From positions 1-64,000 of the IMG/VR virus record IMGVR_UViG_3300020057_000001: a stretch of DNA of 64,000 bases; one strand, 5' to 3'. This DNA comes from a virus. Below the pieces are notes generated by a model, which ran no database searches, was not told where the DNA came from, and saw only the letters and a program-made list of their open reading frames with translations. Made by a program: the position numbers and the translations under genes. Below, one piece after another: positions 1 to 64,000 of this stretch. Position 1 is the first letter of the stretch; every line of letters begins with the position of its first letter.

Positions 1-293
1 GAGCGAAAAGCCTGAGAATTGTAAGCTTTGGGGTCGGAATGCGGAAGTAAAAACTTAACTACTTTTAAGTGACCATTCTCAGCAGCCGAGCGAAAAGCCT
101 GAGAATTGTAAGCTTTGGGGTCGGAATAAGGGAGCAAAAACTTAACTATTTCTAAGTGCGCTTTGTCAGCAGCCAAGCGAAAAGCCTCGGAATGGGTAGC
201 TTTATCGTTAACTAGACCTGTTTCCACCAATCGCTTTACCGTATCTAGATCACTACGTCTGACTGCGTCCCAAAATTCAGCTCGATAATCCAT
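1..293 (-). CDS. Ankyrin-repeat protein (3' end outside window)
   Basis: Manual translation: MDYRAEFWDAVRRSDLDTVKRLVETGLVNDKATHSEAFRLAADKAHLEIVKFLLPYSDPKAYNSQ...; not in ORF track because truncated. Confidence 0.9.
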   Translation of the reverse strand, partial: MDYRAEFWDAVRRSDLDTVKRLVETGLVNDKATHSEAFRLAADKAHLEIVKFLLPYSDPKAYNSQAFRSAAENGHLKVVKFLLPHSDPKAYNSQAFR

Positions 294-300
294 AATCACC

Positions 301-762
301 TCAGATAAATTGTCTTACCACTTCAGGGTCGGAATGCGGTATTAAAAACTTAACTATTTCTAAGTGACCTTTACTAGCAGCCCAGCGAAGAGCCTGAGAA
401 CCTAGGACTGTAGGGTCGGAGTACGGTAGTAAAAACTTAACCATTTCTAAGTGACCGTTCAAAGCAGCAAAGCAAAAAGCCTCAGATTCACACGCTCGAG
501 GGTCGGAGTATGGTAGCAAAAACTTAACTATTTCTAAGTCCCCATTCTCAGCAGCCCAGCAAAAAGCTTGAGAGCCCTTAGCTTCAGGGTCGGAAAGCGG
601 GAACAAAAACTTAACTATTTCTAAGTGCCCGTTCAAAGCAGCAAAGCGAAAAGCCTGAGAATCATAAACTTTAGGGTCAACTAGACCTGCTTCCAGCAAT
701 CGTTGCACTGTATCTAAATCGCCACTTTTGGCTGCTTGTAAAAATTCAGCTTGATAATTCAT
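301..762 (-). CDS. Ankyrin-repeat protein, 4 internal repeats (153 aa from ATG)
   Basis: AAxxGHLEIVKFLL motifs; ATG 7 nt after the upstream stop, with GAGGTG SD. Confidence 0.92.
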   Translation of the reverse strand: MNYQAEFLQAAKSGDLDTVQRLLEAGLVDPKVYDSQAFRFAALNGHLEIVKFLFPLSDPEAKGSQAFCWAAENGDLEIVKFLLPYSDPRACESEAFCFAALNGHLEMVKFLLPYSDPTVLGSQALRWAASKGHLEIVKFLIPHSDPEVVRQFI

Positions 763-769
763 GGTCACC

Positions 770-1144
770 TCAGATAAATCGTCTTACAACTTCAGGGTCG
801 GTATGGGGTAGTAAAAGCTTAACTACTTCTAAGTGACCATGCTTAGCCGCCCAACGAAAAGCCTCAGAATTTTTAGCTTTAGGGTTAGAGTGCGGAAGTA
901 AAAGCTTAACTATTTCTAAATGACCGTTCGCAGCGGCCCAACGCAAAGCCTGAGAATCTAGGGCTGTAGGGTCAGAGTGCGGAAGTAAAAACTTAACCAT
1001 TTCTAAGTGACCGTTCAAAGCGGCAAAGCAAAAAGCCTCAGAATCTGAGCCTTGAGGGTTGACTAAACATGTTTCCACCAATCGCTTTACTGTATCTAAA
1101 TCCCCACTTTCGACTGCGTCCCAAAATTCAGCTCGATAATTCAT
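770..1144 (-). CDS. Ankyrin-repeat protein, 3 internal repeats (124 aa)
   Basis: Same architecture. Confidence 0.92.
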   Translation of the reverse strand: MNYRAEFWDAVESGDLDTVKRLVETCLVNPQGSDSEAFCFAALNGHLEMVKFLLPHSDPTALDSQALRWAAANGHLEIVKLLLPHSNPKAKNSEAFRWAAKHGHLEVVKLLLPHTDPEVVRRFI

Positions 1145-1151
1145 GGCAACC

Positions 1152-1715
1152 TCAGATAAATTGTCTTACCACTTCAGGGTCGGTATGGGGTAGCAAAAAC
1201 TTAACTATTTCTAAGTGCCCATTCTCAGCAGCAAAGCAAAAAGCCTCAGAATATTTAGCTTTAGGGTCGGAGTGCGGGAGTAAAAACTTAACTATTTCTA
1301 AGTGACCCTTCCAGGCAGCCCAGCAAAAAGCCCGAGAATCTAGGGCTGTAGGGTCGGAGTGCGGGAGTAAAAACTTAACCATTTCTAAATGACCGTTCAA
1401 AGCAGCCAAGCGCAAAGCCTCAGAATCTGAGCCTTTAGGGTCGGAGTGCGGGAGTAAAAACTTAACTACGTTTAAATGACCATTCTCAGCAGCCCAGCAA
1501 AAAGCCTGAGAATCTAGGACCGTAGGGTCGGAGTACGGGAGTAAAAACTGTACTACGTCTAAGTGCCCGTTCAAAGCAGCCCAGCGAAAAGCCTGAAAAT
1601 CATAAACTTCAGGGTCAACTAAACCTGCTTCCACCAATCGTTGCACTGTATCTAAATCGCCACTTTTGACTGCGTCCCAAAATTCAGCGTCACAAAATGC
1701 AGCTTGATACTTCAT
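1152..1715 (-). CDS. Ankyrin-repeat protein, 5 internal repeats; 5-aa insertion in N-cap
   Basis: Same architecture; N-cap YQAAFCDAEFWDA. Confidence 0.92.
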   Translation of the reverse strand: MKYQAAFCDAEFWDAVKSGDLDTVQRLVEAGLVDPEVYDFQAFRWAALNGHLDVVQFLLPYSDPTVLDSQAFCWAAENGHLNVVKFLLPHSDPKGSDSEALRLAALNGHLEMVKFLLPHSDPTALDSRAFCWAAWKGHLEIVKFLLPHSDPKAKYSEAFCFAAENGHLEIVKFLLPHTDPEVVRQFI

Positions 1716-1722
1716 GGTCACC

Positions 1723-2445
1723 TCAGATAAATTGTCTTACCACTTCAGGGTCGGTATGGGGTAGCAAAAACTTAACTATTTCTAAGTGACCCTTCGCAGC
1801 AGCCGAGCGAAAAGCATCAGAATCTGAGCCTTTAGGGTCGGAGTAGGGTAGCAAAAACTTAACTACTTCTAAACGCCCGCTACGGGCAGCCGAGCGCAAA
1901 GCATCAGATTCACACGCCCGAGGGTCGGAGTACGGTACTAAAAACTGTACTACGTCTAAATGACCATTCTCAGCAGCCCAGCGCAAAGCCTCCGAATCGT
2001 AAGCTTTGGGGTCGGAGTAAGGTACTAAAAACTGTACTATTTCTAAGTGCCCATTCTCAGCAGCCAAGCGAAAAGCCGCGGAACCTTGAGCTTTAGGGTC
2101 GGAATGCGGTAGCAAAAACTTAACTACTTCTAAGCGACCGCACCCCGCAGCACGGCGAAAAGCCTGAGAATCGTAAGCTGTAGGGTCGGAATGTGGTAGT
2201 AAAACCTGTACTATTTCTAAATAACCATGGGAAGCAGCCCAACGCAATGCCTGAGATTCTTGCGCTGTAGGGTCGGAATGCGGTAGTAAAAACTGTACTA
2301 TTTCTAAATAACCATGGGAAGCCGCCGACCGCAAAGCCTCGGAATGGGTAGCTTTATCGTTAACTAAACATGTTTCCACCAATCGCTTTACTGTGTCTAG
2401 ATCGCCACTTCTGACTGCTTGTAAAAAACCATGCTGATAATCCAT
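1723..2445 (-). CDS. Ankyrin-repeat protein, 7 internal repeats (240 aa)
   Basis: Same architecture. Confidence 0.92.
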   Translation of the reverse strand: MDYQHGFLQAVRSGDLDTVKRLVETCLVNDKATHSEALRSAASHGYLEIVQFLLPHSDPTAQESQALRWAASHGYLEIVQVLLPHSDPTAYDSQAFRRAAGCGRLEVVKFLLPHSDPKAQGSAAFRLAAENGHLEIVQFLVPYSDPKAYDSEALRWAAENGHLDVVQFLVPYSDPRACESDALRSAARSGRLEVVKFLLPYSDPKGSDSDAFRSAAAKGHLEIVKFLLPHTDPEVVRQFI

Positions 2446-2452
2446 GCGCACC

Positions 2453-2914
2453 TCAGATAAATTGTCTTACCACTTCAGGGTCGGTATGGGGTAGCAAAAA
2501 CTTAACTATTTCTAAGTCCCCATTCTCCGCAGCAAAGCGAAAAGCCTGAGAACCTTTAGCTTTAGGGTCAGAGTATGGTCGCAAAAACTTAACTACTTCT
2601 AAATGACCATTACCGGCAGCAAAGCGAAAAGCCTGAGAATTGTTAGCTTTAGGGTCAGAGTATGGTAGCAAAAACTTAACTACTTCTAAATGACCATTAC
2701 CGGCAGCACGTCGAAAAGCCTCAAAATTGTAAGCTTCAGGGTCGGAATGCGGTAGTAAAAACTTAACCATTTCTAAGTGACCGTGCAAAGCGGCAAAGCA
2801 CAAAGCCTGAGAATGGTGAGCTTTATCGTTAACTAAACATGTTTCCACCAATCGCTTTACTGTGTCTAAATCGCCACTTTCGACTGCGTGCCAAAATTCA
2901 TCTTGATAATCCAT
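2453..2914 (-). CDS. Ankyrin-repeat protein, 4 internal repeats
   Basis: Same architecture. Confidence 0.92.
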   Translation of the reverse strand: MDYQDEFWHAVESGDLDTVKRLVETCLVNDKAHHSQALCFAALHGHLEMVKFLLPHSDPEAYNFEAFRRAAGNGHLEVVKFLLPYSDPKANNSQAFRFAAGNGHLEVVKFLRPYSDPKAKGSQAFRFAAENGDLEIVKFLLPHTDPEVVRQFI

Positions 2915-2921
2915 GGCAACC

Positions 2922-3383
2922 TCAGATAAATTGTCTTACCGCTTTAGGGTCAGAGTACGGTAGTAAAAACTTAACTACTTCTAAATACCCGTTCAAAGCA
3001 GCCCAGCGAAAAGCCTCCGAATCGTAAGCTTTGGGGTCGGAGTATGGTAGTAAAAACTTAACTACTTCTAAATGACCATTCTCAGCAGCAAAGCGAAAAG
3101 CCTGAGAATTGTTAGCTTTAGGGTCGGAGTATGGTAGTAAAAACTTAACTACTTCTAAATGACCATTCTCAGCAGCACGGCGAAAAGCCTGAGAACCATA
3201 AACTTTAGGGTCGGAGTAAGGTATTAAAAACTGTACTACTTCTAAGTGCCCGTTCAAAGCAGCAAAGCGCAAAGCCTCAGAATTGTTAGCTGTAGGGTCA
3301 ACGAGCCTTGTTTCCACCAATCGCTTTACTGTATCTAAATCGCCACTTTCGACTGTGTACCAAAATTCGTCTTGATAATTCAT
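2922..3383 (-). CDS. Ankyrin-repeat protein, 4 internal repeats
   Basis: Same architecture. Confidence 0.92.
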   Translation of the reverse strand: MNYQDEFWYTVESGDLDTVKRLVETRLVDPTANNSEALRFAALNGHLEVVQFLIPYSDPKVYGSQAFRRAAENGHLEVVKFLLPYSDPKANNSQAFRFAAENGHLEVVKFLLPYSDPKAYDSEAFRWAALNGYLEVVKFLLPYSDPKAVRQFI

Positions 3384-3390
3384 GGTCACC

Positions 3391-3939
3391 TCAGATAAAT
3401 TGTCTTACCGCTTTAGGGTCAGAGTGCGGAAGTAAAAATTTAACTACTTCTAAATGACCATTTTCAGCAGCAAAGCGAAAAGCCTCAGAATCTTGAGCTT
3501 TAGGGTCGGAGTAAGGTACTAAAAACTTAACTACTTCTAAATACCCGTTCAAAGCAGCCCAACGAAAAGCCTGAAAACTATAAGCTTTAGGGTCGGAGTA
3601 TGGTAGTAAAAACTTAACTACTTCTAAATGACCATGAGCAGCGGCCCAACGCAAAGCCCCAGAATAGTGAGCTTCAGGGTCGGAGTACGGTAGTAAAAAC
3701 TTAACTACTTCTAAGTGCCCGTTCTCAGCAGCCCAACGAAAAGCCTGAGAGCCCTCAGCTTTAGGGTCAAAGTAAGGTACTAAAAACTGTACTATTTCTA
3801 AGTGCCCATTCTCAGCAGCCCTCTGAAACGCGCGAAATTCATCTACAATGTGGTCAACTAAACCTGCTTCCACCAATCGCTTTACCGTAGCCAAATCGCC
3901 ACTTTCGACTGCTTGTGAAAAATCAGCTTGATAATCCAT
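3391..3939 (-). CDS. Ankyrin-repeat protein, 5 internal repeats (first gene of left array)
   Basis: Same architecture; SD-like AAGGTTG upstream. Confidence 0.92.
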   Translation of the reverse strand: MDYQADFSQAVESGDLATVKRLVEAGLVDHIVDEFRAFQRAAENGHLEIVQFLVPYFDPKAEGSQAFRWAAENGHLEVVKFLLPYSDPEAHYSGALRWAAAHGHLEVVKFLLPYSDPKAYSFQAFRWAALNGYLEVVKFLVPYSDPKAQDSEAFRFAAENGHLEVVKFLLPHSDPKAVRQFI

Positions 3940-3972
3940 AAATCTACAACCTTTCGACTTCTTTTTCCACGC

Positions 3973-4431
3973 TCATCTCGTCTCCAAGTAAATCAATCTA
4001 CCAAGAATTACGACTACGGGCGCAAGCCAAAGCAGCAACTGAAGCACGGAATCCGGGCGTAACGCCTCTGTAAACAAATCCCAAAAACCAATGGACTGGA
4101 GCCCGAGGGACACCAAAAAAGAAACGGCGATGAGGCAAGGTATCCAAAATAGTTTGTTATCTTTTTTCACCACCTTTTCCGAAAACCGCTGCGCAACTAC
4201 AATTGTTTTGTTTTCCCAGCCTACCACCTCCGCGCACCAAAATATTTCTCCGTCCCAACACACGTGCGTTCGCTTAGTGCCATCGACTAGTTTTAAGAAT
4301 TCCGGTGGTTCATCAGACCATCGCACCTGAAGCGTGTTACCTACGCGCCGGTAGACGCCCTTACCTTCGCCAAATCCTATCCAGCTATTTACAAACTCAC
4401 TCATCTTCACTCTCTTTCGGTATCCGCTCAT
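3973..4431 (-). CDS. Hypothetical membrane protein
   Basis: Two C-terminal hydrophobic segments; co-directional with neighbours. Confidence 0.6.
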   Translation of the reverse strand: MSGYRKRVKMSEFVNSWIGFGEGKGVYRRVGNTLQVRWSDEPPEFLKLVDGTKRTHVCWDGEIFWCAEVVGWENKTIVVAQRFSEKVVKKDNKLFWIPCLIAVSFLVSLGLQSIGFWDLFTEALRPDSVLQLLLWLAPVVVILGRLIYLETR

Positions 4432-4452
4432 CTTGAATGAATTCGGTGCAAT

Positions 4453-5700
4453 TCATTTTTCGCATTTCCCGCTACTCAGCGGGATTTTAAAATCAAGACT
4501 AAAGTCGCTCGTCGTTGCGGTTAACATTTCTTTCTGACAAATCGCCCTTGAAATCTCAACTATTCGATTTGCCAACTTCCATGCGAGTAAGGGGGGAACA
4601 GCATTTCCAATTGCTTTGTATGATGAAGAGGCGCTTGTGACCCCTACGAATTCAAAGTCATCAGGGAATGTTTGTAGTCGCGCACATTCACGCACAGTGA
4701 GTCGTCGTTGCTGAAATTTTGTCTCTTCCAATTTGTTGTTAATTCCACCATTTTGAGCGGACAAACGACGAAATTCAATGTTTCCATGATGTTCACTTCT
4801 TATTGTTGGAGCAGGCCTATCAATTCTGACTTCAATTTGACCTTGAGAACCATTGTCTAAATATCTACATTTAGAAAAGTGCTGTTGAGATTGATCATCC
4901 GATTGATTAGGTTCATCTAGTCCACTGAATGCATATTTTGTCGTCGGGACTATTCCTTGATTTCCAAGGTGGGACTTATCGGGAAAAAACGATGGCAATT
5001 GTTTTAAAAACACCGCTCTTTCGAAATTTTTTGCGATATCATCGATTCTTACGCCGATTACAATCAGCCTTTCCCGTTTCTGTGGGATACCATATTCGGC
5101 ACAATTGACCAGTTGCCACTGGACTGAATAGCCCAAGTCTTTCAGTCGATTCTTCAAGTCTGAAAAGACGGTACCATTCTCTGCCGAAAGGAGACCTTTC
5201 ACATTCTCAGCAATTATAAATCTTGGCTGGAGCTGCTCAATTGCTTTTAACATATATATATAGAGTGACCCCCTAGACACTTTGCTTGAAGTGTTTATTA
5301 GTCCTGTGTGACTACGATGAGATAACGTGCCTCTTCTTGCCCCAGCAAAACTGAAATCTTGGCAAGGAAATCCTCCCGATACAAGGAATGGCCGCTCGAA
5401 AGACTTTAGCACTTGAGACTCAACTATCTCTACAATACTTTGCGACTCGTACTGCCCTAGCCTACTCCTTTTATTAAAGTATGCCTTATGAATATCCATA
5501 GCTGAAGTACAAATATCATTGATAAATACCGTTTCTATCCCCGTGGATTCAAGCCATATTTTTCTTGTTTTTCCGGTTCTCTTTAAATCCAGATAGCTAC
5601 TAAACGTCTCAAATCCGCCCTCGATCCCCAGATCCATTCCACCACAGCCTGAAAAAAAAGAAAAATGTCTCATTGTGCCTCCATTTGTTTCTTTAGTCAT
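4453..5700 (-). CDS. dcm: DNA (cytosine-5)-methyltransferase, orphan
   Basis: Motifs I FSGCGG, IV GFPCQDFS, VI ENV, VIII QKRER, IX RLTVRECARLQTFPD, X GNAV. Confidence 0.93.
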   Translation of the reverse strand: MTKETNGGTMRHFSFFSGCGGMDLGIEGGFETFSSYLDLKRTGKTRKIWLESTGIETVFINDICTSAMDIHKAYFNKRSRLGQYESQSIVEIVESQVLKSFERPFLVSGGFPCQDFSFAGARRGTLSHRSHTGLINTSSKVSRGSLYIYMLKAIEQLQPRFIIAENVKGLLSAENGTVFSDLKNRLKDLGYSVQWQLVNCAEYGIPQKRERLIVIGVRIDDIAKNFERAVFLKQLPSFFPDKSHLGNQGIVPTTKYAFSGLDEPNQSDDQSQQHFSKCRYLDNGSQGQIEVRIDRPAPTIRSEHHGNIEFRRLSAQNGGINNKLEETKFQQRRLTVRECARLQTFPDDFEFVGVTSASSSYKAIGNAVPPLLAWKLANRIVEISRAICQKEMLTATTSDFSLDFKIPLSSGKCEK

Positions 5701-6043
5701 TATCTTCCACCCAGATTTCTTTCGTTAGCCTATTACCGCTTTCATCGAGTGCTTCAGGCGCATCAAGGTCTATTCTATTGCACCAATAAAAGCTAGCCAA
5801 GTTTAAGTAACAATAATACGTTATCCTTCTCATATTCGGCTTCGCGGGTTGATCGATAGCATCCACTAGAGAGCACGGGTAATCCATGCTGGGCCGCGAC
5901 ATGCGGTGACCTGAGGGCCATTCTTGAAAATATACGACACCATTTTCGCGACGATAATGCCAGACCCATCCAAAAGTATCTCTAAAGCTCTGCATATTAT
6001 ACGGCTTCACTCGCTCTGCAAATTGGCTCCAAGTTTCTTTCAT
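5693..6043 (-). CDS. Hypothetical protein
   Basis: GAGAGG SD; overlaps the MTase start. Confidence 0.6.
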   Translation of the reverse strand: MKETWSQFAERVKPYNMQSFRDTFGWVWHYRRENGVVYFQEWPSGHRMSRPSMDYPCSLVDAIDQPAKPNMRRITYYCYLNLASFYWCNRIDLDAPEALDESGNRLTKEIWVEDND

Positions 6044-6100
6044 CCTACACCTCTCATATGTTGTACAACGTCAGGTCACGCCTACCGTAGCAAAATTAAA

Positions 6101-6271
6101 CTATTTTGGGATTCTTCTTGCTTTCGCCACAGCCCACGTGACGCAGTGAGCTTCGGTGTGGAACATAGCGTCAGACACTTGTTGCCCGTCTTTGAACAAG
6201 CGCACAGTATAGCAGTCGAATCCATGCAATCGAACCGCTTCAATCAAATAACAAAATCCTGGAAAATTCAT
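6101..6271 (-). CDS. Small hypothetical protein (56 aa, MNFPGFCYLIEAV...)
   Basis: Manual ORF with AGGGG SD, just downstream of a sigma28-like promoter. Confidence 0.55.
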   Translation of the reverse strand: MNFPGFCYLIEAVRLHGFDCYTVRLFKDGQQVSDAMFHTEAHCVTWAVAKARRIPK

Positions 6272-6337
6272 AAAATCCCCTATTGTGTGCCAGAGACGCG
6301 GATGGGCATTTGTGGCCCGCGCCTGCCCTTAACCAAT

Positions 6338-6364
6338 GTATCGCCAGCCGACACCAAAACTTTA
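6338..6364 (-). promoter_or_regulatory. sigma28/FliA-like promoter heading the leftward MTase/ankyrin operon
   Basis: TAAA-GTTTTGGTGTCGGCT(15)-GGCGATAC. Confidence 0.7.
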
Positions 6365-6442
6365 GCCTCATTGTAGCTTTTTTGCACAAAATAGGCTACT
6401 CTTTACTCAATTATAAAATTAACCCATCAGGGGGAAATCAAC

Positions 6443-9400
6443 GTGGCTGCACCAATTTCTGTTAAGTCCAAAGACCAACTTCTAGGCGACATGGTTCGTA
6501 CTATCAGCAATCAGACTGATATTACAGACTTTAAGGCAGGAGGCGGCCTTGTCTCTCTTATGGAAGCTATTGCCACTCGGCAGTTTCAGTTCCAAACAGA
6601 GATTCTAAAGATCATCGAAACTTCAGACGTAGACAACCTCGTCGGCTCACGGCTAGACGACCTTGCGGCTTCGATCCTCTTACCCAACAGTACGGGAGGT
6701 GTCGGGCGCAAACCCGCTCTTCCCGCATCAGGGTCGGTCACTATTGGGTCAAACTTTAAAAAAGTAGCAACTCGCTTCTACCAAGGTAAACCTCCCGCAT
6801 TTGCTGGCAGCACAATCTTGTACCTTCAAGACGCATCAGCATTCTCTAACCCCTCGTCTTCTCCTAAAGTCTACTTGGGACGCAACACGCTGGACAACTT
6901 TGAAGGCCCGATTCAATACACTGCTTTAACGAATAACGGGTCGTTCTGGACACTTACGCTCTCGTCTCCTTTGACGAAGAACCATTCGTACAGCGACGAG
7001 ATTGTTTTAGCCCAAGGTGGTAACCGAATCGTACCTGCCAGTACGTCTGTAATAATACAGGCAAAAGACGGACAAGCCCAAATTAATTTCACAACAACCA
7101 CGTCCGTGTCCTTGTTTGATGGCGAAGCCGAAACAAGTGCCTCCGTTGGTTGCGCCTTATCAGGAACGATCGGCAACGCCGCTACAAATGCTATTAATTC
7201 TTTTGTCACGGTTCCTTTCACGGGTGCCACTGTCGCGAACTCGACAGCGTTTGTCGACGGAAGAGACACAGAATCAGACGCAGACCTCCGCCAACGAATC
7301 AAAGACTACCCCGCTACCCTATCCCGTGGAACAGAAGCTTCTATACGCGCAGCCCTTGACGGCCTTGTTGACCCTGTTTCGAACAAAGCGATAACCTCGG
7401 CGTCCCTGATCCGCCCTACTACCTCTGGGGACCCTACCACTATTTATATCGATGATGGCTCGGGACTAGAGCCGACCTTTGGCTATCAGGACTACGAGTT
7501 GCTCTTAGCAAAAGCTTCTGGTCAAGAACAAAGCTTTCGTACAGCCCAAGTACCGGTTACGCCGGTGCTAGTTACAGGTAGTGTCACGGCACCCTTTGAC
7601 TTGAGTGCGGCTTCCACAATAACCATTCTTGTAGATGGCGTCACTATTGCCCTCCAGGTCAACACCGCCAATTACTCAGACATTCGTGCCGCCACTGCGT
7701 ATGAAGTTGTCCGTGACCTTAACACTCAAAGCGCTCTTTTAGCTTGGCGCACGGTGAACAGTGGCAAGCAAGTCACTGTATTCGATGCCAATAACGATGC
7801 CGAAGAGATCGAGGTCACCTCGGGTGTGCTTCAGCAAGCTTTGGGCCTTCCGACAATCACAACACGTAATATTTATCTTTACGTCAACGGTGTTTTAAAT
7901 TCCTTCAAAGGCAAGACAGCAGCCGTAACGACCGACACTTACCCGTGGGTTGGTATGACAAATCCTATTAACTCCTGCCAAGTGTTCATTGACCAAGTGA
8001 CGACCCCCGTAACTTTTTCAATCACCGACGCCGACTTCTCCCCTAACACAGTGGCGAATGCTACACTTACCCAGTGGGCTGCGGTCTTAAGAAAGAAAAT
8101 CCCTGGTGTCTCTATTGTAGTGGTAGAGAACAGACTGCTCATTGCCTCAAACCTTTTACGCTCACCTGATTCGCGTATCCAGGTGGCGGGCGGTCTCGTC
8201 GGGTCAGGCAAAATGTTTGCCGTAGCACAATCAAGCACCGGTGCCACTCGCGATTATGAGTTTAACCGCTTTACGGGCGACATCCGCTTTGTCGACAAGG
8301 TCCCTACAAGTAGCGTCGTTGAGATTGCTTCTACCAAGACACGAGCGTTTGTCTCTTCGCAAGTGGCTTCGACTGGTACGTTCGACTTGACCCCAAGTTC
8401 TCAATTCGGTGTGGGACAGATGTTGGTTGTCACTGACTCCGCAACTACCATTCGCGCCATGGGTATAGCCACTTCTTTAACCGCCACCAATCTTTCAAAC
8501 AATCTGTGTCGACTGACGGATGCTTCAGCCTCGCTTTTCGCTAACGTACAAGCGGGCGACTACATGTACTTCGTTAACAATGTTCTTGCTAACGCTACAC
8601 TAGCTCGCACATCCGACGGTCTCTATTTAGTACGCGCACAGACCGCAACGACAATAACCGTCGAAGCGTCTGACGCGCAGATTACGGCTTTCACCGTGGG
8701 TGGTATCGTTTACTCTACTGGTATGATTCAAGCTTTCTCTTGTGAAAAGGCTCCCGAAATTGCGGTGATTAAGTCCTCAGTTACGGGACAGACGTCTATT
8801 GCGCAGCTTGCAAAAGCCCTTAACGACCAAGCCATCGCCTTTGCAGTCGACACTGTCGGCGGACAACAGCTTCGGTTGCGGACAAGAGCTTTCAGCCCAA
8901 CGTCGACGGTATCCGTTGTAGGTTTAGTCGGACCCCTTGCGTCTGTCTTTACCCTAACAGTAGCTGAACCTATCACCCTCCAGAGCCATGTAGGGTTCTC
9001 GTCTTCACCTTTCTCGGACATGGGGCTTCCGGTTGTCACTAGCGTAATAACCGATAGGGCGACGGCTTTTTTAAAGATTACTCCTGACCTCACAGACGTG
9101 ACAACCAACACGGAACCCTTTGACGTCAACCCCAACCCCGTCATAGTGCAAGACGCTTTGGTTACGAGTTACCCCTTAGGCTTTGGAGAACTTTTCTTGG
9201 CAGGGAAAGCGGGCGGTCAGCGCTTTCGTACATACAATACTACGGGCACAGCACCTTTTACAGGTTTTGCTCGAGGCTCCGGTGGTGTACGCTTTCCTCA
9301 AACTCAGAACACTTCAGCAGGCGCAAACTACTACTCAAACTACGGCTTAAGACTTGAAGATCTCCCTATTACAAACGTAGACAAATTTGTGGCAACGTTT

Positions 9401-12400
9401 GACCTCAACACCACAGACAAAACAGTCTCTTTGCCACTCTATAAATCTGCGCAGATTGCGTCTATCCCTGTTTCCCCCGTCGGCGGCCTTGGTGACGTAT
9501 GTCAAGTGACGTTCAAAGACCCAGACGACCTCCTAACGCTCGCAAGTCCTAATACAGGGCGCCCGTTCTTTGACGCTTTTAGCGCCTACTCTTCTTTCAA
9601 CTTTAACGACTTCCGCGTCCTCTCAAAATCTGTTGGTGTATACCTCCCCGCAGGGCTCTTAAGCACGGTAGGCTTTGCTATCCGCTCTAAGACGTTTGGT
9701 GGACATAACCGCATTCGTTTTGCTACAAACCTTCCCACTTCGGCAAACCAAAGCACTATTCAAGTCTCGCACTCCAATTCGTATAACGGAGATGTAAACA
9801 CTTCGTTAGTAGTCTCCATGGCATCTGACGCGCAAGTACCGAATGCCCTTGTCGCCTCGGGTAACGTACAGCTAAAGTCGCTCAGCTTGGTCAACAGCGT
9901 CAGGACAATGGTGCTTTCGACAGAGACCGTTGCGTCCCCTGCCTTTACGCAACTCGGAACCTATACTTTCAACACCGCGACCGCAGGAACAAACCAAAAT
10001 GGTTCATTCCTAAAAATCGTAAACAACCAAAAAAGTCCTTCGAGCCCTATCGTTGTCACCGACGTACCCGGCCTTCCTTGGACTGTCGAGGTGCAGTTGA
10101 ACGGAACCACTCCCTCCCTTGCAACAACCCAAGCCTTGTCGTCCATTTTTGTGAATTTTCCTGCCACAACTGGAACGGGTACCCTTGCGTTGCAACCAAG
10201 CGACCCTTCGTACAATCCTGGCTCGCAAGCGTTTTCCGTTATCCCAACGGCAACCGGAAGCCTACAGTTTCAAGGCATCTTACCGAACACTTTGCAAAAT
10301 GGTTGGACAATTATCATTACGTCTACAGGAGCACCCACCGTAGGTACTCCGACGTTTACAGGTAGCCCGACCGCTTGGACACTAGACCTTAAAAATAACA
10401 CGCTTGACCAAACTGCTTTGCAGGCTTTAATTAATGGTAATCCGTCTTTTTCATCTAAAATTCAAATCTTTGGGACGGGTACTATCTCCCCTGCGCAAGT
10501 CCCCTCGCCGGTAACTTTAACAATGATAGCTGGGCTCGACCCGTACAATCTAAAACAAGTATTAAACGGAACTGACCTCTCCAACGGAGCCTTTGACACA
10601 GCGGCTTTTCAAGTGGGCAACATCCTCAATATTGGCGGACCCGTAACTTCAGGCAACCTAATCCCTGTTGGGTCGTTTCCCATTACAGCCAAGAGCAGTG
10701 GGCAGTTGACTATTAAAGTACCTAACTACACAGGGCTGTACGCATCAGGTACATTCACAAACATGAGCGCATCCGGCTTTCCGATTAGTTCCTTTCCACT
10801 CCTCAGCAAAACATGGGCAGAGTACGCCACAGCCGTAAACGACTATCAACCAGCCAGTTTGCTTGCAGCAGCAGAAGCGCTGGGAGCAACGTCTACTGTG
10901 TTCACCGACCCGACGTATATCACTACCCCTAACACTGGCTCGCTGCCTGCAACTGTGACCACGGTAGCTCAATCGCTAAACTTCCACTCTTTTGAGTGTA
11001 ACCTCGCGGGCTACGCATCGATCATTAGCTACAATGTTGCGACCAACGCTGTGCAACTGCTATCACAGACACTCAACCCGCTGTTCCCAAGTGCCGCACA
11101 AGCGCCTTCAAGTCTGTATTCGGCAATCAATGAGGCAGTTTTTATCGTCCCATCTAACAACGCAACTTTAGCGCGGTGGGCTTCTTTTTCTGCCGCTTCT
11201 ACGCTTCCACTTTTTGCTACGGTTGACCGCCTTCCTAACGATAGCGCCATTCAACTTTCCTCTCAGGGCGTTGGATCACAGAGTGCTGTGCAAGCTCAGG
11301 CAACCTACGCCAACCAGTTTTCTGAAACCATCCTGACTACAGCGTCAAAAGACAACGATGCTACTACTGTAACGGTACTAGCAACGCAAGCGGAAGCTCT
11401 CGGACGCCATGAGATTGTCCAAGTGACAAACAGCATGGCAACCGACTCAACACGTCCTTACGCTACAGCGGCTACTATCACTACCGCGTTCAACCCAGCA
11501 GACGATCGCCCGTGGTTTACAGCTATCTCAAGAGTATACGTCGACAACGACGCTGTAACGACTACGGCACCAACCCTCGTCCTTTTAAGAGCAGGGCAAG
11601 CGGTAAACGGCACCGAAGCAGGCGAACCGCTGCAAACAAGCGACCAAATTACTACAACGTCACTCTCAAATGGGCGCGTACGGTTTTCACTCACGGGTGC
11701 AGGCATTCTTGCTGCCCGCGTGGGTGACATGCTTTACGTCCCGCCGTCCAGAGGTGCTTACACTTCTCCTTTTGCTGCGGACGTTGTCTGCGCTTCGCCG
11801 ACTGAATTCACTTATACACCTACTGGTAATAAAGTGGTCTCAGGTGCTGCATTAGGTGGTATGATTCCTTACCTAGGCTACCCTGTAGTCCAAGTGGAAT
11901 CCGCAACAAGCGTTATTGTGCTGGCACCCCGAATGGTTACTTTTGCAAGTGTATCTCTTACCTCTGGTCAACGAAGGGCTGCACTTTTCCTACCAAGCCC
12001 TTGGGCAGAAAAGAACATTAGGACGTCTGTTCATGAAGGCGCTGGCAGGGCTCAAGGCTTAAACGCTCTCACCGGCGCAAACTGTTACGCACTTCTGCGC
12101 AAAATCCAAGGCAACTTTTTCTCTCTTACACTTTCAAACACCTCGACAAGCACCAGCTCTGCTCCTGTGTTCGCAAACGATAATCTCGTTCTTCAAAACA
12201 TGGGTGTTAGCACCGACGACAAAATTGTACTTGGGCCGGTGTTCCTAGAAGCCAACAGAGGCGACTGGACTTTAGTTTCCCACGACGACAAGAACACTAT
12301 GATCATTCACCGAGACCTTGGCGGTGCCGAGGAAACTCTTGACGCAGCCGTTCTTTGGTGGGGTGTCAAAGTAAACGGTGGAACCGTAGGGCAACCTTTC

Positions 12401-13249
12401 TATCAAAGACCGGTTCGCATACTGGACGCCGATTCAGTACGTATTGGTTCGAAACTCAGAATAGCCGCTAATGCGGGATTCGGAAGCCTTGCTTACGTAG
12501 GCTCTTGGGCCGTGTCGGATATCGGTTACTGGTTGCCTTCAGGTGCCACAGACGACCGCCAGCTTGCACCTTTTACAACTATTTCTTTAAACTCCCCTGT
12601 AACGACAGCTACCACCACCACGGTCATACCCGCAGGTATCTCTTTCCAAGAGGCTACGGCTACATCGGTCTTTCGCATGGTCGCTGGCTTTTCACCAAGC
12701 CCTGTTGATACCACAAAAGCTGATCTCTTCTTAGTCCCGTCGCGTCGCGTAGAGCGCATGAAACCTGACCTGAACACGACAATAATTGGGATTGGTAAAT
12801 TAGGGTTTGCGACCGAGCCACAGACAGGGGTCGACGGCTATAAAGTGTTTTCTGGTCTCGTACAAGAAGCGCATAAAACCATAGACGGCTTTCCGCCGTC
12901 TCCTACGCAATATCCAGGTATCAAAGCAGCGGGAACAAGCGTGTCTATCTTACCACCCCTCTTGAAATCGCTTGCAATGACGCTTAAGATAAGGACGAGG
13001 GACGGTATCTCTATTAACGTTGTTGCGGACATCGTAAGGTCTTCGGTTTCTTCTTATGTACTAGACCAAGCCGTGGGACAAGCAATCGTTATATCCAGTA
13101 TCGTCAGCCTTGTTTCTGACATCGCAGGGGTTGCATCTGTAGAGGTAACGGCAACAACTCCTACTGCGGTCGATGGTTACATCCCATTGGCCGATTCCGA
13201 AAAAGCAGTAGTCTTGAACTCACAAACCGACATCGGAATAGAAGGCTGA
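6443..13249 (+). CDS. Giant baseplate J/gp47-like wedge protein (2268 aa)
   Basis: N-terminal ITDF..GG, GSVT, GTIGN, DGRDTESDADLRQRI; J-like C-terminus (IKAAG...GQAIVIS...IAGVASV); long beta-rich insert. Confidence 0.8.
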   Translation: MAAPISVKSKDQLLGDMVRTISNQTDITDFKAGGGLVSLMEAIATRQFQFQTEILKIIETSDVDNLVGSRLDDLAASILLPNSTGGVGRKPALPASGSVTIGSNFKKVATRFYQGKPPAFAGSTILYLQDASAFSNPSSSPKVYLGRNTLDNFEGPIQYTALTNNGSFWTLTLSSPLTKNHSYSDEIVLAQGGNRIVPASTSVIIQAKDGQAQINFTTTTSVSLFDGEAETSASVGCALSGTIGNAATNAINSFVTVPFTGATVANSTAFVDGRDTESDADLRQRIKDYPATLSRGTEASIRAALDGLVDPVSNKAITSASLIRPTTSGDPTTIYIDDGSGLEPTFGYQDYELLLAKASGQEQSFRTAQVPVTPVLVTGSVTAPFDLSAASTITILVDGVTIALQVNTANYSDIRAATAYEVVRDLNTQSALLAWRTVNSGKQVTVFDANNDAEEIEVTSGVLQQALGLPTITTRNIYLYVNGVLNSFKGKTAAVTTDTYPWVGMTNPINSCQVFIDQVTTPVTFSITDADFSPNTVANATLTQWAAVLRKKIPGVSIVVVENRLLIASNLLRSPDSRIQVAGGLVGSGKMFAVAQSSTGATRDYEFNRFTGDIRFVDKVPTSSVVEIASTKTRAFVSSQVASTGTFDLTPSSQFGVGQMLVVTDSATTIRAMGIATSLTATNLSNNLCRLTDASASLFANVQAGDYMYFVNNVLANATLARTSDGLYLVRAQTATTITVEASDAQITAFTVGGIVYSTGMIQAFSCEKAPEIAVIKSSVTGQTSIAQLAKALNDQAIAFAVDTVGGQQLRLRTRAFSPTSTVSVVGLVGPLASVFTLTVAEPITLQSHVGFSSSPFSDMGLPVVTSVITDRATAFLKITPDLTDVTTNTEPFDVNPNPVIVQDALVTSYPLGFGELFLAGKAGGQRFRTYNTTGTAPFTGFARGSGGVRFPQTQNTSAGANYYSNYGLRLEDLPITNVDKFVATFDLNTTDKTVSLPLYKSAQIASIPVSPVGGLGDVCQVTFKDPDDLLTLASPNTGRPFFDAFSAYSSFNFNDFRVLSKSVGVYLPAGLLSTVGFAIRSKTFGGHNRIRFATNLPTSANQSTIQVSHSNSYNGDVNTSLVVSMASDAQVPNALVASGNVQLKSLSLVNSVRTMVLSTETVASPAFTQLGTYTFNTATAGTNQNGSFLKIVNNQKSPSSPIVVTDVPGLPWTVEVQLNGTTPSLATTQALSSIFVNFPATTGTGTLALQPSDPSYNPGSQAFSVIPTATGSLQFQGILPNTLQNGWTIIITSTGAPTVGTPTFTGSPTAWTLDLKNNTLDQTALQALINGNPSFSSKIQIFGTGTISPAQVPSPVTLTMIAGLDPYNLKQVLNGTDLSNGAFDTAAFQVGNILNIGGPVTSGNLIPVGSFPITAKSSGQLTIKVPNYTGLYASGTFTNMSASGFPISSFPLLSKTWAEYATAVNDYQPASLLAAAEALGATSTVFTDPTYITTPNTGSLPATVTTVAQSLNFHSFECNLAGYASIISYNVATNAVQLLSQTLNPLFPSAAQAPSSLYSAINEAVFIVPSNNATLARWASFSAASTLPLFATVDRLPNDSAIQLSSQGVGSQSAVQAQATYANQFSETILTTASKDNDATTVTVLATQAEALGRHEIVQVTNSMATDSTRPYATAATITTAFNPADDRPWFTAISRVYVDNDAVTTTAPTLVLLRAGQAVNGTEAGEPLQTSDQITTTSLSNGRVRFSLTGAGILAARVGDMLYVPPSRGAYTSPFAADVVCASPTEFTYTPTGNKVVSGAALGGMIPYLGYPVVQVESATSVIVLAPRMVTFASVSLTSGQRRAALFLPSPWAEKNIRTSVHEGAGRAQGLNALTGANCYALLRKIQGNFFSLTLSNTSTSTSSAPVFANDNLVLQNMGVSTDDKIVLGPVFLEANRGDWTLVSHDDKNTMIIHRDLGGAEETLDAAVLWWGVKVNGGTVGQPFYQRPVRILDADSVRIGSKLRIAANAGFGSLAYVGSWAVSDIGYWLPSGATDDRQLAPFTTISLNSPVTTATTTTVIPAGISFQEATATSVFRMVAGFSPSPVDTTKADLFLVPSRRVERMKPDLNTTIIGIGKLGFATEPQTGVDGYKVFSGLVQEAHKTIDGFPPSPTQYPGIKAAGTSVSILPPLLKSLAMTLKIRTRDGISINVVADIVRSSVSSYVLDQAVGQAIVISSIVSLVSDIAGVASVEVTATTPTAVDGYIPLADSEKAVVLNSQTDIGIEG

Positions 13250-13254
13250 ACCAA

Positions 13255-13476
13255 ATGGCATTGGAAAAAAAGACAGCAGACGGTAGCTTAGAATTCCTAG
13301 TGTCAGACTGGGCACAGAACATCTCGCTGAATAGCCCTTCAATCGCAGCTTTGAACACTTTTCACAAGCAGACAGAACGCATAGCCGACCTGCAAAAGCA
13401 AGCGGCACTCACCCCTGGTGAAACTGTAGAACTTACACTTCTTCTCAAAAATAAATGGAACATCGCGAATGACTAA
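13255..13476 (+). CDS. Small hypothetical protein in baseplate operon
   Basis: Fills the gap and overlaps the next start. Confidence 0.55.
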   Translation: MALEKKTADGSLEFLVSDWAQNISLNSPSIAALNTFHKQTERIADLQKQAALTPGETVELTLLLKNKWNIAND

Positions 13477-16321
13477 GCCATACGTCAGGCAGTTCTTACC
13501 CGCTTCCTACAAGACACCGCAAGCTAAAACCCTTGCGGCTATTCTAAATGCAATAGAAGCTAACGAAGAGTACCTTGAGCAATTCCTTATTGCTTATCAA
13601 AACAATTTATTCGAGAGCCGTGCAGACTTCTCCCACTTTCTAAAACTTCTTTCGGCCCAAGGGGTAACTCTCCCTTCTGGGTCAGGTCTGAGCTTCCAGT
13701 CGTTTAGGCTTATAGCACCCCTTGTAGCCCACCTCCCGAAGCAGATCAATTCAACGGCGTCAGCGCTTATTGAAACGTTTTTTGGCCTAGGTCTTACGCA
13801 CCCAAGTGTAATCTCAGGACGCGCAGAAAACTACAGTTTGCAGACGGGGGACGACCTCGTTGTAGAAACAGACGCAGGCACGGTAACAGTCGCAGTAGAT
13901 GCGTCTGTGTTTTCAGACCCACGGAATGTTTCCGCTGCGGAACTTGCAGCGTACCTGACAGGTGCCCAAAATCTCTTTTTGTGTGACGCTTACGTCAACC
14001 GTAACGACGGTAAAACTTATATACGCTTGCTTTCAAAAGGGTCTGGGCAGGGCGACTGGATCGCTGTGAAAGGCGGGACGCTCCAAAACAGCCTGCTGTT
14101 TCCTCCCGTAGTGGATACCGCGAACACGTTTCAGACCCAGTTTCGGCTCGTCAAATCTGTACCGTATACGGACGTTTTACGGGTTGAGTGGGCAGACCCT
14201 GACAACGTTAGATTTGAGCGCATAAACCTTACCACGTCTACTTTTAATATAGGGTTACACGGGCTTGCTAACAACACGACAGTGACCTTTACCTCAGATG
14301 GTACCCTCCCCGCACCCCTCGCATTAAACACGACGTATCACGTAATAAATTCAACAGACAACGCTTTTCGCATCAGTGCCACGAGCGGCGGTCCATTTAT
14401 AACCTTGACGGACAAAGGGAGTGCTGACTTTCACTACGTCAAGCGTGTGCTTCCTACGAACTCCGCCACAGACCCCCAACTCTACAAGCTTCAAACAGGG
14501 GACATTGTAAGTATCCGCGGACTTTTTGACGTGGGTGTTTCCGGTGTACTGAGCGTGCAAGTCGTGGACGACCAAGGAAACGACGTTGTTGACTTTACGA
14601 CAGGTTTACCTGTAGTTATCGACATTAACTATAACGCCGGAAACTACTCTGTCCTTAACGGCTCACGGGACGTAAGCAACGTTGGGCGCGACTACTTTTA
14701 CATTCAAGTACGCGGCCTTGAACTACAAGGCTTACCGCCTTCCACGGGTACATTGGTCCAACTTGGACCTAAAGATGTTGTCTTTACAAGACCGTTTCAG
14801 CATCGGGTGTACGCTCAAGATGAATACGTTACAATTTCCGAAACAGAGGCTGCTACCCTTACAGTAACCGTGCCTGCGGTGCCACCGATTGTAAAACGTT
14901 TTTTACAAGGGTCTATGAACATTGCTGGCACCGACAATCTTGTTAGCGGGTTTTCTCGGACAACTATGGACGTTACAGGGACAACTCCCATTTCCAACGG
15001 TAGTTCCGTTTACCTTTCATCTAACCAAGTAGACGCTGACTTCGTCGGGAAACCGCTAAAAATGGTTACTCAGGTCGGACCGACATACATAATCGATGAT
15101 GCCGATTTAGCCTTCGACGTGCTACCGTTTACCACATCTACACCTATTGGCGTGAACGACCCCTTTGAGGTCACGCTGGATAGTGACTTAATTGGCGTAA
15201 CGTTTACCTACCGGCACGGGTTTAAAGTGGGACAAGCGGTGTCAATTAATGGCGCTACTGCAAACTTCGGCTACTCCGTCAACGGTGAATGGATTGTCGT
15301 AGAAGTTCCTTCGGAATATAAGCTAGTTTTCAAACAGCACACAGCCGTATACGCAGGGCGAGTCGTCCCCTTGGCTTTACAAACTGCCTCGGTGATAAAC
15401 GTGACAGGTCGAGCAGACCACGCCGACGTCGCAATCGTATTCCCTTCTCCCGCAGCACTTGCTCCGTTAGGGGTAGAAGTCGGTAAAGCCGTCAAATTAT
15501 CGGTCACAGGCTCTGAAGTTGTGATCGCTCCTGTTGCTTGGGCTGCGCTTGTACGGGTCCCACTAATCGTGACAGAAGTGTCTGGCAGCACTGTGTATGC
15601 TCGTTCGAACGTATCTTATCCCTTTGCTCTCACGGTAGCCACCGGAGTAAAGTTCAGAATTCCAAAAACAAATTTTGGAAACGCCTTTGCCAGACATTTT
15701 TTGAATTTAACACCCTCACCAGTTAAATTAAATCTCTTAGACGGTTACAACTATGACCGTCTCATCAGAGGGCTGTTTGTCCAGGTGTTAGGCTACCCAG
15801 CCGCTGCGGTGACGAACGCCAACTGGCAGGGTCCCTTCATCTACGATCCTTTTGGCGAAACAGGGATACGCTATCAAGTGGGACAACCTTTTGGTACGCT
15901 ATCCTCCCCTATCGTAATTGGCTCAAATAACACGACAATTTCGCTCACGTCGTCGGGCACGCTGTTTAGTGATTCAGGCTACCTTGTTCTTTCCTACGGT
16001 GGATTAGACGCCGAAGGTCCAATCCGATATACTTCCGTAACTACAGGTAGTTCTCTGACCACTATTGAGCTTGACCCCAGTTACACGTTTTCCGGATCGC
16101 ACGCCCTCCAAGCACAAGTGCGAGAAGTTGTTAGCCTAGAGCCACACCAACCTCTCGACAACGGGCAAGACTTTACTACTTACCTCACTTCGGCGGCTCC
16201 GACACGAGAAGCTCTTTTTACTTATCTAAAACAAATCTTAAGCGTAAGCGTATTTGTAGAGCAAGACTTGAGACTTCCTCAAGTCTTGTGGCAAGATGCT
16301 GGTATACCAGTCTACGACTGA
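13469..16321 (+). CDS. Putative baseplate wedge/tail structural protein
   Basis: Follows the J gene; helical N-terminus, beta-rich body. Confidence 0.55.
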   Translation: MTKPYVRQFLPASYKTPQAKTLAAILNAIEANEEYLEQFLIAYQNNLFESRADFSHFLKLLSAQGVTLPSGSGLSFQSFRLIAPLVAHLPKQINSTASALIETFFGLGLTHPSVISGRAENYSLQTGDDLVVETDAGTVTVAVDASVFSDPRNVSAAELAAYLTGAQNLFLCDAYVNRNDGKTYIRLLSKGSGQGDWIAVKGGTLQNSLLFPPVVDTANTFQTQFRLVKSVPYTDVLRVEWADPDNVRFERINLTTSTFNIGLHGLANNTTVTFTSDGTLPAPLALNTTYHVINSTDNAFRISATSGGPFITLTDKGSADFHYVKRVLPTNSATDPQLYKLQTGDIVSIRGLFDVGVSGVLSVQVVDDQGNDVVDFTTGLPVVIDINYNAGNYSVLNGSRDVSNVGRDYFYIQVRGLELQGLPPSTGTLVQLGPKDVVFTRPFQHRVYAQDEYVTISETEAATLTVTVPAVPPIVKRFLQGSMNIAGTDNLVSGFSRTTMDVTGTTPISNGSSVYLSSNQVDADFVGKPLKMVTQVGPTYIIDDADLAFDVLPFTTSTPIGVNDPFEVTLDSDLIGVTFTYRHGFKVGQAVSINGATANFGYSVNGEWIVVEVPSEYKLVFKQHTAVYAGRVVPLALQTASVINVTGRADHADVAIVFPSPAALAPLGVEVGKAVKLSVTGSEVVIAPVAWAALVRVPLIVTEVSGSTVYARSNVSYPFALTVATGVKFRIPKTNFGNAFARHFLNLTPSPVKLNLLDGYNYDRLIRGLFVQVLGYPAAAVTNANWQGPFIYDPFGETGIRYQVGQPFGTLSSPIVIGSNNTTISLTSSGTLFSDSGYLVLSYGGLDAEGPIRYTSVTTGSSLTTIELDPSYTFSGSHALQAQVREVVSLEPHQPLDNGQDFTTYLTSAAPTREALFTYLKQILSVSVFVEQDLRLPQVLWQDAGIPVYD

Positions 16322-16362
16322 GCCCTGCGGCCTAAAATAGACATAAGAACAGCGGAGACACC

Positions 16363-18948
16363 ATGGCGAATCTTTCAAGCGTAAACTGGATACCGAGTCA
16401 GCGAGTAGACGTCAGTGACATGCGGGCTATTGAGTCCTACGTCGCTAGTGACCTTCGCGCCCTTGTCAACATGATCACTGGCCCTAGCGAACCCTTCGTG
16501 GTTAGAGGCTTTGAGGTTATCGCAGCAGGGAACGCCCAGATCTCTCTTTCCCTCGCTAATGCTATGGTTTTTACGCCCGCAGGCGGTGTAGGGTCTTTCT
16601 ACCTAGGTACCGCAGCTCAAGCCGACCTCGTTGTCCCCTTGGTAAAAGGCGCAACTAACTATATCCAACTCGTATTCAAACGCGAATCTCAAACCTCAGT
16701 TACTCGCGGTATCTGGGATCAGACTTCTCCCACAGGCGACTCCCCAGCGGGAACCCAATTTACTGCGTCTGTGAAAATCCAAAACGTAATGGTCCCCGAC
16801 GAAGTCAGCCTCGTCTCACAAGCAGGTCGCATCGAAGGCGCGGCGTCAATTGCAATTGTAGACGTTGCTTCAGACGGAACAGTCTCAAACTTTAGAGACG
16901 ACCGCACTCTTTTGTTTCGTCAAGGTCGACCAACCGATCCCACGTACCAATTCCCCTGGGCAACCACAAGACAAGAGCCAGTTCAAAGTACAACACTCGC
17001 TTCAAACCTTGCCGACACCAACACAGCGTCTGTCTATTACGCACGAGACGCAGCTACTGGTAAAGTTGTCAACGACAAAGGGATTACTAACCTTAAAGAT
17101 TTCTTTGACGCCCTTATGACTTCGCTAGGCGAGATCAGAGGCTCGTCGGTATGGTACGCAGGTTCCGGTTCCTCTGTTTATTTGAACAACCTTAACTTGA
17201 ACACAGCGTACATGGATTCCGAAGCAGGGCACCACTGGGAGCCTAAAGCTAATGCGTTCATTCAATGGTCGAAGCCCGACGCAGCTACCGGTGTACCTGA
17301 CTTTAAACTCCGGGCTTCCGCCACTGACACCATCTCTTGGGGTCTCAACTACGGAAACGTAAGGTGGGAACTCGGCGGCGCTTACACTTCAGACGTGTCG
17401 ACTAACGGCTCACTAAGCCGCAGGTCTTTTAGCGGAACCGCTGCGGATAACTTATTCGTTTCAGGGGTAATTGCTAGCGGCTTAAACGTTTACCTTGCGC
17501 TTGAAAGAGACACCACTCCCGCAGGCGCATCAACCAATACTGTGACGTGGTCGCCATCTGTTCTCCCGTCGTTTTCAGCAGCCGCTCTTTGGGACGTAGC
17601 TTACACGGTCTCGGGTATCAAAGGCGACTTTACCGGTATCGCTATTGGTGACTGGGTAAAAAAGGCAACAGACGGGCAGTGGGCTTACTACAAAGTACGC
17701 CGCTTACTCGTTGATAACGGAACATCTTCGGGTGTGCAGGTAGGAGCCACGGGCTCTTCCGCAAGCCCTACGATTATCGCAGGCGACGATGGCGCAGTAG
17801 CAAACAACAACGTGGTTGCCCTAGAGCTTGACCGCTCCCTTGTCCCTGCTGGGACAGTAGTCCAACAGCTTTTTTGGTTTCGTTCTAAATATGCGAGCGG
17901 TGACGTCATTGTGGAAACACTTGCTCAACGCAACCAAGCCATTCCACCTTACCGGTCTACGTCGTACTACTGGCTAGGCTACGCCTACGACAACGCCGGT
18001 ACTTTCACAGGCCGCTACTTCTCCCTTCGCAATTACGGCACCATGTCCCCAGGTGAAGAAGTACAGTCGCTCGATGATTCGGACCAAGCGATTGACTACA
18101 CCGCAGGCAACTCCGAGTTTGCGATTGACTTCCCAAATAATATTGCTTATAGCGCCTCGACGCTTACCGGCACTTCATTTCTCGCAAACATTGCAAGACG
18201 CCTTACCAACAACCTTATCCCGAATGCTGGCGGCGCAGCCAACAAAGCCTCAATCAATTATCAAATTGTCGCAGGGGGATCTCTTGGTATCAGTGTAGGT
18301 CAAGAGCTGTGGGTAAACCTACAGGATTCTTACTCTGCTAGCGTAATCACGTTGATAGCCGGAGTCGTGACAGCCACAGCGAACACGTACGAAGTGCGTT
18401 CAGCCACAGCAGCACCCATTAGAAGCCTAACCAACCGCAACGTGTTTTGCTTAGGCCGTGTCACAACGGACGGTTATTTTCAGTTTATTGACGGCACGAA
18501 GGTCGCTTCTTCGGGCTTGTTCGACAGAAGCCCAAGGCTTATAAACAACGTGCTTGTAGGCGGTAACGCAGTTGTCCCCTTGACGGCTACAAACACCCTG
18601 ACGCTTGGATCGGCTACAGGGGTGACTAGGCTCTCGGGCGGCCAAATTATTAAAAGACGGTTCACGAACACACTTAGCACTCAACTCACCCTTGCGGACT
18701 ATCTCATATCCGTAGACACAAACACTATCGCAGCAGTGGGGATTACCACGATTCTCCCCAACACGTCGACATTGGTTGCGGGTCAGGTATTTTGTATAAA
18801 AGACTCTACTGGAAAAGCGGACCTATACCCAATCGACGTTGTCGGTTTTGCGGGCGAGCTTATCGATGGCGAGGCTTTTCAGTCCATTAATTCTAATTAT
18901 GAACAAATGACTGTCGTGTGGACTGGAAGTTATTACGAAATAGTTTAA
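16363..18948 (+). CDS. Putative tail fibre/baseplate-associated protein
   Basis: N-terminal QRVDVSD..VVRGFEV head; C-terminal ISVDT...TILP...GQVFCIKD..G..IDG fibre-tip-type module. Confidence 0.6.
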   Translation: MANLSSVNWIPSQRVDVSDMRAIESYVASDLRALVNMITGPSEPFVVRGFEVIAAGNAQISLSLANAMVFTPAGGVGSFYLGTAAQADLVVPLVKGATNYIQLVFKRESQTSVTRGIWDQTSPTGDSPAGTQFTASVKIQNVMVPDEVSLVSQAGRIEGAASIAIVDVASDGTVSNFRDDRTLLFRQGRPTDPTYQFPWATTRQEPVQSTTLASNLADTNTASVYYARDAATGKVVNDKGITNLKDFFDALMTSLGEIRGSSVWYAGSGSSVYLNNLNLNTAYMDSEAGHHWEPKANAFIQWSKPDAATGVPDFKLRASATDTISWGLNYGNVRWELGGAYTSDVSTNGSLSRRSFSGTAADNLFVSGVIASGLNVYLALERDTTPAGASTNTVTWSPSVLPSFSAAALWDVAYTVSGIKGDFTGIAIGDWVKKATDGQWAYYKVRRLLVDNGTSSGVQVGATGSSASPTIIAGDDGAVANNNVVALELDRSLVPAGTVVQQLFWFRSKYASGDVIVETLAQRNQAIPPYRSTSYYWLGYAYDNAGTFTGRYFSLRNYGTMSPGEEVQSLDDSDQAIDYTAGNSEFAIDFPNNIAYSASTLTGTSFLANIARRLTNNLIPNAGGAANKASINYQIVAGGSLGISVGQELWVNLQDSYSASVITLIAGVVTATANTYEVRSATAAPIRSLTNRNVFCLGRVTTDGYFQFIDGTKVASSGLFDRSPRLINNVLVGGNAVVPLTATNTLTLGSATGVTRLSGGQIIKRRFTNTLSTQLTLADYLISVDTNTIAAVGITTILPNTSTLVAGQVFCIKDSTGKADLYPIDVVGFAGELIDGEAFQSINSNYEQMTVVWTGSYYEIV

Positions 18949-18972
18949 AGTCGTGTAGGGTTGTTCCGATAG
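18946..18972 (+). promoter_or_regulatory. sigma28/FliA-like promoter directly upstream of the right ankyrin array
   Basis: TAAA-GTCGTGTAGGGTTGT(15)-TCCGATAG. Confidence 0.7.
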
Positions 18973-18988
18973 TACATTTGAGGTGCGC

Positions 18989-19711
18989 ATGGATTATCAA
19001 TATGTATTTTTACTAGCCGCCAAAAATGGCGATTTAGGCACAGTAAAGCGATTGGTGGAAGCAGGTCTAGTTGACCCTAAAGATAGTGATGCTCTCTTGT
19101 TGCGCTTGGCTGCCAGTAACGGTCACTTAGAAGTAGTTAAGTTTTTACTCCCGCACTCCGACCCTAAAGCTAACGCTACTGAGGCTTTTCGCCGTGCTGC
19201 GGCTTACGGTCATTTAGAAGTAGTTAAGTTTTTGCTACCGCACTCCAACACTAAAGTTCAAAATTCTCAGGCTTTTCGCTTTGCTGCGGCTCACGGTCAT
19301 TTAGAAGTAGTTAAGTTTTTACTACCGTACTCTGACCCTAAAGCTAACTATTCTGAGGCTTTTCGCTTGGCTGCGGCTCACGGTCGTTTAGAAGTAGTAC
19401 AGTTTTTGCTACCCTACTCTGACCCTAAAGCTAACGCTTCTACGGCTTTGCGTTGGGCTGCTAAGAATGGTCGTTTAGAAGTAGTACAGTTTTTGCAACC
19501 ACACTCCGACCCTAAAGCTCAAAATTCTGAGGCTTTTCGTTGGGCGGCTTCGTACGGTTACCTAGGCGTAGTTAAGTTTTTACTACCGTACTCCGACCCT
19601 AAAGCTGACAATTCTCAGGCTTTTCGCTCGGCTGCTGCGAAGGGGCACTTAGAAATAGTTAAGTTTTTGCTACCCCATACCGACCCTGAAGTGGTAAGAC
19701 AATTTATCTGA
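18989..19711 (+). CDS. Ankyrin-repeat protein, 7 internal repeats
   Basis: GAGGTG SD; repeat motifs. Confidence 0.92.
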   Translation: MDYQYVFLLAAKNGDLGTVKRLVEAGLVDPKDSDALLLRLAASNGHLEVVKFLLPHSDPKANATEAFRRAAAYGHLEVVKFLLPHSNTKVQNSQAFRFAAAHGHLEVVKFLLPYSDPKANYSEAFRLAAAHGRLEVVQFLLPYSDPKANASTALRWAAKNGRLEVVQFLQPHSDPKAQNSEAFRWAASYGYLGVVKFLLPYSDPKADNSQAFRSAAAKGHLEIVKFLLPHTDPEVVRQFI

Positions 19712-19719
19712 GGTGAAAC

Positions 19720-20304
19720 ATGGAATACTTATTAGCGCTTGCTCTCGCTCCGATACTGTTCGCGGGTGGGTTTGCAGTCGTTATGGCGTGGCTGGGTAAG
19801 TTTGAAACGCCAGCGCGAGGAAAGGGAAGGCCCAAAAGCAGCCTGGGGGATTACCCAAACATATCTGTGCGCGCAGCTATGCGAGGTGCCTTAGATACGG
19901 TAAAGCGATTTGTGGGAACATATCGATTTGACCTAAGGTCCGATAACGGTTCCGCTTTTCGTATGGCTGCTGACAAAGGTCATTTAGAAATAGTTAAGTT
20001 TTTACTACCATACTCCGACCCTCCAGCCCTAGATCATGCTTTTCGCATGGCTGCCTGGACCGGTCATTTAGAAATAGTTAAGTTTTTACTACCACATTCC
20101 GACCCTGAAGCTCACTATTCTGAGGCTTTTTGTTGGGCTGCTGAGAATGGTCACTTAGAAATAGTTAAGCTTTTGCTACCGTACTCTGACCCTAAAGCTC
20201 AAGATTCTCAGGCTTTTCGCTTTGCTGCTGAAAATGGTCACTTAGAAGTAGTTAAGTTTTTACTACCGCACTCCGACCCTGAAGTGGTAAGAGAATTTAT
20301 CTGA
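19720..20304 (+). CDS. Ankyrin-repeat protein with N-terminal membrane anchor, 4 internal repeats
   Basis: MEYLLALALAPILFAGGFAVVMAWLG hydrophobic helix before a degenerate N-cap. Confidence 0.88.
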   Translation: MEYLLALALAPILFAGGFAVVMAWLGKFETPARGKGRPKSSLGDYPNISVRAAMRGALDTVKRFVGTYRFDLRSDNGSAFRMAADKGHLEIVKFLLPYSDPPALDHAFRMAAWTGHLEIVKFLLPHSDPEAHYSEAFCWAAENGHLEIVKLLLPYSDPKAQDSQAFRFAAENGHLEVVKFLLPHSDPEVVREFI

Positions 20305-20311
20305 GGTGTAT

Positions 20312-20773
20312 ATGTATTATCGAGATGTATTTTTGCGAGCAGCCAACAGTGGCGATTTAGGTACAGTAAAGCTGTCGGTGGAAGCAGGTCTAGTTGACGT
20401 GAAGGCTCATGCTTCTGAGGCGTTGCGTTGGGCTGCTGAAAATGGTCATTTAGAAGTAGTTAAGTTTTTGCTACCATACGCCGACCCACAAGCGTGTGAA
20501 TCTGAGGCTTTTCGTTGGGCTGCTGCGCATGGTCATTTAGAAGTAGTTAAGTTTTTGCTACTTTACTCCGACCCTACAGCTAATAATTCTCAGGCTTTTC
20601 GCTTTGCTGCGGCTCACGGTCACTTAGAGATAGTTAAGTTTTTGTTACCGTATGCCGACCCTAAAGCTAACGCTTCTGAGGCTTTTCGTTGGGCTGCTAA
20701 GAATGGTCATTTAGAAACAGCTAAGTTTTTACTTCCGCACTCTGACCCTATAGTCGTAAGACAATTTATCTGA
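20312..20773 (+). CDS. Ankyrin-repeat protein, 4 internal repeats
   Basis: Same architecture. Confidence 0.92.
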   Translation: MYYRDVFLRAANSGDLGTVKLSVEAGLVDVKAHASEALRWAAENGHLEVVKFLLPYADPQACESEAFRWAAAHGHLEVVKFLLLYSDPTANNSQAFRFAAAHGHLEIVKFLLPYADPKANASEAFRWAAKNGHLETAKFLLPHSDPIVVRQFI

Positions 20774-20780
20774 GGTGCAT

Positions 20781-21329
20781 ATGGATCATCAAGCTGAATT
20801 TTTGATAGCCGCCAAAAGTGGCGATTTAGACACAGTAAAGCGATTGCTGGAAGCAGGTCTAGTTGACCCTAAAGCTAGCGAGGCTCTCTCGTTGCGCTGC
20901 GCTGCTGTGTACGGTCACTTAGAAGTAGTTAAGGTTTTACTCCCGCACTCCGACCCTAAAGCTAACGCTACTGAGGCTTTTCGCGCGGCTACTTTGTACG
21001 ACCAGTTAGAAATAGTTAAGTTTTTACTACCATACGTCGACCCTACAGAGCAAGAATCTCGGGCATTGCGTTGGGCTGCTTCCCATGGTTATTTAGAAAT
21101 AGTTAAGTTTTTACTACCGCACGCTAACCCTAAAGCTAAAGATTCTCAGGCTTTTTGCTCGGCTGCCAGTCACGGTCATTTAGAAGTAGTTAAGTTTTTG
21201 CTACCATACTCCGACCCGAAAGCGCAAGAATCGGGGGCTTTTCGCTCGGCTGCTGAGCAGGGGCATTTAGAAGTAATGCAGTTTTTACTACCGCATTCCG
21301 ACCCTAAAATTGTAAGGCAATTTATCTGA
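20781..21329 (+). CDS. Ankyrin-repeat protein, 5 internal repeats
   Basis: Same architecture. Confidence 0.92.
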   Translation: MDHQAEFLIAAKSGDLDTVKRLLEAGLVDPKASEALSLRCAAVYGHLEVVKVLLPHSDPKANATEAFRAATLYDQLEIVKFLLPYVDPTEQESRALRWAASHGYLEIVKFLLPHANPKAKDSQAFCSAASHGHLEVVKFLLPYSDPKAQESGAFRSAAEQGHLEVMQFLLPHSDPKIVRQFI

Positions 21330-21336
21330 GGTGCGT

Positions 21337-21795
21337 ATGGATTATCAAGATGAATTTTTACAAGCAGTCCAAAGTGACGATTTAGATACAGTAAAGCAAT
21401 TGGTGGAAGCAGGTCTAGTTGACCCGCAAATTTACGGCCCTGAGGCTTTTCGTTGGGCTGCTTGGTACGGTCATTTAGAAGTAGTTAAATTTTTACTTCA
21501 GCACTCCGACCCTACAGCCCTAGATCATGCTTTTCGCATGGCTGCCTGGACCGGTCATTTAGAAATAGTTAAGTTTTTACTACCGCATTCCGACCCCAAA
21601 GCTCACTATTCTGAGGCTTTTCGTTGGGCTGCTGAGAATGGTCACTTAGAAATAGTTAAGCTTTTGCTACCGTGCTCTGACCCTAAAGCGCAAGAATCGG
21701 GGGCTTTTTGCTTGGCTGCCCGTAACGGTCACTTAGAAATAGTTAAGTTTTTACTACCGCATTCCGACCCTGAAGTGGTAAGACAATTTATCTGA
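21337..21795 (+). CDS. Ankyrin-repeat protein, 4 internal repeats (one of 28 aa)
   Basis: Same architecture. Confidence 0.92.
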   Translation: MDYQDEFLQAVQSDDLDTVKQLVEAGLVDPQIYGPEAFRWAAWYGHLEVVKFLLQHSDPTALDHAFRMAAWTGHLEIVKFLLPHSDPKAHYSEAFRWAAENGHLEIVKLLLPCSDPKAQESGAFCLAARNGHLEIVKFLLPHSDPEVVRQFI

Positions 21796-21802
21796 GGTGC
21801 AC

Positions 21803-22264
21803 ATGGATTATCAAGATGAATTTTTACAAGCAGTCCAAAGTGGCGATTTAGATACAGTAAAGCAATTGGTGGAAGCAGGTCTAGTTGACCACACGCTCGA
21901 TGGATTTGGCGCTTTTCGCGTGGCTGCTTCGTATGGGTATTTAGAAACAGCTAAGTTTTTACTGCCATTTTCTGATCCTAAAGCTAAAGAATCTGCTCCT
22001 ATTCGCTTGGCGGCTTCGTACGGTTACCTAGACGTAGTTAAGTTTTTACTACCGCATTCCGACCCTACAGCTAACAATTCTCAGGCTTTTCGCTTTGCTG
22101 CGGCTCACGGCCATTTAGAAATAGTTAAGTTTTTACTACCGCACTCCGACCCTAAAGCTAACTATTCTGATGCTTTTCGCTTGGCTGCTTTGAACGGTCA
22201 TTTAGAAGTAGTTAAGTTTTTACTACCCCATACCGACCCTAAAGTTGTAAGACAATTTATCTGA
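21803..22264 (+). CDS. Ankyrin-repeat protein, 4 internal repeats
   Basis: Same architecture. Confidence 0.92.
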   Translation: MDYQDEFLQAVQSGDLDTVKQLVEAGLVDHTLDGFGAFRVAASYGYLETAKFLLPFSDPKAKESAPIRLAASYGYLDVVKFLLPHSDPTANNSQAFRFAAAHGHLEIVKFLLPHSDPKANYSDAFRLAALNGHLEVVKFLLPHTDPKVVRQFI

Positions 22265-22271
22265 GGTGCAT

Positions 22272-22733
22272 ATGAATTATCAAGCTGAATTTTTACAAGC
22301 CGCCAAAAGTGGCGATTTAGGCACAGTAAAGCGATTGGTGGAAGCAGGTCTAGGTGACCCCAAGCTTCACGAATCTCACGCTTTTCGCCGTGCTGCGGCT
22401 CACGGTCATTTAGAAGTAGTTAAGTTTTTACTACCTTACTCTGACCCTAAAGTTTACGAATCTGCGGCATTGCGTTGGGCTGCTGCGAACGGGTATTTAG
22501 AAGTAATGCGGTTTTTAATACTTTACTCCGACCCTGAAGCTAACAATTCTCAGGCTTTGCGTTGGGCCGCTGCGAACGGTCATTTAGAAATAGTTAAGCT
22601 TTTACTACCCCATACCGACCCTAAAGTTTACGGATCTGCGGCATTGCGTTGGGCTGCTGCGAACGGGTACTTAGAAGTAGTTAAGTTTTTACTACCTTAC
22701 TCCGACCCTAAAGTTGTAAGACAATTTATCTGA
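22272..22733 (+). CDS. Ankyrin-repeat protein, 4 internal repeats
   Basis: Same architecture. Confidence 0.92.
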   Translation: MNYQAEFLQAAKSGDLGTVKRLVEAGLGDPKLHESHAFRRAAAHGHLEVVKFLLPYSDPKVYESAALRWAAANGYLEVMRFLILYSDPEANNSQALRWAAANGHLEIVKLLLPHTDPKVYGSAALRWAAANGYLEVVKFLLPYSDPKVVRQFI

Positions 22734-22740
22734 GGTGCAC

Positions 22741-23115
22741 ATGGATTATCAAGCTGAATTTTTACAAGCAGTCAAAAGTGGCGATTTAGATACAGTACGG
22801 CGGTTGGTGGAAACATATCGATTTGACCCAGGGTCCGATAACTGTTACGCTTTTCGCTTGGCTGCTGACAAAGCGCACTTAGCAATAGTTAAGTTTTTGC
22901 TCCCTTATTCCGACCCCAAAGCTTACAATTCTGAGGCTTTTCGTTGGGCTGCTGACAAAGGTCATTTAGAAATAGTTAAGTTTTTACTACCATACTCCGA
23001 CCCTAAAGCTTACGGCTCTGATGCTTTTCGCTTGGCTGCTTTGAACGGTCATTTAGAAGTAGTTAAGTTTTTACTACCCCATACCGACCCTAAAGTTGTA
23101 AGACAATTCATTTGA
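22741..23115 (+). CDS. Ankyrin-repeat protein, 3 internal repeats (last gene of array)
   Basis: Same architecture; the conserved junction is absent after its stop. Confidence 0.92.
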   Translation: MDYQAEFLQAVKSGDLDTVRRLVETYRFDPGSDNCYAFRLAADKAHLAIVKFLLPYSDPKAYNSEAFRWAADKGHLEIVKFLLPYSDPKAYGSDAFRLAALNGHLEVVKFLLPHTDPKVVRQFI

Positions 23116-23124
23116 TGCTATTGA

Positions 23125-23151
23125 ACAAGAAGGACAAGATTATGCCGATAG
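23125..23151 (+). promoter_or_regulatory. sigma28-like promoter (weaker -35)
   Basis: ACAA-N15-GCCGATAG. Confidence 0.5.
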
Positions 23152-23192
23152 ATAGGCATCTAAGTTAAATAAACACTCCAAGGAAACTTCAC

Positions 23193-23699
23193 ATGACAAA
23201 CGTAATTAATCTAAGCTCTCGTAGAAAACCCGCGTTAACAAAAACGGATGCAAGAGACTACAACGGAATGCTTTCAGCCGAAAAGCCAGCACCGACAACA
23301 ATTGAACGTATCCTTCTCTCAGAATTCATGCTCACCGACCTAGACACCGCTGTGGTAACCCCCGCCCAAATTGTCACGGTTCAAACAGCGATAGCAACAG
23401 CTTTTAACTGCGGGGGTGTGTTCATGGCGCTCAACAACACTGGCCCAACAATTGAATTAATCTGTATCCCCGTAACCAAAAACCGCAAGGGGGAGTGGCG
23501 ACCTTTCTCTTTTCTTGCGTTTTTTACAAAAAAACACACAAAAACAGACGTCTTTGGTGCGAGATATACGCTTAAACAGCTCACCGACCTTGTGGGACGC
23601 TTTACAAAACTGCCGCTGACTGTCACAATAAAGGTAATCAGGAAACCCTCTCAGACCTTGTGGAGCGAATTTCAGAATGGCAGGAAAATCAAACAATAA
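23193..23699 (+). CDS. Hypothetical protein
   Basis: AAGGA SD; N-terminal NVINLSSRRK motif. Confidence 0.65.
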   Translation: MTNVINLSSRRKPALTKTDARDYNGMLSAEKPAPTTIERILLSEFMLTDLDTAVVTPAQIVTVQTAIATAFNCGGVFMALNNTGPTIELICIPVTKNRKGEWRPFSFLAFFTKKHTKTDVFGARYTLKQLTDLVGRFTKLPLTVTIKVIRKPSQTLWSEFQNGRKIKQ

Positions 23700-24390
23700 C
23701 CTCCCGAGGCCCTCTGCGGAGCTAGCCGATGCGCTCTCCGAATCTGTAGAAAACCATTTCATTTCTGAAGAAGAGGCAAACTCTTGCCGCGCCTACCTTA
23801 CATTAAACAAAGATCCTAACAAGTGCTATTTCGGTATCGACAAAGAAGCCAACTTATTTCAAGCCTTTGTCCTCGGTAGGTCTTTTCATCAATTAGCCCG
23901 CTCTTGTTCCGTCCCTGTGCAGATGATTGTTTTAACCGCTATCAAGCACAAATGGGACCTAAAAGCTCGCTTGCTTCAAAACGCAGGCGATTCCGCTGTA
24001 GTCCAACACGCAACAAAAGACCTCGCTAACAAGATTCTAGAGATAAACCTGATTGGTATGGAACGCGAGCTTACTGATATCTACACTGGAAAGAAAGACG
24101 CTAGAGACAGTATCTTTATGTCAAAAACTCCCCAAGAGATGCAGAAAATGTTACAGATTGTCATGCAAGCCAATGATATTAAAAACGCCCTAGCAGGCGG
24201 TACGTCCGCTAATGCGCCTACCATCAACATCACAAACCAAAATGCCCAAGTGGCACCTCAAAATAGTCCTCAAGTCTTAGTAACAGACGCCGAGACCTTA
24301 GACGCCTTACCGGAGCCGTCAAAACTAGATCAATTAAAAATGATCCGTGACTCAGAAACACTTCCCATTTCCAAAAAGGATGCGCCATGA
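23677..24390 (+). CDS. Hypothetical HTH-like protein, possible terminase small subunit
   Basis: FVLGRSFHQLARSCSVP...KHKW HTH-like segment; two genes upstream of terL. Confidence 0.4.
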   Translation: MAGKSNNNLPRPSAELADALSESVENHFISEEEANSCRAYLTLNKDPNKCYFGIDKEANLFQAFVLGRSFHQLARSCSVPVQMIVLTAIKHKWDLKARLLQNAGDSAVVQHATKDLANKILEINLIGMERELTDIYTGKKDARDSIFMSKTPQEMQKMLQIVMQANDIKNALAGGTSANAPTINITNQNAQVAPQNSPQVLVTDAETLDALPEPSKLDQLKMIRDSETLPISKKDAP

Positions 24391-25280
24391 AATTTACTAA
24401 GAAGAACTTTAACGTCCCAGACAACTACAACCTCAACTTCGACAAAGAATCAAAGAAGTGGCGCTTGCGCATTAAGCGCGAAGGGAAGTGGGAGACGGCA
24501 GGACGCTTTGCAACAGAAGAACTCGCTGTTTCGTTTGCCAACCAGTCGTCAAAGTTCAATGCACAAGTCAAGGCCGATAAAGTAGAAAAGACAGCAAAGC
24601 CCGCTGCACCGAAGCGCGTTACAGAGGTTCCTCAAGAAAAAGCTCCAAAGGTCTCTACGTTGGAGAAAGTACGTGCCGCTGCCCGAGGGAAGAAGATAAA
24701 ACAAGTAGACCCAGAACCTACTCCCCCATCCAAGCTTAACGACGAAAGCCTAGAAGAGGTTGTAATAATTACCGATACGCTTCCTCTAACACTACCCTCC
24801 TCGATGCTAGCGGGAGTACCTGTCTCGCTGGGGAACACGCAAAACAACTTACAGCTTTTGAAAATGCAAAGTCGAATTGCCGACCTACAGAAAACGGTAA
24901 CCGCCTTTTCTGATGCGAGCAGACAAGACAAGGCGCAGGCGGAAGTAGCTGTACAAAGCTTAGAGATTCTTAAGAAAGACGTGAAGGCTGCGCTTCAGGA
25001 CGTTAGTCGTGTGCGCGACAGTCTGCGCAAGATTATAGACGATAAGCTTGAACCTCAGCAGAAAGACATCATCGCATTGTTTGGTCAGCTTAGTCAGGTA
25101 GATTCGGCGGTATCTCTTTATTCCCACGAAAACCACCTCGGTGCAGTAAAACAACAAGCGACCGCCGCAGCTACGGCAAAGAGAGTGGACAAAGTGGGAC
25201 GATTTCTCATATTACTGCTCATGCTTCAAGTCGTCGGTGTAATCATAGCGGTTCTTCTACAGACAGGTGTGTTGGAATAA
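24387..25280 (+). CDS. Protein with AP2-like N-terminus, coiled coil and C-terminal TM helix
   Basis: KESKKWRLRIKREGK...GRFATEELAV; C-terminal FLILLLMLQVVGVIIAVLL. Confidence 0.55.
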   Translation: MKFTKKNFNVPDNYNLNFDKESKKWRLRIKREGKWETAGRFATEELAVSFANQSSKFNAQVKADKVEKTAKPAAPKRVTEVPQEKAPKVSTLEKVRAAARGKKIKQVDPEPTPPSKLNDESLEEVVIITDTLPLTLPSSMLAGVPVSLGNTQNNLQLLKMQSRIADLQKTVTAFSDASRQDKAQAEVAVQSLEILKKDVKAALQDVSRVRDSLRKIIDDKLEPQQKDIIALFGQLSQVDSAVSLYSHENHLGAVKQQATAAATAKRVDKVGRFLILLLMLQVVGVIIAVLLQTGVLE

Positions 25281-25283
25281 CGC

Positions 25284-27746
25284 ATGCCTAAGCAAGTGGT
25301 GAACATCTCCGAACTCCGTAGGAAACTCTTCTTTGAAGTGTGCGACACTCAAGAGGAGCTTCAGTCGTGGCTTCAAACGTTTTTAAACCTAGACTTCCCT
25401 GACTGCACGGTAGACGAAGAGAGCACGTCCAATCCCATGCAATTTGTCTGGGAGTGCTACAACTTCATGAGAACAAACAAGGGACCTCCTGAGCACGTGG
25501 TAGCCGCAGGTAGAGGGTTGAGCAAAACATTAGGCGCTTCCGCTGTAGAGTTCTTGGGACTTGTGCACTTCAGGCGCCAAGAAGTTCACTTCAGTGCGCT
25601 GAAAGCGCAAAGTAAACTTGCATTAAAGTATCTTCACAAGTTCTGTAGGATTCCCGAACTTGTCGGGCATTTTGAGTCTAAATCCGCATTCGAAATTACA
25701 CTAGTAAAGCTTCCACCAAACAAGTTTACGAGTAAACCCGATGCGTTTATCGCCGTGGTTGCGGCCACAATAGAGGCAACTAATGGATATCGCTCAAATT
25801 GTATTGCGGCGACGCAGCAAATACTGGCGTTGCCCCCTCTATCTAGTCAACGAAAAGTACAAAAAACAGCAGGAAAGTGGCACAGGTATAGCGCCGAAGG
25901 GATTTGGAAAAAATTTCAGAAAGGGGAGGTGATCGAAGTTGCCACAATCAATGAAAATACCCTTCACATTGAAGCAAAGCCTGTTCTTTACGCGTCACGA
26001 AAAGTAAATCTAGAGCAAGTAAAAGTTACAACGGAAAGCGGGCATTCGTTTTGCGTCACGAACGACCACCCGATCGCTACCTCAATTAACGACAATCACA
26101 CAATCACTTACACCGCACTGAATAAGTTGAGTTTGGGTGACCCAATTTTATTAAAAAACTTATCACCAGACGCAATAACAAGTGGACGTCTTTTAAATAC
26201 TTTAACGTATGAAAAAATAACTGAAATTGCTCCCTACAGCGTAGCACCAAGTGCCCGCGCCCGATGGGTATACGACTTCCATGTTCAAGATAATCATAAT
26301 TTTTTCTGCGTTCGCGGACTAGTCCACAATTGTAATGTTGGAGACGAAATTGACCTTACAAATCGGGATGTTATATCTGAAGCCAGCCTCATGGGGATTC
26401 CAACATCCGACGAGCACTCGTTTGACCCCCTGACAATCTATCTCTCGTCTCGCAAAACCAACGACGGTCCCCTACAAGACCGCATGGACGAGGCCGAAAA
26501 ATCACCCGAAGATATTCGAGTGCATAAGATATCTTGGGTGGATTGGATGCAGAAGTGTGAACCAACGACACACGGTGCATTCGGTCCGACCGTATTTATT
26601 AACAGAGAAAATTTGCAAGTGCACTGGGACGCCCTACCCAAGTCAGTTAGCACTGTGGATCAAACCCAATTCATGGAGCGTAAGGTCTATGAGGGGTGCC
26701 GGACATGCCCAGCCCTCTTAGTGTGTCAAGGCCGTGCACCCAATCAAACGTCCACATCTAAATACTTGAAGTCCATTCAATTTGTGGGACGTGAACTCAA
26801 AAAAATAACCGACGTAAATAAGATCATCGGGCAAATTCTTAATTATAAACCTGAAAGCTCTGGCATCGTCTTCAACACTTTCGCACGTCACAGACACGTA
26901 GGCGATCTTAGACAAGCCTATACATTTATAACCGCGCAAGACTGGCAAGGTGACGTTCTTCCGACCAAGCAAGACCTTTACAGCGTTGCCAAGCGGGACG
27001 GTTGGAAATGTCTCGTAGGTATCGACTGGGGAACCAGAGACCCTGCGATAGCCCTTACGGCGCTCTATCACGCAGGAGCTAAGCGCGTCCTGTTTTTGAG
27101 CCTTATGTACGCAACGGGGTTTGCCAACCACCTATGGGCGCAATACTACCTAGACAACGACGCCACGCTTTATCCACCCGACCTTATAGCACCTGATATG
27201 GCAGACGCCTCCTCTGCGTCTTACTTTTCTAAGTCCGATTTTCGTGTAAAGTCTAAAAAGCCGCAACGGATTGAGACAGGCGTGTCACAGATTAACGGCT
27301 TGATGTTCAACCCAGCGGATCAGTCATGCAACCTGATGGTTCTGGACACCCCAGACCTTCAGTACATGATCGAAGCGTTTTCCAAGTGGCGCTATAAGAC
27401 AGATGGGCAGGGGCGCTTCGTTATAAACTCGTTCGATACCGACGGTGAATTCAGCCATGGACTGGATAGTTGTCGTTATTTATTAGACGCTTACGTCAAA
27501 ACACCGGTTGCTATCACTTCCGGTCTGAGTACCACACCACCCCCGCCACAGCCGGAGCAAGCTTCTCAGATTCCGACCGTAGGTTCCACAGTGCAGAAGC
27601 ACCTGATAGCCAGTGGCGTACACCCTTCGGCGTTTGACCAAGCCGCTCTTTTCAACCAGCTTAAAAACAGTGGGTTACAGCACCTCGTCCAAGAATACAC
27701 CCTCCCAGAGCCTCAAAAGAAGAAGGGCCGTTTCAAGATTTACTAG
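25284..27746 (+). CDS. terL: Terminase large subunit, intein-containing
   Basis: Walker A GRGLSKT, Walker B-like CNVGDE after the intein, nuclease GIDWG...D and SHGLDSCRY. Confidence 0.88.
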   Translation: MPKQVVNISELRRKLFFEVCDTQEELQSWLQTFLNLDFPDCTVDEESTSNPMQFVWECYNFMRTNKGPPEHVVAAGRGLSKTLGASAVEFLGLVHFRRQEVHFSALKAQSKLALKYLHKFCRIPELVGHFESKSAFEITLVKLPPNKFTSKPDAFIAVVAATIEATNGYRSNCIAATQQILALPPLSSQRKVQKTAGKWHRYSAEGIWKKFQKGEVIEVATINENTLHIEAKPVLYASRKVNLEQVKVTTESGHSFCVTNDHPIATSINDNHTITYTALNKLSLGDPILLKNLSPDAITSGRLLNTLTYEKITEIAPYSVAPSARARWVYDFHVQDNHNFFCVRGLVHNCNVGDEIDLTNRDVISEASLMGIPTSDEHSFDPLTIYLSSRKTNDGPLQDRMDEAEKSPEDIRVHKISWVDWMQKCEPTTHGAFGPTVFINRENLQVHWDALPKSVSTVDQTQFMERKVYEGCRTCPALLVCQGRAPNQTSTSKYLKSIQFVGRELKKITDVNKIIGQILNYKPESSGIVFNTFARHRHVGDLRQAYTFITAQDWQGDVLPTKQDLYSVAKRDGWKCLVGIDWGTRDPAIALTALYHAGAKRVLFLSLMYATGFANHLWAQYYLDNDATLYPPDLIAPDMADASSASYFSKSDFRVKSKKPQRIETGVSQINGLMFNPADQSCNLMVLDTPDLQYMIEAFSKWRYKTDGQGRFVINSFDTDGEFSHGLDSCRYLLDAYVKTPVAITSGLSTTPPPPQPEQASQIPTVGSTVQKHLIASGVHPSAFDQAALFNQLKNSGLQHLVQEYTLPEPQKKKGRFKIY
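25800..26330 (+). mobile_element. Mini-intein (177 aa), no homing endonuclease
   Basis: Starts CIAAT, block B VTNDHPI, block F VYDFHVQDNHNF, ends VHN followed by Cys+1. Confidence 0.9.
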
Positions 27747-27812
27747 ACTACCTTGAAACTTTGCCCGCTATCCCTTAAACTTTAAAATGCGAACTACACG
27801 GAGGAAACCTAC

Positions 27813-28793
27813 ATGACCGCCTCAATTACTTTTAACGCAACGTCCATCCTTTCCGAAGGGTCGTCTTCAGACCCTGTACGCCTCAGCTCACCCCTAGCGG
27901 TGGCTTTTACTGGCTCAGCTTCGCAGATGCGCCCGATAGATATGATCCTACGCCCATCTCAAAGCGCTAGCTTGATTGACGGCGTGCAACCCATTACCTA
28001 CTCGTCGATCACGAATTGGACGGTCTCAGTGCCGAGGGCACTTGAGCCTTCGACCGTAAGACTGACCGCCGATTCCGCGGTCTTTAGAACAAAGCGAGCT
28101 TTGGCACTTTCAAATACCACACTGATTTCTATCGTCAGGCAGTCCACTTCAGTTGTACGCGTACTCGCAGTGAGCGGTACGTTCGATACCACATCTGTGG
28201 TGATCGGTGACACGTTTCTCGTAGAGAAGACTACAGACGCTTTTACAAGCCCTTTTGCAGATGCAAACCAAGGGCTCAGCCTTACGATTGTAAACAAAAC
28301 GGGTACAAGCTTGGACGTCTACGACAACGGTGTGCTAGTCCCTGACAGCAACATCGACCTTAACGGCGTGTTTAACACAGCTATGAAAGTGCTCGCACCT
28401 GGAGCAGCGGCTCAAGATATGCTCTACGTTTACTCCACCACCCCACTGTTTTCAAATCAAGGTCGGTTTCTAATCGCAACGGCTTCAGACGACTACGTCG
28501 AGTACGCAAGCGCAGAATCCGTTCTGGACTCTTTCACATCTATCCCCGCTGGCGGGATTGTGGTTGCGAGAGATGCCGCGCAGTATGTGTTCTTGACCGC
28601 TTCGGGCTCCGTGGAAGTGCTCACAGGTAACCAACAGCTCGGCTCGGGTACCAAAATTACAAGTATCTCGGGCGCAAACGCCGTGGCTCTGCTTACGGTA
28701 AGCAGCCCAGTGTTGGTTGTACACAACCCGTCACTTGTAGACCAGATTCGAATTGTCGCACATGTTGCCTCTTCCCCAGCGTCGGAGTGCTAG
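27813..28793 (+). CDS. Putative virion structural protein
   Basis: S/T/V/A-rich beta composition; lies between terL and portal. Confidence 0.5.
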   Translation: MTASITFNATSILSEGSSSDPVRLSSPLAVAFTGSASQMRPIDMILRPSQSASLIDGVQPITYSSITNWTVSVPRALEPSTVRLTADSAVFRTKRALALSNTTLISIVRQSTSVVRVLAVSGTFDTTSVVIGDTFLVEKTTDAFTSPFADANQGLSLTIVNKTGTSLDVYDNGVLVPDSNIDLNGVFNTAMKVLAPGAAAQDMLYVYSTTPLFSNQGRFLIATASDDYVEYASAESVLDSFTSIPAGGIVVARDAAQYVFLTASGSVEVLTGNQQLGSGTKITSISGANAVALLTVSSPVLVVHNPSLVDQIRIVAHVASSPASEC

Positions 28794-28796
28794 AAA

Positions 28797-30764
28797 ATGT
28801 CAGATGAAAAAAAGAAGTACGGTAAGGTTACAATTGGGAGTGCGAGCGTGCAAGGAAGCGAGCCGTTCACCCTAAATAACTATGTGGAAGGTATGTCCAA
28901 AAGCATGCCGTCGGAAGACAGGCAAGGTAAGACGTCTGAAGCGGCGCCGCAAAATAAATCAAAAACGTTGTTCAACTCTCCGTATACTTTACTCGGTGCC
29001 TCCCAAGGATGGATTGACAAAGCTCGCGATCGTCTGACGGACGACCAACTGCGAGACATTGCGGTTATTGACCCGTACGTATCCGCTATCCGTAAGACAC
29101 GAGTTGCTCAAGTATCCCCCTTAGCCGGTCGAGCAGTATCACGCTTTGACAAAGGGATTCGCATAGTAGAGAAAAAGCCATCAGTAAGAAAAGATTTTGA
29201 GAACGACGAGGAGTACGAGCAAGCGAAAGAGACCGCGGAAAAAGAAAAAGACAGCCTCGTGTCTTTTTTGCTCAACTGTGGGACTACGGATAAACGCGCA
29301 CTCGAAGACCTGTACGATGGTGTCGATAAAACCTTTATGCACTGCTCGTTAAAGTCATATTTTCAAGCTCAGGTAGATAATCTTCTTACATTTGGTCGCT
29401 ACGGGCGCCAATCGCTTCGAGACGAGGAAGGTGCGCTCATTGCCTTTCGACCTGTCCCTGTGGAGACTATACGCGTAGCAGACCCTGAGCAGAAAGCTTG
29501 GTTATCGTATTTCGATAATCAGGAGCGTGTGTATTTTTCGAAAGAGGTCGAGGACTACAATTCGCTACCTGAAGACGCGCGCCCAATAGCCTACTATCAA
29601 GTCCTTGACGGGCAACCTCGCCGGTTCTTTACGGACGAAGACTTAAAAATATTTCAATACCAGCAGCAGGCATATGTCAATCTTCTAGGGTATGCGAAAA
29701 GCCCAATTGAAGAAGCCATTACCGTCATTTTTTTGCACCACAGCTCTCTTCAGCAGCTTCGGAACATGCTCGTGAAGGGCCTTCTGACCAAAGGCATGAT
29801 CGCCCTCAAATCGATGAACCCTGAAATCGAAGTGCCCGACGAAGTCGTCACGCAGTTTAAACAGGAACTGACCAACTTTTCTTCCGGTACATCGAACAAT
29901 ACGGCTGTACCCATTATTGCGGGACCCATAGAAGTTCAATGGGTACCTCTTGCGCCTTCGTTGAAAGATTCCGCTTGGCAAGAAATTGAAATGCTGATCA
30001 TTCGCTGTATTCACAGTGCGTTCCAGATCAGCCCAGCAGAAACTGGTCAAGGAGCACTCGGTGATCCAGGCGGCGGGATAAACAGTTCTGAGAAGGATAA
30101 CGACCTTATCGCTGGCGAAGAACGGGGACTAAAGCTTATAGTCGACATTCTTCAAGAAGACTTAAACTCAATTATCTTTGAGATGATGCCTGCGGCTGCG
30201 TCTAAGTATGAAGTGCAGATCTACGGCGTAGGTAACGAGTCACAAGAGGGCATGTTGCAGCGGGCTCAGGCGGAAATGAACTTAACCGCAACTTATAATT
30301 CGCTGCTAAGCATGAGTGAGAAGAACGAGACGCTGTCCTACGGCGGAGACGTGCCTCTCAATCCTCAGTGGCATCAGTTAATTAAGCCTACTATGCGCGT
30401 CGGTAAATTTCTGGAAATCTTTATGGGAGAAGAGGGAGCTGGAAACAATCCACTGTACGATTTCTTTTTTGACGAAGGCTTAAACCAGCGGATTGACGCT
30501 ATGAAAGCGAAAAGTCTCAGCGCGCAAACCGCATCAAATGCGGCACAAATCGCTCAAGCAGAGCAGTCGGTTCAACAATCCCAACAACCACCTCAGCCGG
30601 AACAACCTGAGAATCCCCCACAGGGTGCGCAAGAAGCTTCAGGCAAAGAAGAAGAAGTCCAGAAATCGCTTCGGGACGAGTATAGAGAAAATTTACACAA
30701 GAGCTTTGTGTCAGAGTGGGTAAGAGCACATGAAGAAGACCCGCTAGAAGAACTAGGAAATTAG
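28797..30764 (+). CDS. Portal protein
   Basis: DNLLTFG, GYAKSPIE, VQWVPL...D.AWQE, IHSAFQISPAETG portal-type motifs; follows terL. Confidence 0.8.
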   Translation: MSDEKKKYGKVTIGSASVQGSEPFTLNNYVEGMSKSMPSEDRQGKTSEAAPQNKSKTLFNSPYTLLGASQGWIDKARDRLTDDQLRDIAVIDPYVSAIRKTRVAQVSPLAGRAVSRFDKGIRIVEKKPSVRKDFENDEEYEQAKETAEKEKDSLVSFLLNCGTTDKRALEDLYDGVDKTFMHCSLKSYFQAQVDNLLTFGRYGRQSLRDEEGALIAFRPVPVETIRVADPEQKAWLSYFDNQERVYFSKEVEDYNSLPEDARPIAYYQVLDGQPRRFFTDEDLKIFQYQQQAYVNLLGYAKSPIEEAITVIFLHHSSLQQLRNMLVKGLLTKGMIALKSMNPEIEVPDEVVTQFKQELTNFSSGTSNNTAVPIIAGPIEVQWVPLAPSLKDSAWQEIEMLIIRCIHSAFQISPAETGQGALGDPGGGINSSEKDNDLIAGEERGLKLIVDILQEDLNSIIFEMMPAAASKYEVQIYGVGNESQEGMLQRAQAEMNLTATYNSLLSMSEKNETLSYGGDVPLNPQWHQLIKPTMRVGKFLEIFMGEEGAGNNPLYDFFFDEGLNQRIDAMKAKSLSAQTASNAAQIAQAEQSVQQSQQPPQPEQPENPPQGAQEASGKEEEVQKSLRDEYRENLHKSFVSEWVRAHEEDPLEELGN

Positions 30765-30982
30765 ACCAACTGCTGCACGTCAGCGTCTTTCAGTCTTTCC
30801 AGAAGCTTGTCCCGCCATTTTTCTGCATGCGCAATCTCTACTTCATTTTGGCCGTACTTGATTGCAGAGCGCAAATCAAGCTCTAAGAAGTCGTAGACTG
30901 CGCTAGCCAAAGCCGACCCCTTCAGTGCGTACCGCAACTCTTCTTGGTCTGCCGGTAAATCATAACTCAGTGTCGCTTTCAT
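30761..30982 (-). CDS. Small phage hypothetical protein (MKATLSYDLP...)
   Basis: ATG with AAAGG SD. Confidence 0.6.
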   Translation of the reverse strand: MKATLSYDLPADQEELRYALKGSALASAVYDFLELDLRSAIKYGQNEVEIAHAEKWRDKLLERLKDADVQQLV

Positions 30983-31008
30983 TTCGCAACCTTTGTGCTT
31001 TACGTTAA

Positions 31009-31260
31009 TCAACCAACGATGTCGCGGTCCCATGTGTTTGCTTGGACTGTCTGCGCCCAGTACTCGCAGCTATCTTCGTCAATTTCACATCGCTGCTCCA
31101 TCCCACTTACGTAGCGGACAGCCGCCACTCTTTGAACGTGAAAGTCTGAATCAACAGCTACGTTTAAGCCTTGGTATGTAGGTACGCGGTCTCTGTTCGT
31201 CTTGAACCCCAGCGCGCGCATAAGTTTTCTAAAGAAACGTGAAACAGTACTTGTCAGCAT
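31009..31260 (-). CDS. Hypothetical protein
   Basis: AAAGGAG SD before MLTSTV. Confidence 0.55.
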   Translation of the reverse strand: MLTSTVSRFFRKLMRALGFKTNRDRVPTYQGLNVAVDSDFHVQRVAAVRYVSGMEQRCEIDEDSCEYWAQTVQANTWDRDIVG

Positions 31261-31394
31261 AAATTCTCCTTTAATGCATACTACAATGGTTCTCGGACAG
31301 ATCCAACCGGACTTTAGCACTTTTTTACGTGCTAGATTTCTTTTAGGAAATCGTGTACTATTTAAAGACTTCAAACCCCTAGAAAGGATACGAT

Positions 31395-31691
31395 ATGACC
31401 GATTTCTTCGATTCCCTTAATAATGAACCGTCGCAAGAAGACCTACAGGCCGCTATCCCTCTAGCGCTGGCGCAACTAGTCAATGAAAACAACCTTGTAA
31501 AACAAGAACTCTTCCGTCAAGCGCAAGAGCTACAGCAGCTTAGAGTACACGCCGCCCTGTCACTCTTCCTCGTAGAAAAAACAATTGGCGCAGAAAGGTA
31601 CGCGGAGATCGTCGTGCTCTTTAATGAAGCCGTGAGCGTCAAGCTTAACACTCAAGCAGAAACCCTTGCGGACAGTCAGGAAACCGTGTGA
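31395..31691 (+). CDS. Hypothetical coiled-coil protein
   Basis: AAGGA SD; coupled to the next gene. Confidence 0.65.
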   Translation: MTDFFDSLNNEPSQEDLQAAIPLALAQLVNENNLVKQELFRQAQELQQLRVHAALSLFLVEKTIGAERYAEIVVLFNEAVSVKLNTQAETLADSQETV

Positions 31692-32428
31692 AAAGCCGCT
31701 TTCAAGAAGTCTGCCCGCGCAGGCTGAAAAACCTACCTACCGACGGACCCTGCCCCCTTGCACTCCGCTCTATTGAGGCATGGCAAAACGGTGAGAGAGA
31801 CGAAACAAAACTCGCATGTCCTTTCTTTACAATGTCAAGCCAGTACTCTAATTGTTTCTTCTCTCAACTCGACGATCAAAACGGGCATGCCATCGAATCT
31901 GACAGAGAGATCGCTAAGACTCTAGGGCTCACTGACAAAGAAGTGAAAACTGCGACTGCTGAAGCGATAACGAAGATTAAAGCCGCAGCAGACGAAGGCA
32001 ATGAAGACGTAAAGCTCTTGCTTGAGTCTTTAGCAGATGTGAACGCACTGCCCGCAGAAGCCGACATCTACGCTGGTGAAAACTGGTTGTTCGAGGGTGT
32101 CGAGCATCTGATCGACGAGCTTACGTACCGTGGACAAATAGAGACGTTACTCAATCAAGGGCGCTTGAAGGCACCTGTCGCTGAAGCCCTGCTGAAGAGG
32201 GGTCCTGGTAGACCCTCGGCGGCTATTCAACCTCCAAAGGGTACGAGCGGAACCGGTGCTGTACACCACAGTGGAAAAATTCAACTGTTTGCGTTGTCTA
32301 GTAACTGGAACAAAGTAGTAAAAAAATTCCAAGAAGGCCCTACGCCGATACGTATGGCTACCAACTCGTTAGTATCGCGGGAACGTAAGCTCAGTAAGAA
32401 GGACATGGAAGATGAAGAAAAATCTTAA
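31688..32428 (+). CDS. Cys-rich protein with sigma region-4-like HTH
   Basis: CP..CP..CPF..CFF, then SDREIAKTLGLTDKEVKTATAEAITKIK. Confidence 0.5.
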   Translation: MKSRFQEVCPRRLKNLPTDGPCPLALRSIEAWQNGERDETKLACPFFTMSSQYSNCFFSQLDDQNGHAIESDREIAKTLGLTDKEVKTATAEAITKIKAAADEGNEDVKLLLESLADVNALPAEADIYAGENWLFEGVEHLIDELTYRGQIETLLNQGRLKAPVAEALLKRGPGRPSAAIQPPKGTSGTGAVHHSGKIQLFALSSNWNKVVKKFQEGPTPIRMATNSLVSRERKLSKKDMEDEEKS

Positions 32429-33539
32429 GCCAAAACTTAGAGCTATAAAACCTCTCCTGAGGCAAGTGCTTTTTCTTAAGCGCTTAGAAGCAGAGATGAA
32501 CGCGGCCTACGACATGATCTCTAGCAAGCTTGTCGACGATATCATGAAGCAGGTTGCGCTTGTAGAACCCCTAGCCAAGTCAGACGACGACCTTCCAGAG
32601 AACTTTTCAAGAAAGATTCCCCGCTTCGAGGTGGATCTTTCATCTATTAGCAAGCTCATAGAAAAATACACGGACGCTTTGCGCTACACGATTCTCGGTA
32701 AAGCCGCAGGGAAAGAAGCCGAAGACGCTGTAACAGAGCTTAGGCTGAAGACTAAGATTCCCGCAGGTGGGGTGGTGCAAGGCTACCTTTCAGCCCTAGA
32801 CGCGCACGCTGCATACATGAACGGGGTCCTTGAGAAAGAAGGGTCTATCTCGGGACGCTTTACCAAAAAAGCGCTTGACTTTATTAAAGAAAAAACCGGC
32901 CTATTGGTAGATGCCAAAGTGCTCGAACTGAGGTCAAGGACCCTATCGACTTTGCAAGATTCTCTTAAAGAGATTGATATGCAGAATGATGCCGCTGTGC
33001 GTGAATACGTACTGGCTGAAAATACGCTTAAGGGAAACATCTCGTCGATTAAAGCTAAACAAGCACTCGTGAAAGAAGCTATCCAAGACGTGTTCGAAAA
33101 ACGCACACCGGTCTACCTCGTCAAGCAGCGTCTCAAGGACGTTACCCAAGAGTACGGGACCAATTGGACACGTGTCGTGCGCACGGAAATGGGTCTCGCT
33201 TCCGGTGCCGCTTCACAGCAAGCCATAGCGGATATTGCAGGGCACGAAGATCCCGTAGTCGCTATTGTTGTTACAAAAGACGACAGGTTGTCACCTGAGT
33301 GCCGTGACTGGTCGTTAAACGAAGACGGGTCGTACAAATATTTCAAAATGAGTGCGTTGAAACCCGCAGGATACAACCTTGGGCGAAAGAAAGCGGAGTG
33401 GAAAAATAGCGTACCAAGTCGACACTTCAACTGCCGCTGCCATATCGCGTACGTCCCTGCCGGTTTCAAACTTGACCTGTATGGTTCGCTGATCCCACTC
33501 ACAGACACCGAGGAACTGAAACTTGAAAACAACTCTTAA
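32412..33539 (+). CDS. Phage Mu gpF/SPP1 gp7-like head morphogenesis protein
   Basis: RVVRTE...DDRL..EC...PSRHFNCRC. Confidence 0.75.
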   Translation: MKKNLKPKLRAIKPLLRQVLFLKRLEAEMNAAYDMISSKLVDDIMKQVALVEPLAKSDDDLPENFSRKIPRFEVDLSSISKLIEKYTDALRYTILGKAAGKEAEDAVTELRLKTKIPAGGVVQGYLSALDAHAAYMNGVLEKEGSISGRFTKKALDFIKEKTGLLVDAKVLELRSRTLSTLQDSLKEIDMQNDAAVREYVLAENTLKGNISSIKAKQALVKEAIQDVFEKRTPVYLVKQRLKDVTQEYGTNWTRVVRTEMGLASGAASQQAIADIAGHEDPVVAIVVTKDDRLSPECRDWSLNEDGSYKYFKMSALKPAGYNLGRKKAEWKNSVPSRHFNCRCHIAYVPAGFKLDLYGSLIPLTDTEELKLENNS

Positions 33540-34014
33540 TGATCTCGTGCAACGGAATGCAACCTCCACCACATTTCTTTGGACAATACCTAAGCGGACG
33601 CTTCGACGAAGAATTCGCGTGGCTTTTTACGTGTACGTTACCGGCCCTATACGGACAGTGCGGGTTGCCGCCGCGCATGTTTTCCAAAACCTCTGGCTGT
33701 TAAAGCACGTTTGGAGGTTCCGCCCTTGGGACGCGGCGTACAAGTACGCGCTCCTCTACGACATCTACGACAAAATGGTCATAGATTTTGAACGTGGAAA
33801 CGATATGGTAGACAGCTCAAAAAGTATCAAGAGCCTTAAGATTTGCAGAGAAGCATGTAAGCGGCTGAGGGATCCTGTAGATACATACGTAGACGTGACA
33901 GAAAAAGCAAAGCTTTTTAGTGACCGCTACGTTATATGTTCTGCGGACGATACTAAAGGTCCGAGAGAAACGCTAGCTAACGAAATAAAGCGCAACGGCA
34001 ACTGGTGGTGGTGA
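33523..34014 (+). CDS. Hypothetical phage protein
   Basis: WRFRPWD motif, ends WWW; start uncertain. Confidence 0.55.
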   Translation: MKTTLNDLVQRNATSTTFLWTIPKRTLRRRIRVAFYVYVTGPIRTVRVAAAHVFQNLWLLKHVWRFRPWDAAYKYALLYDIYDKMVIDFERGNDMVDSSKSIKSLKICREACKRLRDPVDTYVDVTEKAKLFSDRYVICSADDTKGPRETLANEIKRNGNWWW

Positions 34015-34039
34015 GTTAAAGGTCTGCGCGGTCAGGTAC

Positions 34040-34249
34040 TTATCGTACACTTTTGTTTTTATCTCGTATAATAGACACTTCCACACGGTGCATGACGGTA
34101 CTCACTACCAGCATCAACCCTAGAGTCATTAAAAACGGCGCGACGTCCCGCTCCATGTTGTCGGTAAACTTCAAAAGTAGAACTGTTGCCACAGCAAACG
34201 ACAGGAATTGTAGCCCAACTAATGAATATAACAAGTAATATTTTTTCAT
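34040..34249 (-). CDS. Small 2-TM membrane protein
   Basis: GAGGT SD; hydrophobic; own sigma28-like promoter. Confidence 0.65.
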   Translation of the reverse strand: MKKYYLLYSLVGLQFLSFAVATVLLLKFTDNMERDVAPFLMTLGLMLVVSTVMHRVEVSIIRDKNKSVR

Positions 34250-34276
34250 CTCATACCTCTTAAGTTTCTAAATTGT

Positions 34277-34303
34277 GTATCGTCAGGGTCTGTAAAAACT
34301 TTA
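34277..34303 (-). promoter_or_regulatory. sigma28-like promoter
   Basis: TAAA-GTTTTTACAGACCCT-GACGATAC. Confidence 0.65.
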
Positions 34304-34363
34304 ACACTATTTTGGAACAAGTCAAAAATAAAAGACTTGACGGCGCTAAACTTTAGTTAATTT

Positions 34364-34870
34364 TCATTGTCTTTGCTTCAGGAACGCGTCCACCATGTCA
34401 AACCAATAGTTGAGAAGCTGTAGGTGAGAAGGCAAGGTCGGGCTCATTACAGACGTATCGTCTTGCGTGTGGTCGAGGTTGTTGTAGGCGTGTCCGCACT
34501 CATGCCAAAGCAAAACTTTTCTTGTCTCGTAGCTTGCGGATTCCCAAAAAGCGCGTTTTAAATAAATAGTTCCAGACCCTACAAGCGATTTTCCGTTTAG
34601 TGTTCGGTAAGAGGCAAGTCCCACAGTTTCGGGACTTGATGTAGGTAGGTTGGCAAAGTTGTCGACTACTAAGATCTGCTTGACGACACCCGCTACATAT
34701 ACAGGATTATGCTTGTTCATATCCAAAAACTCGTTGAGCAGTTCTCTGATTTCAGGATGATTTTCAGGAACCTGTGCGGGTCTTGGAGCGTCTAAAAAGA
34801 GTGTGACGGAGGGCTCTTCGCCTCCACACGCTGTGAGAAAGACGGCTAGAACTAGCAGTAGTATTTTCAT
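34364..34870 (-). CDS. Lipoprotein metzincin-like metallopeptidase
   Basis: Lipobox LTAC; HECGHAYNNLDH and Met-turn SVM. Confidence 0.75.
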   Translation of the reverse strand: MKILLLVLAVFLTACGGEEPSVTLFLDAPRPAQVPENHPEIRELLNEFLDMNKHNPVYVAGVVKQILVVDNFANLPTSSPETVGLASYRTLNGKSLVGSGTIYLKRAFWESASYETRKVLLWHECGHAYNNLDHTQDDTSVMSPTLPSHLQLLNYWFDMVDAFLKQRQ

Positions 34871-34903
34871 TCTGTTTCCCGTGAGATGTCTAAGTTTTGA
34901 AAC

Positions 34904-35230
34904 TTATTGTTTTGGTGAGCCGTTTGCGCTAAAGCGCTTAATCGTTTTACCTAAAGAGCCTGCGGCACTTAGCTCTAGCTGCATGCCATCCGAAGGTGCT
35001 TCGTCGTAGAACGCCCAAAGCTCGTCACAGGTATCTAGAAAGCTCATGCCCGCCACCATACCTAGAATCCGTTCTTCTGGGTTGGTGTCGTCGAGCGCTT
35101 GGGGAAGGTAGGCGTGAGGAGCATAGGGCGCGTAGCCTTGGAGTACTGCTTCGCGACAATACATCAAGGCATTTTTTACATTTCTGTAGGGGTCAGCGGC
35201 AAAGGGCGAACATATAAACACACGTTTCAT
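34904..35230 (-). CDS. Nucleoside 2-deoxyribosyltransferase-like / DUF4406-like protein
   Basis: VFICSPF...P.APH...CDELW...S.GM..E pattern. Confidence 0.6.
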   Translation of the reverse strand: MKRVFICSPFAADPYRNVKNALMYCREAVLQGYAPYAPHAYLPQALDDTNPEERILGMVAGMSFLDTCDELWAFYDEAPSDGMQLELSAAGSLGKTIKRFSANGSPKQ

Positions 35231-36018
35231 GTTGAGATTCCCATTAAGTATTCGAAGGCTTTTTCTGCTTGCATTGGAACCACTGCGTTACCGAGTCGCT
35301 TAATTCTGTCCATCCGAGAGGGAACCCCATAAATACCTCTGCCCATAGTGGGCTTAACAATGCGCCCGTTGGCACTGATGAATTCGTGATTTGCTGATAT
35401 TTTGAATTTCGTCCAAGGGGTAAATTCACAAATGCAGTCAGCGCTAGGCTGTTCCTTCGGTACTCTGACGGATGAGCGCCGTCTCTGTAATCCCTGGCTG
35501 CTAACGTCGGATATACTGTAAGCCAGGCAGAACCAACGTTCCCGCTTGTGTGGTGCTCCGACTTCTTGAGCGGATAGCATACACCAGCGACTATCATACC
35601 CTGCCTTGGTAAGTTCTTCGAGCACTCGATCCATTCCCCGTGTTCTGATTGCTGGGACGTTTTCAAGGAATATGAACGCGGGCTTGATCTCTTCGGCCAA
35701 GCGCATGATCTCGAAAAATAATCCACTTCGCTTTCCGTCCAAGATTCCTGCGCCTTTTCCAGCGACGGAGATATCCTGGCAGGGGAACCCTGCGACAATG
35801 ATGTCAATGACGGTGTCGAAGTGTTTTCCGGTGAGTGTAGAGATGTCGTCCCAAATCGGTGCTGCTTTGATGCTTTGATCACCCATTCGTGATAAGAGTA
35901 CAGACTGAGCGTGTCGGTCTTGTTCACAGTAAGCAATTGTGTTGATGTATTCTCTAAGCGCAAGGGTGTTTCCGCCGATGCCGCTAAATAAATCCAAGCC
36001 ATTTAATTTTTCCTTCAT
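35227..36018 (-). CDS. C5 DNA methyltransferase, alpha-type chain (motifs I-VIII and X)
   Basis: DLFSGIGG, GFPCQDIS, ENV, HKRER, RLGNAVVP; motif IX absent from this frame. Confidence 0.9.
   Translation of the reverse strand: MKEKLNGLDLFSGIGGNTLALREYINTIAYCEQDRHAQSVLLSRMGDQSIKAAPIWDDISTLTGKHFDTVIDIIVAGFPCQDISVAGKGAGILDGKRSGLFFEIMRLAEEIKPAFIFLENVPAIRTRGMDRVLEELTKAGYDSRWCMLSAQEVGAPHKRERWFCLAYSISDVSSQGLQRRRSSVRVPKEQPSADCICEFTPWTKFKISANHEFISANGRIVKPTMGRGIYGVPSRMDRIKRLGNAVVPMQAEKAFEYLMGIST
35244..36002 (-). CDS. Nested out-of-frame ORF: probable beta chain (TRD + motif IX) of the C5 MTase
   Basis: PTLAARDYRDG...SEYRRNSLAL...LSPLWAEVFMGFPLGWT; true start uncertain. Confidence 0.65.
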   Translation of the reverse strand: MAWIYLAASAETPLRLENTSTQLLTVNKTDTLSLYSYHEWVIKASKQHRFGTTSLHSPENTSTPSLTSLSQGSPARISPSLEKAQESWTESEVDYFSRSCAWPKRSSPRSYSLKTSQQSEHGEWIECSKNLPRQGMIVAGVCYPLKKSEHHTSGNVGSAWLTVYPTLAARDYRDGAHPSEYRRNSLALTAFVNLPLGRNSKYQQITNSSVPTGALLSPLWAEVFMGFPLGWTELSDSVTQWFQCKQKKPSNT

Positions 36019-36030
36019 GCCGCGACCTCT

Positions 36031-36561
36031 TTACAACCGAACAATTCCTACACTCGAAAACGCTTCTTTAAACTTTTCACTTTCGTCTACAGAACCCGCA
36101 ACATAGATAATGGCATTCCCATGGGAAGGCGAGGCATGCGCTCCGTGTTGGGAATCAAACCGAATTCTCTTAGCAGGAATACAGAACGAAAACTCAGCCA
36201 TGCTGGGTACGCCCTTCCCTTGTGAGTTTTGGAAAGCTTCCAAGCTAAAGGCTAAAAAGATAGCGTGCTTTAGGTGCCCCGATGCTTTGTAGCGCATGAG
36301 CTTTTGCCAGAACAAAGACATGTTCGACTTGTTGCCCGTTTTTCCGCCGGGGGGATTGAGAAAGATAGAGCAGTCGATAGGCCATTCTGTCGTCAATCCG
36401 CCTTGTTCTTGATTGATAATCGTAGTGGCACCCACTCTAGCGTTGCCAAAAACGTCAGAGGCAGGGTCGAGGTCTATTGTCCCTAGCACCAGTTTCGCCT
36501 TTTCAACAATCAAAGTAGGGGTGTACCAAAGGTCAGTAGCAGAGCTGTGTAAGATGTTCAT
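36031..36561 (-). CDS. Phage N6-adenine DNA methyltransferase (Dam-like family)
   Basis: WYTP, IDLDPAS, FLNPPG, RIRF. Confidence 0.78.
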   Translation of the reverse strand: MNILHSSATDLWYTPTLIVEKAKLVLGTIDLDPASDVFGNARVGATTIINQEQGGLTTEWPIDCSIFLNPPGGKTGNKSNMSLFWQKLMRYKASGHLKHAIFLAFSLEAFQNSQGKGVPSMAEFSFCIPAKRIRFDSQHGAHASPSHGNAIIYVAGSVDESEKFKEAFSSVGIVRL

Positions 36562-36860
36562 TCAACCGCGCCCACATCGCCCACGCGCAGCTCGTTTTCA
36601 CAAGGACCCATGACAGTGTATTCAGCCGATCCAACCTTGGAAACCAAGCTTCGAAACGGAATCTCTTCACCAAGCTCAGTAAGGACAACAAAACGACTCT
36701 CGGAGATCGACACAACCACTCCTCGCAGCGACCGTAGTACGTTCTTCCCTGTGCTCATTGAAAGAAGCAAAGTGTCCCCTTGCTCAAAGTATTCTGGATG
36801 GCTCGGGTCTTGTAAAAAATTTACAGCGTTTCCCTTAAGTAGTTCAGGCGTCGAGTTCAT
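36558..36860 (-). CDS. Hypothetical protein
   Basis: Overlapping in operon; GGAG SD. Confidence 0.55.
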   Translation of the reverse strand: MNSTPELLKGNAVNFLQDPSHPEYFEQGDTLLLSMSTGKNVLRSLRGVVVSISESRFVVLTELGEEIPFRSLVSKVGSAEYTVMGPCENELRVGDVGAVE

Positions 36861-37545
36861 TCAATTCTCCACTATCAATTCGTAGTTTTAGCTCTTCCAT
36901 GGCGTTATCTTTTAACACTTTCTCTGCTACTATTTCAGTAACTTCACTGTAGGCATCGGTCAGCAACACGGCAGACTTTAGTCTCCATCTTAAAAAATCT
37001 ATTTTCTTTAGGAATCTTTTAAAGTCTTCTGGTACATGGTGCGTATTCATAGTCGCGTCTTTAAGATACAGGTCTTGCCACCTCGACGGGATCTCAACAA
37101 CGTCTAGATTTCCGCCAGTCATGTCTAACCAGTCGAGCGCAAGAATGACCTCTATTTTTTCTTCTGCCGCTAGCTTAAGCAGGAGGCAGTCACATATTGC
37201 TACTTGCTTCTCTTTAGAAAGAGCACTGTAGGCCGCGTTTTCAATCATTAGCGGGTTCGCCCACACCTCGACAAGCACCGCGTCTAGCACTTCTCTAGGC
37301 GCTTCGGTGGAATCTAGCTTTTTTTCTACTGCCATTTCGCATTCGTCGTAAAGCTGGAGTACCCGATAGTCTTGCTTGCAGCACAGCGAGATGTACTCAA
37401 ACGTTTTATCAGCTAGTACGTCCATGCTCCAGCGTTCGTGCTGCTCCTCGATCTCCCACTTAACGTAGAGGTCTAGAAGGTCGTAGCCTCTTTGCGACCT
37501 TGGGGAAAGCTTTACGTACTTGGGGTGCTTGAATATTCGTGCCAT
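36844..37545 (-). CDS. Hypothetical protein
   Basis: AAGGA SD; acidic and helical. Confidence 0.65.
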   Translation of the reverse strand: MARIFKHPKYVKLSPRSQRGYDLLDLYVKWEIEEQHERWSMDVLADKTFEYISLCCKQDYRVLQLYDECEMAVEKKLDSTEAPREVLDAVLVEVWANPLMIENAAYSALSKEKQVAICDCLLLKLAAEEKIEVILALDWLDMTGGNLDVVEIPSRWQDLYLKDATMNTHHVPEDFKRFLKKIDFLRWRLKSAVLLTDAYSEVTEIVAEKVLKDNAMEELKLRIDSGELNELDA

Positions 37546-37557
37546 GGTAATCCTTTT

Positions 37558-37607
37558 TCAAACGTCGAGAACTTGAATGTCTTCGGTAACAGTGCGGTAG
37601 ACTTTAG
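37558..37607. repeat. Direct repeat copy 1 (duplicate of helicase 3' end)
   Basis: 47/50 identical to 38420-38469, with a 37-bp exact core. Confidence 0.9.
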
Positions 37608-37612
37608 AAGGT

Positions 37613-38386
37613 CTACCTCAGAAGGAGCTGAATATTAAGCTCAAGCCCCCCCGTCGACCAGCCGCCCACGTGGATGCCGACCAATCGCCCAGCACCGTCA
37701 AAAACGGGCGCGCCGCTGGAACCGCCCGCAGCGGCAGCGTCGGTTATCATCGCATTGCTCCAATAGACGCCCCCTCCTGAGTAGCTCTCGTCCGTCACTG
37801 ATCCGGCGGCGAATTGCACATCGTTGGTCAAGTCTAGCGGAAAAGATGCTGTGACAGTCAAATCCCCTAATTTCGGAGCGTAGTCTTTAGATTCGCTGAA
37901 CCCCTGCAACGCAAGTCCCGCAGTGTTCCAAGCGATTCCCGAAATTCGTGTAACGTCGCGCGAGCCATCTTGAAAAGCCGTACCACCCGCGCCTACAAGA
38001 GTTGGGCCGGAGTAGTAGAGCATGTTGGTGCAACCGGAGGTTACATGATGTGCTGTAAGGATTCGCCCGTCGTGTAGTTTTGTCCCTGTGCCTCGCGTCG
38101 CATTTGAAACACATTGCAAGTCAAGAATTGACGCGCGGTTTGGGATAATAGCCTGTAAGATAGAGACCAACGCTGCTGTATAAGATTGACCGTCCTTTCC
38201 TGTAATACCTGTATTTCCTGTTTGACCGTCCTTTCCTGTAATACCTGTATTTCCTGTAATACCTGTATTTCCTGTTTGACCGGCCTTGCCGCTCTCTCCA
38301 GATGGCCCTGGCCTACCGTCCTTACCGTCTGATCCGCACGCTGCGAGAAATAAAGAAGCCAAAGTGTACAAGCGGGGGTAATTCAT
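37613..38386 (-). CDS. Lipoprotein with collagen-like linker and trypsin-like serine protease domain
   Basis: Lipobox LAAC; (Gxx)n encoded by 18/36-bp repeats; TAHHV, RDV, GSSGAP catalytic motifs. Confidence 0.82.
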   Translation of the reverse strand: MNYPRLYTLASLFLAACGSDGKDGRPGPSGESGKAGQTGNTGITGNTGITGKDGQTGNTGITGKDGQSYTAALVSILQAIIPNRASILDLQCVSNATRGTGTKLHDGRILTAHHVTSGCTNMLYYSGPTLVGAGGTAFQDGSRDVTRISGIAWNTAGLALQGFSESKDYAPKLGDLTVTASFPLDLTNDVQFAAGSVTDESYSGGGVYWSNAMITDAAAAGGSSGAPVFDGAGRLVGIHVGGWSTGGLELNIQLLLR

Positions 38387-38419
38387 AATGTTCTCCTAAT
38401 AGCCTAATCGGCGGTTGTT

Positions 38420-39856
38420 TCAAACTTCTAGCACTTGAATGTCTTCGGTAACAGTGCGGTAGACTTTAGCTCTTTGTTGAGAGTACCCTAAGAATTTATC
38501 TCGATACCCGTAACCTTTCAAGGTGACGTCAAAGAAATATACGGCGTCCTTACCAGGACTCAGGCGAAGCCCTCGTCCTAGCACTTGTCTTGTCAAAGCT
38601 TCGCCGGAAGTATTCACAACTGATATCATGGCGTCTATGGAGGGTACGTCAATCCCAGTTCCCAACAATGCACTATTAGAGATCAGCGTGCCTACCTTCC
38701 CGTCTTTAAACATTTTGAAAGGGTGCCGAAACCCGCTATGCGCAACCATATGCTTTGTGCCGTAGCGCTCATTGTAAGCAGTGGCGAATTTCTCCCCTGG
38801 CTCTCTTGTCTTAAAGAGCACAAGAGTTCTCAGCCCTCTGTCTTCTAGAGCCTTCAGGGTGTCACAAAGATAATTTATGGCCGCAGACGAGCTGGCAAGA
38901 ATGCCGTAAGCTTTTTGCTGGTTCATGGCATCGGGCAGGGTAGATTTTTGAGAGGAGAGATTAATCATAAAAATCCGAGGGGGTGTGAGAAACTTATGCT
39001 CAAGTCCCCAAGCGGAAGTCTTTTGATAAACTACAGGGCCGCAGAGGGCATGCACGCCTACGACTAGGCTGTCAGCTCTCACAGGAGTGGCTGTGAGCCC
39101 GTAGGCATGAGAAGCGCCCGAGCCGAGAATGGCCGCCGAGTAGGAATCCGATCCCACCCCATGGCATTCATCTGAAACCATGACATTGAACATATCGCAA
39201 TAGCCTTTCGCCGAAGCGATAGTGGTTACTGCGCAAGGAGCACCTTCTTTAAACTTTGCTCCGCCGCCTATGCCACACGTTCCCGGGATAACTTCCTTTA
39301 ATGCTTTAACAGTTTGTTCCACAAGGTCAATTGTAGGCACAATCACCAAAGGACGCTTCCCACTCTTAATAGCGGAGTGGCAAAGCATAGCGATGATCAG
39401 GGACTTACCCCCGCCCGTGAACACATCGAGCATTGCTCTCTTGAAAAGGAGCAGCTCTTTTACAGCTTCGACTTGGTAGGCTCTAGGCTGTTTGGCATAG
39501 GTGACGTCGAGCGGGTGGTATATGATTTCATTGTTCAGGTGTCCAGACACCTCCTCACAGAGCCACCACAGCCCTGGAGGACAGGACAGCGATCCGTCTG
39601 CGTTTTCGGCGTAGTAGCGAACGAGCAAGTTTTTCCCTAAGCGCCTTATTTCCCTCTCTACCCAACGCGCTTGCACGTCGCTGGTTGACGGCTTGTTTTT
39701 AAGGGCCTTGATTTGGTATTCCACGGAAGAATCTACGGCGGTGATAAAGCGTTTGAAAGGGTCGAGGTCAGCACCTGTGACAATGAGTTCCTGCCCGTCG
39801 GGTCTTAGGGTTCCTTTAGTAAACGGAAAAGCCGTAAATGATTCAATTTTTTTCAC
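38420..39856 (-). CDS. SF2 DExH helicase (UvsW-like)
   Basis: PRAYQ, TGGGKS, DECH, GLTATP, GTGIDVP, QVLGRGLR. Confidence 0.88.
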   Translation of the reverse strand: MKKIESFTAFPFTKGTLRPDGQELIVTGADLDPFKRFITAVDSSVEYQIKALKNKPSTSDVQARWVEREIRRLGKNLLVRYYAENADGSLSCPPGLWWLCEEVSGHLNNEIIYHPLDVTYAKQPRAYQVEAVKELLLFKRAMLDVFTGGGKSLIIAMLCHSAIKSGKRPLVIVPTIDLVEQTVKALKEVIPGTCGIGGGAKFKEGAPCAVTTIASAKGYCDMFNVMVSDECHGVGSDSYSAAILGSGASHAYGLTATPVRADSLVVGVHALCGPVVYQKTSAWGLEHKFLTPPRIFMINLSSQKSTLPDAMNQQKAYGILASSSAAINYLCDTLKALEDRGLRTLVLFKTREPGEKFATAYNERYGTKHMVAHSGFRHPFKMFKDGKVGTLISNSALLGTGIDVPSIDAMISVVNTSGEALTRQVLGRGLRLSPGKDAVYFFDVTLKGYGYRDKFLGYSQQRAKVYRTVTEDIQVLEV

Positions 39857-39880
39857 GTTATCAGCCTTATGACGCGGTTG

Positions 39881-39994
39881 TTAATCAGAGTTGGGCGGGC
39901 TGAAGATTGTCGCTATGACGCCCGCTAAGACGAGCACCCCGATGAAAATTGCAAAGAACAGGATTGGGGCGAGCAGAAGACCAATTAGAAACAT
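39881..39994 (-). CDS. Small hydrophobic peptide (37 aa, MFLIGLLLAPILFF...)
   Basis: Manual ORF with AAGGA SD after a sigma28-like promoter. Confidence 0.5.
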   Translation of the reverse strand: MFLIGLLLAPILFFAIFIGVLVLAGVIATIFSPPNSD

Positions 39995-40044
39995 GATCAC
40001 GTCCTTTTACCGAAAAACTTAAACATCTCGAACTTCCTAGCCTG

Positions 40045-40071
40045 TTATCGCCACGCGTTCTTCAAACTTTA
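40045..40071 (-). promoter_or_regulatory. sigma28-like promoter heading the helicase/MTase operon
   Basis: TAAA-GTTTGAAGAACGCGT-GGCGATAA. Confidence 0.75.
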
Positions 40072-40155
40072 GCTTTTTCTAGAATAAATCTTACGATTGA
40101 CTAAAGCAATAGTTGGAAGGTAAAATAGCACCTAAGTGTGTTAAGGAGTTAACGA

Positions 40156-40947
40156 ATGGCGTATAGAATCTACGGGGTAGGCTCGGTTCAGTCTCCCGAC
40201 AAAGTGGGCGAAACTGTAAATCTAGAGGGCTTGGATACGTCCAACCTCCGCTATTTGAGCGACGAGCACGCCACCGACGACGTTGGTGGGGGTATGTTCG
40301 CAATATTAGGCGCTATTACCAGCTACAAGAAAATATTTAAACAAGAGGACGCCCAAACGCCTAGACAAAAGCGCTGCTGGGACGTCGCAAAAGCTCCTTT
40401 CCTTTACTTTGAAGCTGAGCTTCTTCACAGCCACCCGAACGCGGCTAGCGCAGAAGCCCTTATCACATGGTGCGCACAACACCCTGAGAATGCTTTAAAA
40501 ATTGGAGCTTCGATCGAAGGCGGTATCGTAAAGAGGGGTGACGCTGACGCAAAACACCTCGAGCAAACTGTAGGCGAGGGGATTGCCCTTACGATAAAGC
40601 CCATGATGCCGCGTTGCTCAGTGTTTCCCATGCTTGATTTACAAAAGAGTAACGTTCAAGTAGCTTACCCTAAAGCCTACGTAGCGCTCTTGCAGAAGTC
40701 GTCTAGTGATAAAGGGTTCATCGAGTTGAAGAAAAGCGAACAAATCCAACTTATTGCCGCGCGGCTAGCTCAGCTAAAGAAATCAGCCGAAGCTATGACA
40801 TCGAGCATGAAGTGCAATCACTGCGGAAAACCAACGTCTTTCTTCATCGGTAGCGATACACCCAACCGCTGCCCTTCGTGCTCTGCGGCGTTTTCAATGA
40901 CTTCGCTCTGGAAAGCTGTTAAAAAAACAACAAAGGATGGTAAATAA
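40156..40947 (+). CDS. Prohead protease with C-terminal zinc ribbon
   Basis: DKVGE, SDEH, GASIEG, IALTIKP; CNHC...CPSC. Confidence 0.7.
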   Translation: MAYRIYGVGSVQSPDKVGETVNLEGLDTSNLRYLSDEHATDDVGGGMFAILGAITSYKKIFKQEDAQTPRQKRCWDVAKAPFLYFEAELLHSHPNAASAEALITWCAQHPENALKIGASIEGGIVKRGDADAKHLEQTVGEGIALTIKPMMPRCSVFPMLDLQKSNVQVAYPKAYVALLQKSSSDKGFIELKKSEQIQLIAARLAQLKKSAEAMTSSMKCNHCGKPTSFFIGSDTPNRCPSCSAAFSMTSLWKAVKKTTKDGK

Positions 40948-41324
40948 TGTCTAGAAGTGTATTCATGGACCCAGCAGTGTCCGCTAACATCTGCCAAGAA
41001 GTGCTTGCTCAGTTCTCAGACTTCTCAGGATCTACTCAAGTCAACCCCCTTCGGTTGCTACAGATCACGGAAAACATCCATCAGCTTTCGATCTCGAACC
41101 AGACAGACGCGGTTATCAGAATTGTTCTTACCGCTCCGGGCCGTGTAGCCGATAAAGGGCTCACTACCGCAAAATTGGTCACAATTGCTGCTCTAAGCGC
41201 ATTTACGTTTGACGGCACAGTTTTAGAAAATCTTCAATTTCCGGCTGGTTCCACTTTTTGGGTATATCCCGCAAGTGCCGTACCTACCCTTGGCTACCTA
41301 CAACTCTTCTCAACGGGGATTTAA
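40947..41324 (+). CDS. Putative virion structural protein
   Basis: Coupled to the protease gene; beta-rich. Confidence 0.5.
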   Translation: MSRSVFMDPAVSANICQEVLAQFSDFSGSTQVNPLRLLQITENIHQLSISNQTDAVIRIVLTAPGRVADKGLTTAKLVTIAALSAFTFDGTVLENLQFPAGSTFWVYPASAVPTLGYLQLFSTGI

Positions 41325-41326
41325 CC

Positions 41327-41974
41327 ATGAGCTTTGGATACAACGGCGTTGGTTTTGGTGGATCAGGCGGCGGTGGAGGGGGCGGAGGAGGCATCTCTGG
41401 CGTACCTTCATTTACCGTATCCTCCTCAGGATCACTTACTTCTTTGGTTTCAGCCGTGATTGGATCTTTGGGTCGAGTACCCACGGAGTCCACGACTTAC
41501 GTGCTTCACTCACTTCCAGCCAGCAACATCTCGAACTGGTTAGCTTTGCCTTCTGGTTCTTCGGCCACACAGGGCGCAATAGTGTCCGCTTATCAGAACA
41601 CATCAGGAAGCACGATTGCTGCTTTCTTACCAGTGCAGATCAACTCGGCTACCGGCTCTCTCGCCCTTGTAGACGTGTCTGTACTAGATAGTTCACAAGA
41701 CACCTTCGGCGTCACTCAGGCAGCGATTGCCAACGGCGCATACGGGAATGTGGTCATGGAAGGTCGCTTAGAAAATATTACAGGCGGCTTCTTGGCTGGG
41801 TCTGTTCTCTGGGTTGCCAAGAACGGCTCGCTCACAGCCACAGCGCCTAACGCAGGGATCAATGGTTTTGTGTCCGGTGACTTAGTCATTAAGGTAGGGG
41901 TGGTTGTTCCAAACGTCGGAAACGCGCTGCTTGTCGACCTCGTAGTTGAAATGGACATTATCGGCGCTCTCTAA
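41327..41974 (+). CDS. Putative head decoration/cement-like protein
   Basis: Gly tract; C-terminal module resembling the end of 43217-45079. Confidence 0.5.
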   Translation: MSFGYNGVGFGGSGGGGGGGGGISGVPSFTVSSSGSLTSLVSAVIGSLGRVPTESTTYVLHSLPASNISNWLALPSGSSATQGAIVSAYQNTSGSTIAAFLPVQINSATGSLALVDVSVLDSSQDTFGVTQAAIANGAYGNVVMEGRLENITGGFLAGSVLWVAKNGSLTATAPNAGINGFVSGDLVIKVGVVVPNVGNALLVDLVVEMDIIGAL

Positions 41975-42084
41975 AGTATTTTCTCAAGTCTCACGAATCC
42001 CCACTGCTAGCGCAAGCCTCTTTACCCTACCCGAAAAAAATGCTACAGTGGCTTTGTTCCTGTTAACCGCTCAAGGAGAACCGC

Positions 42085-42393
42085 GTGACTGAGAAAAAAG
42101 CTAAGAAGCCTAAAGCTGCTAAAGTATTACCCGACGAAAAGCCTACCGTCACGTTTCCAGACGGGCGTGAGAAATACGTAGACGAGCTGAACGACGACGA
42201 CGTTCAGCAGATTCAACAAATTATACGGGCAGCCGTAGAAGACGTTATCAAAGGCTCAGCCGCTGCCTTAGACAAAATGCTCAACCCTTTCGGACTGGCT
42301 TGTAAAGTCATAGCGTTTACGTACCCGCTCGGAGCGACCAAGGAAGAAGTAGACGGCCTAATGCTTGCTGCCGCTGGTCCACAAGCAGAATAG
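42085..42393 (+). CDS. Hypothetical protein
   Basis: AAGGAG SD. Confidence 0.6.
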   Translation: MTEKKAKKPKAAKVLPDEKPTVTFPDGREKYVDELNDDDVQQIQQIIRAAVEDVIKGSAAALDKMLNPFGLACKVIAFTYPLGATKEEVDGLMLAAAGPQAE

Positions 42394-42425
42394 CTCACAT
42401 TAAAGCATGCGGTCCAAAGACACCC

Positions 42426-42463
42426 AAAATCCACCCACTCAGTAAGAGCCGGTGGATTTTTGT
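42426..42463 (+). terminator. Probable intrinsic terminator
   Basis: AAAATCCACC...GGTGGATTTTTG hairpin. Confidence 0.55.
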
Positions 42464-42503
42464 TATTAAATACAAGTAGTTAAAAGATTTTGTAAGCTTT
42501 TGT

Positions 42504-42530
42504 TAAAGTTTTGTGGCAATTGTGCGATAA
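42504..42530 (+). promoter_or_regulatory. sigma28-like promoter
   Basis: TAAA-GTTTTGTGGCAATTG-TGCGATAA. Confidence 0.72.
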
Positions 42531-42566
42531 CTATATTGGTAATGAAACCACAGAAGGAGATATCAG

Positions 42567-42851
42567 ATGCGCATTCCCCCGAAGTCTCGTACTACTCTTG
42601 ATCCTGCATCCGTGGCAGAAATAAAAGCTGTGGTGCCAAGTGGGTCTGAAGACACCGCAGCTGCTAACAAAGAAGATTTGCTTCAGATGGCGAGAAAAGC
42701 CGAAAGCAGACCTCACTGGCAGAATCCTCTGGCACCTGTTCTTAGCAACTACACAAGAGCTACTAGCCAGGGCTACGACCCCGACTTTGCGGCGAAGATT
42801 AAAGAGTTGGCGCCAAGTTGGTTTAAAGGCGCATCGACCGCAAAGAAATAA
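42567..42851 (+). CDS. Hypothetical protein
   Basis: AAGGAG SD. Confidence 0.65.
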   Translation: MRIPPKSRTTLDPASVAEIKAVVPSGSEDTAAANKEDLLQMARKAESRPHWQNPLAPVLSNYTRATSQGYDPDFAAKIKELAPSWFKGASTAKK

Positions 42852-42877
42852 CAATTTAAATCACGTATAGGTGTTGT

Positions 42878-43114
42878 ATGATTCTCACTGTCAAAGTCTC
42901 CGTAAATAGAACCCACTTGCTCTGGGCAGCCTGCTTTCTTCTATGCCGCAATGAAAAGCTGTCAAAGTCCGCGGTGCTTAAGTTTTTGCGTGAGCAAATG
43001 GCAAGGTTTGGCGAAGACGAAAACTCGTTGTGCGGGTTGACGTGGCAACAGGATTACTGCGACCAACTCCCAGAAGCTGAAACATGGCTGAACAAAGCCT
43101 TTGATCGCGAGTAG
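42878..43114 (+). CDS. Hypothetical protein
   Basis: AGGTG SD. Confidence 0.55.
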   Translation: MILTVKVSVNRTHLLWAACFLLCRNEKLSKSAVLKFLREQMARFGEDENSLCGLTWQQDYCDQLPEAETWLNKAFDRE

Positions 43115-43216
43115 CCCAGTCCAACCCTCCCATGGTGTTTCTCGGCATCCCCTACCGCGAATTGAGTAAAATAGCTTGGTGTATACTCACCAATCACCTC
43201 AAAGGGGTTCTCCACC

Positions 43217-45079
43217 ATGGCGACCAGCTCTAAGTTGTTATATCTAGCGTCCGGCGTAAACCGCTCGCTCGACCTTCTCAATGCTTCCAACGTGTTCCAA
43301 ATCCGTGACAGCGTTCTCAAAATTGCCGCTGACGCTTCTGCAACGAACGTTATGTCGTTCAACTTGGCTGCATACTCGGCAAGCCGCTCTTTAACTTTCC
43401 CTGACAGCAACATCAACTTCGGTGCTTTTGCCCGTGGTTTTATCGCTGCTGGCTCGGCTAACCATGTCGTTATCAACGATGGTACAGGCGCTCTCTCTAG
43501 CGAAGCAGCTCTTGCGGCTTCTCGCGGTGGTTTCGGTGCTGACGTTTCTGCTTTCACAGGCGTTCTCAAAGCGTCCTCCGGTGTGTTCTCTGCTTCCGCA
43601 GTCGTTAACGCTGATATCAGCGCTGTTGCCGCTATTGCTTACAGCAAGTTGGCAGCCCTCACCTTTAACCGCGCCCTTATCTCTGACGGCTCGGGCGTAG
43701 TTACCGCTTCGGCAGTGACTTCTACTGAACTCGGATACGTTGCAGGCGTAACTTCCGCAATCCAGACACAGCTTAACGGTAAGCTCAACCTTACTGGCGG
43801 TACATTGTCCGGCGCGCTGGACTTGGGCGGCAACCTTCTTACAAACGTGGCTACTCCTGTATCCGCATCCGACGCTACTAACAAAGCTTACGTTGATGCC
43901 GCTATCAACGGACTAAGCTGGAAGTTGCCAGTTGTTGCGGCTTCGACAGGCAACTTAACCCTCAGCGGAGCGCAAACCGTTGATGGTGTTAGCTTAGTTG
44001 CAGGTCAGCGCATCCTCGTAAAAGACCAAGCTACTACTTCACAGAACGGTATCTACGTTGTAGCCGCTGGCGCATGGGCTCGCTCTGCGGATATGGACTC
44101 GCTCACTCCTCTAAACGAGTTCAACTCGGCTGCTGCGTTTGTCCAGTCCGGTACAGTCAACGCCAACCGTGGATTTGTTCAAACTGCTACAGTCACTACA
44201 ATCGGAACAGACCCTGTTGCGTTTGTCCAATTCTCCAGCGCATCTTCGCAGATTGCCGGAAGCGGAATCAGCATCTCTGGCTCTACAATCTCCATCAACT
44301 TGGCTACTAACCCGGGTTTGGAATTCTCTAGCTCCGCTCTCCGCATCAAGCTTGCTGACACTTCCCTCGCCCTTTCGGCAGGTGGCGTAGCTCTGGCTTT
44401 GGCTTCCTCAAGCGGTTTGACTGTCGCTAGCGGACTTTTGGTTAAAGTAGAAGCTTCCAACCCTAGCCTCCAGATCAACGGCTCGAATGAACTCGGCGTT
44501 AAACTCGCAGCAGCAGGCGCAATCGTCTCCGGCGCTTCTGGTGTCGCGGTTCAACTCGAATCTTCCCAACCTTCGCTCCAAATCGTAGCCAACGCTATCG
44601 GCGTTAAGCTCGACACCGCTCGCGGTCTTGCCAAAGACGCTTCTGGCGTATTCGTAAAAATTGACGGAAGCTCGCTTACGTTTAATGGTTCTGGAGAGTT
44701 GCAGGTAGGTTCATCCGACGCTACGCTCATTTCCTTTACCTCGGGTGAAGCCCTCACAGCAGGCGACAACGTGTACATCTCAGCAGCAGGCACTGTGTCA
44801 AAGGCACGTGCAAACGCTGAATCTACGTCGCTCGGCTATGTTGGTCTTGCTCGCACCACAGTTGGTTCCGGTGCAGCGGTGCAAGTAATTGTTGGCGGAC
44901 GTCTTAGCGGATTGACTGGCTTAAGCGCAGGCAGCCGTTACTACTTGTCAGCAGGAACTGCGGGTGTATCGACCACTACAGCTCCTTCCGCTTCTGGACA
45001 ACAAGTTGTGTTGGTTGGAATTGCAATGAGCGCTACTGAACTCATTGTTTCACCTGACTATAAAGTATCTATCGATTGA
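43217..45079 (+). CDS. Virion fibre/decoration protein
   Basis: VTSTELGYVAGVTSAIQTQL, DATNKAYVD, WKLPVVAAST.NLTLSGAQTVDGV...KDQ...QNGIY; cement-like GEALTAGD.VYI C-terminus. Confidence 0.7.
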   Translation: MATSSKLLYLASGVNRSLDLLNASNVFQIRDSVLKIAADASATNVMSFNLAAYSASRSLTFPDSNINFGAFARGFIAAGSANHVVINDGTGALSSEAALAASRGGFGADVSAFTGVLKASSGVFSASAVVNADISAVAAIAYSKLAALTFNRALISDGSGVVTASAVTSTELGYVAGVTSAIQTQLNGKLNLTGGTLSGALDLGGNLLTNVATPVSASDATNKAYVDAAINGLSWKLPVVAASTGNLTLSGAQTVDGVSLVAGQRILVKDQATTSQNGIYVVAAGAWARSADMDSLTPLNEFNSAAAFVQSGTVNANRGFVQTATVTTIGTDPVAFVQFSSASSQIAGSGISISGSTISINLATNPGLEFSSSALRIKLADTSLALSAGGVALALASSSGLTVASGLLVKVEASNPSLQINGSNELGVKLAAAGAIVSGASGVAVQLESSQPSLQIVANAIGVKLDTARGLAKDASGVFVKIDGSSLTFNGSGELQVGSSDATLISFTSGEALTAGDNVYISAAGTVSKARANAESTSLGYVGLARTTVGSGAAVQVIVGGRLSGLTGLSAGSRYYLSAGTAGVSTTTAPSASGQQVVLVGIAMSATELIVSPDYKVSID

Positions 45080-45118
45080 GTTTTCACAGTTAACTTTGTG
45101 TCCTGTTTACAGGCGCGT

Positions 45119-45150
45119 CGGGCTGGGTCTTTCGACCCAGTCCTTTTTTT
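45119..45150 (+). terminator. Intrinsic terminator
   Basis: GGGCTGGGTC-TTTC-GACCCAGTCC-T7. Confidence 0.85.
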
Positions 45151-45163
45151 ATTGAAACTGTGC

Positions 45164-45190
45164 TAAAGTCTGAAAGCAAAACGGCGATGA
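45164..45190 (+). promoter_or_regulatory. sigma28-like promoter
   Basis: TAAA-GTCTGAAAGCAAAAC-GGCGATGA. Confidence 0.62.
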
Positions 45191-45203
45191 AGAAATAACG
45201 GAG

Positions 45204-46934
45204 GTGACTATGGCGGCGGGGAAAAAATTAACAGCTGAAGACGTAGCAAAAGTCGCACAAGCAAAAAACCCAAACCTGCGCTTGGTCGAGAGTTCTTACG
45301 TTGACTTATCCACCCTGTGCATCTGGGTGGAAGAGGGTTGGGGTGAGTTTGAGCGAAAGCCTTCTATCATTCTTTATTCGAACAGCGTGTATCACCCTGA
45401 ACACGGCAGGTTGCGTAAAAATGCAATTTTGGCAAAAGCGCAACAAAAACCGGAAAGCAAACAAAAGCGTAAAACCACTAACCTTGCCAAGTATGGACAC
45501 GAATACATTTCACTCTGCCCACATGTACGTAGTAAAGTTTGTGCAACTAACTTAGAACGTTACGGTCATGAAACCCCGCTTTTGAACGCCGACGTTCAAG
45601 CTAAGATTAGTGCAACTAACTTAGAACGCTACGGTCATGAAAACCCCCTTTTGAACGCCGACGTTCAAGCTAAGATTAGAGCAACTAACTTAGAGGCGTA
45701 TGGCGTAGAAAACGTCCTGTCGAGTAGTCTTATACAAGACAGAGTAAAGACTACTAATCTACAGCGCTACGGGTTTGCAAACGCTGTGCAAGCCGAGGCG
45801 GTTCAGAGTAAAACGAAAAACACTAATTTACAGAGGTATGGCGCTGAATACGGTCTGTCAAACCCTGATGTGCAGCGTAAACGGAGACTTACTAACGTTG
45901 CGCGCTACGGGTCTGCGCACGCTACATTACACCCTGCGGTCAGAGCAAAACTAAGTGCTACCAATATCGCGCGATACGGCCACCAAAGTAGTTTCGGTAA
46001 TTCAGACGTCCAGAAGAAAATTTACAGAACTAAGATGCTTCGCGGGCTATACAAACAGTCTAAAGGTGAACTAGAACTGAGAGACTTTTGTAAAACACTG
46101 GACCCCGACGCCCGTACAACCATGGCGTATTTAAACAAGAAAGCTTTCCAAATTGATATTTTTCTGCCTTCTAAAAATATATGCATCGAATACAATGGGA
46201 TGTTTTGGCATTCCGAGGGGAATAAAAAAAATTACTCCGAAAAACACTTAGACAAGACGAAAGCATGCGCTTTACAAGACAGACGTCTCATACACATTTG
46301 GGAAACCGAATGGCACAACAAGCGCCCTCAAGTGGAAAACTACATCCGAAGCGTAGCGGGTATTTTTGAAAGAAGGATTCCTGCAAGAAAATGCCTAGTA
46401 AAAGAAGTTACTGATAAGGCGCAAGTTAAAGCGTTTCTTGACAGCAATCACTTATTAGGCGCGTGCCCGTTTTCAAAAGCGGTGGGCATCTTCTTGAATG
46501 AGGAACTCGTAGGTGTTGCTCTTTTGGGGAGGCACCATCGAACAAACGTCCTTAACATTGCTAAGCGATTTGCTTTTTTAGCGGGTGTTCAGGTGATTGG
46601 CGGCGTGAGCCGTCTTACCAAACACCTTTTAGACGTCTGCGAATCCGATTCCCTCGTCACTTGGGCCGATGTCAGGCTAGGAGCGGCGTCGGTCTACACG
46701 TCCGCAGGGTGGACCTTAGATTCCACGTCGCGCCCTGACTATTTTTACTGGCACGAATCTCAAAAAAGAGTTGTTTCAAAGCAGCATTTTAAAGACCACC
46801 GAAAAAGTTCAACCGGTGTTTCCGAAAAAGATTTTGCTAAAACCCGGAGATGCCTACGGATCTGGGACTGTGGAAAACATAGGTTTCGTATCTATAAAGG
46901 CGGAATTCCTACATGCTCGCTTTCATCCCCGTAG
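45204..46934 (+). CDS. Homing-endonuclease-like protein: about 8 x 23-aa TNLxRYG repeats + Vsr/PD-(D/E)xK-like nuclease + C-terminal domain
   Basis: SKGELEL, IDIFLP..ICIEYNGMFWH, LIHIWE; IPARKC...FLDSNHL...WAD...IWDCG. Confidence 0.72.
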   Translation: MTMAAGKKLTAEDVAKVAQAKNPNLRLVESSYVDLSTLCIWVEEGWGEFERKPSIILYSNSVYHPEHGRLRKNAILAKAQQKPESKQKRKTTNLAKYGHEYISLCPHVRSKVCATNLERYGHETPLLNADVQAKISATNLERYGHENPLLNADVQAKIRATNLEAYGVENVLSSSLIQDRVKTTNLQRYGFANAVQAEAVQSKTKNTNLQRYGAEYGLSNPDVQRKRRLTNVARYGSAHATLHPAVRAKLSATNIARYGHQSSFGNSDVQKKIYRTKMLRGLYKQSKGELELRDFCKTLDPDARTTMAYLNKKAFQIDIFLPSKNICIEYNGMFWHSEGNKKNYSEKHLDKTKACALQDRRLIHIWETEWHNKRPQVENYIRSVAGIFERRIPARKCLVKEVTDKAQVKAFLDSNHLLGACPFSKAVGIFLNEELVGVALLGRHHRTNVLNIAKRFAFLAGVQVIGGVSRLTKHLLDVCESDSLVTWADVRLGAASVYTSAGWTLDSTSRPDYFYWHESQKRVVSKQHFKDHRKSSTGVSEKDFAKTRRCLRIWDCGKHRFRIYKGGIPTCSLSSP

Positions 46935-46953
46935 GTTTGTCCGCGCCCTGTTC

Positions 46954-47121
46954 TTAGTCCTCATCCTTATCACGCTCAAAATATTGCGCAATAGCCAACA
47001 ACCCTAGGTCACACGCTAGCATTAAGCCAGCAAACGCTAAAATATTCGTAGGCATCTTAAATTGTAGGACAAAAACCAAGACGAACAGGTTAAAACAAGC
47101 TAAAAGAAGAAAAGTTTTCAT
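46954..47121 (-). CDS. Small 2-TM protein
   Basis: GGAGGT SD; hydrophobic. Confidence 0.6.
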   Translation of the reverse strand: MKTFLLLACFNLFVLVFVLQFKMPTNILAFAGLMLACDLGLLAIAQYFERDKDED

Positions 47122-47161
47122 AGCACCTCCAAACAAAAGATACCCTGTGTAAAGAAAAGAC

Positions 47162-47188
47162 TCAAGTTTTAAAAGAAACTTGCGATAC
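47162..47188 (+). promoter_or_regulatory. sigma28-like promoter
   Basis: TCAA-GTTTTAAAAGAAACT-TGCGATAC. Confidence 0.62.
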
Positions 47189-47210
47189 CTAAGCTAGAAG
47201 GAGGGCAAAC

Positions 47211-47435
47211 ATGTACGAAGTTCTAGTTACAATCATAGTTATCCAAGCGGTTCTAATCTTAGAGGGTCTGGTCATAGGGGTGTTGCTAGCCCGCACCGCT
47301 AAGGTACGCTTGAGAGACCGAGTGCAGATGGTAGCCCACGTTATGCTTTTCGTAGCGTTTTTCTACCTAATGCTTTGCGGCTGGTTAGTTGACCGTGTAA
47401 TGTCTTTCTGTAAACGCCTTTGGAGCGCCAAATGA
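47211..47435 (+). CDS. Small 2-TM protein
   Basis: AAGGAGG SD; hydrophobic. Confidence 0.65.
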   Translation: MYEVLVTIIVIQAVLILEGLVIGVLLARTAKVRLRDRVQMVAHVMLFVAFFYLMLCGWLVDRVMSFCKRLWSAK

Positions 47436-47905
47436 AAATTTTTCTTTTTTTAACAGCCTTTCTTCCACTTCCGGCACTCGCTTCGACGCAGGTGTTTTAC
47501 CCGACCGGTAAGGACGCTGGTAAGCTGCTCCTCTCCACGGTAAATGACCCCAACGGGTTTTGCACCGACGGGACACGAATCCGCAACAGGCAGGGCGTGG
47601 TACATTTCACTTGCTTTGGGGTCAACGGCACAACAACCGACGCTGCCTTGATACTGATGAAATCGTCTTTGGGATTGCACCCGCGAATCTGTTTCTCTTT
47701 TCTCGACTCACAAAAGAGCTACAAGATCACGCTACCTACCCCGATGTTCTATTACAAGGCTTCCGACGTGGGCAAGGTGTTGGACACCAGCAGTGCGCAC
47801 TTCATCGATGTTCGCGAGTTAAGCACGGTATTTGACAGTTCCCTAGAATGTACAAAGCTTCCGGTCGATTTCGTTGCACCTACACAACAACAACCAGCAA
47901 TTTGA
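47432..47905 (+). CDS. Secreted hypothetical protein
   Basis: Signal peptide MKIFLFLTAFLPLPALA; ATGA overlap. Confidence 0.6.
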   Translation: MKIFLFLTAFLPLPALASTQVFYPTGKDAGKLLLSTVNDPNGFCTDGTRIRNRQGVVHFTCFGVNGTTTDAALILMKSSLGLHPRICFSFLDSQKSYKITLPTPMFYYKASDVGKVLDTSSAHFIDVRELSTVFDSSLECTKLPVDFVAPTQQQPAI

Positions 47906-47937
47906 TAATTTGTAAAATGAATTTTTAGGGGGACTGC

Positions 47938-48195
47938 ATGAAGATATACGCCGGACACGCTATCGGAACAAGAACTTTGACTGCGGATTTGCAATTTTTT
48001 AAGAGAGACATTCTCGATTTTGGCTTTGAGGTCGCTTACGACTGCCCTGCCCTGGGGTGGACAGTGTGGGTGTCTCGGGCTTCGAATTTTAAAGAACGGA
48101 TGGAACTCTGTAAAAAGTTTGACTATCTAGTAACGCACCCTGAAGGTGTAGCCGAAGACGTAGTGTGCAGGTTGACACAGATCGTAAGTTTGTAA
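47938..48195 (+). CDS. Hypothetical protein
   Basis: GGGG SD. Confidence 0.5.
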   Translation: MKIYAGHAIGTRTLTADLQFFKRDILDFGFEVAYDCPALGWTVWVSRASNFKERMELCKKFDYLVTHPEGVAEDVVCRLTQIVSL

Positions 48196-48284
48196 AAGCG
48201 TTCCCGATCTCTCCTTACTCGCCTCTAGACGTTCTGTCTAGAGGCTCTTTTGTTTGGTTTAAAATACGGATTGAAGGAGAATCC

Positions 48285-48866
48285 ATGCCAAATCAACCAG
48301 TTATCACGTTTGACGACACAAAACTTATCAGAGATTCCGAGGGTCACTCGCTGACCGCTTACCCAGACCCCGCAACGAAAAACGATCCTATTAAAAAAGG
48401 GCACCCTTGGACAATCTCCTATGGGATTACAGGAGCATGGGTAAAGCCGGGCGTTGTGATCACACAAGCAGAGTCCGAGCTTAGATTTATGGAACTTATT
48501 AAAGTCTTCTGTAAAGATCTCGACGCATGCCTCACTGTAGAGCTTGGTAAAAACCAATACATCGCCGTCCTTTCTCTCTTGTGGAACATCGGCAAAGGTA
48601 ACTTTGCAAAAAGTACCCTGCTCAAAAAACTGAATGCAAAAGACTTTGCGGCGGCTGCCTTGGAGTTTGTAAAGTGGAATAAAGCAAATGGTGCTGTCAT
48701 GAACGGGCTAACGACCCGTAGAGCCAAAGAAGCCGCGCTATTCTCTACCCCATCTCAGGCTCCTAAGCTGTCTAAGTCTCTCACGGCGCCCGCTGTAATC
48801 GATTTTGAGCAGTTTACACAGACAACATGCCCTGTCACAGACGAAACAAATTTACCAAAGAAATAA
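48285..48866 (+). CDS. Phage lysozyme (GH24) endolysin
   Basis: SEG...AYPDP...WTISYGIT, WNIG.G.F..STLLKKLN, GL..RR..E; AAGGAG SD before ATG 48285. Confidence 0.88.
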   Translation: MPNQPVITFDDTKLIRDSEGHSLTAYPDPATKNDPIKKGHPWTISYGITGAWVKPGVVITQAESELRFMELIKVFCKDLDACLTVELGKNQYIAVLSLLWNIGKGNFAKSTLLKKLNAKDFAAAALEFVKWNKANGAVMNGLTTRRAKEAALFSTPSQAPKLSKSLTAPAVIDFEQFTQTTCPVTDETNLPKK

Positions 48867-48916
48867 ATGCTTTACCGCTTTCTTTAAAAATTTCTTTTAA
48901 ACGTCAAAAATAAACC

Positions 48917-48943
48917 TAAAGTCTGACCAACTCTTGGCGATAA
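48917..48943 (+). promoter_or_regulatory. sigma28-like promoter
   Basis: TAAA-GTCTGACCAACTCTT-GGCGATAA. Confidence 0.75.
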
Positions 48944-48965
48944 CAAAGCTAGGAGGAACAAACAA

Positions 48966-49529
48966 ATGACTTGTTCAATAGATACAGCACCGCCGCCAGC
49001 GATAATACGCCACCTTCCCACCAAGTCTGCCTGTAACGGCAGCCGGAATTCATCCGCGCCGAAGGGCGTCATGATCGCTCCCGCCAAAGTTGCTAGCCAC
49101 AGCAGCCAGAGTTCTTCTGGCACTCCCTCCCACTCACCCGCTGACGCAAGGTCAGCGGCAGGAAGTAAGGCCAATGCTGAAACAGGTCAAGTCACCCAGA
49201 ATCTAGACGTCAGGGTGTTTAATGTCACTTCTAAACAAAAAGCCTACCGACCGAAGAGAGCAACGTCCAGCGGACGCTATTACTCTCTAAAACCCGCTCC
49301 CGTGAAGCACTTCCACCTATTCGTGCTTGCGGGGGTGTCCCCTACCTCCTACACAATCGCAAACAACTCATGCGACAGGGCAACTTTGACCTGCACAGTA
49401 GACGTAGACCGCAAGCGCGTTTTTGACATCGGCGCTGGTGGCTCATTCACGACAGGCAGCGGTGCTAGTATCGGTATTATCGGTACCGTGCAAGGAAACA
49501 TCTACGGAACTTTGGGATTCTCTTTTTAA
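48966..49529 (+). CDS. Hypothetical protein, C-terminal amphipathic beta strands ending in F
   Basis: AGGAGG SD; ends YGTLGFSF. Confidence 0.5.
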   Translation: MTCSIDTAPPPAIIRHLPTKSACNGSRNSSAPKGVMIAPAKVASHSSQSSSGTPSHSPADARSAAGSKANAETGQVTQNLDVRVFNVTSKQKAYRPKRATSSGRYYSLKPAPVKHFHLFVLAGVSPTSYTIANNSCDRATLTCTVDVDRKRVFDIGAGGSFTTGSGASIGIIGTVQGNIYGTLGFSF

Positions 49530-49550
49530 TCACGCATTGAAGGACTTCTT

Positions 49551-50147
49551 GTGAAAAAACTACTCTTGCTTTTACCTCTTTTTCTAGCCGCTTGCGGCGC
49601 AGACGACCAGTCGACGCGCATGACGACGTCGTTCGACCCAGAATGCGAGGATGCAATTCTATCTTTAACTGCTACAAACTGCTCGACACCCGGCCCTACG
49701 CCTCCTCCAGCTCCGACGGGTCCAGCATCGACGCTGACTATCACCGGCCCCGTACCCGCACCTTCGGGTGCAGGCTGGACAACTGAAGGGTTTGTACGCG
49801 TTCCAACGAGTACAACGTTCCTAGGCTGGCAGAGCCTTGGCTTGTCCACCTCCACAGTGGCAATTACCAAAGTTTATGCTAGCTCAATAACAACGTCTGG
49901 CTCTTGCCAACAGGTAGACCTCAAGATGATTACTGGTTTGGGTGCACCGACAGGGCTGCGAGGTAACTTTTACAACCAGAGCAGACCTGACCGCTTTAAG
50001 TATTGCGTCGAGAGCGGGTCGGTTATCGCTGGATATGAAGACGGAGCGGACACAAACTTCTCAGACTTTAAAGTGAAGATTAGCTCAAACCTCGGAAGTT
50101 TGAACTACGAGCTACGGGGTAATAACCTGTTCGTTTGTCTCGATTAA
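49551..50147 (+). CDS. Lipoprotein with Pro-rich linker and DUF4114-like C-terminus
   Basis: Lipobox LAAC; GYEDGADTNFSDF. Confidence 0.65.
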   Translation: MKKLLLLLPLFLAACGADDQSTRMTTSFDPECEDAILSLTATNCSTPGPTPPPAPTGPASTLTITGPVPAPSGAGWTTEGFVRVPTSTTFLGWQSLGLSTSTVAITKVYASSITTSGSCQQVDLKMITGLGAPTGLRGNFYNQSRPDRFKYCVESGSVIAGYEDGADTNFSDFKVKISSNLGSLNYELRGNNLFVCLD

Positions 50148-50180
50148 AAAAAAGAAATCGTCCCTGATTTCTTTCTGTGA

Positions 50181-50432
50181 TTAGCCTACCAGTCCTTGGT
50201 AAAAGGCGTCAACAAGCATCTTACATTCTGCGTTTTGTAAATCTAAAACTTCTGGAAGAATTTCTGGGAGTTTTAGGTCTTTTAGAGGTAGGAGGCTTGG
50301 TACTTTTTCGAAAATCACACCGATGATATTCTTCTTCTGAATCGTTGCGACGATGATCGAAGCAATCGCTCCACCTGCCACAAAAATCTTCTTTAACTCT
50401 GAAATGTCTTGCGGAAAAGAAGCTGCACTCAT
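50181..50432 (-). CDS. Small hypothetical protein
   Basis: AAGGAG SD. Confidence 0.6.
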   Translation of the reverse strand: MSAASFPQDISELKKIFVAGGAIASIIVATIQKKNIIGVIFEKVPSLLPLKDLKLPEILPEVLDLQNAECKMLVDAFYQGLVG

Positions 50433-50607
50433 TTAAGACTCCTTGTCTTATTAGGTTGTTAAGGCCAGATAAAGCATAGCAACTTTTACTTTTTGATCAA
50501 GTGTCAGACCTTTGACGCCTTTTTACTTGCCAAGGTTCTGACGCATTTGCGTATTCAAAATTTGTTCGTATTCTTCTCTTGCCCAATAACGGGCTAAGGA
50601 GATTTCG

Positions 50608-51834
50608 ATGCGCGGTAGTTATTTGGATTTATGGAACACAGCAAAAGTGCTCGGTAACTGGTCAAACGAAACGAAACAAGCCGTCGATGCTATCGTGGCG
50701 AACAGAAGCAGATACGAGGAAGTACAGAACAAAACAGGCGTACCTTGGTACATAGTAGCGGTGTTGCACAGCCTCGAGTCGAGCAGAGATTTTGGGTCAT
50801 GGCTTGCGAACGGTGACCCTTTGACAGCTCCCACCGTACACGTTCCCGCAGGGCTCGGTAGAGGAATGTCCTTTCCAGTGTCGTTTGTCAAAGGCTGCGA
50901 AATTAGCCTAGCACACGCGGGTGTCCGTGGTTCCACACATTGGGACGACCTGACTGTGCTTCTCGAAACACTAGAGGCATACAACGGGATGGGATATGTC
51001 CCGCGGCGAATTAATTCGCCCTACCTTTGGTCGGGTACCCAACACTATGCAAAGGGCAAGTATGTCGCTGACGGAGTGTGGGATTCTAACGCTGTCTCTG
51101 CTCAACTCGGCTGTGCCACTCTTCTTAAAGAAATTCAAAACAGGGGGCTCTTGAATATGGCAGACGTTACTCCCGTGGCTACATGGTTTGATTTTCAACG
51201 CGACGCTTCGAGAACAACAGTAATCACTGCGTATGCAGGACCGACACCTGTTGCGCAAGTAAAAACAAACATTAAGAAAGAGATTGTGAGTTTTCTGAAT
51301 AAGTTTCCTCAAGCGGGATCTGTGCTGGTAGGGCTGCAAAGTAAGCCCATCCCTGTGGTAGCCGCTGCTCCCATTGCCGCTCCCATTGCCGCTCCTGTGC
51401 TCAGTTCTGTGAATTCAAAGATGGTCGAGTTTTACAAAGTCAAGTCAAACTACGACAGAGTGTTCGACGATGTCATGCAATGGTACGGTACAACGTCGAA
51501 CGGATGCGTCGCGTTTATGAGCACGGCTTTGCGAATGACAGGGTATTCCGTCCCGATGGGCGAGATCAGTTTGGTAACCACCCCTTTCTCGGACTTCCTT
51601 ATTTCAAAAAGATGGAAGCGGATATCACTTGACCAACTCCTTCCGGGCGACGTCTGTTTCAGTATTGAAACGGACTATCCGGGCTACCCTTCACACACAT
51701 ACTGCTTTCTTAGTTGGGCAAACATCAGCACCAAAACAGCTTGGATTATTGACAATCAGGGTTTTACCCACGAGCGAAACATGCTTGCTAACGGTCCGAA
51801 AGATGCGTTTCAATACGCCCTGAGGGCTGTGTGA
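50608..51834 (+). CDS. Two-domain peptidoglycan hydrolase: lysozyme-like N-domain + NlpC/P60/CHAP-like C-domain
   Basis: GVPW...H..ES...NGDPL...EAYNG.GY...SPYLWSGT..Y.KGKYVADG; NGCVAFMS.AL...GDV...SHT. Confidence 0.75.
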   Translation: MRGSYLDLWNTAKVLGNWSNETKQAVDAIVANRSRYEEVQNKTGVPWYIVAVLHSLESSRDFGSWLANGDPLTAPTVHVPAGLGRGMSFPVSFVKGCEISLAHAGVRGSTHWDDLTVLLETLEAYNGMGYVPRRINSPYLWSGTQHYAKGKYVADGVWDSNAVSAQLGCATLLKEIQNRGLLNMADVTPVATWFDFQRDASRTTVITAYAGPTPVAQVKTNIKKEIVSFLNKFPQAGSVLVGLQSKPIPVVAAAPIAAPIAAPVLSSVNSKMVEFYKVKSNYDRVFDDVMQWYGTTSNGCVAFMSTALRMTGYSVPMGEISLVTTPFSDFLISKRWKRISLDQLLPGDVCFSIETDYPGYPSHTYCFLSWANISTKTAWIIDNQGFTHERNMLANGPKDAFQYALRAV

Positions 51835-52049
51835 GACGAGAAACCTTAGAGACGCTGAAGACCAAAGTCTCGTGCTCCTTTGAGCCGAGTAAGTTCTTAA
51901 GCTTAAACTGGAGCGAAGTTGAACAGTTGAAGAAAGACCTACTCGTAGCCGCTTTAGAGATTTGTAAGGGTAACCAAACCCACGCCGGTGACTTGTTAGG
52001 GATATCCAGCATTTGTGTCTCGAAGCTCCGCGTAGAGTACCACCTCTGA
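51831..52049 (+). CDS. Stand-alone Fis-type HTH protein
   Basis: AALEICKGNQTHAGDLLGIS. Confidence 0.7.
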   Translation: MRRETLETLKTKVSCSFEPSKFLSLNWSEVEQLKKDLLVAALEICKGNQTHAGDLLGISSICVSKLRVEYHL

Positions 52050-52055
52050 ATCCAT

Positions 52056-52076
52056 GTGTCTAAAACATTTAGACAC
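52056..52076. promoter_or_regulatory. Perfect 9-bp inverted repeat, candidate enhancer/operator
   Basis: GTGTCTAAA-ACA-TTTAGACAC. Confidence 0.55.
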
Positions 52077-52134
52077 TGGTGAATCCTTATACATCCCTAA
52101 TTATCAAAAACTGAATGAAATTACTCTTGACGCC

Positions 52135-52151
52135 TTGGCACGCCACATGCA
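52135..52151 (+). promoter_or_regulatory. sigma54 (-24/-12) promoter
   Basis: TTGGCACGCCACATGCA (GG-N10-GC). Confidence 0.6.
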
Positions 52152-52191
52152 ATAGAGGTATTGAGCAATGAAGCTCTTAGGAGAATTTGAA

Positions 52192-52749
52192 ATGTTGAAC
52201 ACACGAGCAATTTTTAACCTATACCCAAAAAACCCCGTCGCTAAAACCGTCCTCGACCACATGACGCTCAAAGGAAAAAACCAAGAAAAGTTTTACGTCG
52301 ACGTATTGGCTAAAGAACTAAAGCTCGGTCGTTCGGACATCATCGAAGTCTTTAAGCTTTTGGAAAAGGACTGCAAAATGGGGTCATGGTTGCGGGGCCG
52401 AGTAACTCCGGGACAGACAAGATTCGAAGCAGTGTATCGGATGGACGACGTAGAAAAGGCGATGCACAACCCAAAATTTGAAGCACCAGAGCCTTATAGG
52501 GCATCTCCGAAGAGGATAGTTTTTACAAAAAAGACGCTCAAGCAAAAGAAGACGCCTCTGCAAGTAGCTCCTCGCGTAGCTCCCGTGGTTGAGCCGCTTC
52601 CAGTTGTAAAAGCGGTCGAGCCTGTCGCTACCGAGCCCGTGCTTATGAACATGCTAGTCATTCGTCCTGGTTTTGTTTTGCAAATTCCTTCTGGGCTTTC
52701 CGAAGCGGAACGTAAGAAAGTGGCTGACTTTGTACAAATAGCGAACTAG
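52192..52749 (+). CDS. Hypothetical protein, possible winged-HTH
   Basis: AGGAG SD before ATG 52192; LAKELKLGRSDIIEVFKLLE. Confidence 0.6.
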   Translation: MLNTRAIFNLYPKNPVAKTVLDHMTLKGKNQEKFYVDVLAKELKLGRSDIIEVFKLLEKDCKMGSWLRGRVTPGQTRFEAVYRMDDVEKAMHNPKFEAPEPYRASPKRIVFTKKTLKQKKTPLQVAPRVAPVVEPLPVVKAVEPVATEPVLMNMLVIRPGFVLQIPSGLSEAERKKVADFVQIAN

Positions 52750-52779
52750 AGTACTCAATCAATTAAATACCCGACCTTC

Positions 52780-52799
52780 AGCCCTTAAGGGGCTTTTCT
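52780..52799 (+). terminator. Probable intrinsic terminator
   Basis: AGCCCT-TAA-GGGGCT-TTT. Confidence 0.5.
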
Positions 52800-52859
52800 G
52801 CGTTTTCATTTAGAAAAGCCTGTGTTAGACTGCAAGTAAAATCTAACAAGAGGTGATGA

Positions 52860-53189
52860 ATGGCAACAGGCGCGTTAGGCAAACCAGTAATTCAAGTAGT
52901 AAGCGGAATCTTTCGGTCACAGCCGCAAGAATACACGCTTACACACAACGCTACATCTGACTGGGGGAGTATAGCAGCAGGTGACCTCTATCAAATTATC
53001 GTATTAGCTTCTGCTCACGGCCTCGGTACAAGCCCAGTTGTAGCCTGTTTTCTCGATACAGGCGCCGGTTTTGTACTAATTATCCCTGACAGCATTACTG
53101 TCGCTGCCAACGGTGACGTCGCAGTTAATGTAAGTCAAGCAGGTATTGACGGGCGCTACAGCGGCCGCATTCAAATCGCTCGGTCATAA
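52860..53189 (+). CDS. Putative virion structural protein
   Basis: HGLGT.P.V beta module; start of fibre operon. Confidence 0.55.
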   Translation: MATGALGKPVIQVVSGIFRSQPQEYTLTHNATSDWGSIAAGDLYQIIVLASAHGLGTSPVVACFLDTGAGFVLIIPDSITVAANGDVAVNVSQAGIDGRYSGRIQIARS

Positions 53190-53198
53190 GGAGATGTT

Positions 53199-53930
53199 AT
53201 GGCTCGAGTAAAGGGCGATTTAAGCTCTAGGGTAGTGAGCACGAATTCGTTGGCTGTGGGTGTCACCACAAGCGTAACGTCTTCTTCCGGTCAAGTTGTG
53301 CTCAATAATTTTGCAACAGGCGTGCAAACAGCCACGGGCGTCGCGTCCAACTTTTCATTTAAGTTTGCAGCAGCTACACTATTTCCGACGGTGGGCTACC
53401 AGTTCACTATATATAATAAAAGTTCTCAATCTATCTCGGTACTTAACAGCGCAAATACAAGTCTAGTAATTATTCCAAGCGGTTACTCCGTGATTGTGAC
53501 GCTTCGCGACAATACGACGTCTAGCGGAATCTTCGATATTGCTGCTTTTTCTAACACATCCTTCTCCGACACGTCAGCAGAGCAAACGGCTCTTTTTGGG
53601 CGCAGCGGTCTTGTTTCGGTCGACGCGTGGTTGCTTCTGAGTGGGGTGCCGTCAAATTCGGTCGGCTACCGTACTTCTGTGACCACCGCGCGAGTGGTCC
53701 GGTTGTTTACCAACACGGGCGCAGCGAGCACATACACACTGGGCCTTTATTCCCACGACGGTGCCTTGGTAAACTCCTCACTCATAGCGACGTTAGCAGT
53801 CGTAAGTGCCCTTGGCGCAGAAGTCTCTATCTCAGCGAGTGTGGCAAACGGTAAACAACTCGCCGTAAAATTGGAAAGTGGCGCAGTCACGGACGTTCTT
53901 GCGGGCGTAGTTCTGAAAGGACTTGTTTAA
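53199..53930 (+). CDS. Putative virion structural/fibre protein
   Basis: S/T/V/A-rich; GYQFTIYN motif. Confidence 0.55.
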   Translation: MARVKGDLSSRVVSTNSLAVGVTTSVTSSSGQVVLNNFATGVQTATGVASNFSFKFAAATLFPTVGYQFTIYNKSSQSISVLNSANTSLVIIPSGYSVIVTLRDNTTSSGIFDIAAFSNTSFSDTSAEQTALFGRSGLVSVDAWLLLSGVPSNSVGYRTSVTTARVVRLFTNTGAASTYTLGLYSHDGALVNSSLIATLAVVSALGAEVSISASVANGKQLAVKLESGAVTDVLAGVVLKGLV

Positions 53931-53931
53931 C

Positions 53932-56700
53932 ATGTCAAAAATTCTAAAAAATACCACGGGGAGCCCTGTAACGATTACGGATGTGGGAGTGACCATTGGC
54001 GCTAGCAGCCAAATCACACTCGCACCGCAGGACTATCTTCTGTACGCTGCTTCAAGCAACGTGCTGACGTTCATTGGCGCAGGCACAATAGTTGTTAACG
54101 ACGGATCATCTGACCTTAGCATCAACCAGGGCACATCTTTAATACAAGGGAACTTCCCTTCTTCTATATTGAGCAGAACCCAAGACGGAGCGGGCACAGC
54201 GGTAACGTCCACTCTAGTTAGTGGCAAGCAAAGCCTTGACGCAAACATAACAGCTTCCGCTTTGCCAACAGGAGCCGCCACTTCTGCCAATCAGACAACA
54301 ACTAACTCTTCTTTGTCGTCCATCGACACAAAAACACCGGCGCTTGGGCAAGCTCTTGCAGCGGCTTCCCGTCCAGTGGTTCTGACCGCTGCTCAAATTA
54401 CAACTCTCACTCCTCTGACCACAGTAGCATCTACACAATCAGGCACTTGGAACATCACAAACATCACTGGGACAGTCTCTCTTCCCGCAGGTGCCTCTAC
54501 CTCTGCACTACAAACAACTGGCAACGCTTCTTTAAGTTCTATAGACACCAAGACACCTGCTCTTGGGCAAGCCCTTGCGGCTGCCTCGGTGCCCGTTGTT
54601 CTCACAGCAGCTCAAATTACAACTCTCACTCCTCTGGCAACAATTGCGGCTACTCAATCAGGCACTTGGAACATAGCCAACGTCACGGGAACAGTCTCTC
54701 TTCCCACAGGCGCTGCCACGTCTGCACTACAAACGACTGGTAACACTTCTTTATCTTCGCTAGACACCAAGACACCTGCGCTTGGGCAGGCTTTGGCAGC
54801 AGCATCTAGTCCAGTTGTTCTCACAGCCGCTCAAATTACAACGCTCACCCCTTTGACCACAGTGGCTGTGACCCAGAGCACCTCGCCTTGGGTGACCTCA
54901 AGAAACTGGAATCTAGGTAGTGGTACAGACTCAGTGGCTGCGGTGCAGTCGGGCGTTTGGAACGTTACAAATATTTCAGGGACCGTCTCTCTGCCCACGG
55001 GCGCGGCTACGGAAACCACTCTAGCAGCGGCAAGTGCAAAGCTTCCCGCTTCTCTAGGCGCTAAGACAGGCATCACCTCTTTTAGCGTAGTGCCCAATAC
55101 AGACACACCTTTTCCGTCTTCTCAGTCCGGCACTTGGAACATAACCAACGTCACGGGGTCAGTAAGCTTACCCACCGGAGCTTCCACGTCTGCCAGTCAG
55201 ACAACCGGAAACGTGTCCCTAGCAAGCGTCGATGGCAAGCTCACAGCAAGCAACACTTCTCTTGCAAGTATTGACGGGAAAATTACTACCGTGAATACAG
55301 GCGCGGTCGTTATTACCTCCAGCGCATTGCCCGCAGGTGCTGCCACTTCTGCCAACCAGACATTAACTAATGGACCTGTCACCCCAGGCGCTGTGGCAAC
55401 TCAAAGCAACCTAGCGGGCGGACAATTCAACAGGGTAAAACCCGCTGTAACCAATGGGCAGCAGGTCGCTGTTCAAGTAAACTCACGCGGAAATTTGATG
55501 ACCGCATCGGACCTCGAATCACCCAACTTCGATGCAATGAACCGCATGCGTGTGTCCAATCCCGTTCAAATCCTCGGGTACACTTTTTCCCTGTCTGAGC
55601 ATAGTCTTTCATTCAACTACCTCCTAACTACAGCGGGCACAGTCACGCACGTCCCTGACAATGCCTGCCTACGCCTCGCCGCAACTACCGCGTCTGGGAG
55701 CAGCGCCGTGGTTCAGTCAAAAATGTACATACGTTATACTTTGGGCGTGAGCCACGTGGTTCACCAATCGATTGTTGTAGGTGCCGCAAAAGCCAACGTT
55801 AGAAAGCGTTGGGGTTATTTTGACGCAGAAGACGGATTGTTTTTCCAACAAACACTAGCCTCTCTTTCGGTGGTCGTGAGAACTTCCACATCAGGATCAG
55901 CAGTGGATACTGTTATCGACCGAGCAGCATGGAACATTGACTTACTGGATGGCACAGGGCCTTCCGGCTATACCCTCGATGTGACGAGAGGCAACCTTTA
56001 TTTTCTTGACTTTACTTGGCACGGAGCCGCTCGAGTGCGGTTTGGGGTATTGTTCAACGGGCTCAAAGTTTACTGCCATGAATTCGACGGCTCTAATACG
56101 TTTACCGTACCGTACATGAGAACGGCATTTTTGCCGGTGCGTGCGGAAATCACAAATACAGCGGCTACGGCATCTGCGACCTCGCTGGACTTTATCGCAG
56201 GGTCAGTATTTAAAGAAAGCTCAGAGCCATACCTCCCTACATACAACTTCGGGCGTTCTACAGCGAGAACGTTTAAAAATGCGAATGCTACCGCGAGTCC
56301 GTTCCTCAGCATCCGCCCTCGCACCACTTTTGCCACTATCACGAACAGAATCATTACAGAGCCTACTGAGTTTCAGGTGTTTGCCGGTGCGGTTGCGGTA
56401 GTTGCCACTTTAGTTCTGAATCCTACGCTCACAAGTGCCTCGTTTGCAAACGTAAATACTGCGTCTAGTTCGGTTCAGGTTGATACGGCAGCTACGGCTT
56501 TTACAGGCGGGACGGTGATCGGTGACTACCTGATACAGATAAACACCACAGCGACTTTTGACCTTAGGGCCTTTTCGGACGCTATCCTTCTCGGCCTAAA
56601 CATTCCGGGTACAACGGCGGACATTTTAACAATCGTTTTGCAAAGTACAGCGGGTAACTCTAGCTGCGGTGCTGCTTTCAGGTGGGGTGAATTCCAATGA
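53932..56700 (+). CDS. Fibre-like virion protein with 73-aa repeats
   Basis: IDTKTPALGQAL...QSGTWNI repeats spaced 219 nt (54325/54544/54763); globular C-domain starting DAMNRMRVS. Confidence 0.7.
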   Translation: MSKILKNTTGSPVTITDVGVTIGASSQITLAPQDYLLYAASSNVLTFIGAGTIVVNDGSSDLSINQGTSLIQGNFPSSILSRTQDGAGTAVTSTLVSGKQSLDANITASALPTGAATSANQTTTNSSLSSIDTKTPALGQALAAASRPVVLTAAQITTLTPLTTVASTQSGTWNITNITGTVSLPAGASTSALQTTGNASLSSIDTKTPALGQALAAASVPVVLTAAQITTLTPLATIAATQSGTWNIANVTGTVSLPTGAATSALQTTGNTSLSSLDTKTPALGQALAAASSPVVLTAAQITTLTPLTTVAVTQSTSPWVTSRNWNLGSGTDSVAAVQSGVWNVTNISGTVSLPTGAATETTLAAASAKLPASLGAKTGITSFSVVPNTDTPFPSSQSGTWNITNVTGSVSLPTGASTSASQTTGNVSLASVDGKLTASNTSLASIDGKITTVNTGAVVITSSALPAGAATSANQTLTNGPVTPGAVATQSNLAGGQFNRVKPAVTNGQQVAVQVNSRGNLMTASDLESPNFDAMNRMRVSNPVQILGYTFSLSEHSLSFNYLLTTAGTVTHVPDNACLRLAATTASGSSAVVQSKMYIRYTLGVSHVVHQSIVVGAAKANVRKRWGYFDAEDGLFFQQTLASLSVVVRTSTSGSAVDTVIDRAAWNIDLLDGTGPSGYTLDVTRGNLYFLDFTWHGAARVRFGVLFNGLKVYCHEFDGSNTFTVPYMRTAFLPVRAEITNTAATASATSLDFIAGSVFKESSEPYLPTYNFGRSTARTFKNANATASPFLSIRPRTTFATITNRIITEPTEFQVFAGAVAVVATLVLNPTLTSASFANVNTASSSVQVDTAATAFTGGTVIGDYLIQINTTATFDLRAFSDAILLGLNIPGTTADILTIVLQSTAGNSSCGAAFRWGEFQ

Positions 56701-56725
56701 TTAACATACAACAGAGGGCGTCATA

Positions 56726-57364
56726 ATGCCGTTTAACATAAATAACGAGAGCAATGTACCAGTCACCTACCAGGGTCAAACAATTGCCCCTGGCGCTTTC
56801 TACACAGTAGCCGACCCCGGAACAGCTTTTGCTCTGGACTACGTGCTTATCAACGATGTGATCTACGGGGACACCTCTATCACGGTGAAGACTGCCACTC
56901 ATAGGGGACAAGACGCGCTCGCCATCCTGTCGACTATCCGCAGCGCGTTTGTGTCTATAACAAGTGCACCCTTGCAATCGCCCTTTGCTGCGAAGAAAAT
57001 CGGAACAAAAAACCTTGTCGCCCGTACAACGGGTGTGAGCTACGCCGTCACCACGGGAGCAACAACCCTCTTGTTCACAATAGCGTATCCCTGGGTAAAA
57101 ATTAACGGCGTCGAGATTATAGGAGCCGTGGTAGGAGATAGTTGCAATTTCAAAGTGTTTGACACGGCTGCGGGTACATATTCCACGATTCCTAATTATC
57201 AGCTCAATCAATTCGGTTTTAATGTTCAAATGGCACCCGGCTTTTACCAACGAATCTCCGACTTCGACGCCGACCTCTATGAGGGCATGGTGCTCCAAGT
57301 CGAATACACCTCGGTCTCAAATAAAAATGTAGGGATAAACTACATACTCACCGAAATGAAATAA
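56726..57364 (+). CDS. Putative virion structural protein
   Basis: Operon context; N-terminus resembles that of the preceding gene. Confidence 0.55.
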   Translation: MPFNINNESNVPVTYQGQTIAPGAFYTVADPGTAFALDYVLINDVIYGDTSITVKTATHRGQDALAILSTIRSAFVSITSAPLQSPFAAKKIGTKNLVARTTGVSYAVTTGATTLLFTIAYPWVKINGVEIIGAVVGDSCNFKVFDTAAGTYSTIPNYQLNQFGFNVQMAPGFYQRISDFDADLYEGMVLQVEYTSVSNKNVGINYILTEMK

Positions 57365-57805
57365 ATGCAAAACGGTGTTGTTTTTCGTAGAAGTAGAAAA
57401 CTAGGGTCGAGATTAATTCGCTGGGGTACCCAAGAAGCTTGGAGCCACTGTGGGGTTATCATAGACAATGAAGCGTATCATTCAGATAGTAGAGGCTGTC
57501 ATGTGTCTACCGTGGAAGAGTTCTGTCTAGGCTCTGAAACGTTTTTCCTTGCCGTCGCCATCACAAAAGAACAAAAAGATAGAGCTATAAAAGCAATAGG
57601 TTATCAATATGATTGGGCAGCTATCGTCTGGTTTGCGATCGTCTTGTTACTGAAAAGAATCGCAATTATCCTACCGACGACTACAGTCAACTCAAAGTGG
57701 CTCGTGTGCTCTGAGTACGCTTCGTACATCTTTTGGGGTAAGGGTCAAACCGTAACTCCTGGCGAGTTTTTAAACCGCGTCCTTGCTGAACAAATCGTAA
57801 AATAG
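57365..57805 (+). CDS. Permuted papain-like (YiiX/YaeF, C92) amidase
   Basis: WSHCG...GYQYD...VCSEY. Confidence 0.7.
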   Translation: MQNGVVFRRSRKLGSRLIRWGTQEAWSHCGVIIDNEAYHSDSRGCHVSTVEEFCLGSETFFLAVAITKEQKDRAIKAIGYQYDWAAIVWFAIVLLLKRIAIILPTTTVNSKWLVCSEYASYIFWGKGQTVTPGEFLNRVLAEQIVK

Positions 57806-57865
57806 AGAAAATACCCTCGTTGCAGAATACTCTGCTGTTGCGCTAGACGCAGATAGGAAGACATC

Positions 57866-60229
57866 ATGGCGTTCTTTACTAGAGGTAGCGTCTCCATCCA
57901 ACGCGACCTCGCAATTGGTCGTAATTTGACGATAGTCAATCCGGGCTACGTCCAGTTCAACGACGCAGCTTCAAACTTCATACGTCTTCTTGGTCCAAGC
58001 ACCGTTGTCTCCTCTTACACTATCACTTTGCCTGCCACTGCTCCAGGCACCAATCAAACTTTACAGTTTGACGGGACAAACTATATCTGGTCTTCCGCTG
58101 GGTCGGGTACAGTTACATCTGTAGCCCTCACGGCTCCCGTAGAATTTAGCGTGTCGGGATCGCCTATAACAGGCGCGGGCACACTAGCAATAACCAAGAC
58201 GACACAACCAGCCAACTTTGTTTGGGCGGGACCCGCAACAGGTGGACCGGCGGTGTCTGCGTTTCGTGCGCTTGTTTCAGGAGACATCCCTGTTCTGTCT
58301 TACGTCAGTTCAATCACAGCGGGTACTGGACTTTCGGGCGGAGTAATTACAAGCTCGGGTACTATCAATATAGCCACTACGGGTGTGGCAGCAGCGGCCT
58401 ACGGGTCAGCTTCCTCTGTAGCCACTTTTACAGTGAACACCCAAGGGCAACTCACAACAGCAGCAACCACAGCCATTCAAATTGGTCAGTCGCAAGTTAC
58501 AAGCCTTGTCTCAGACTTAACAGCAAAAGCTGCCACCACCCTTCTGCTAAACACGGGTACTGGGCTTACAGGTGGCGGGGACCTTTCGGCTAACCGCACT
58601 TTCTCCATAGCCAACACGTCCGTAATAGCGGGCTCCTACGGGTCTGCGACTCAATCACCGACGTTTACAGTGAACGCGCAAGGGCAACTAACGATTGCGG
58701 GCAACACGACAATTGCACCTGCTTTCTCTTCGCTCACAAGTACTCCCACTACCCTTGCGGGCTACGGGGTAACCGACGCTATCCAAAACGTCCTGGGTAC
58801 TCCAAGTATCTCTTCTAACGCAATTGCGAGCCGTCCCGTTTTTGGGACGGCGGGTCGTCTTTTTGTTTCGACCGACACAAAGCTGTTATTTCGCGACACG
58901 GGATCAGCATGGGAAGCCATTGCGGGCTCTGTTACGTCGATCGCTACGGGGACCGGACTTACCGGTGGAACGATTACGGGGACAGGGACTATCGCCCTAG
59001 CTGATACTGCGGTAGTAGCTGCCGCTTATGGGTCGGCTTCTGCGGTCGGTACTTTTACAGTAGACGCACAAGGTCGTTTAACAACAGCAGCAACCACAGC
59101 CATTCAAATCGGTCAGTCGCAAGTTACAAGCCTTGTCTCAGACTTAGCAGCAAAAGCTGCCACAGCAACAACAATCACAGCGGGTACTGGGCTTACAGGT
59201 GGCGGGGACCTTTCGGCTAACCGCACTTTCTCCATAACCAACACGGCAGTGACCCTTGGAGCCTACGGGTCTGCTACTCAAACACCTACGTTTACAGTCA
59301 ACGCGCAAGGGCAACTTACAGCCGCTGCAAATGTGCTCATCGCTCCTCTTTTTTCCTCAGTGGCATCGAAACCAACTACCCTTGCGGGCTACGGGATCAC
59401 TGACGGTATTCAAAACGTCCTAGGTACTCCGAGTATCAGCTCAGACCTTATTGCAAACCGCCCTACTTTTGGAACAGCAGGGAGGCTGTTTGTCGGAACG
59501 GACACGGCACTCATTTATAGAGACACGGGCGCTGCGTGGACTGTTCTAAGCCCTTCGTCAGGTGGAACAGTTACATCTGTGGCTTTAAGTCTACCTGCAA
59601 TTTTTACAGTCAGTGGATCGCCCGTCACAACCACTGGCACACTGACAGGGACACTAGCGACACAAACGGCAAACATCATATTTGCGGGGCCTTCAACTGG
59701 CGGAGCTGCTGTTCCGACTTTTCGCTCGCTCGTTTCAGCGGATATCCCAACCTTAGACTTTGCGAAAATAACATCAGGTACGGTACCAGTAGGGCAGGGC
59801 GGGACAGGAATAACCACCACGCCGTCAAACGGGCAGATCCCGATAGGAGACGGAACCACTTACTCGGCGGCGGCTTTAACGGCGGGTATCGGGGTCGCTG
59901 TTACCAACGGTGCCGGTAGCATTACTTTAGCTGCCACAGGAGCTATCCCTGCCACAGTTTCGACAAGTACCTCGTTAACCCTAACCGCAGCTAACTGCGT
60001 CGTCATTCTCACGGCAACTACCGCGAGGTCGGTCACTCTTCCTACGGCGCCCGTAAACGGGTCTCAGATTATGCTTAAAGACGGAGCAGGTACTGCGGCT
60101 ACTGCAAACATTTCGGTTGTAGCTGGTGGCGCGGACACCTTAGAAGCCCTCGGCACGCCGATAGACGCAGATGGAGCTGCGGTGTGCTACGTTTATTTAA
60201 CAAGTACGACAAGGTGGTATGTAATCTAA
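57866..60229 (+). CDS. Tail fibre-like protein with 209-aa internal duplication
   Basis: GTVTSV, GTGLTGG, YGS..TFTVNAQG, PTTLAGYG repeats; homologous tracts 627 nt apart. Confidence 0.75.
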   Translation: MAFFTRGSVSIQRDLAIGRNLTIVNPGYVQFNDAASNFIRLLGPSTVVSSYTITLPATAPGTNQTLQFDGTNYIWSSAGSGTVTSVALTAPVEFSVSGSPITGAGTLAITKTTQPANFVWAGPATGGPAVSAFRALVSGDIPVLSYVSSITAGTGLSGGVITSSGTINIATTGVAAAAYGSASSVATFTVNTQGQLTTAATTAIQIGQSQVTSLVSDLTAKAATTLLLNTGTGLTGGGDLSANRTFSIANTSVIAGSYGSATQSPTFTVNAQGQLTIAGNTTIAPAFSSLTSTPTTLAGYGVTDAIQNVLGTPSISSNAIASRPVFGTAGRLFVSTDTKLLFRDTGSAWEAIAGSVTSIATGTGLTGGTITGTGTIALADTAVVAAAYGSASAVGTFTVDAQGRLTTAATTAIQIGQSQVTSLVSDLAAKAATATTITAGTGLTGGGDLSANRTFSITNTAVTLGAYGSATQTPTFTVNAQGQLTAAANVLIAPLFSSVASKPTTLAGYGITDGIQNVLGTPSISSDLIANRPTFGTAGRLFVGTDTALIYRDTGAAWTVLSPSSGGTVTSVALSLPAIFTVSGSPVTTTGTLTGTLATQTANIIFAGPSTGGAAVPTFRSLVSADIPTLDFAKITSGTVPVGQGGTGITTTPSNGQIPIGDGTTYSAAALTAGIGVAVTNGAGSITLAATGAIPATVSTSTSLTLTAANCVVILTATTARSVTLPTAPVNGSQIMLKDGAGTAATANISVVAGGADTLEALGTPIDADGAAVCYVYLTSTTRWYVI

Positions 60230-60378
60230 GGTTTTTTGGTCAGTTCTTCCATTAGACGCTTTACCTGTTCCGTGGAGTGTTTAAGCTGTTTGATACGTTC
60301 CTCTAAGGTCATGTGAGGAGGCGGTTCTTTGATTTCTTTGGTTTTTTTCCATGCGTCTAAACTAATCACTTTTGTCAT
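60226..60378 (-). CDS. Small protein MTKVISLDAWKK... (50 aa)
   Basis: ATG with AGGG SD; coiled-coil C-terminus. Confidence 0.6.
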   Translation of the reverse strand: MTKVISLDAWKKTKEIKEPPPHMTLEERIKQLKHSTEQVKRLMEELTKKP

Positions 60379-60501
60379 GCGGAACCCTAAGGTATTGGGA
60401 CGGTTGAGTATTTTTGAAACCTGTAGTGGGATACGATTAACTTTACAATTCACTGACGCGTGCGGTAAAATGTGAAAAGACTTTACAACTAGGAGACTAT
60501 A

Positions 60502-60801
60502 ATGCCAATTACTTCAGATACACAACAAAGACTCGAAATCGCTCTTGCTAGCTCTACAGCCGCGGCTGACCTTCTCGCCTTAGCAAGTGCTGGTTCAGTT
60601 ATTGCCCAGACTCCCCCTGCGGCAGCACCTACGTTTACCCCCGCATCTGCTCTCACAGGTGTTGACGGTACAGGAAGCAACGCAGCTCCTTTGGCTGGAA
60701 CTAACACACGCCTCGGTGGTCATGACACCCAAATCGTAGCTTTGACCTCTTTGGTCAACAGCTTGCGGACTAAGTTGATTGACGCTGGAATTCTCGTTTA
60801 A
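60502..60801 (+). CDS. Putative head fibre/decoration protein
   Basis: C-terminal LVNSLRTKLIDAGI. Confidence 0.55.
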   Translation: MPITSDTQQRLEIALASSTAAADLLALASAGSVIAQTPPAAAPTFTPASALTGVDGTGSNAAPLAGTNTRLGGHDTQIVALTSLVNSLRTKLIDAGILV

Positions 60802-61140
60802 TCACTTGATCCTGTAGCTTCGCAAAACATTTTTATTATTTTTAGCGCGCGCGAGCTTCATGTGCTCTTGCGCTTCTTTGTTTTTTGCTATTGTGCCTTC
60901 GAGCGTGCTGGGTTGGTTGGCTTTGAGATGTCTTAGAGCTTGCTCAAAGCTCGCACATTCGACTACATCGTCAGCGCCCTGGTCAAACTGGTCATACGAA
61001 CCCCAGCGTTTAGTCGACCGGTCGTACACATCTACGTTGTGTTGACCGTCTTCTCGGTACACCTTTGCATTGTCGGCATAGTAAGTGTAAGCGCCATGGT
61101 CGGCGGCTTCTTTATTAAAGATATTTATCACGTCGGTCAT
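60802..61140 (-). CDS. Hypothetical protein MTDVINIF...NVLRSYRIK
   Basis: ORF track; ATG at 61140. Confidence 0.6.
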   Translation of the reverse strand: MTDVINIFNKEAADHGAYTYYADNAKVYREDGQHNVDVYDRSTKRWGSYDQFDQGADDVVECASFEQALRHLKANQPSTLEGTIAKNKEAQEHMKLARAKNNKNVLRSYRIK

Positions 61141-61228
61141 TATTCTTTCCAATCAAAAGCGAACCACAAGAAAAATAAAATCCCAAAAAGCAAATAAAAG
61201 GTCAAATGTTCCACTGCGCGCTTCTTTC

Positions 61229-61465
61229 TTAGTACTCGGAGGGTTCGTGCCAGACTTTAGTTAGTTCTTCCGAGAACCGCCCGCTGGTAGCGTACTCGGG
61301 GTCTTGCAGTGTAATGTCGGGCGAGATGGTGCAGCCTAGCGCCCTCGCTTGATCAAGCGCATGGTTGACAGCAGAAGGCGCATAAGACATGCGACCGTCT
61401 GCGTACCTACGAGCCCAAAAACCCAACTCTTCAACTAAACGTCTTAGTGCGTCTTCATGTGTCAT
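61229..61465 (-). CDS. Hypothetical protein
   Basis: RYADGRMSYAPS; overlapping operon. Confidence 0.6.
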   Translation of the reverse strand: MTHEDALRRLVEELGFWARRYADGRMSYAPSAVNHALDQARALGCTISPDITLQDPEYATSGRFSEELTKVWHEPSEY

Positions 61466-61787
61466 GTAGCACCTTTACTTGATGTTCTGCTTGTTTAATC
61501 AACTCGTCCATAGCATCCGTTTGCCAAGTCATGTAAAACCGGAGTGTCCCAAACTTCTCTTTTACTTGAGACGCTTTTGGGCGCGCACCCTCCTCGTCCG
61601 CTGGTTCATCTGCTATTAAGCATTCAAGCTTTTCACTCAGTCGCCGAATGGCAGGTTCCCAAGCGTCCGGTACGTCAAAACCCCAACACATACAGGTGGA
61701 TCTTGCACTTGCTTGGCGGTCTGCGTAAAGCAGCGGGAAGTCTCTACAGAGAGCGTCGTCTAGTTCAGCCTTCATGTCCGTCCTCAC
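61455..61787 (-). CDS. Phage hypothetical protein
   Basis: MCWGF...QVKEKFGTLRFY motif seen in large phages. Confidence 0.7.
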   Translation of the reverse strand: MRTDMKAELDDALCRDFPLLYADRQASARSTCMCWGFDVPDAWEPAIRRLSEKLECLIADEPADEEGARPKASQVKEKFGTLRFYMTWQTDAMDELIKQAEHQVKVLHDT

Positions 61788-61803
61788 TGTTTGGGTAGTC
61801 TGT

Positions 61804-62088
61804 CTATGGGAGGTTGGCGGCTTTTAAATCCCGCCTTGCCTTGGCAATACGCTCTTTTAGCACTTTACGGGTTTCGTCAGATGGGTCCTCGTTTAGCCAA
61901 CCTTCATTCTGTTCTTGAAAGCGCTTTAGCTCAGCTCGCTCTGTTTTGGTCAAAGCCATTCTCGAAGGTGCTTCTTGTGCTATTGCGAGAGCGCTCACAC
62001 GAGAAGGTTTTTTTACCTTCTTAGGCTTCTCTACTTCTTCTATTATCCCAGTTGCTCTATAAGTACCTAAACTAATTATCTTTGTCAT
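61804..62088 (-). CDS. Hypothetical protein MTKIISLGTYR...
   Basis: AGGAG SD. Confidence 0.65.
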   Translation of the reverse strand: MTKIISLGTYRATGIIEEVEKPKKVKKPSRVSALAIAQEAPSRMALTKTERAELKRFQEQNEGWLNEDPSDETRKVLKERIAKARRDLKAANLP

Positions 62089-62121
62089 GCAATCTCCTGC
62101 TTGTTTCAAACTCTACCTATG

Positions 62122-62148
62122 GTTTCGGACGTGTCCGTTCAGACTTTA
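62122..62148 (-). promoter_or_regulatory. sigma28-like promoter (weaker -10)
   Basis: TAAA-GTCTGAACGGACACG-TCCGAAAC. Confidence 0.5.
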
Positions 62149-62162
62149 GCATTATTTTCAGT

Positions 62163-62501
62163 TTACTGAAAAAAAGCTAGCGGATGTGTCCATGAGTATT
62201 CCTGTGCCCATTCTCGTGGCGTTAACGGTCTAGTAGTCCAAGAGAGATTTGAAAACTGCGCACCAAGCAATTCTGGCAAGACTTGGGTGACCATCTGCGT
62301 GCGCTCGGTGCTGTGTTTGTGTGTGAATGCGGTGCTCACAATCGACAATTCGGCAAAGCCATCAGTCAGGCCGTTTGCGCTATGGATTACGATTTTTACA
62401 AGAGGGTCGCTCCAGTACGTAGACAACACCTTTCTAAGATGTTCTTCCAATTGACCTATTACCACTTCTGTTGCCGATACGTCGTTGAAAAGCTCAGTCA
62501 T
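62163..62501 (-). CDS. BolA-like protein (divergent)
   Basis: LSIVSTAF.....ER.QMV..VL...LTPREW. Confidence 0.45.
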   Translation of the reverse strand: MTELFNDVSATEVVIGQLEEHLRKVLSTYWSDPLVKIVIHSANGLTDGFAELSIVSTAFTHKHSTERTQMVTQVLPELLGAQFSNLSWTTRPLTPREWAQEYSWTHPLAFFQ

Positions 62502-62706
62502 TCGACTCCCAGAGTTGTTCCATGCGCTCGGTTAATCTTACGACTTCCCGCGCAGTGTCCGTTCTAAATTCTGTAGAAAACCAGTTAGTAGGGGCTTCGT
62601 TCAAGAAGCGAAGCAGAGCCGCACGCTGCCGCGCCGTGTGTAGGTATTCCGAGGGTATGTATTCCGTCAAGATGCCTGATAAACTCGACGGGTAGTGATG
62701 CGTCAT
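62494..62706 (-). CDS. Hypothetical protein
   Basis: Overlapping operon; AAGGAG SD. Confidence 0.55.
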   Translation of the reverse strand: MTHHYPSSLSGILTEYIPSEYLHTARQRAALLRFLNEAPTNWFSTEFRTDTAREVVRLTERMEQLWESND

Positions 62707-63125
62707 TCTTTCTCCTTCATTAGGTAGTCTAGATAATCTTCTTGCCCTGCCGCAATATACGCTAGCGTCTCATAAGGAATTGATGCGTAAGCCTGTTCGT
62801 GCGACATGCCCTTCATGCGGTTTTTAATATAGTACGAAAGATAGGAACTGTAAAACTTAAGCCAGCCAATTTCTCGCACCTGCAAGCAGTGAACATTTTC
62901 GTGGGCGCGCACCTTGGGGTCAATCTCTACCTCAAAGAAAAACACGATAGGGTAAAGTACGAACCCGCTCGGTATTTTCTTACTGCTAGTGGGTAGATGT
63001 ACAAACACCGAGCACGCTTCTCCTTTTAGTGGAGGCAGAAATTTTAGCTCAACCATTGAAAGGTTAAGCCACAGTAACAACGCTATTAGTATCCACCGCT
63101 TCATAGTACTCCAAGTCCTTAACAA
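62703..63125 (-). CDS. HExxH metallopeptidase-like protein with N-terminal hydrophobic segment
   Basis: RAHENVHCLQ...GWLKFY..YL...IPYE..AY. Confidence 0.6.
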   Translation of the reverse strand: MLRTWSTMKRWILIALLLWLNLSMVELKFLPPLKGEACSVFVHLPTSSKKIPSGFVLYPIVFFFEVEIDPKVRAHENVHCLQVREIGWLKFYSSYLSYYIKNRMKGMSHEQAYASIPYETLAYIAAGQEDYLDYLMKEKE

Positions 63126-63433
63126 TATTCCGTGGAATCGTCTTCGTCCGTAGGGGTGGGTGCAAGAGGTTCAAAGAATTTTGCTGGGTTTGCCGTGCCG
63201 TGTACCTGTTTTAAGTTGGTGACGTCTAAGTTGATACCAAGCGGCACGCGGTCGCCTTTCATATTGCAGCACGCAATTCCCGTCACGTGTGCGCCCGAAG
63301 AAACCGATGTAGTTTTAAAAATTTTAAAGACTAAACGGCTACGTCCCATTTCATGAGTGGCGTAGAACACCTGGGTAGTTTTAGGGTTTTGGAGCTGTAT
63401 GCGGGCGTGTGTGAAACATTCTGTCAAGTTCAT
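63119..63433 (-). CDS. Hypothetical protein
   Basis: AGGAG SD. Confidence 0.6.
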   Translation of the reverse strand: MNLTECFTHARIQLQNPKTTQVFYATHEMGRSRLVFKIFKTTSVSSGAHVTGIACCNMKGDRVPLGINLDVTNLKQVHGTANPAKFFEPLAPTPTDEDDSTEYC

Positions 63434-63468
63434 AAAAATCTCCTACGTGCGAACTAAGTCTACATTAG

Positions 63469-63494
63469 TTATCGGCAGGAATTTTCAAACTTGA
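63469..63494 (-). promoter_or_regulatory. sigma28-like promoter (14-nt spacer)
   Basis: TCAA-GTTTGAAAATTCCT-GCCGATAA. Confidence 0.6.
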
Positions 63495-63500
63495 GGAAAA

Positions 63501-63659
63501 TTATTTCTTTTCTTCTTTATTTCTGTACTTGAGAAAAGTCTCGTTTTGTTTCGCCCAGATAGCGTGGAAGGCTGTAAGTTCTAGCTCTTTTACGCGCTTG
63601 TCGAGTTCTTTAATAATTTCAAGCAGGTCTTTAACGGTAGGCTTGGCGGGCAACTTCAC
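63501..63659 (-). CDS. Small coiled-coil protein (52 aa)
   Basis: Manual ORF MKLPAKPTVKDLLEII..., AAGGAG SD. Confidence 0.55.
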   Translation of the reverse strand: MKLPAKPTVKDLLEIIKELDKRVKELELTAFHAIWAKQNETFLKYRNKEEKK

Positions 63660-63714
63660 GATAACTCCTTAAGAAGATCAAGATGGACCTATATTGGGAA
63701 AGACTGGTAGGGAG

Positions 63715-63999
63715 CTAAAGCCATTTTTTGGCTTGCCCGATAGCCGGAAACTGTTCACAAAAAACGTGTTGTATAGCCAAAGCGATATCTCTGTGTTCTT
63801 TTTGCGTTGAGACATCGGTCCTAAGGTCGAGGTAGTGTATCCAGTTGCGGAGGTTGTTTGTCATGTAAAGAGTTGTAGAGGTACCTAAAGGAAGGAGAAA
63901 ACGCGCTTGCTCTTTAGCAATGTTTTTATCTAACGCCTCTTGGTAAAGCCTAGTGCTTAAGCTCTGAACTTGAATTTGCGCGTCCAGAAACCACGCAAG
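63715..63999 (-). CDS. thyX: Flavin-dependent thymidylate synthase, C-terminal part (5' end outside window)
   Basis: Manual translation IAKEQARFLLP...TLYMTNNLRNWIHYLDLR...TQKEHRDIA. Confidence 0.85.
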   Translation of the reverse strand, partial: LAWFLDAQIQVQSLSTRLYQEALDKNIAKEQARFLLPLGTSTTLYMTNNLRNWIHYLDLRTDVSTQKEHRDIALAIQHVFCEQFPAIGQAKKWL

Positions 64000-64000
64000 G

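Follow-up and report, generated by a model that had tools for sequence, protein, structure and literature searches.

Mosaic genes in two inverted phage ankyrin arrays point to ectopic recombination among old, diverged repeats

How did the many binding faces encoded by a phage's ankyrin genes arise? The 160-kb genome of an uncultured phage (IMG/VR record IMGVR_UViG_3300020057_000001) carries 17 small ankyrin-repeat genes in two rows of opposite orientation (Table 1). A 15-kb segment with baseplate, tail-fibre and methylase genes lies between the arrays, and tail-fibre and baseplate genes adjoin them. A sequence-only reading of positions 1 to 64,000 of the record (64 kb, hereafter the window) had described recent mosaicism within and between the arrays, and had attributed the diversity to shuffling of short modules rather than to independent point mutation. 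The mosaicism is borne out by 17 significant tracts, by AU and PHI tests, by the phases at which tracts end and by variant contigs. There is good support for the genes being true mosaics, formed by recombination both inside each array and between the two. In our assessment, variants that arose earlier by point mutation on the ankyrin binding face are most likely brought into new combinations by ectopic homologous recombination, through gene conversion as well as unequal crossover.

Table 1. Ankyrin genes, shared tracts and natural variants, in window coordinates unless marked otherwise.
Feature	Position	Strand	Details
Minus-strand ankyrin array	1..3939	-	g2-g8 and 5' part of g1; ORFs and Pfam Ank_2/Ank/Ank_4 matches
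g1, 5' part	1-293	-	remainder of g1, plus g0, at genome 159,016-160,001
g2	301-762	-	ankyrin ORF
g3	770-1144	-	ankyrin ORF
g4	1152-1715	-	ankyrin ORF
g5	1723-2445	-	ankyrin ORF
g6	2453-2914	-	ankyrin ORF
g7	2922-3383	-	ankyrin ORF
g8	3391-3939	-	ankyrin ORF
Plus-strand ankyrin array	18989..23115	+	g9-g16; ORFs and Pfam matches
g9	18989-19711	+	ankyrin ORF
g10	19720-20304	+	ankyrin ORF
g11	20312-20773	+	ankyrin ORF
g12	20781-21329	+	ankyrin ORF
g13	21337-21795	+	ankyrin ORF
g14	21803-22264	+	ankyrin ORF
g15	22272-22733	+	ankyrin ORF
g16	22741-23115	+	ankyrin ORF
Between-array tract	91-185 / 22849-22943	- / +	g1 unit 1 vs g16; 93/95 nt; flanks 64%, 81%
Between-array tract	1718-1815 / 19619-19716	- / +	g5 C-cap vs g9; 97/98 nt; upstream flank 66%
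Within-array tract	20012-20304 / 21503-21795	+	g10 3' half vs g13; 272/293 nt; upstream flank 64%
Within-array tract	22112-22257 / 22963-23108	+	g14 3' end vs g16; 140/146 nt
Within-array tract	19014-19192 / 20806-20984	+	g9 5' end vs g12; 164/179 nt
Within-array tract	19262-19374 / 22076-22188	+	g9 middle vs g14; 108/113 nt
Within-array tract	21337-21424 / 21803-21890	+	g13 N-cap vs g14; 87/88 nt
Within-array tract	2558-2698 / 3027-3167	-	g6 vs g7; 132/141 nt
Repeat absent from L030	21673..21759	+	87 nt, exactly one g13 unit; in-frame
L031 cluster	1194..1238	-	11 differences; 5' part of g4 C-cap to g3 C-cap sequence
L031 second cluster	290-297		g2/g1 junction and g1 start to g3 form

Each gene encodes 3 to 9 repeat units, 29 residues long (87 nt; 28 residues in two units), between an N-cap and a C-cap. 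None of the 17 genes is broken, and each has a start and a ribosome-binding site of its own; the plus-array genes are joined by TGAGGTGnnnATG, in which the stop codon overlaps the ribosome-binding site. Only one of the 17 proteins has an N-terminal hydrophobic segment. Pfam Ank_2 matches them with E-values of 4.8e-26 to 7.4e-54, and Ank, Ank_3, Ank_4 and Ank_5 also exceed their cut-offs. The AF2 model of g11 has paired helices (pLDDT 88.9, pTM 0.83), and its best Foldseek matches are ankyrins and DARPins at TM 0.70-0.79, as expected of a solenoid fold. The unit falls short of the canonical 33-residue ankyrin period: relative to DARPins, one plus three residues are absent in loop and turn. The same short 29-residue variant is present in metagenome proteins P0001-P0005.

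Variation is concentrated at six hypervariable positions per unit, on the canonical ankyrin binding face. Mean identity between units is 77% at the nucleotide and 66% at the amino acid level, framework dS is about 0.48, and the hypervariable codons are saturated. This indicates that the raw variation is old mutational divergence, reassorted by recombination, and that the shared tracts are much younger than the ankyrin family. To deny independent point mutation a role was thus an overstatement, and "recent" fits a few tracts at 0-3% divergence and the population variants, not the family as a whole. With its sites saturated, the dN/dS of 0.88 at the six hypervariable positions speaks neither for nor against positive selection. 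Between units the framework DNA keeps about 77-85% identity, and exact runs in it reach 60-90 nt.

Inside the tracts identity is about 92-99%, compared with 60-80% in the flanks, and the drop is abrupt. For a chance null we shuffled the entries of every alignment column across units 80 times, which gave family-wise maximum scores of 74 for internal, 79 for C-cap and 71 for N-cap tracts. At the 95% family-wise level 17 tracts are significant, and 11 beat all permutations; of the 17, three join the arrays, 10 join genes of one array, and four lie within a gene. Both between-array tracts that had been read from the sequence are real and beat the null, the g1/g16 tract scoring 86 (null maximum 74) and the g5/g9 tract 84 (null maximum 79). 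This null destroys tree-like relatedness too, so it shows linkage, not recombination by itself, and the C-cap is so conserved that the null itself yields matches of 60-70 nt.

The layout of the tracts is that of a patchwork. Tracts end at many unit phases, many of them within the framework. The 5' end of g9 resembles g12, its middle g14 and its C-cap g5, making it a three-way mosaic, and g13 outside its N-cap is nearest to g10 and g2. The g10/g13 tract contains a common one-codon deletion, in a unit ending ALDH; this short unit and the next one, which the sequence-only reading had reported as shared, match at 154/171 nt. The N-cap variant TYRFD..SDN, likewise reported for g10 and g16, is indeed common to them, at 84/108 nt with a near-identical core. 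The g14/g16 tract is one repeat out of register and holds a 92-nt exact match, and g1 has perfect 87-nt tandem copies.

Could one tree nevertheless account for both gene ends? The AU test rejects it: the 3'-end tree is rejected by the 5'-end data (delta lnL 108, p 1e-53), and the 5'-end and concatenated trees are both rejected by the 3'-end data (p 9e-5). Five of six data sets gave p 0.0005-0.0095 in PHI breakpoint tests; with a 50-nt window, PHI on the six 153-aa genes was not significant (p 0.18). N-cap and C-cap distances are uncorrelated (Mantel r = -0.07), and the nearest relatives of a gene's modules sit in different genes. Identity between adjacent sub-repeat segments is also nearly uncorrelated (r -0.04 to 0.18), which we dropped as evidence of shuffling since old, star-like divergence gives the same result.

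The shuffling of short modules held up in part. Identical 6-aa turns occur in nine inter-gene pairs where 4.1 are expected, and eight of the nine common turns are nucleotide-identical, synonymous sites included, against an expectation of 4.2 (Poisson-binomial tail ~0.009). Short turn and helix modules show only a modest excess of recurrence over chance, and a restricted residue alphabet explains part of it; the EN helix motif is found in 21 of 79 units, and two-residue helix motifs recur by composition alone.

Two short contigs from JGI sample 3300015360, L030 and L031, provide contig-level evidence of natural variants. Apart from lacking one unit, L030 matches g12-g15 with no mismatches over 1,458 nt, including the g13/g14 tract. 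Its junction is novel, with a 6-nt overlap within conserved framework, and the shortened gene stays intact at 123 aa (P0010). L030 also differs at four single positions in g15; these were considered as a conversion tract, but no paralog fits over the span, and they are ordinary strain SNPs. In L031 two clusters of differences carry g3-like sequence; at either end L031 runs out in a contig tip, where assembly is least reliable.

Comparison with orthologous arrays found no usable relative in cultured phages (tblastn), IMG/VR or metagenome DNA. With the terminase and an ankyrin gene as queries, tblastn on cultured phages returned nothing beyond Myxococcus phage Mx1 at 29% identity and, at 32%, a Wolbachia WO protein; IMG/VR scans gave only N-terminal tail-fibre matches at 27-30% and generic ankyrins at 34-52%, with none for the terminase. 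In metagenome DNA a gene-junction 21-mer had no match, and a framework 20-mer had 31 single matches, none in an ankyrin. Exact matching of the ATG-start proteins mostly drew a blank, probably owing to a GTG start further upstream in the called genes. No sequence relative above about 61% identity was found, and a tRNA scan of the genome found no tRNAs and hence no host clue from them.

Which enzymes could carry out the exchanges? The earlier statement that the window holds no recombinase or reverse transcriptase holds for the families tested, and the search that it proposed elsewhere in the genome recovered a UvsX/RecA-like recombinase at 88,013-89,164, outside the window (phrog_97 E 2.4e-30; Pfam RecA 37.7 bits against a cut-off of 27; PDB matches to RecA and T4 UvsX 3io5). 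Profile searches of the 160-kb genome found no reverse transcriptase (RVT_1), RecT or ERF, and no integrase or invertase (no Phage_integrase, tyrosine, or Resolvase, serine, match). The 17 genes form a paralogous family of small, binder-like proteins. Their conserved framework DNA, with its high identity and long exact runs, would allow misaligned pairing between paralogs. Unequal crossover or slippage would add or drop genes or entire 87-nt units, and short-tract gene conversion (roughly 60-300 nt) would copy pieces within one array and between the inverted arrays. Older point mutation would supply the variation, and recombination new combinations of it. We infer that the UvsX-like recombinase or host RecA performs the exchanges, for example during recombination-dependent replication, and that the diversity is selected because the ankyrin proteins bind variable host targets.

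The same genome also encodes a second, HEAT-like family of repeat proteins, with exact repeats of 778, 141 and 131 nt. Exact repeats in this second, unrelated family suggest that the process is general and not peculiar to the ankyrin genes.

One alternative is plain duplication and divergence without exchange, the tracts being remnants of recent unit or gene duplication and the motifs a product of convergent selection on a small residue alphabet. The neighbours g6/g7 and g7/g8 are alike over most of their length, two-residue helix motifs and some 6-aa turns occur at near-chance rates, and C-cap matches of 60-70 nt arise in the null, all as this account would predict. However, it fits poorly with the strongly conflicting trees from the two gene ends, with PHI, with three-way mosaic genes, with tracts that begin and end inside units and out of register, and with common turns identical at synonymous sites. 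Moreover, the between-array tracts are inverted and 19-23 kb apart, and tandem duplication cannot yield them. We consider duplication without exchange highly improbable. We would give as little credence to an assembly artefact, in which the mosaics are chimeric short-read graph paths or collapsed repeats. Such arrays do invite artefacts: in an exact-repeat scan several genes share identical stretches of 60-92 nt, and the contig's 70-nt "terminal repeat" and its ends fall within a run of perfect 87-nt units, which makes the copy number provisional for at least one gene (g1). Yet the tracts fall below 100% identity, as expected of distinct loci and not of the same reads used twice; the independent contig L030 reproduces g12-g15 with the g13/g14 tract, and its junction overlap is too short for a k-mer path switch.

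A dedicated, programmed diversifier (a diversity-generating retroelement, a shufflon or invertase, or antigenic variation by donor-to-expression-site cassettes) would account for variation focused on the binding face and for mutually inverted arrays. It appears very unlikely to us, given that neither a reverse transcriptase nor tyrosine or serine recombinases were found in the genome and that the variable codons are not of the adenine-based AAY types (position 4 encodes W/F/L/S/R). With every gene intact and bearing its own expression signals, the family is not divided into silent and expressed members, and the unrelated HEAT-like family shows the same kind of exchange.

Ectopic recombination, the reading we favor, has clear precedents. 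Embedded tracts, incongruent trees and population polymorphism (the two short contigs) place the arrays among multigene families shaped by gene conversion and unequal crossover, a process already known in fungal NLR repeats and other families and found here in a phage. Fungal NLR repeats (Podospora HNWD WD40; ANK, TPR) undergo concerted evolution and diversifying selection (PMC2873952, PMC4986451). Like the phage arrays, they combine superstructure-forming repeats, a conserved framework and variable binding-face residues with repeat-number polymorphism and exchange within and between family members. In contrast, their high internal conservation, defined as at least 85% amino acid identity between repeats over at least 100 residues (PMC4986451), occurs in one long gene, whereas the phage units average 66% identity across 17 short stand-alone genes without a NOD or effector domain; only units 2-4 of g1 reach the NLR level. 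Accessory ankyrin genes are also carried by the "Ankyphages" of sponge symbionts (bioRxiv 10.1101/608950) and Wolbachia phage WO (PMC3173496), where they are proposed to bind targets outside the phage replication machinery. Those phages have one or few such genes, some with signal peptides, instead of 17 paralogs in two arrays, and the 29-residue repeat here is unusually short.

Designed ankyrin repeat proteins (DARPins, such as PDB 1mj0 and 4qfv) have the same fold at 30-37% identity and a similarly consensus-like framework (GHLE[IV]VK.LL). Hypervariable positions 26, 27 and 29 align with the DARPin turn. Positions 7 and 8 align with DARPin positions 13 and 14, reportedly library positions (Binz et al. 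2003). The phage proteins, by comparison, are of natural origin, their repeat is four residues shorter, and their diversity comes from mutation and recombination instead of synthesis. Diversity-generating retroelements (BPP-1 Mtd) and invertible tail-fibre segments (Mu Gin, P1 Cin) likewise vary a phage binding surface, but their defining enzymes were not found here, and the mechanism is probably general homologous recombination.

Ordinary recombination can thus reshuffle the variety within a large, consensus-like set of ankyrin binders in a phage, and this is seen both in a fixed genome and as variants within one natural sample. The case offers a natural, tractable parallel to engineered DARPin libraries and fungal immune-receptor repeats, and raises the possibility that large phages extend their range of host interactions with no mutagenic machinery dedicated to the task. 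Such arrays also break assemblies: the "terminal repeat" behind this genome's complete call is the repeat unit itself, so long reads are needed for copy number and gene order at such loci. It is tempting to see the inverted arrays as a self-renewing, UvsX-driven binder library that lets the phage population keep pace with variable host targets, for instance defence or surface proteins. We regard this as speculative and rather unlikely; if true, it would be a reverse-transcriptase-free counterpart of diversity-generating retroelements. The HEAT-like family may serve the same purpose, and crossovers between the arrays may invert the 15-kb segment with its baseplate, tail-fibre and methylase genes.

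The mosaic ankyrin arrays of this tailed phage are real, and they add a new case of an evolutionary mechanism already known, in a carrier that is unusual. Concerted evolution and repeat shuffling have been described for WD-, ANK- and TPR-type repeats of fungal NLRs (PMC2873952, PMC4986451), and the process here matches them, but the phage arrays are less homogenised and their repeats are spread across many small genes. Ankyrin genes are already known in phages, as single or few copies (10.1101/608950; PMC3173496).

The phage has 17 intact ankyrin genes, which we number g0 to g8 on the minus strand and g9 to g16 on the plus strand, in two arrays of inverted relative orientation. Each gene consists of a 36-residue N-cap and 3 to 9 units, the last of which is a C-cap that closes with VRQFI. 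At 29 residues (28 in two cases), the units fall four short of the canonical 33. TGAGGTGnnnATG links the genes, with the stop codon overlapping the ribosome-binding site; gene junctions of the phage are of the Shine-Dalgarno type. Pfam ankyrin profiles match the array proteins strongly, and the nearest structures to an AF2 model of g11 (pLDDT 88.9) are ankyrins and DARPins. Amino acid variation is centred on unit positions 4, 7, 8, 26, 27 and 29, where identity is 21%, versus 77% in the conserved framework. These positions align with the turn and with the positions of the first helix that DARPin libraries randomise. Only g10 carries about 42 extra N-terminal residues, including a hydrophobic, transmembrane-like stretch. 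Within the family, this member may be anchored in a membrane or exported. A sigma-28-like motif, TAAAGTCG-N11-TCCGATAG, lies just 5' of the first plus-array gene.

Locations of the features discussed in the text
Feature	Location or source	Strand	Size	Content
Minus-strand ankyrin array	genome 159,016-160,001 + 1-3,939	-		9 genes
Inter-array segment	window 3940-18988		15 kb	small membrane protein, C5 DNA methylase, three large baseplate/tail-fibre-like genes
Sigma-28-like motif	window 18946-18988			
Plus-strand ankyrin array	18,989-23,115	+		8 genes
g10, N-terminal part	window 19720-19950	+		about 42 extra residues with hydrophobic stretch
Large terminase	window 25284-27746		820 aa	
UvsX/RecA-like ORF	genome 88,013-89,164	-	383 aa	
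Exact direct repeat	genome 122,485-123,262 and 129,855-130,632		778 nt	outside the window; second paralogous repeat-protein family
L030	JGI sample 3300015360		1,642 bp	contig encoding 123-aa g13 variant
L031	JGI sample 3300015360		983 bp	contig equal to genome 270-1252 bar clustered differences at both ends

Both tracts of near-identity cited by the sequence-only reading, at 93/95 nt (g1/g16) and 97/98 nt (g5/g9), are exactly as claimed, and the one-codon-shorter unit and the N-cap variant are indeed shared. Pairs of internal units average 76.7% identity (sd 4.8%), with a few outliers at 92-100%. When all gene pairs were scanned along diagonals, dozens of tracts emerged that span 60-300 nt with 88-100% identity, flanked by sequence in which identity drops to about 60-80%. 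As a null, each alignment column was permuted among units (80 permutations), a generous null given how strongly the C-cap is conserved. Seventeen tracts exceeded the 95% family-wise threshold; 11, including both cited tracts, exceeded every permutation. Ten of the 17 join different genes of one array, four lie within one gene, and three (g1/g16, g5/g9 and g4/g9) connect the arrays. A crossover between the arrays would flip the segment that separates them, which encodes a 2,268-aa baseplate-wedge-like protein (phrog_6 match) and two tail-fibre-like proteins, while the hybrid ankyrin genes stayed in frame.

Could duplication alone account for the tracts? A single tree for all repeats, which the sequence-only reading had named as a finding that would refute mosaicism, fails, as the two gene ends give conflicting trees: by maximum likelihood, the tree of the 3' ends is rejected by data from the 5' ends (AU p 1e-53), and the 3'-end data reject both the 5'-end and the concatenated tree (AU p 9e-5). 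Pairwise distances of N-caps and C-caps are uncorrelated (Mantel r -0.07), as are those of penultimate units and C-caps. The nearest relative of each gene shifts module by module; for g9 it is g12 at the 5' end, g14 in the middle and g5 at the C-cap, and for g13 it is g14, then g10, then g2. In our own implementation, PHI was significant in five of six data sets (p 0.0005-0.0095) and not in the sixth (50-nt window). Tracts end at many unit phases and some are at least one unit out of register, so exchange is not confined to whole repeats. With framework dS at about 0.48, tracts that diverge by 0-3% must be far younger than the family.

The sequence-only reading attributed the diversity to combinatorial shuffling of short modules. 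Identical 6-aa turns occur in 9 inter-gene pairs versus 4.1 expected, 8 of them nucleotide-identical versus 4.2 expected (tail about 0.009), and they adjoin different helix motifs. Variants are clearly reassorted by recombination, but the short-module evidence is weaker; two-residue helix motifs recur from composition alone. The exclusion of point mutation by that reading goes too far, as the variants themselves must still arise by mutation.

Among natural sequences, a homology search found a 123-aa protein that is identical to g13 except for one missing unit, on contig L030. This contig matches the genome over 722 nt with 0 mismatches, skips exactly 87 nt, and continues for about 740 nt more without a mismatch. 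The two registers have only 6 nt in common at the junction, within the framework, and a k-mer path switch cannot yield it. In contig L031, g3 forms stand in place of the 5' portion of the g4 C-cap, and likewise at the g2/g1 junction and the start of g1, a pattern that fits conversion as well as unequal crossover; these differences sit at contig tips, so we weigh L031 as supportive only.

Across the whole genome, we found no match to RVT_1, RecT, ERF, Phage_integrase or Resolvase. There is a UvsX/RecA-like recombinase, with matches to Pfam RecA (37.7 bits, above the cut-off), phrog_97 (E 2.4e-30), and RecA and T4 UvsX in the PDB. In a second repeat-protein family, at genome 120-134 kb, there are exact repeats of 778 nt and of 125-141 nt, among them 141 and 131 nt, which speaks for recombination as a general process and against a device specific to the ankyrin genes.

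The IMG/VR virus record is 160,071 bp, of which the window is the first 64,000 bases. Its 70-nt "direct terminal repeat" falls within a series of three or more perfect 87-nt g1 units (window 1-180, genome 159,810-160,071); the contig break thus fell in a tandem repeat, and the "DTR, 100% complete" call depends on it. Because g1 is in frame across the junction, the circular genome probably closes there, and three is a lower bound for the number of perfect g1 units.

The phage also encodes a Clp-type protease, a primase-like gene and a large terminase (phrog_5653 match). The terminase looks split by an intein-like insert: about 100 residues separate a Cys-led block from an HNC motif, and the protein's matches to Mx1 terminase fall in two pieces. 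The phage has no close relatives among cultured phages or in IMG/VR. Clusters of ankyrin genes with a short period are present on several other IMG/VR contigs of uncultured viruses, in some cases at the end of the contig: L008, L016-L021 and L012, L013, L020 and L024 have 2-4 or more small genes with 30-31-residue periods, and in L012, L013, L020 and L024 (about 81.7 kb) clusters lie at both ends, as in this phage. The 29-residue unit also occurs, with an LLP.SDPKA..S turn, in metagenome proteins P0001-P0005, P0009, P0012, P0016 and P0077, where its fusion partner is either a conserved domain of some 120 residues at the N-terminus or a conserved C-terminal tail.
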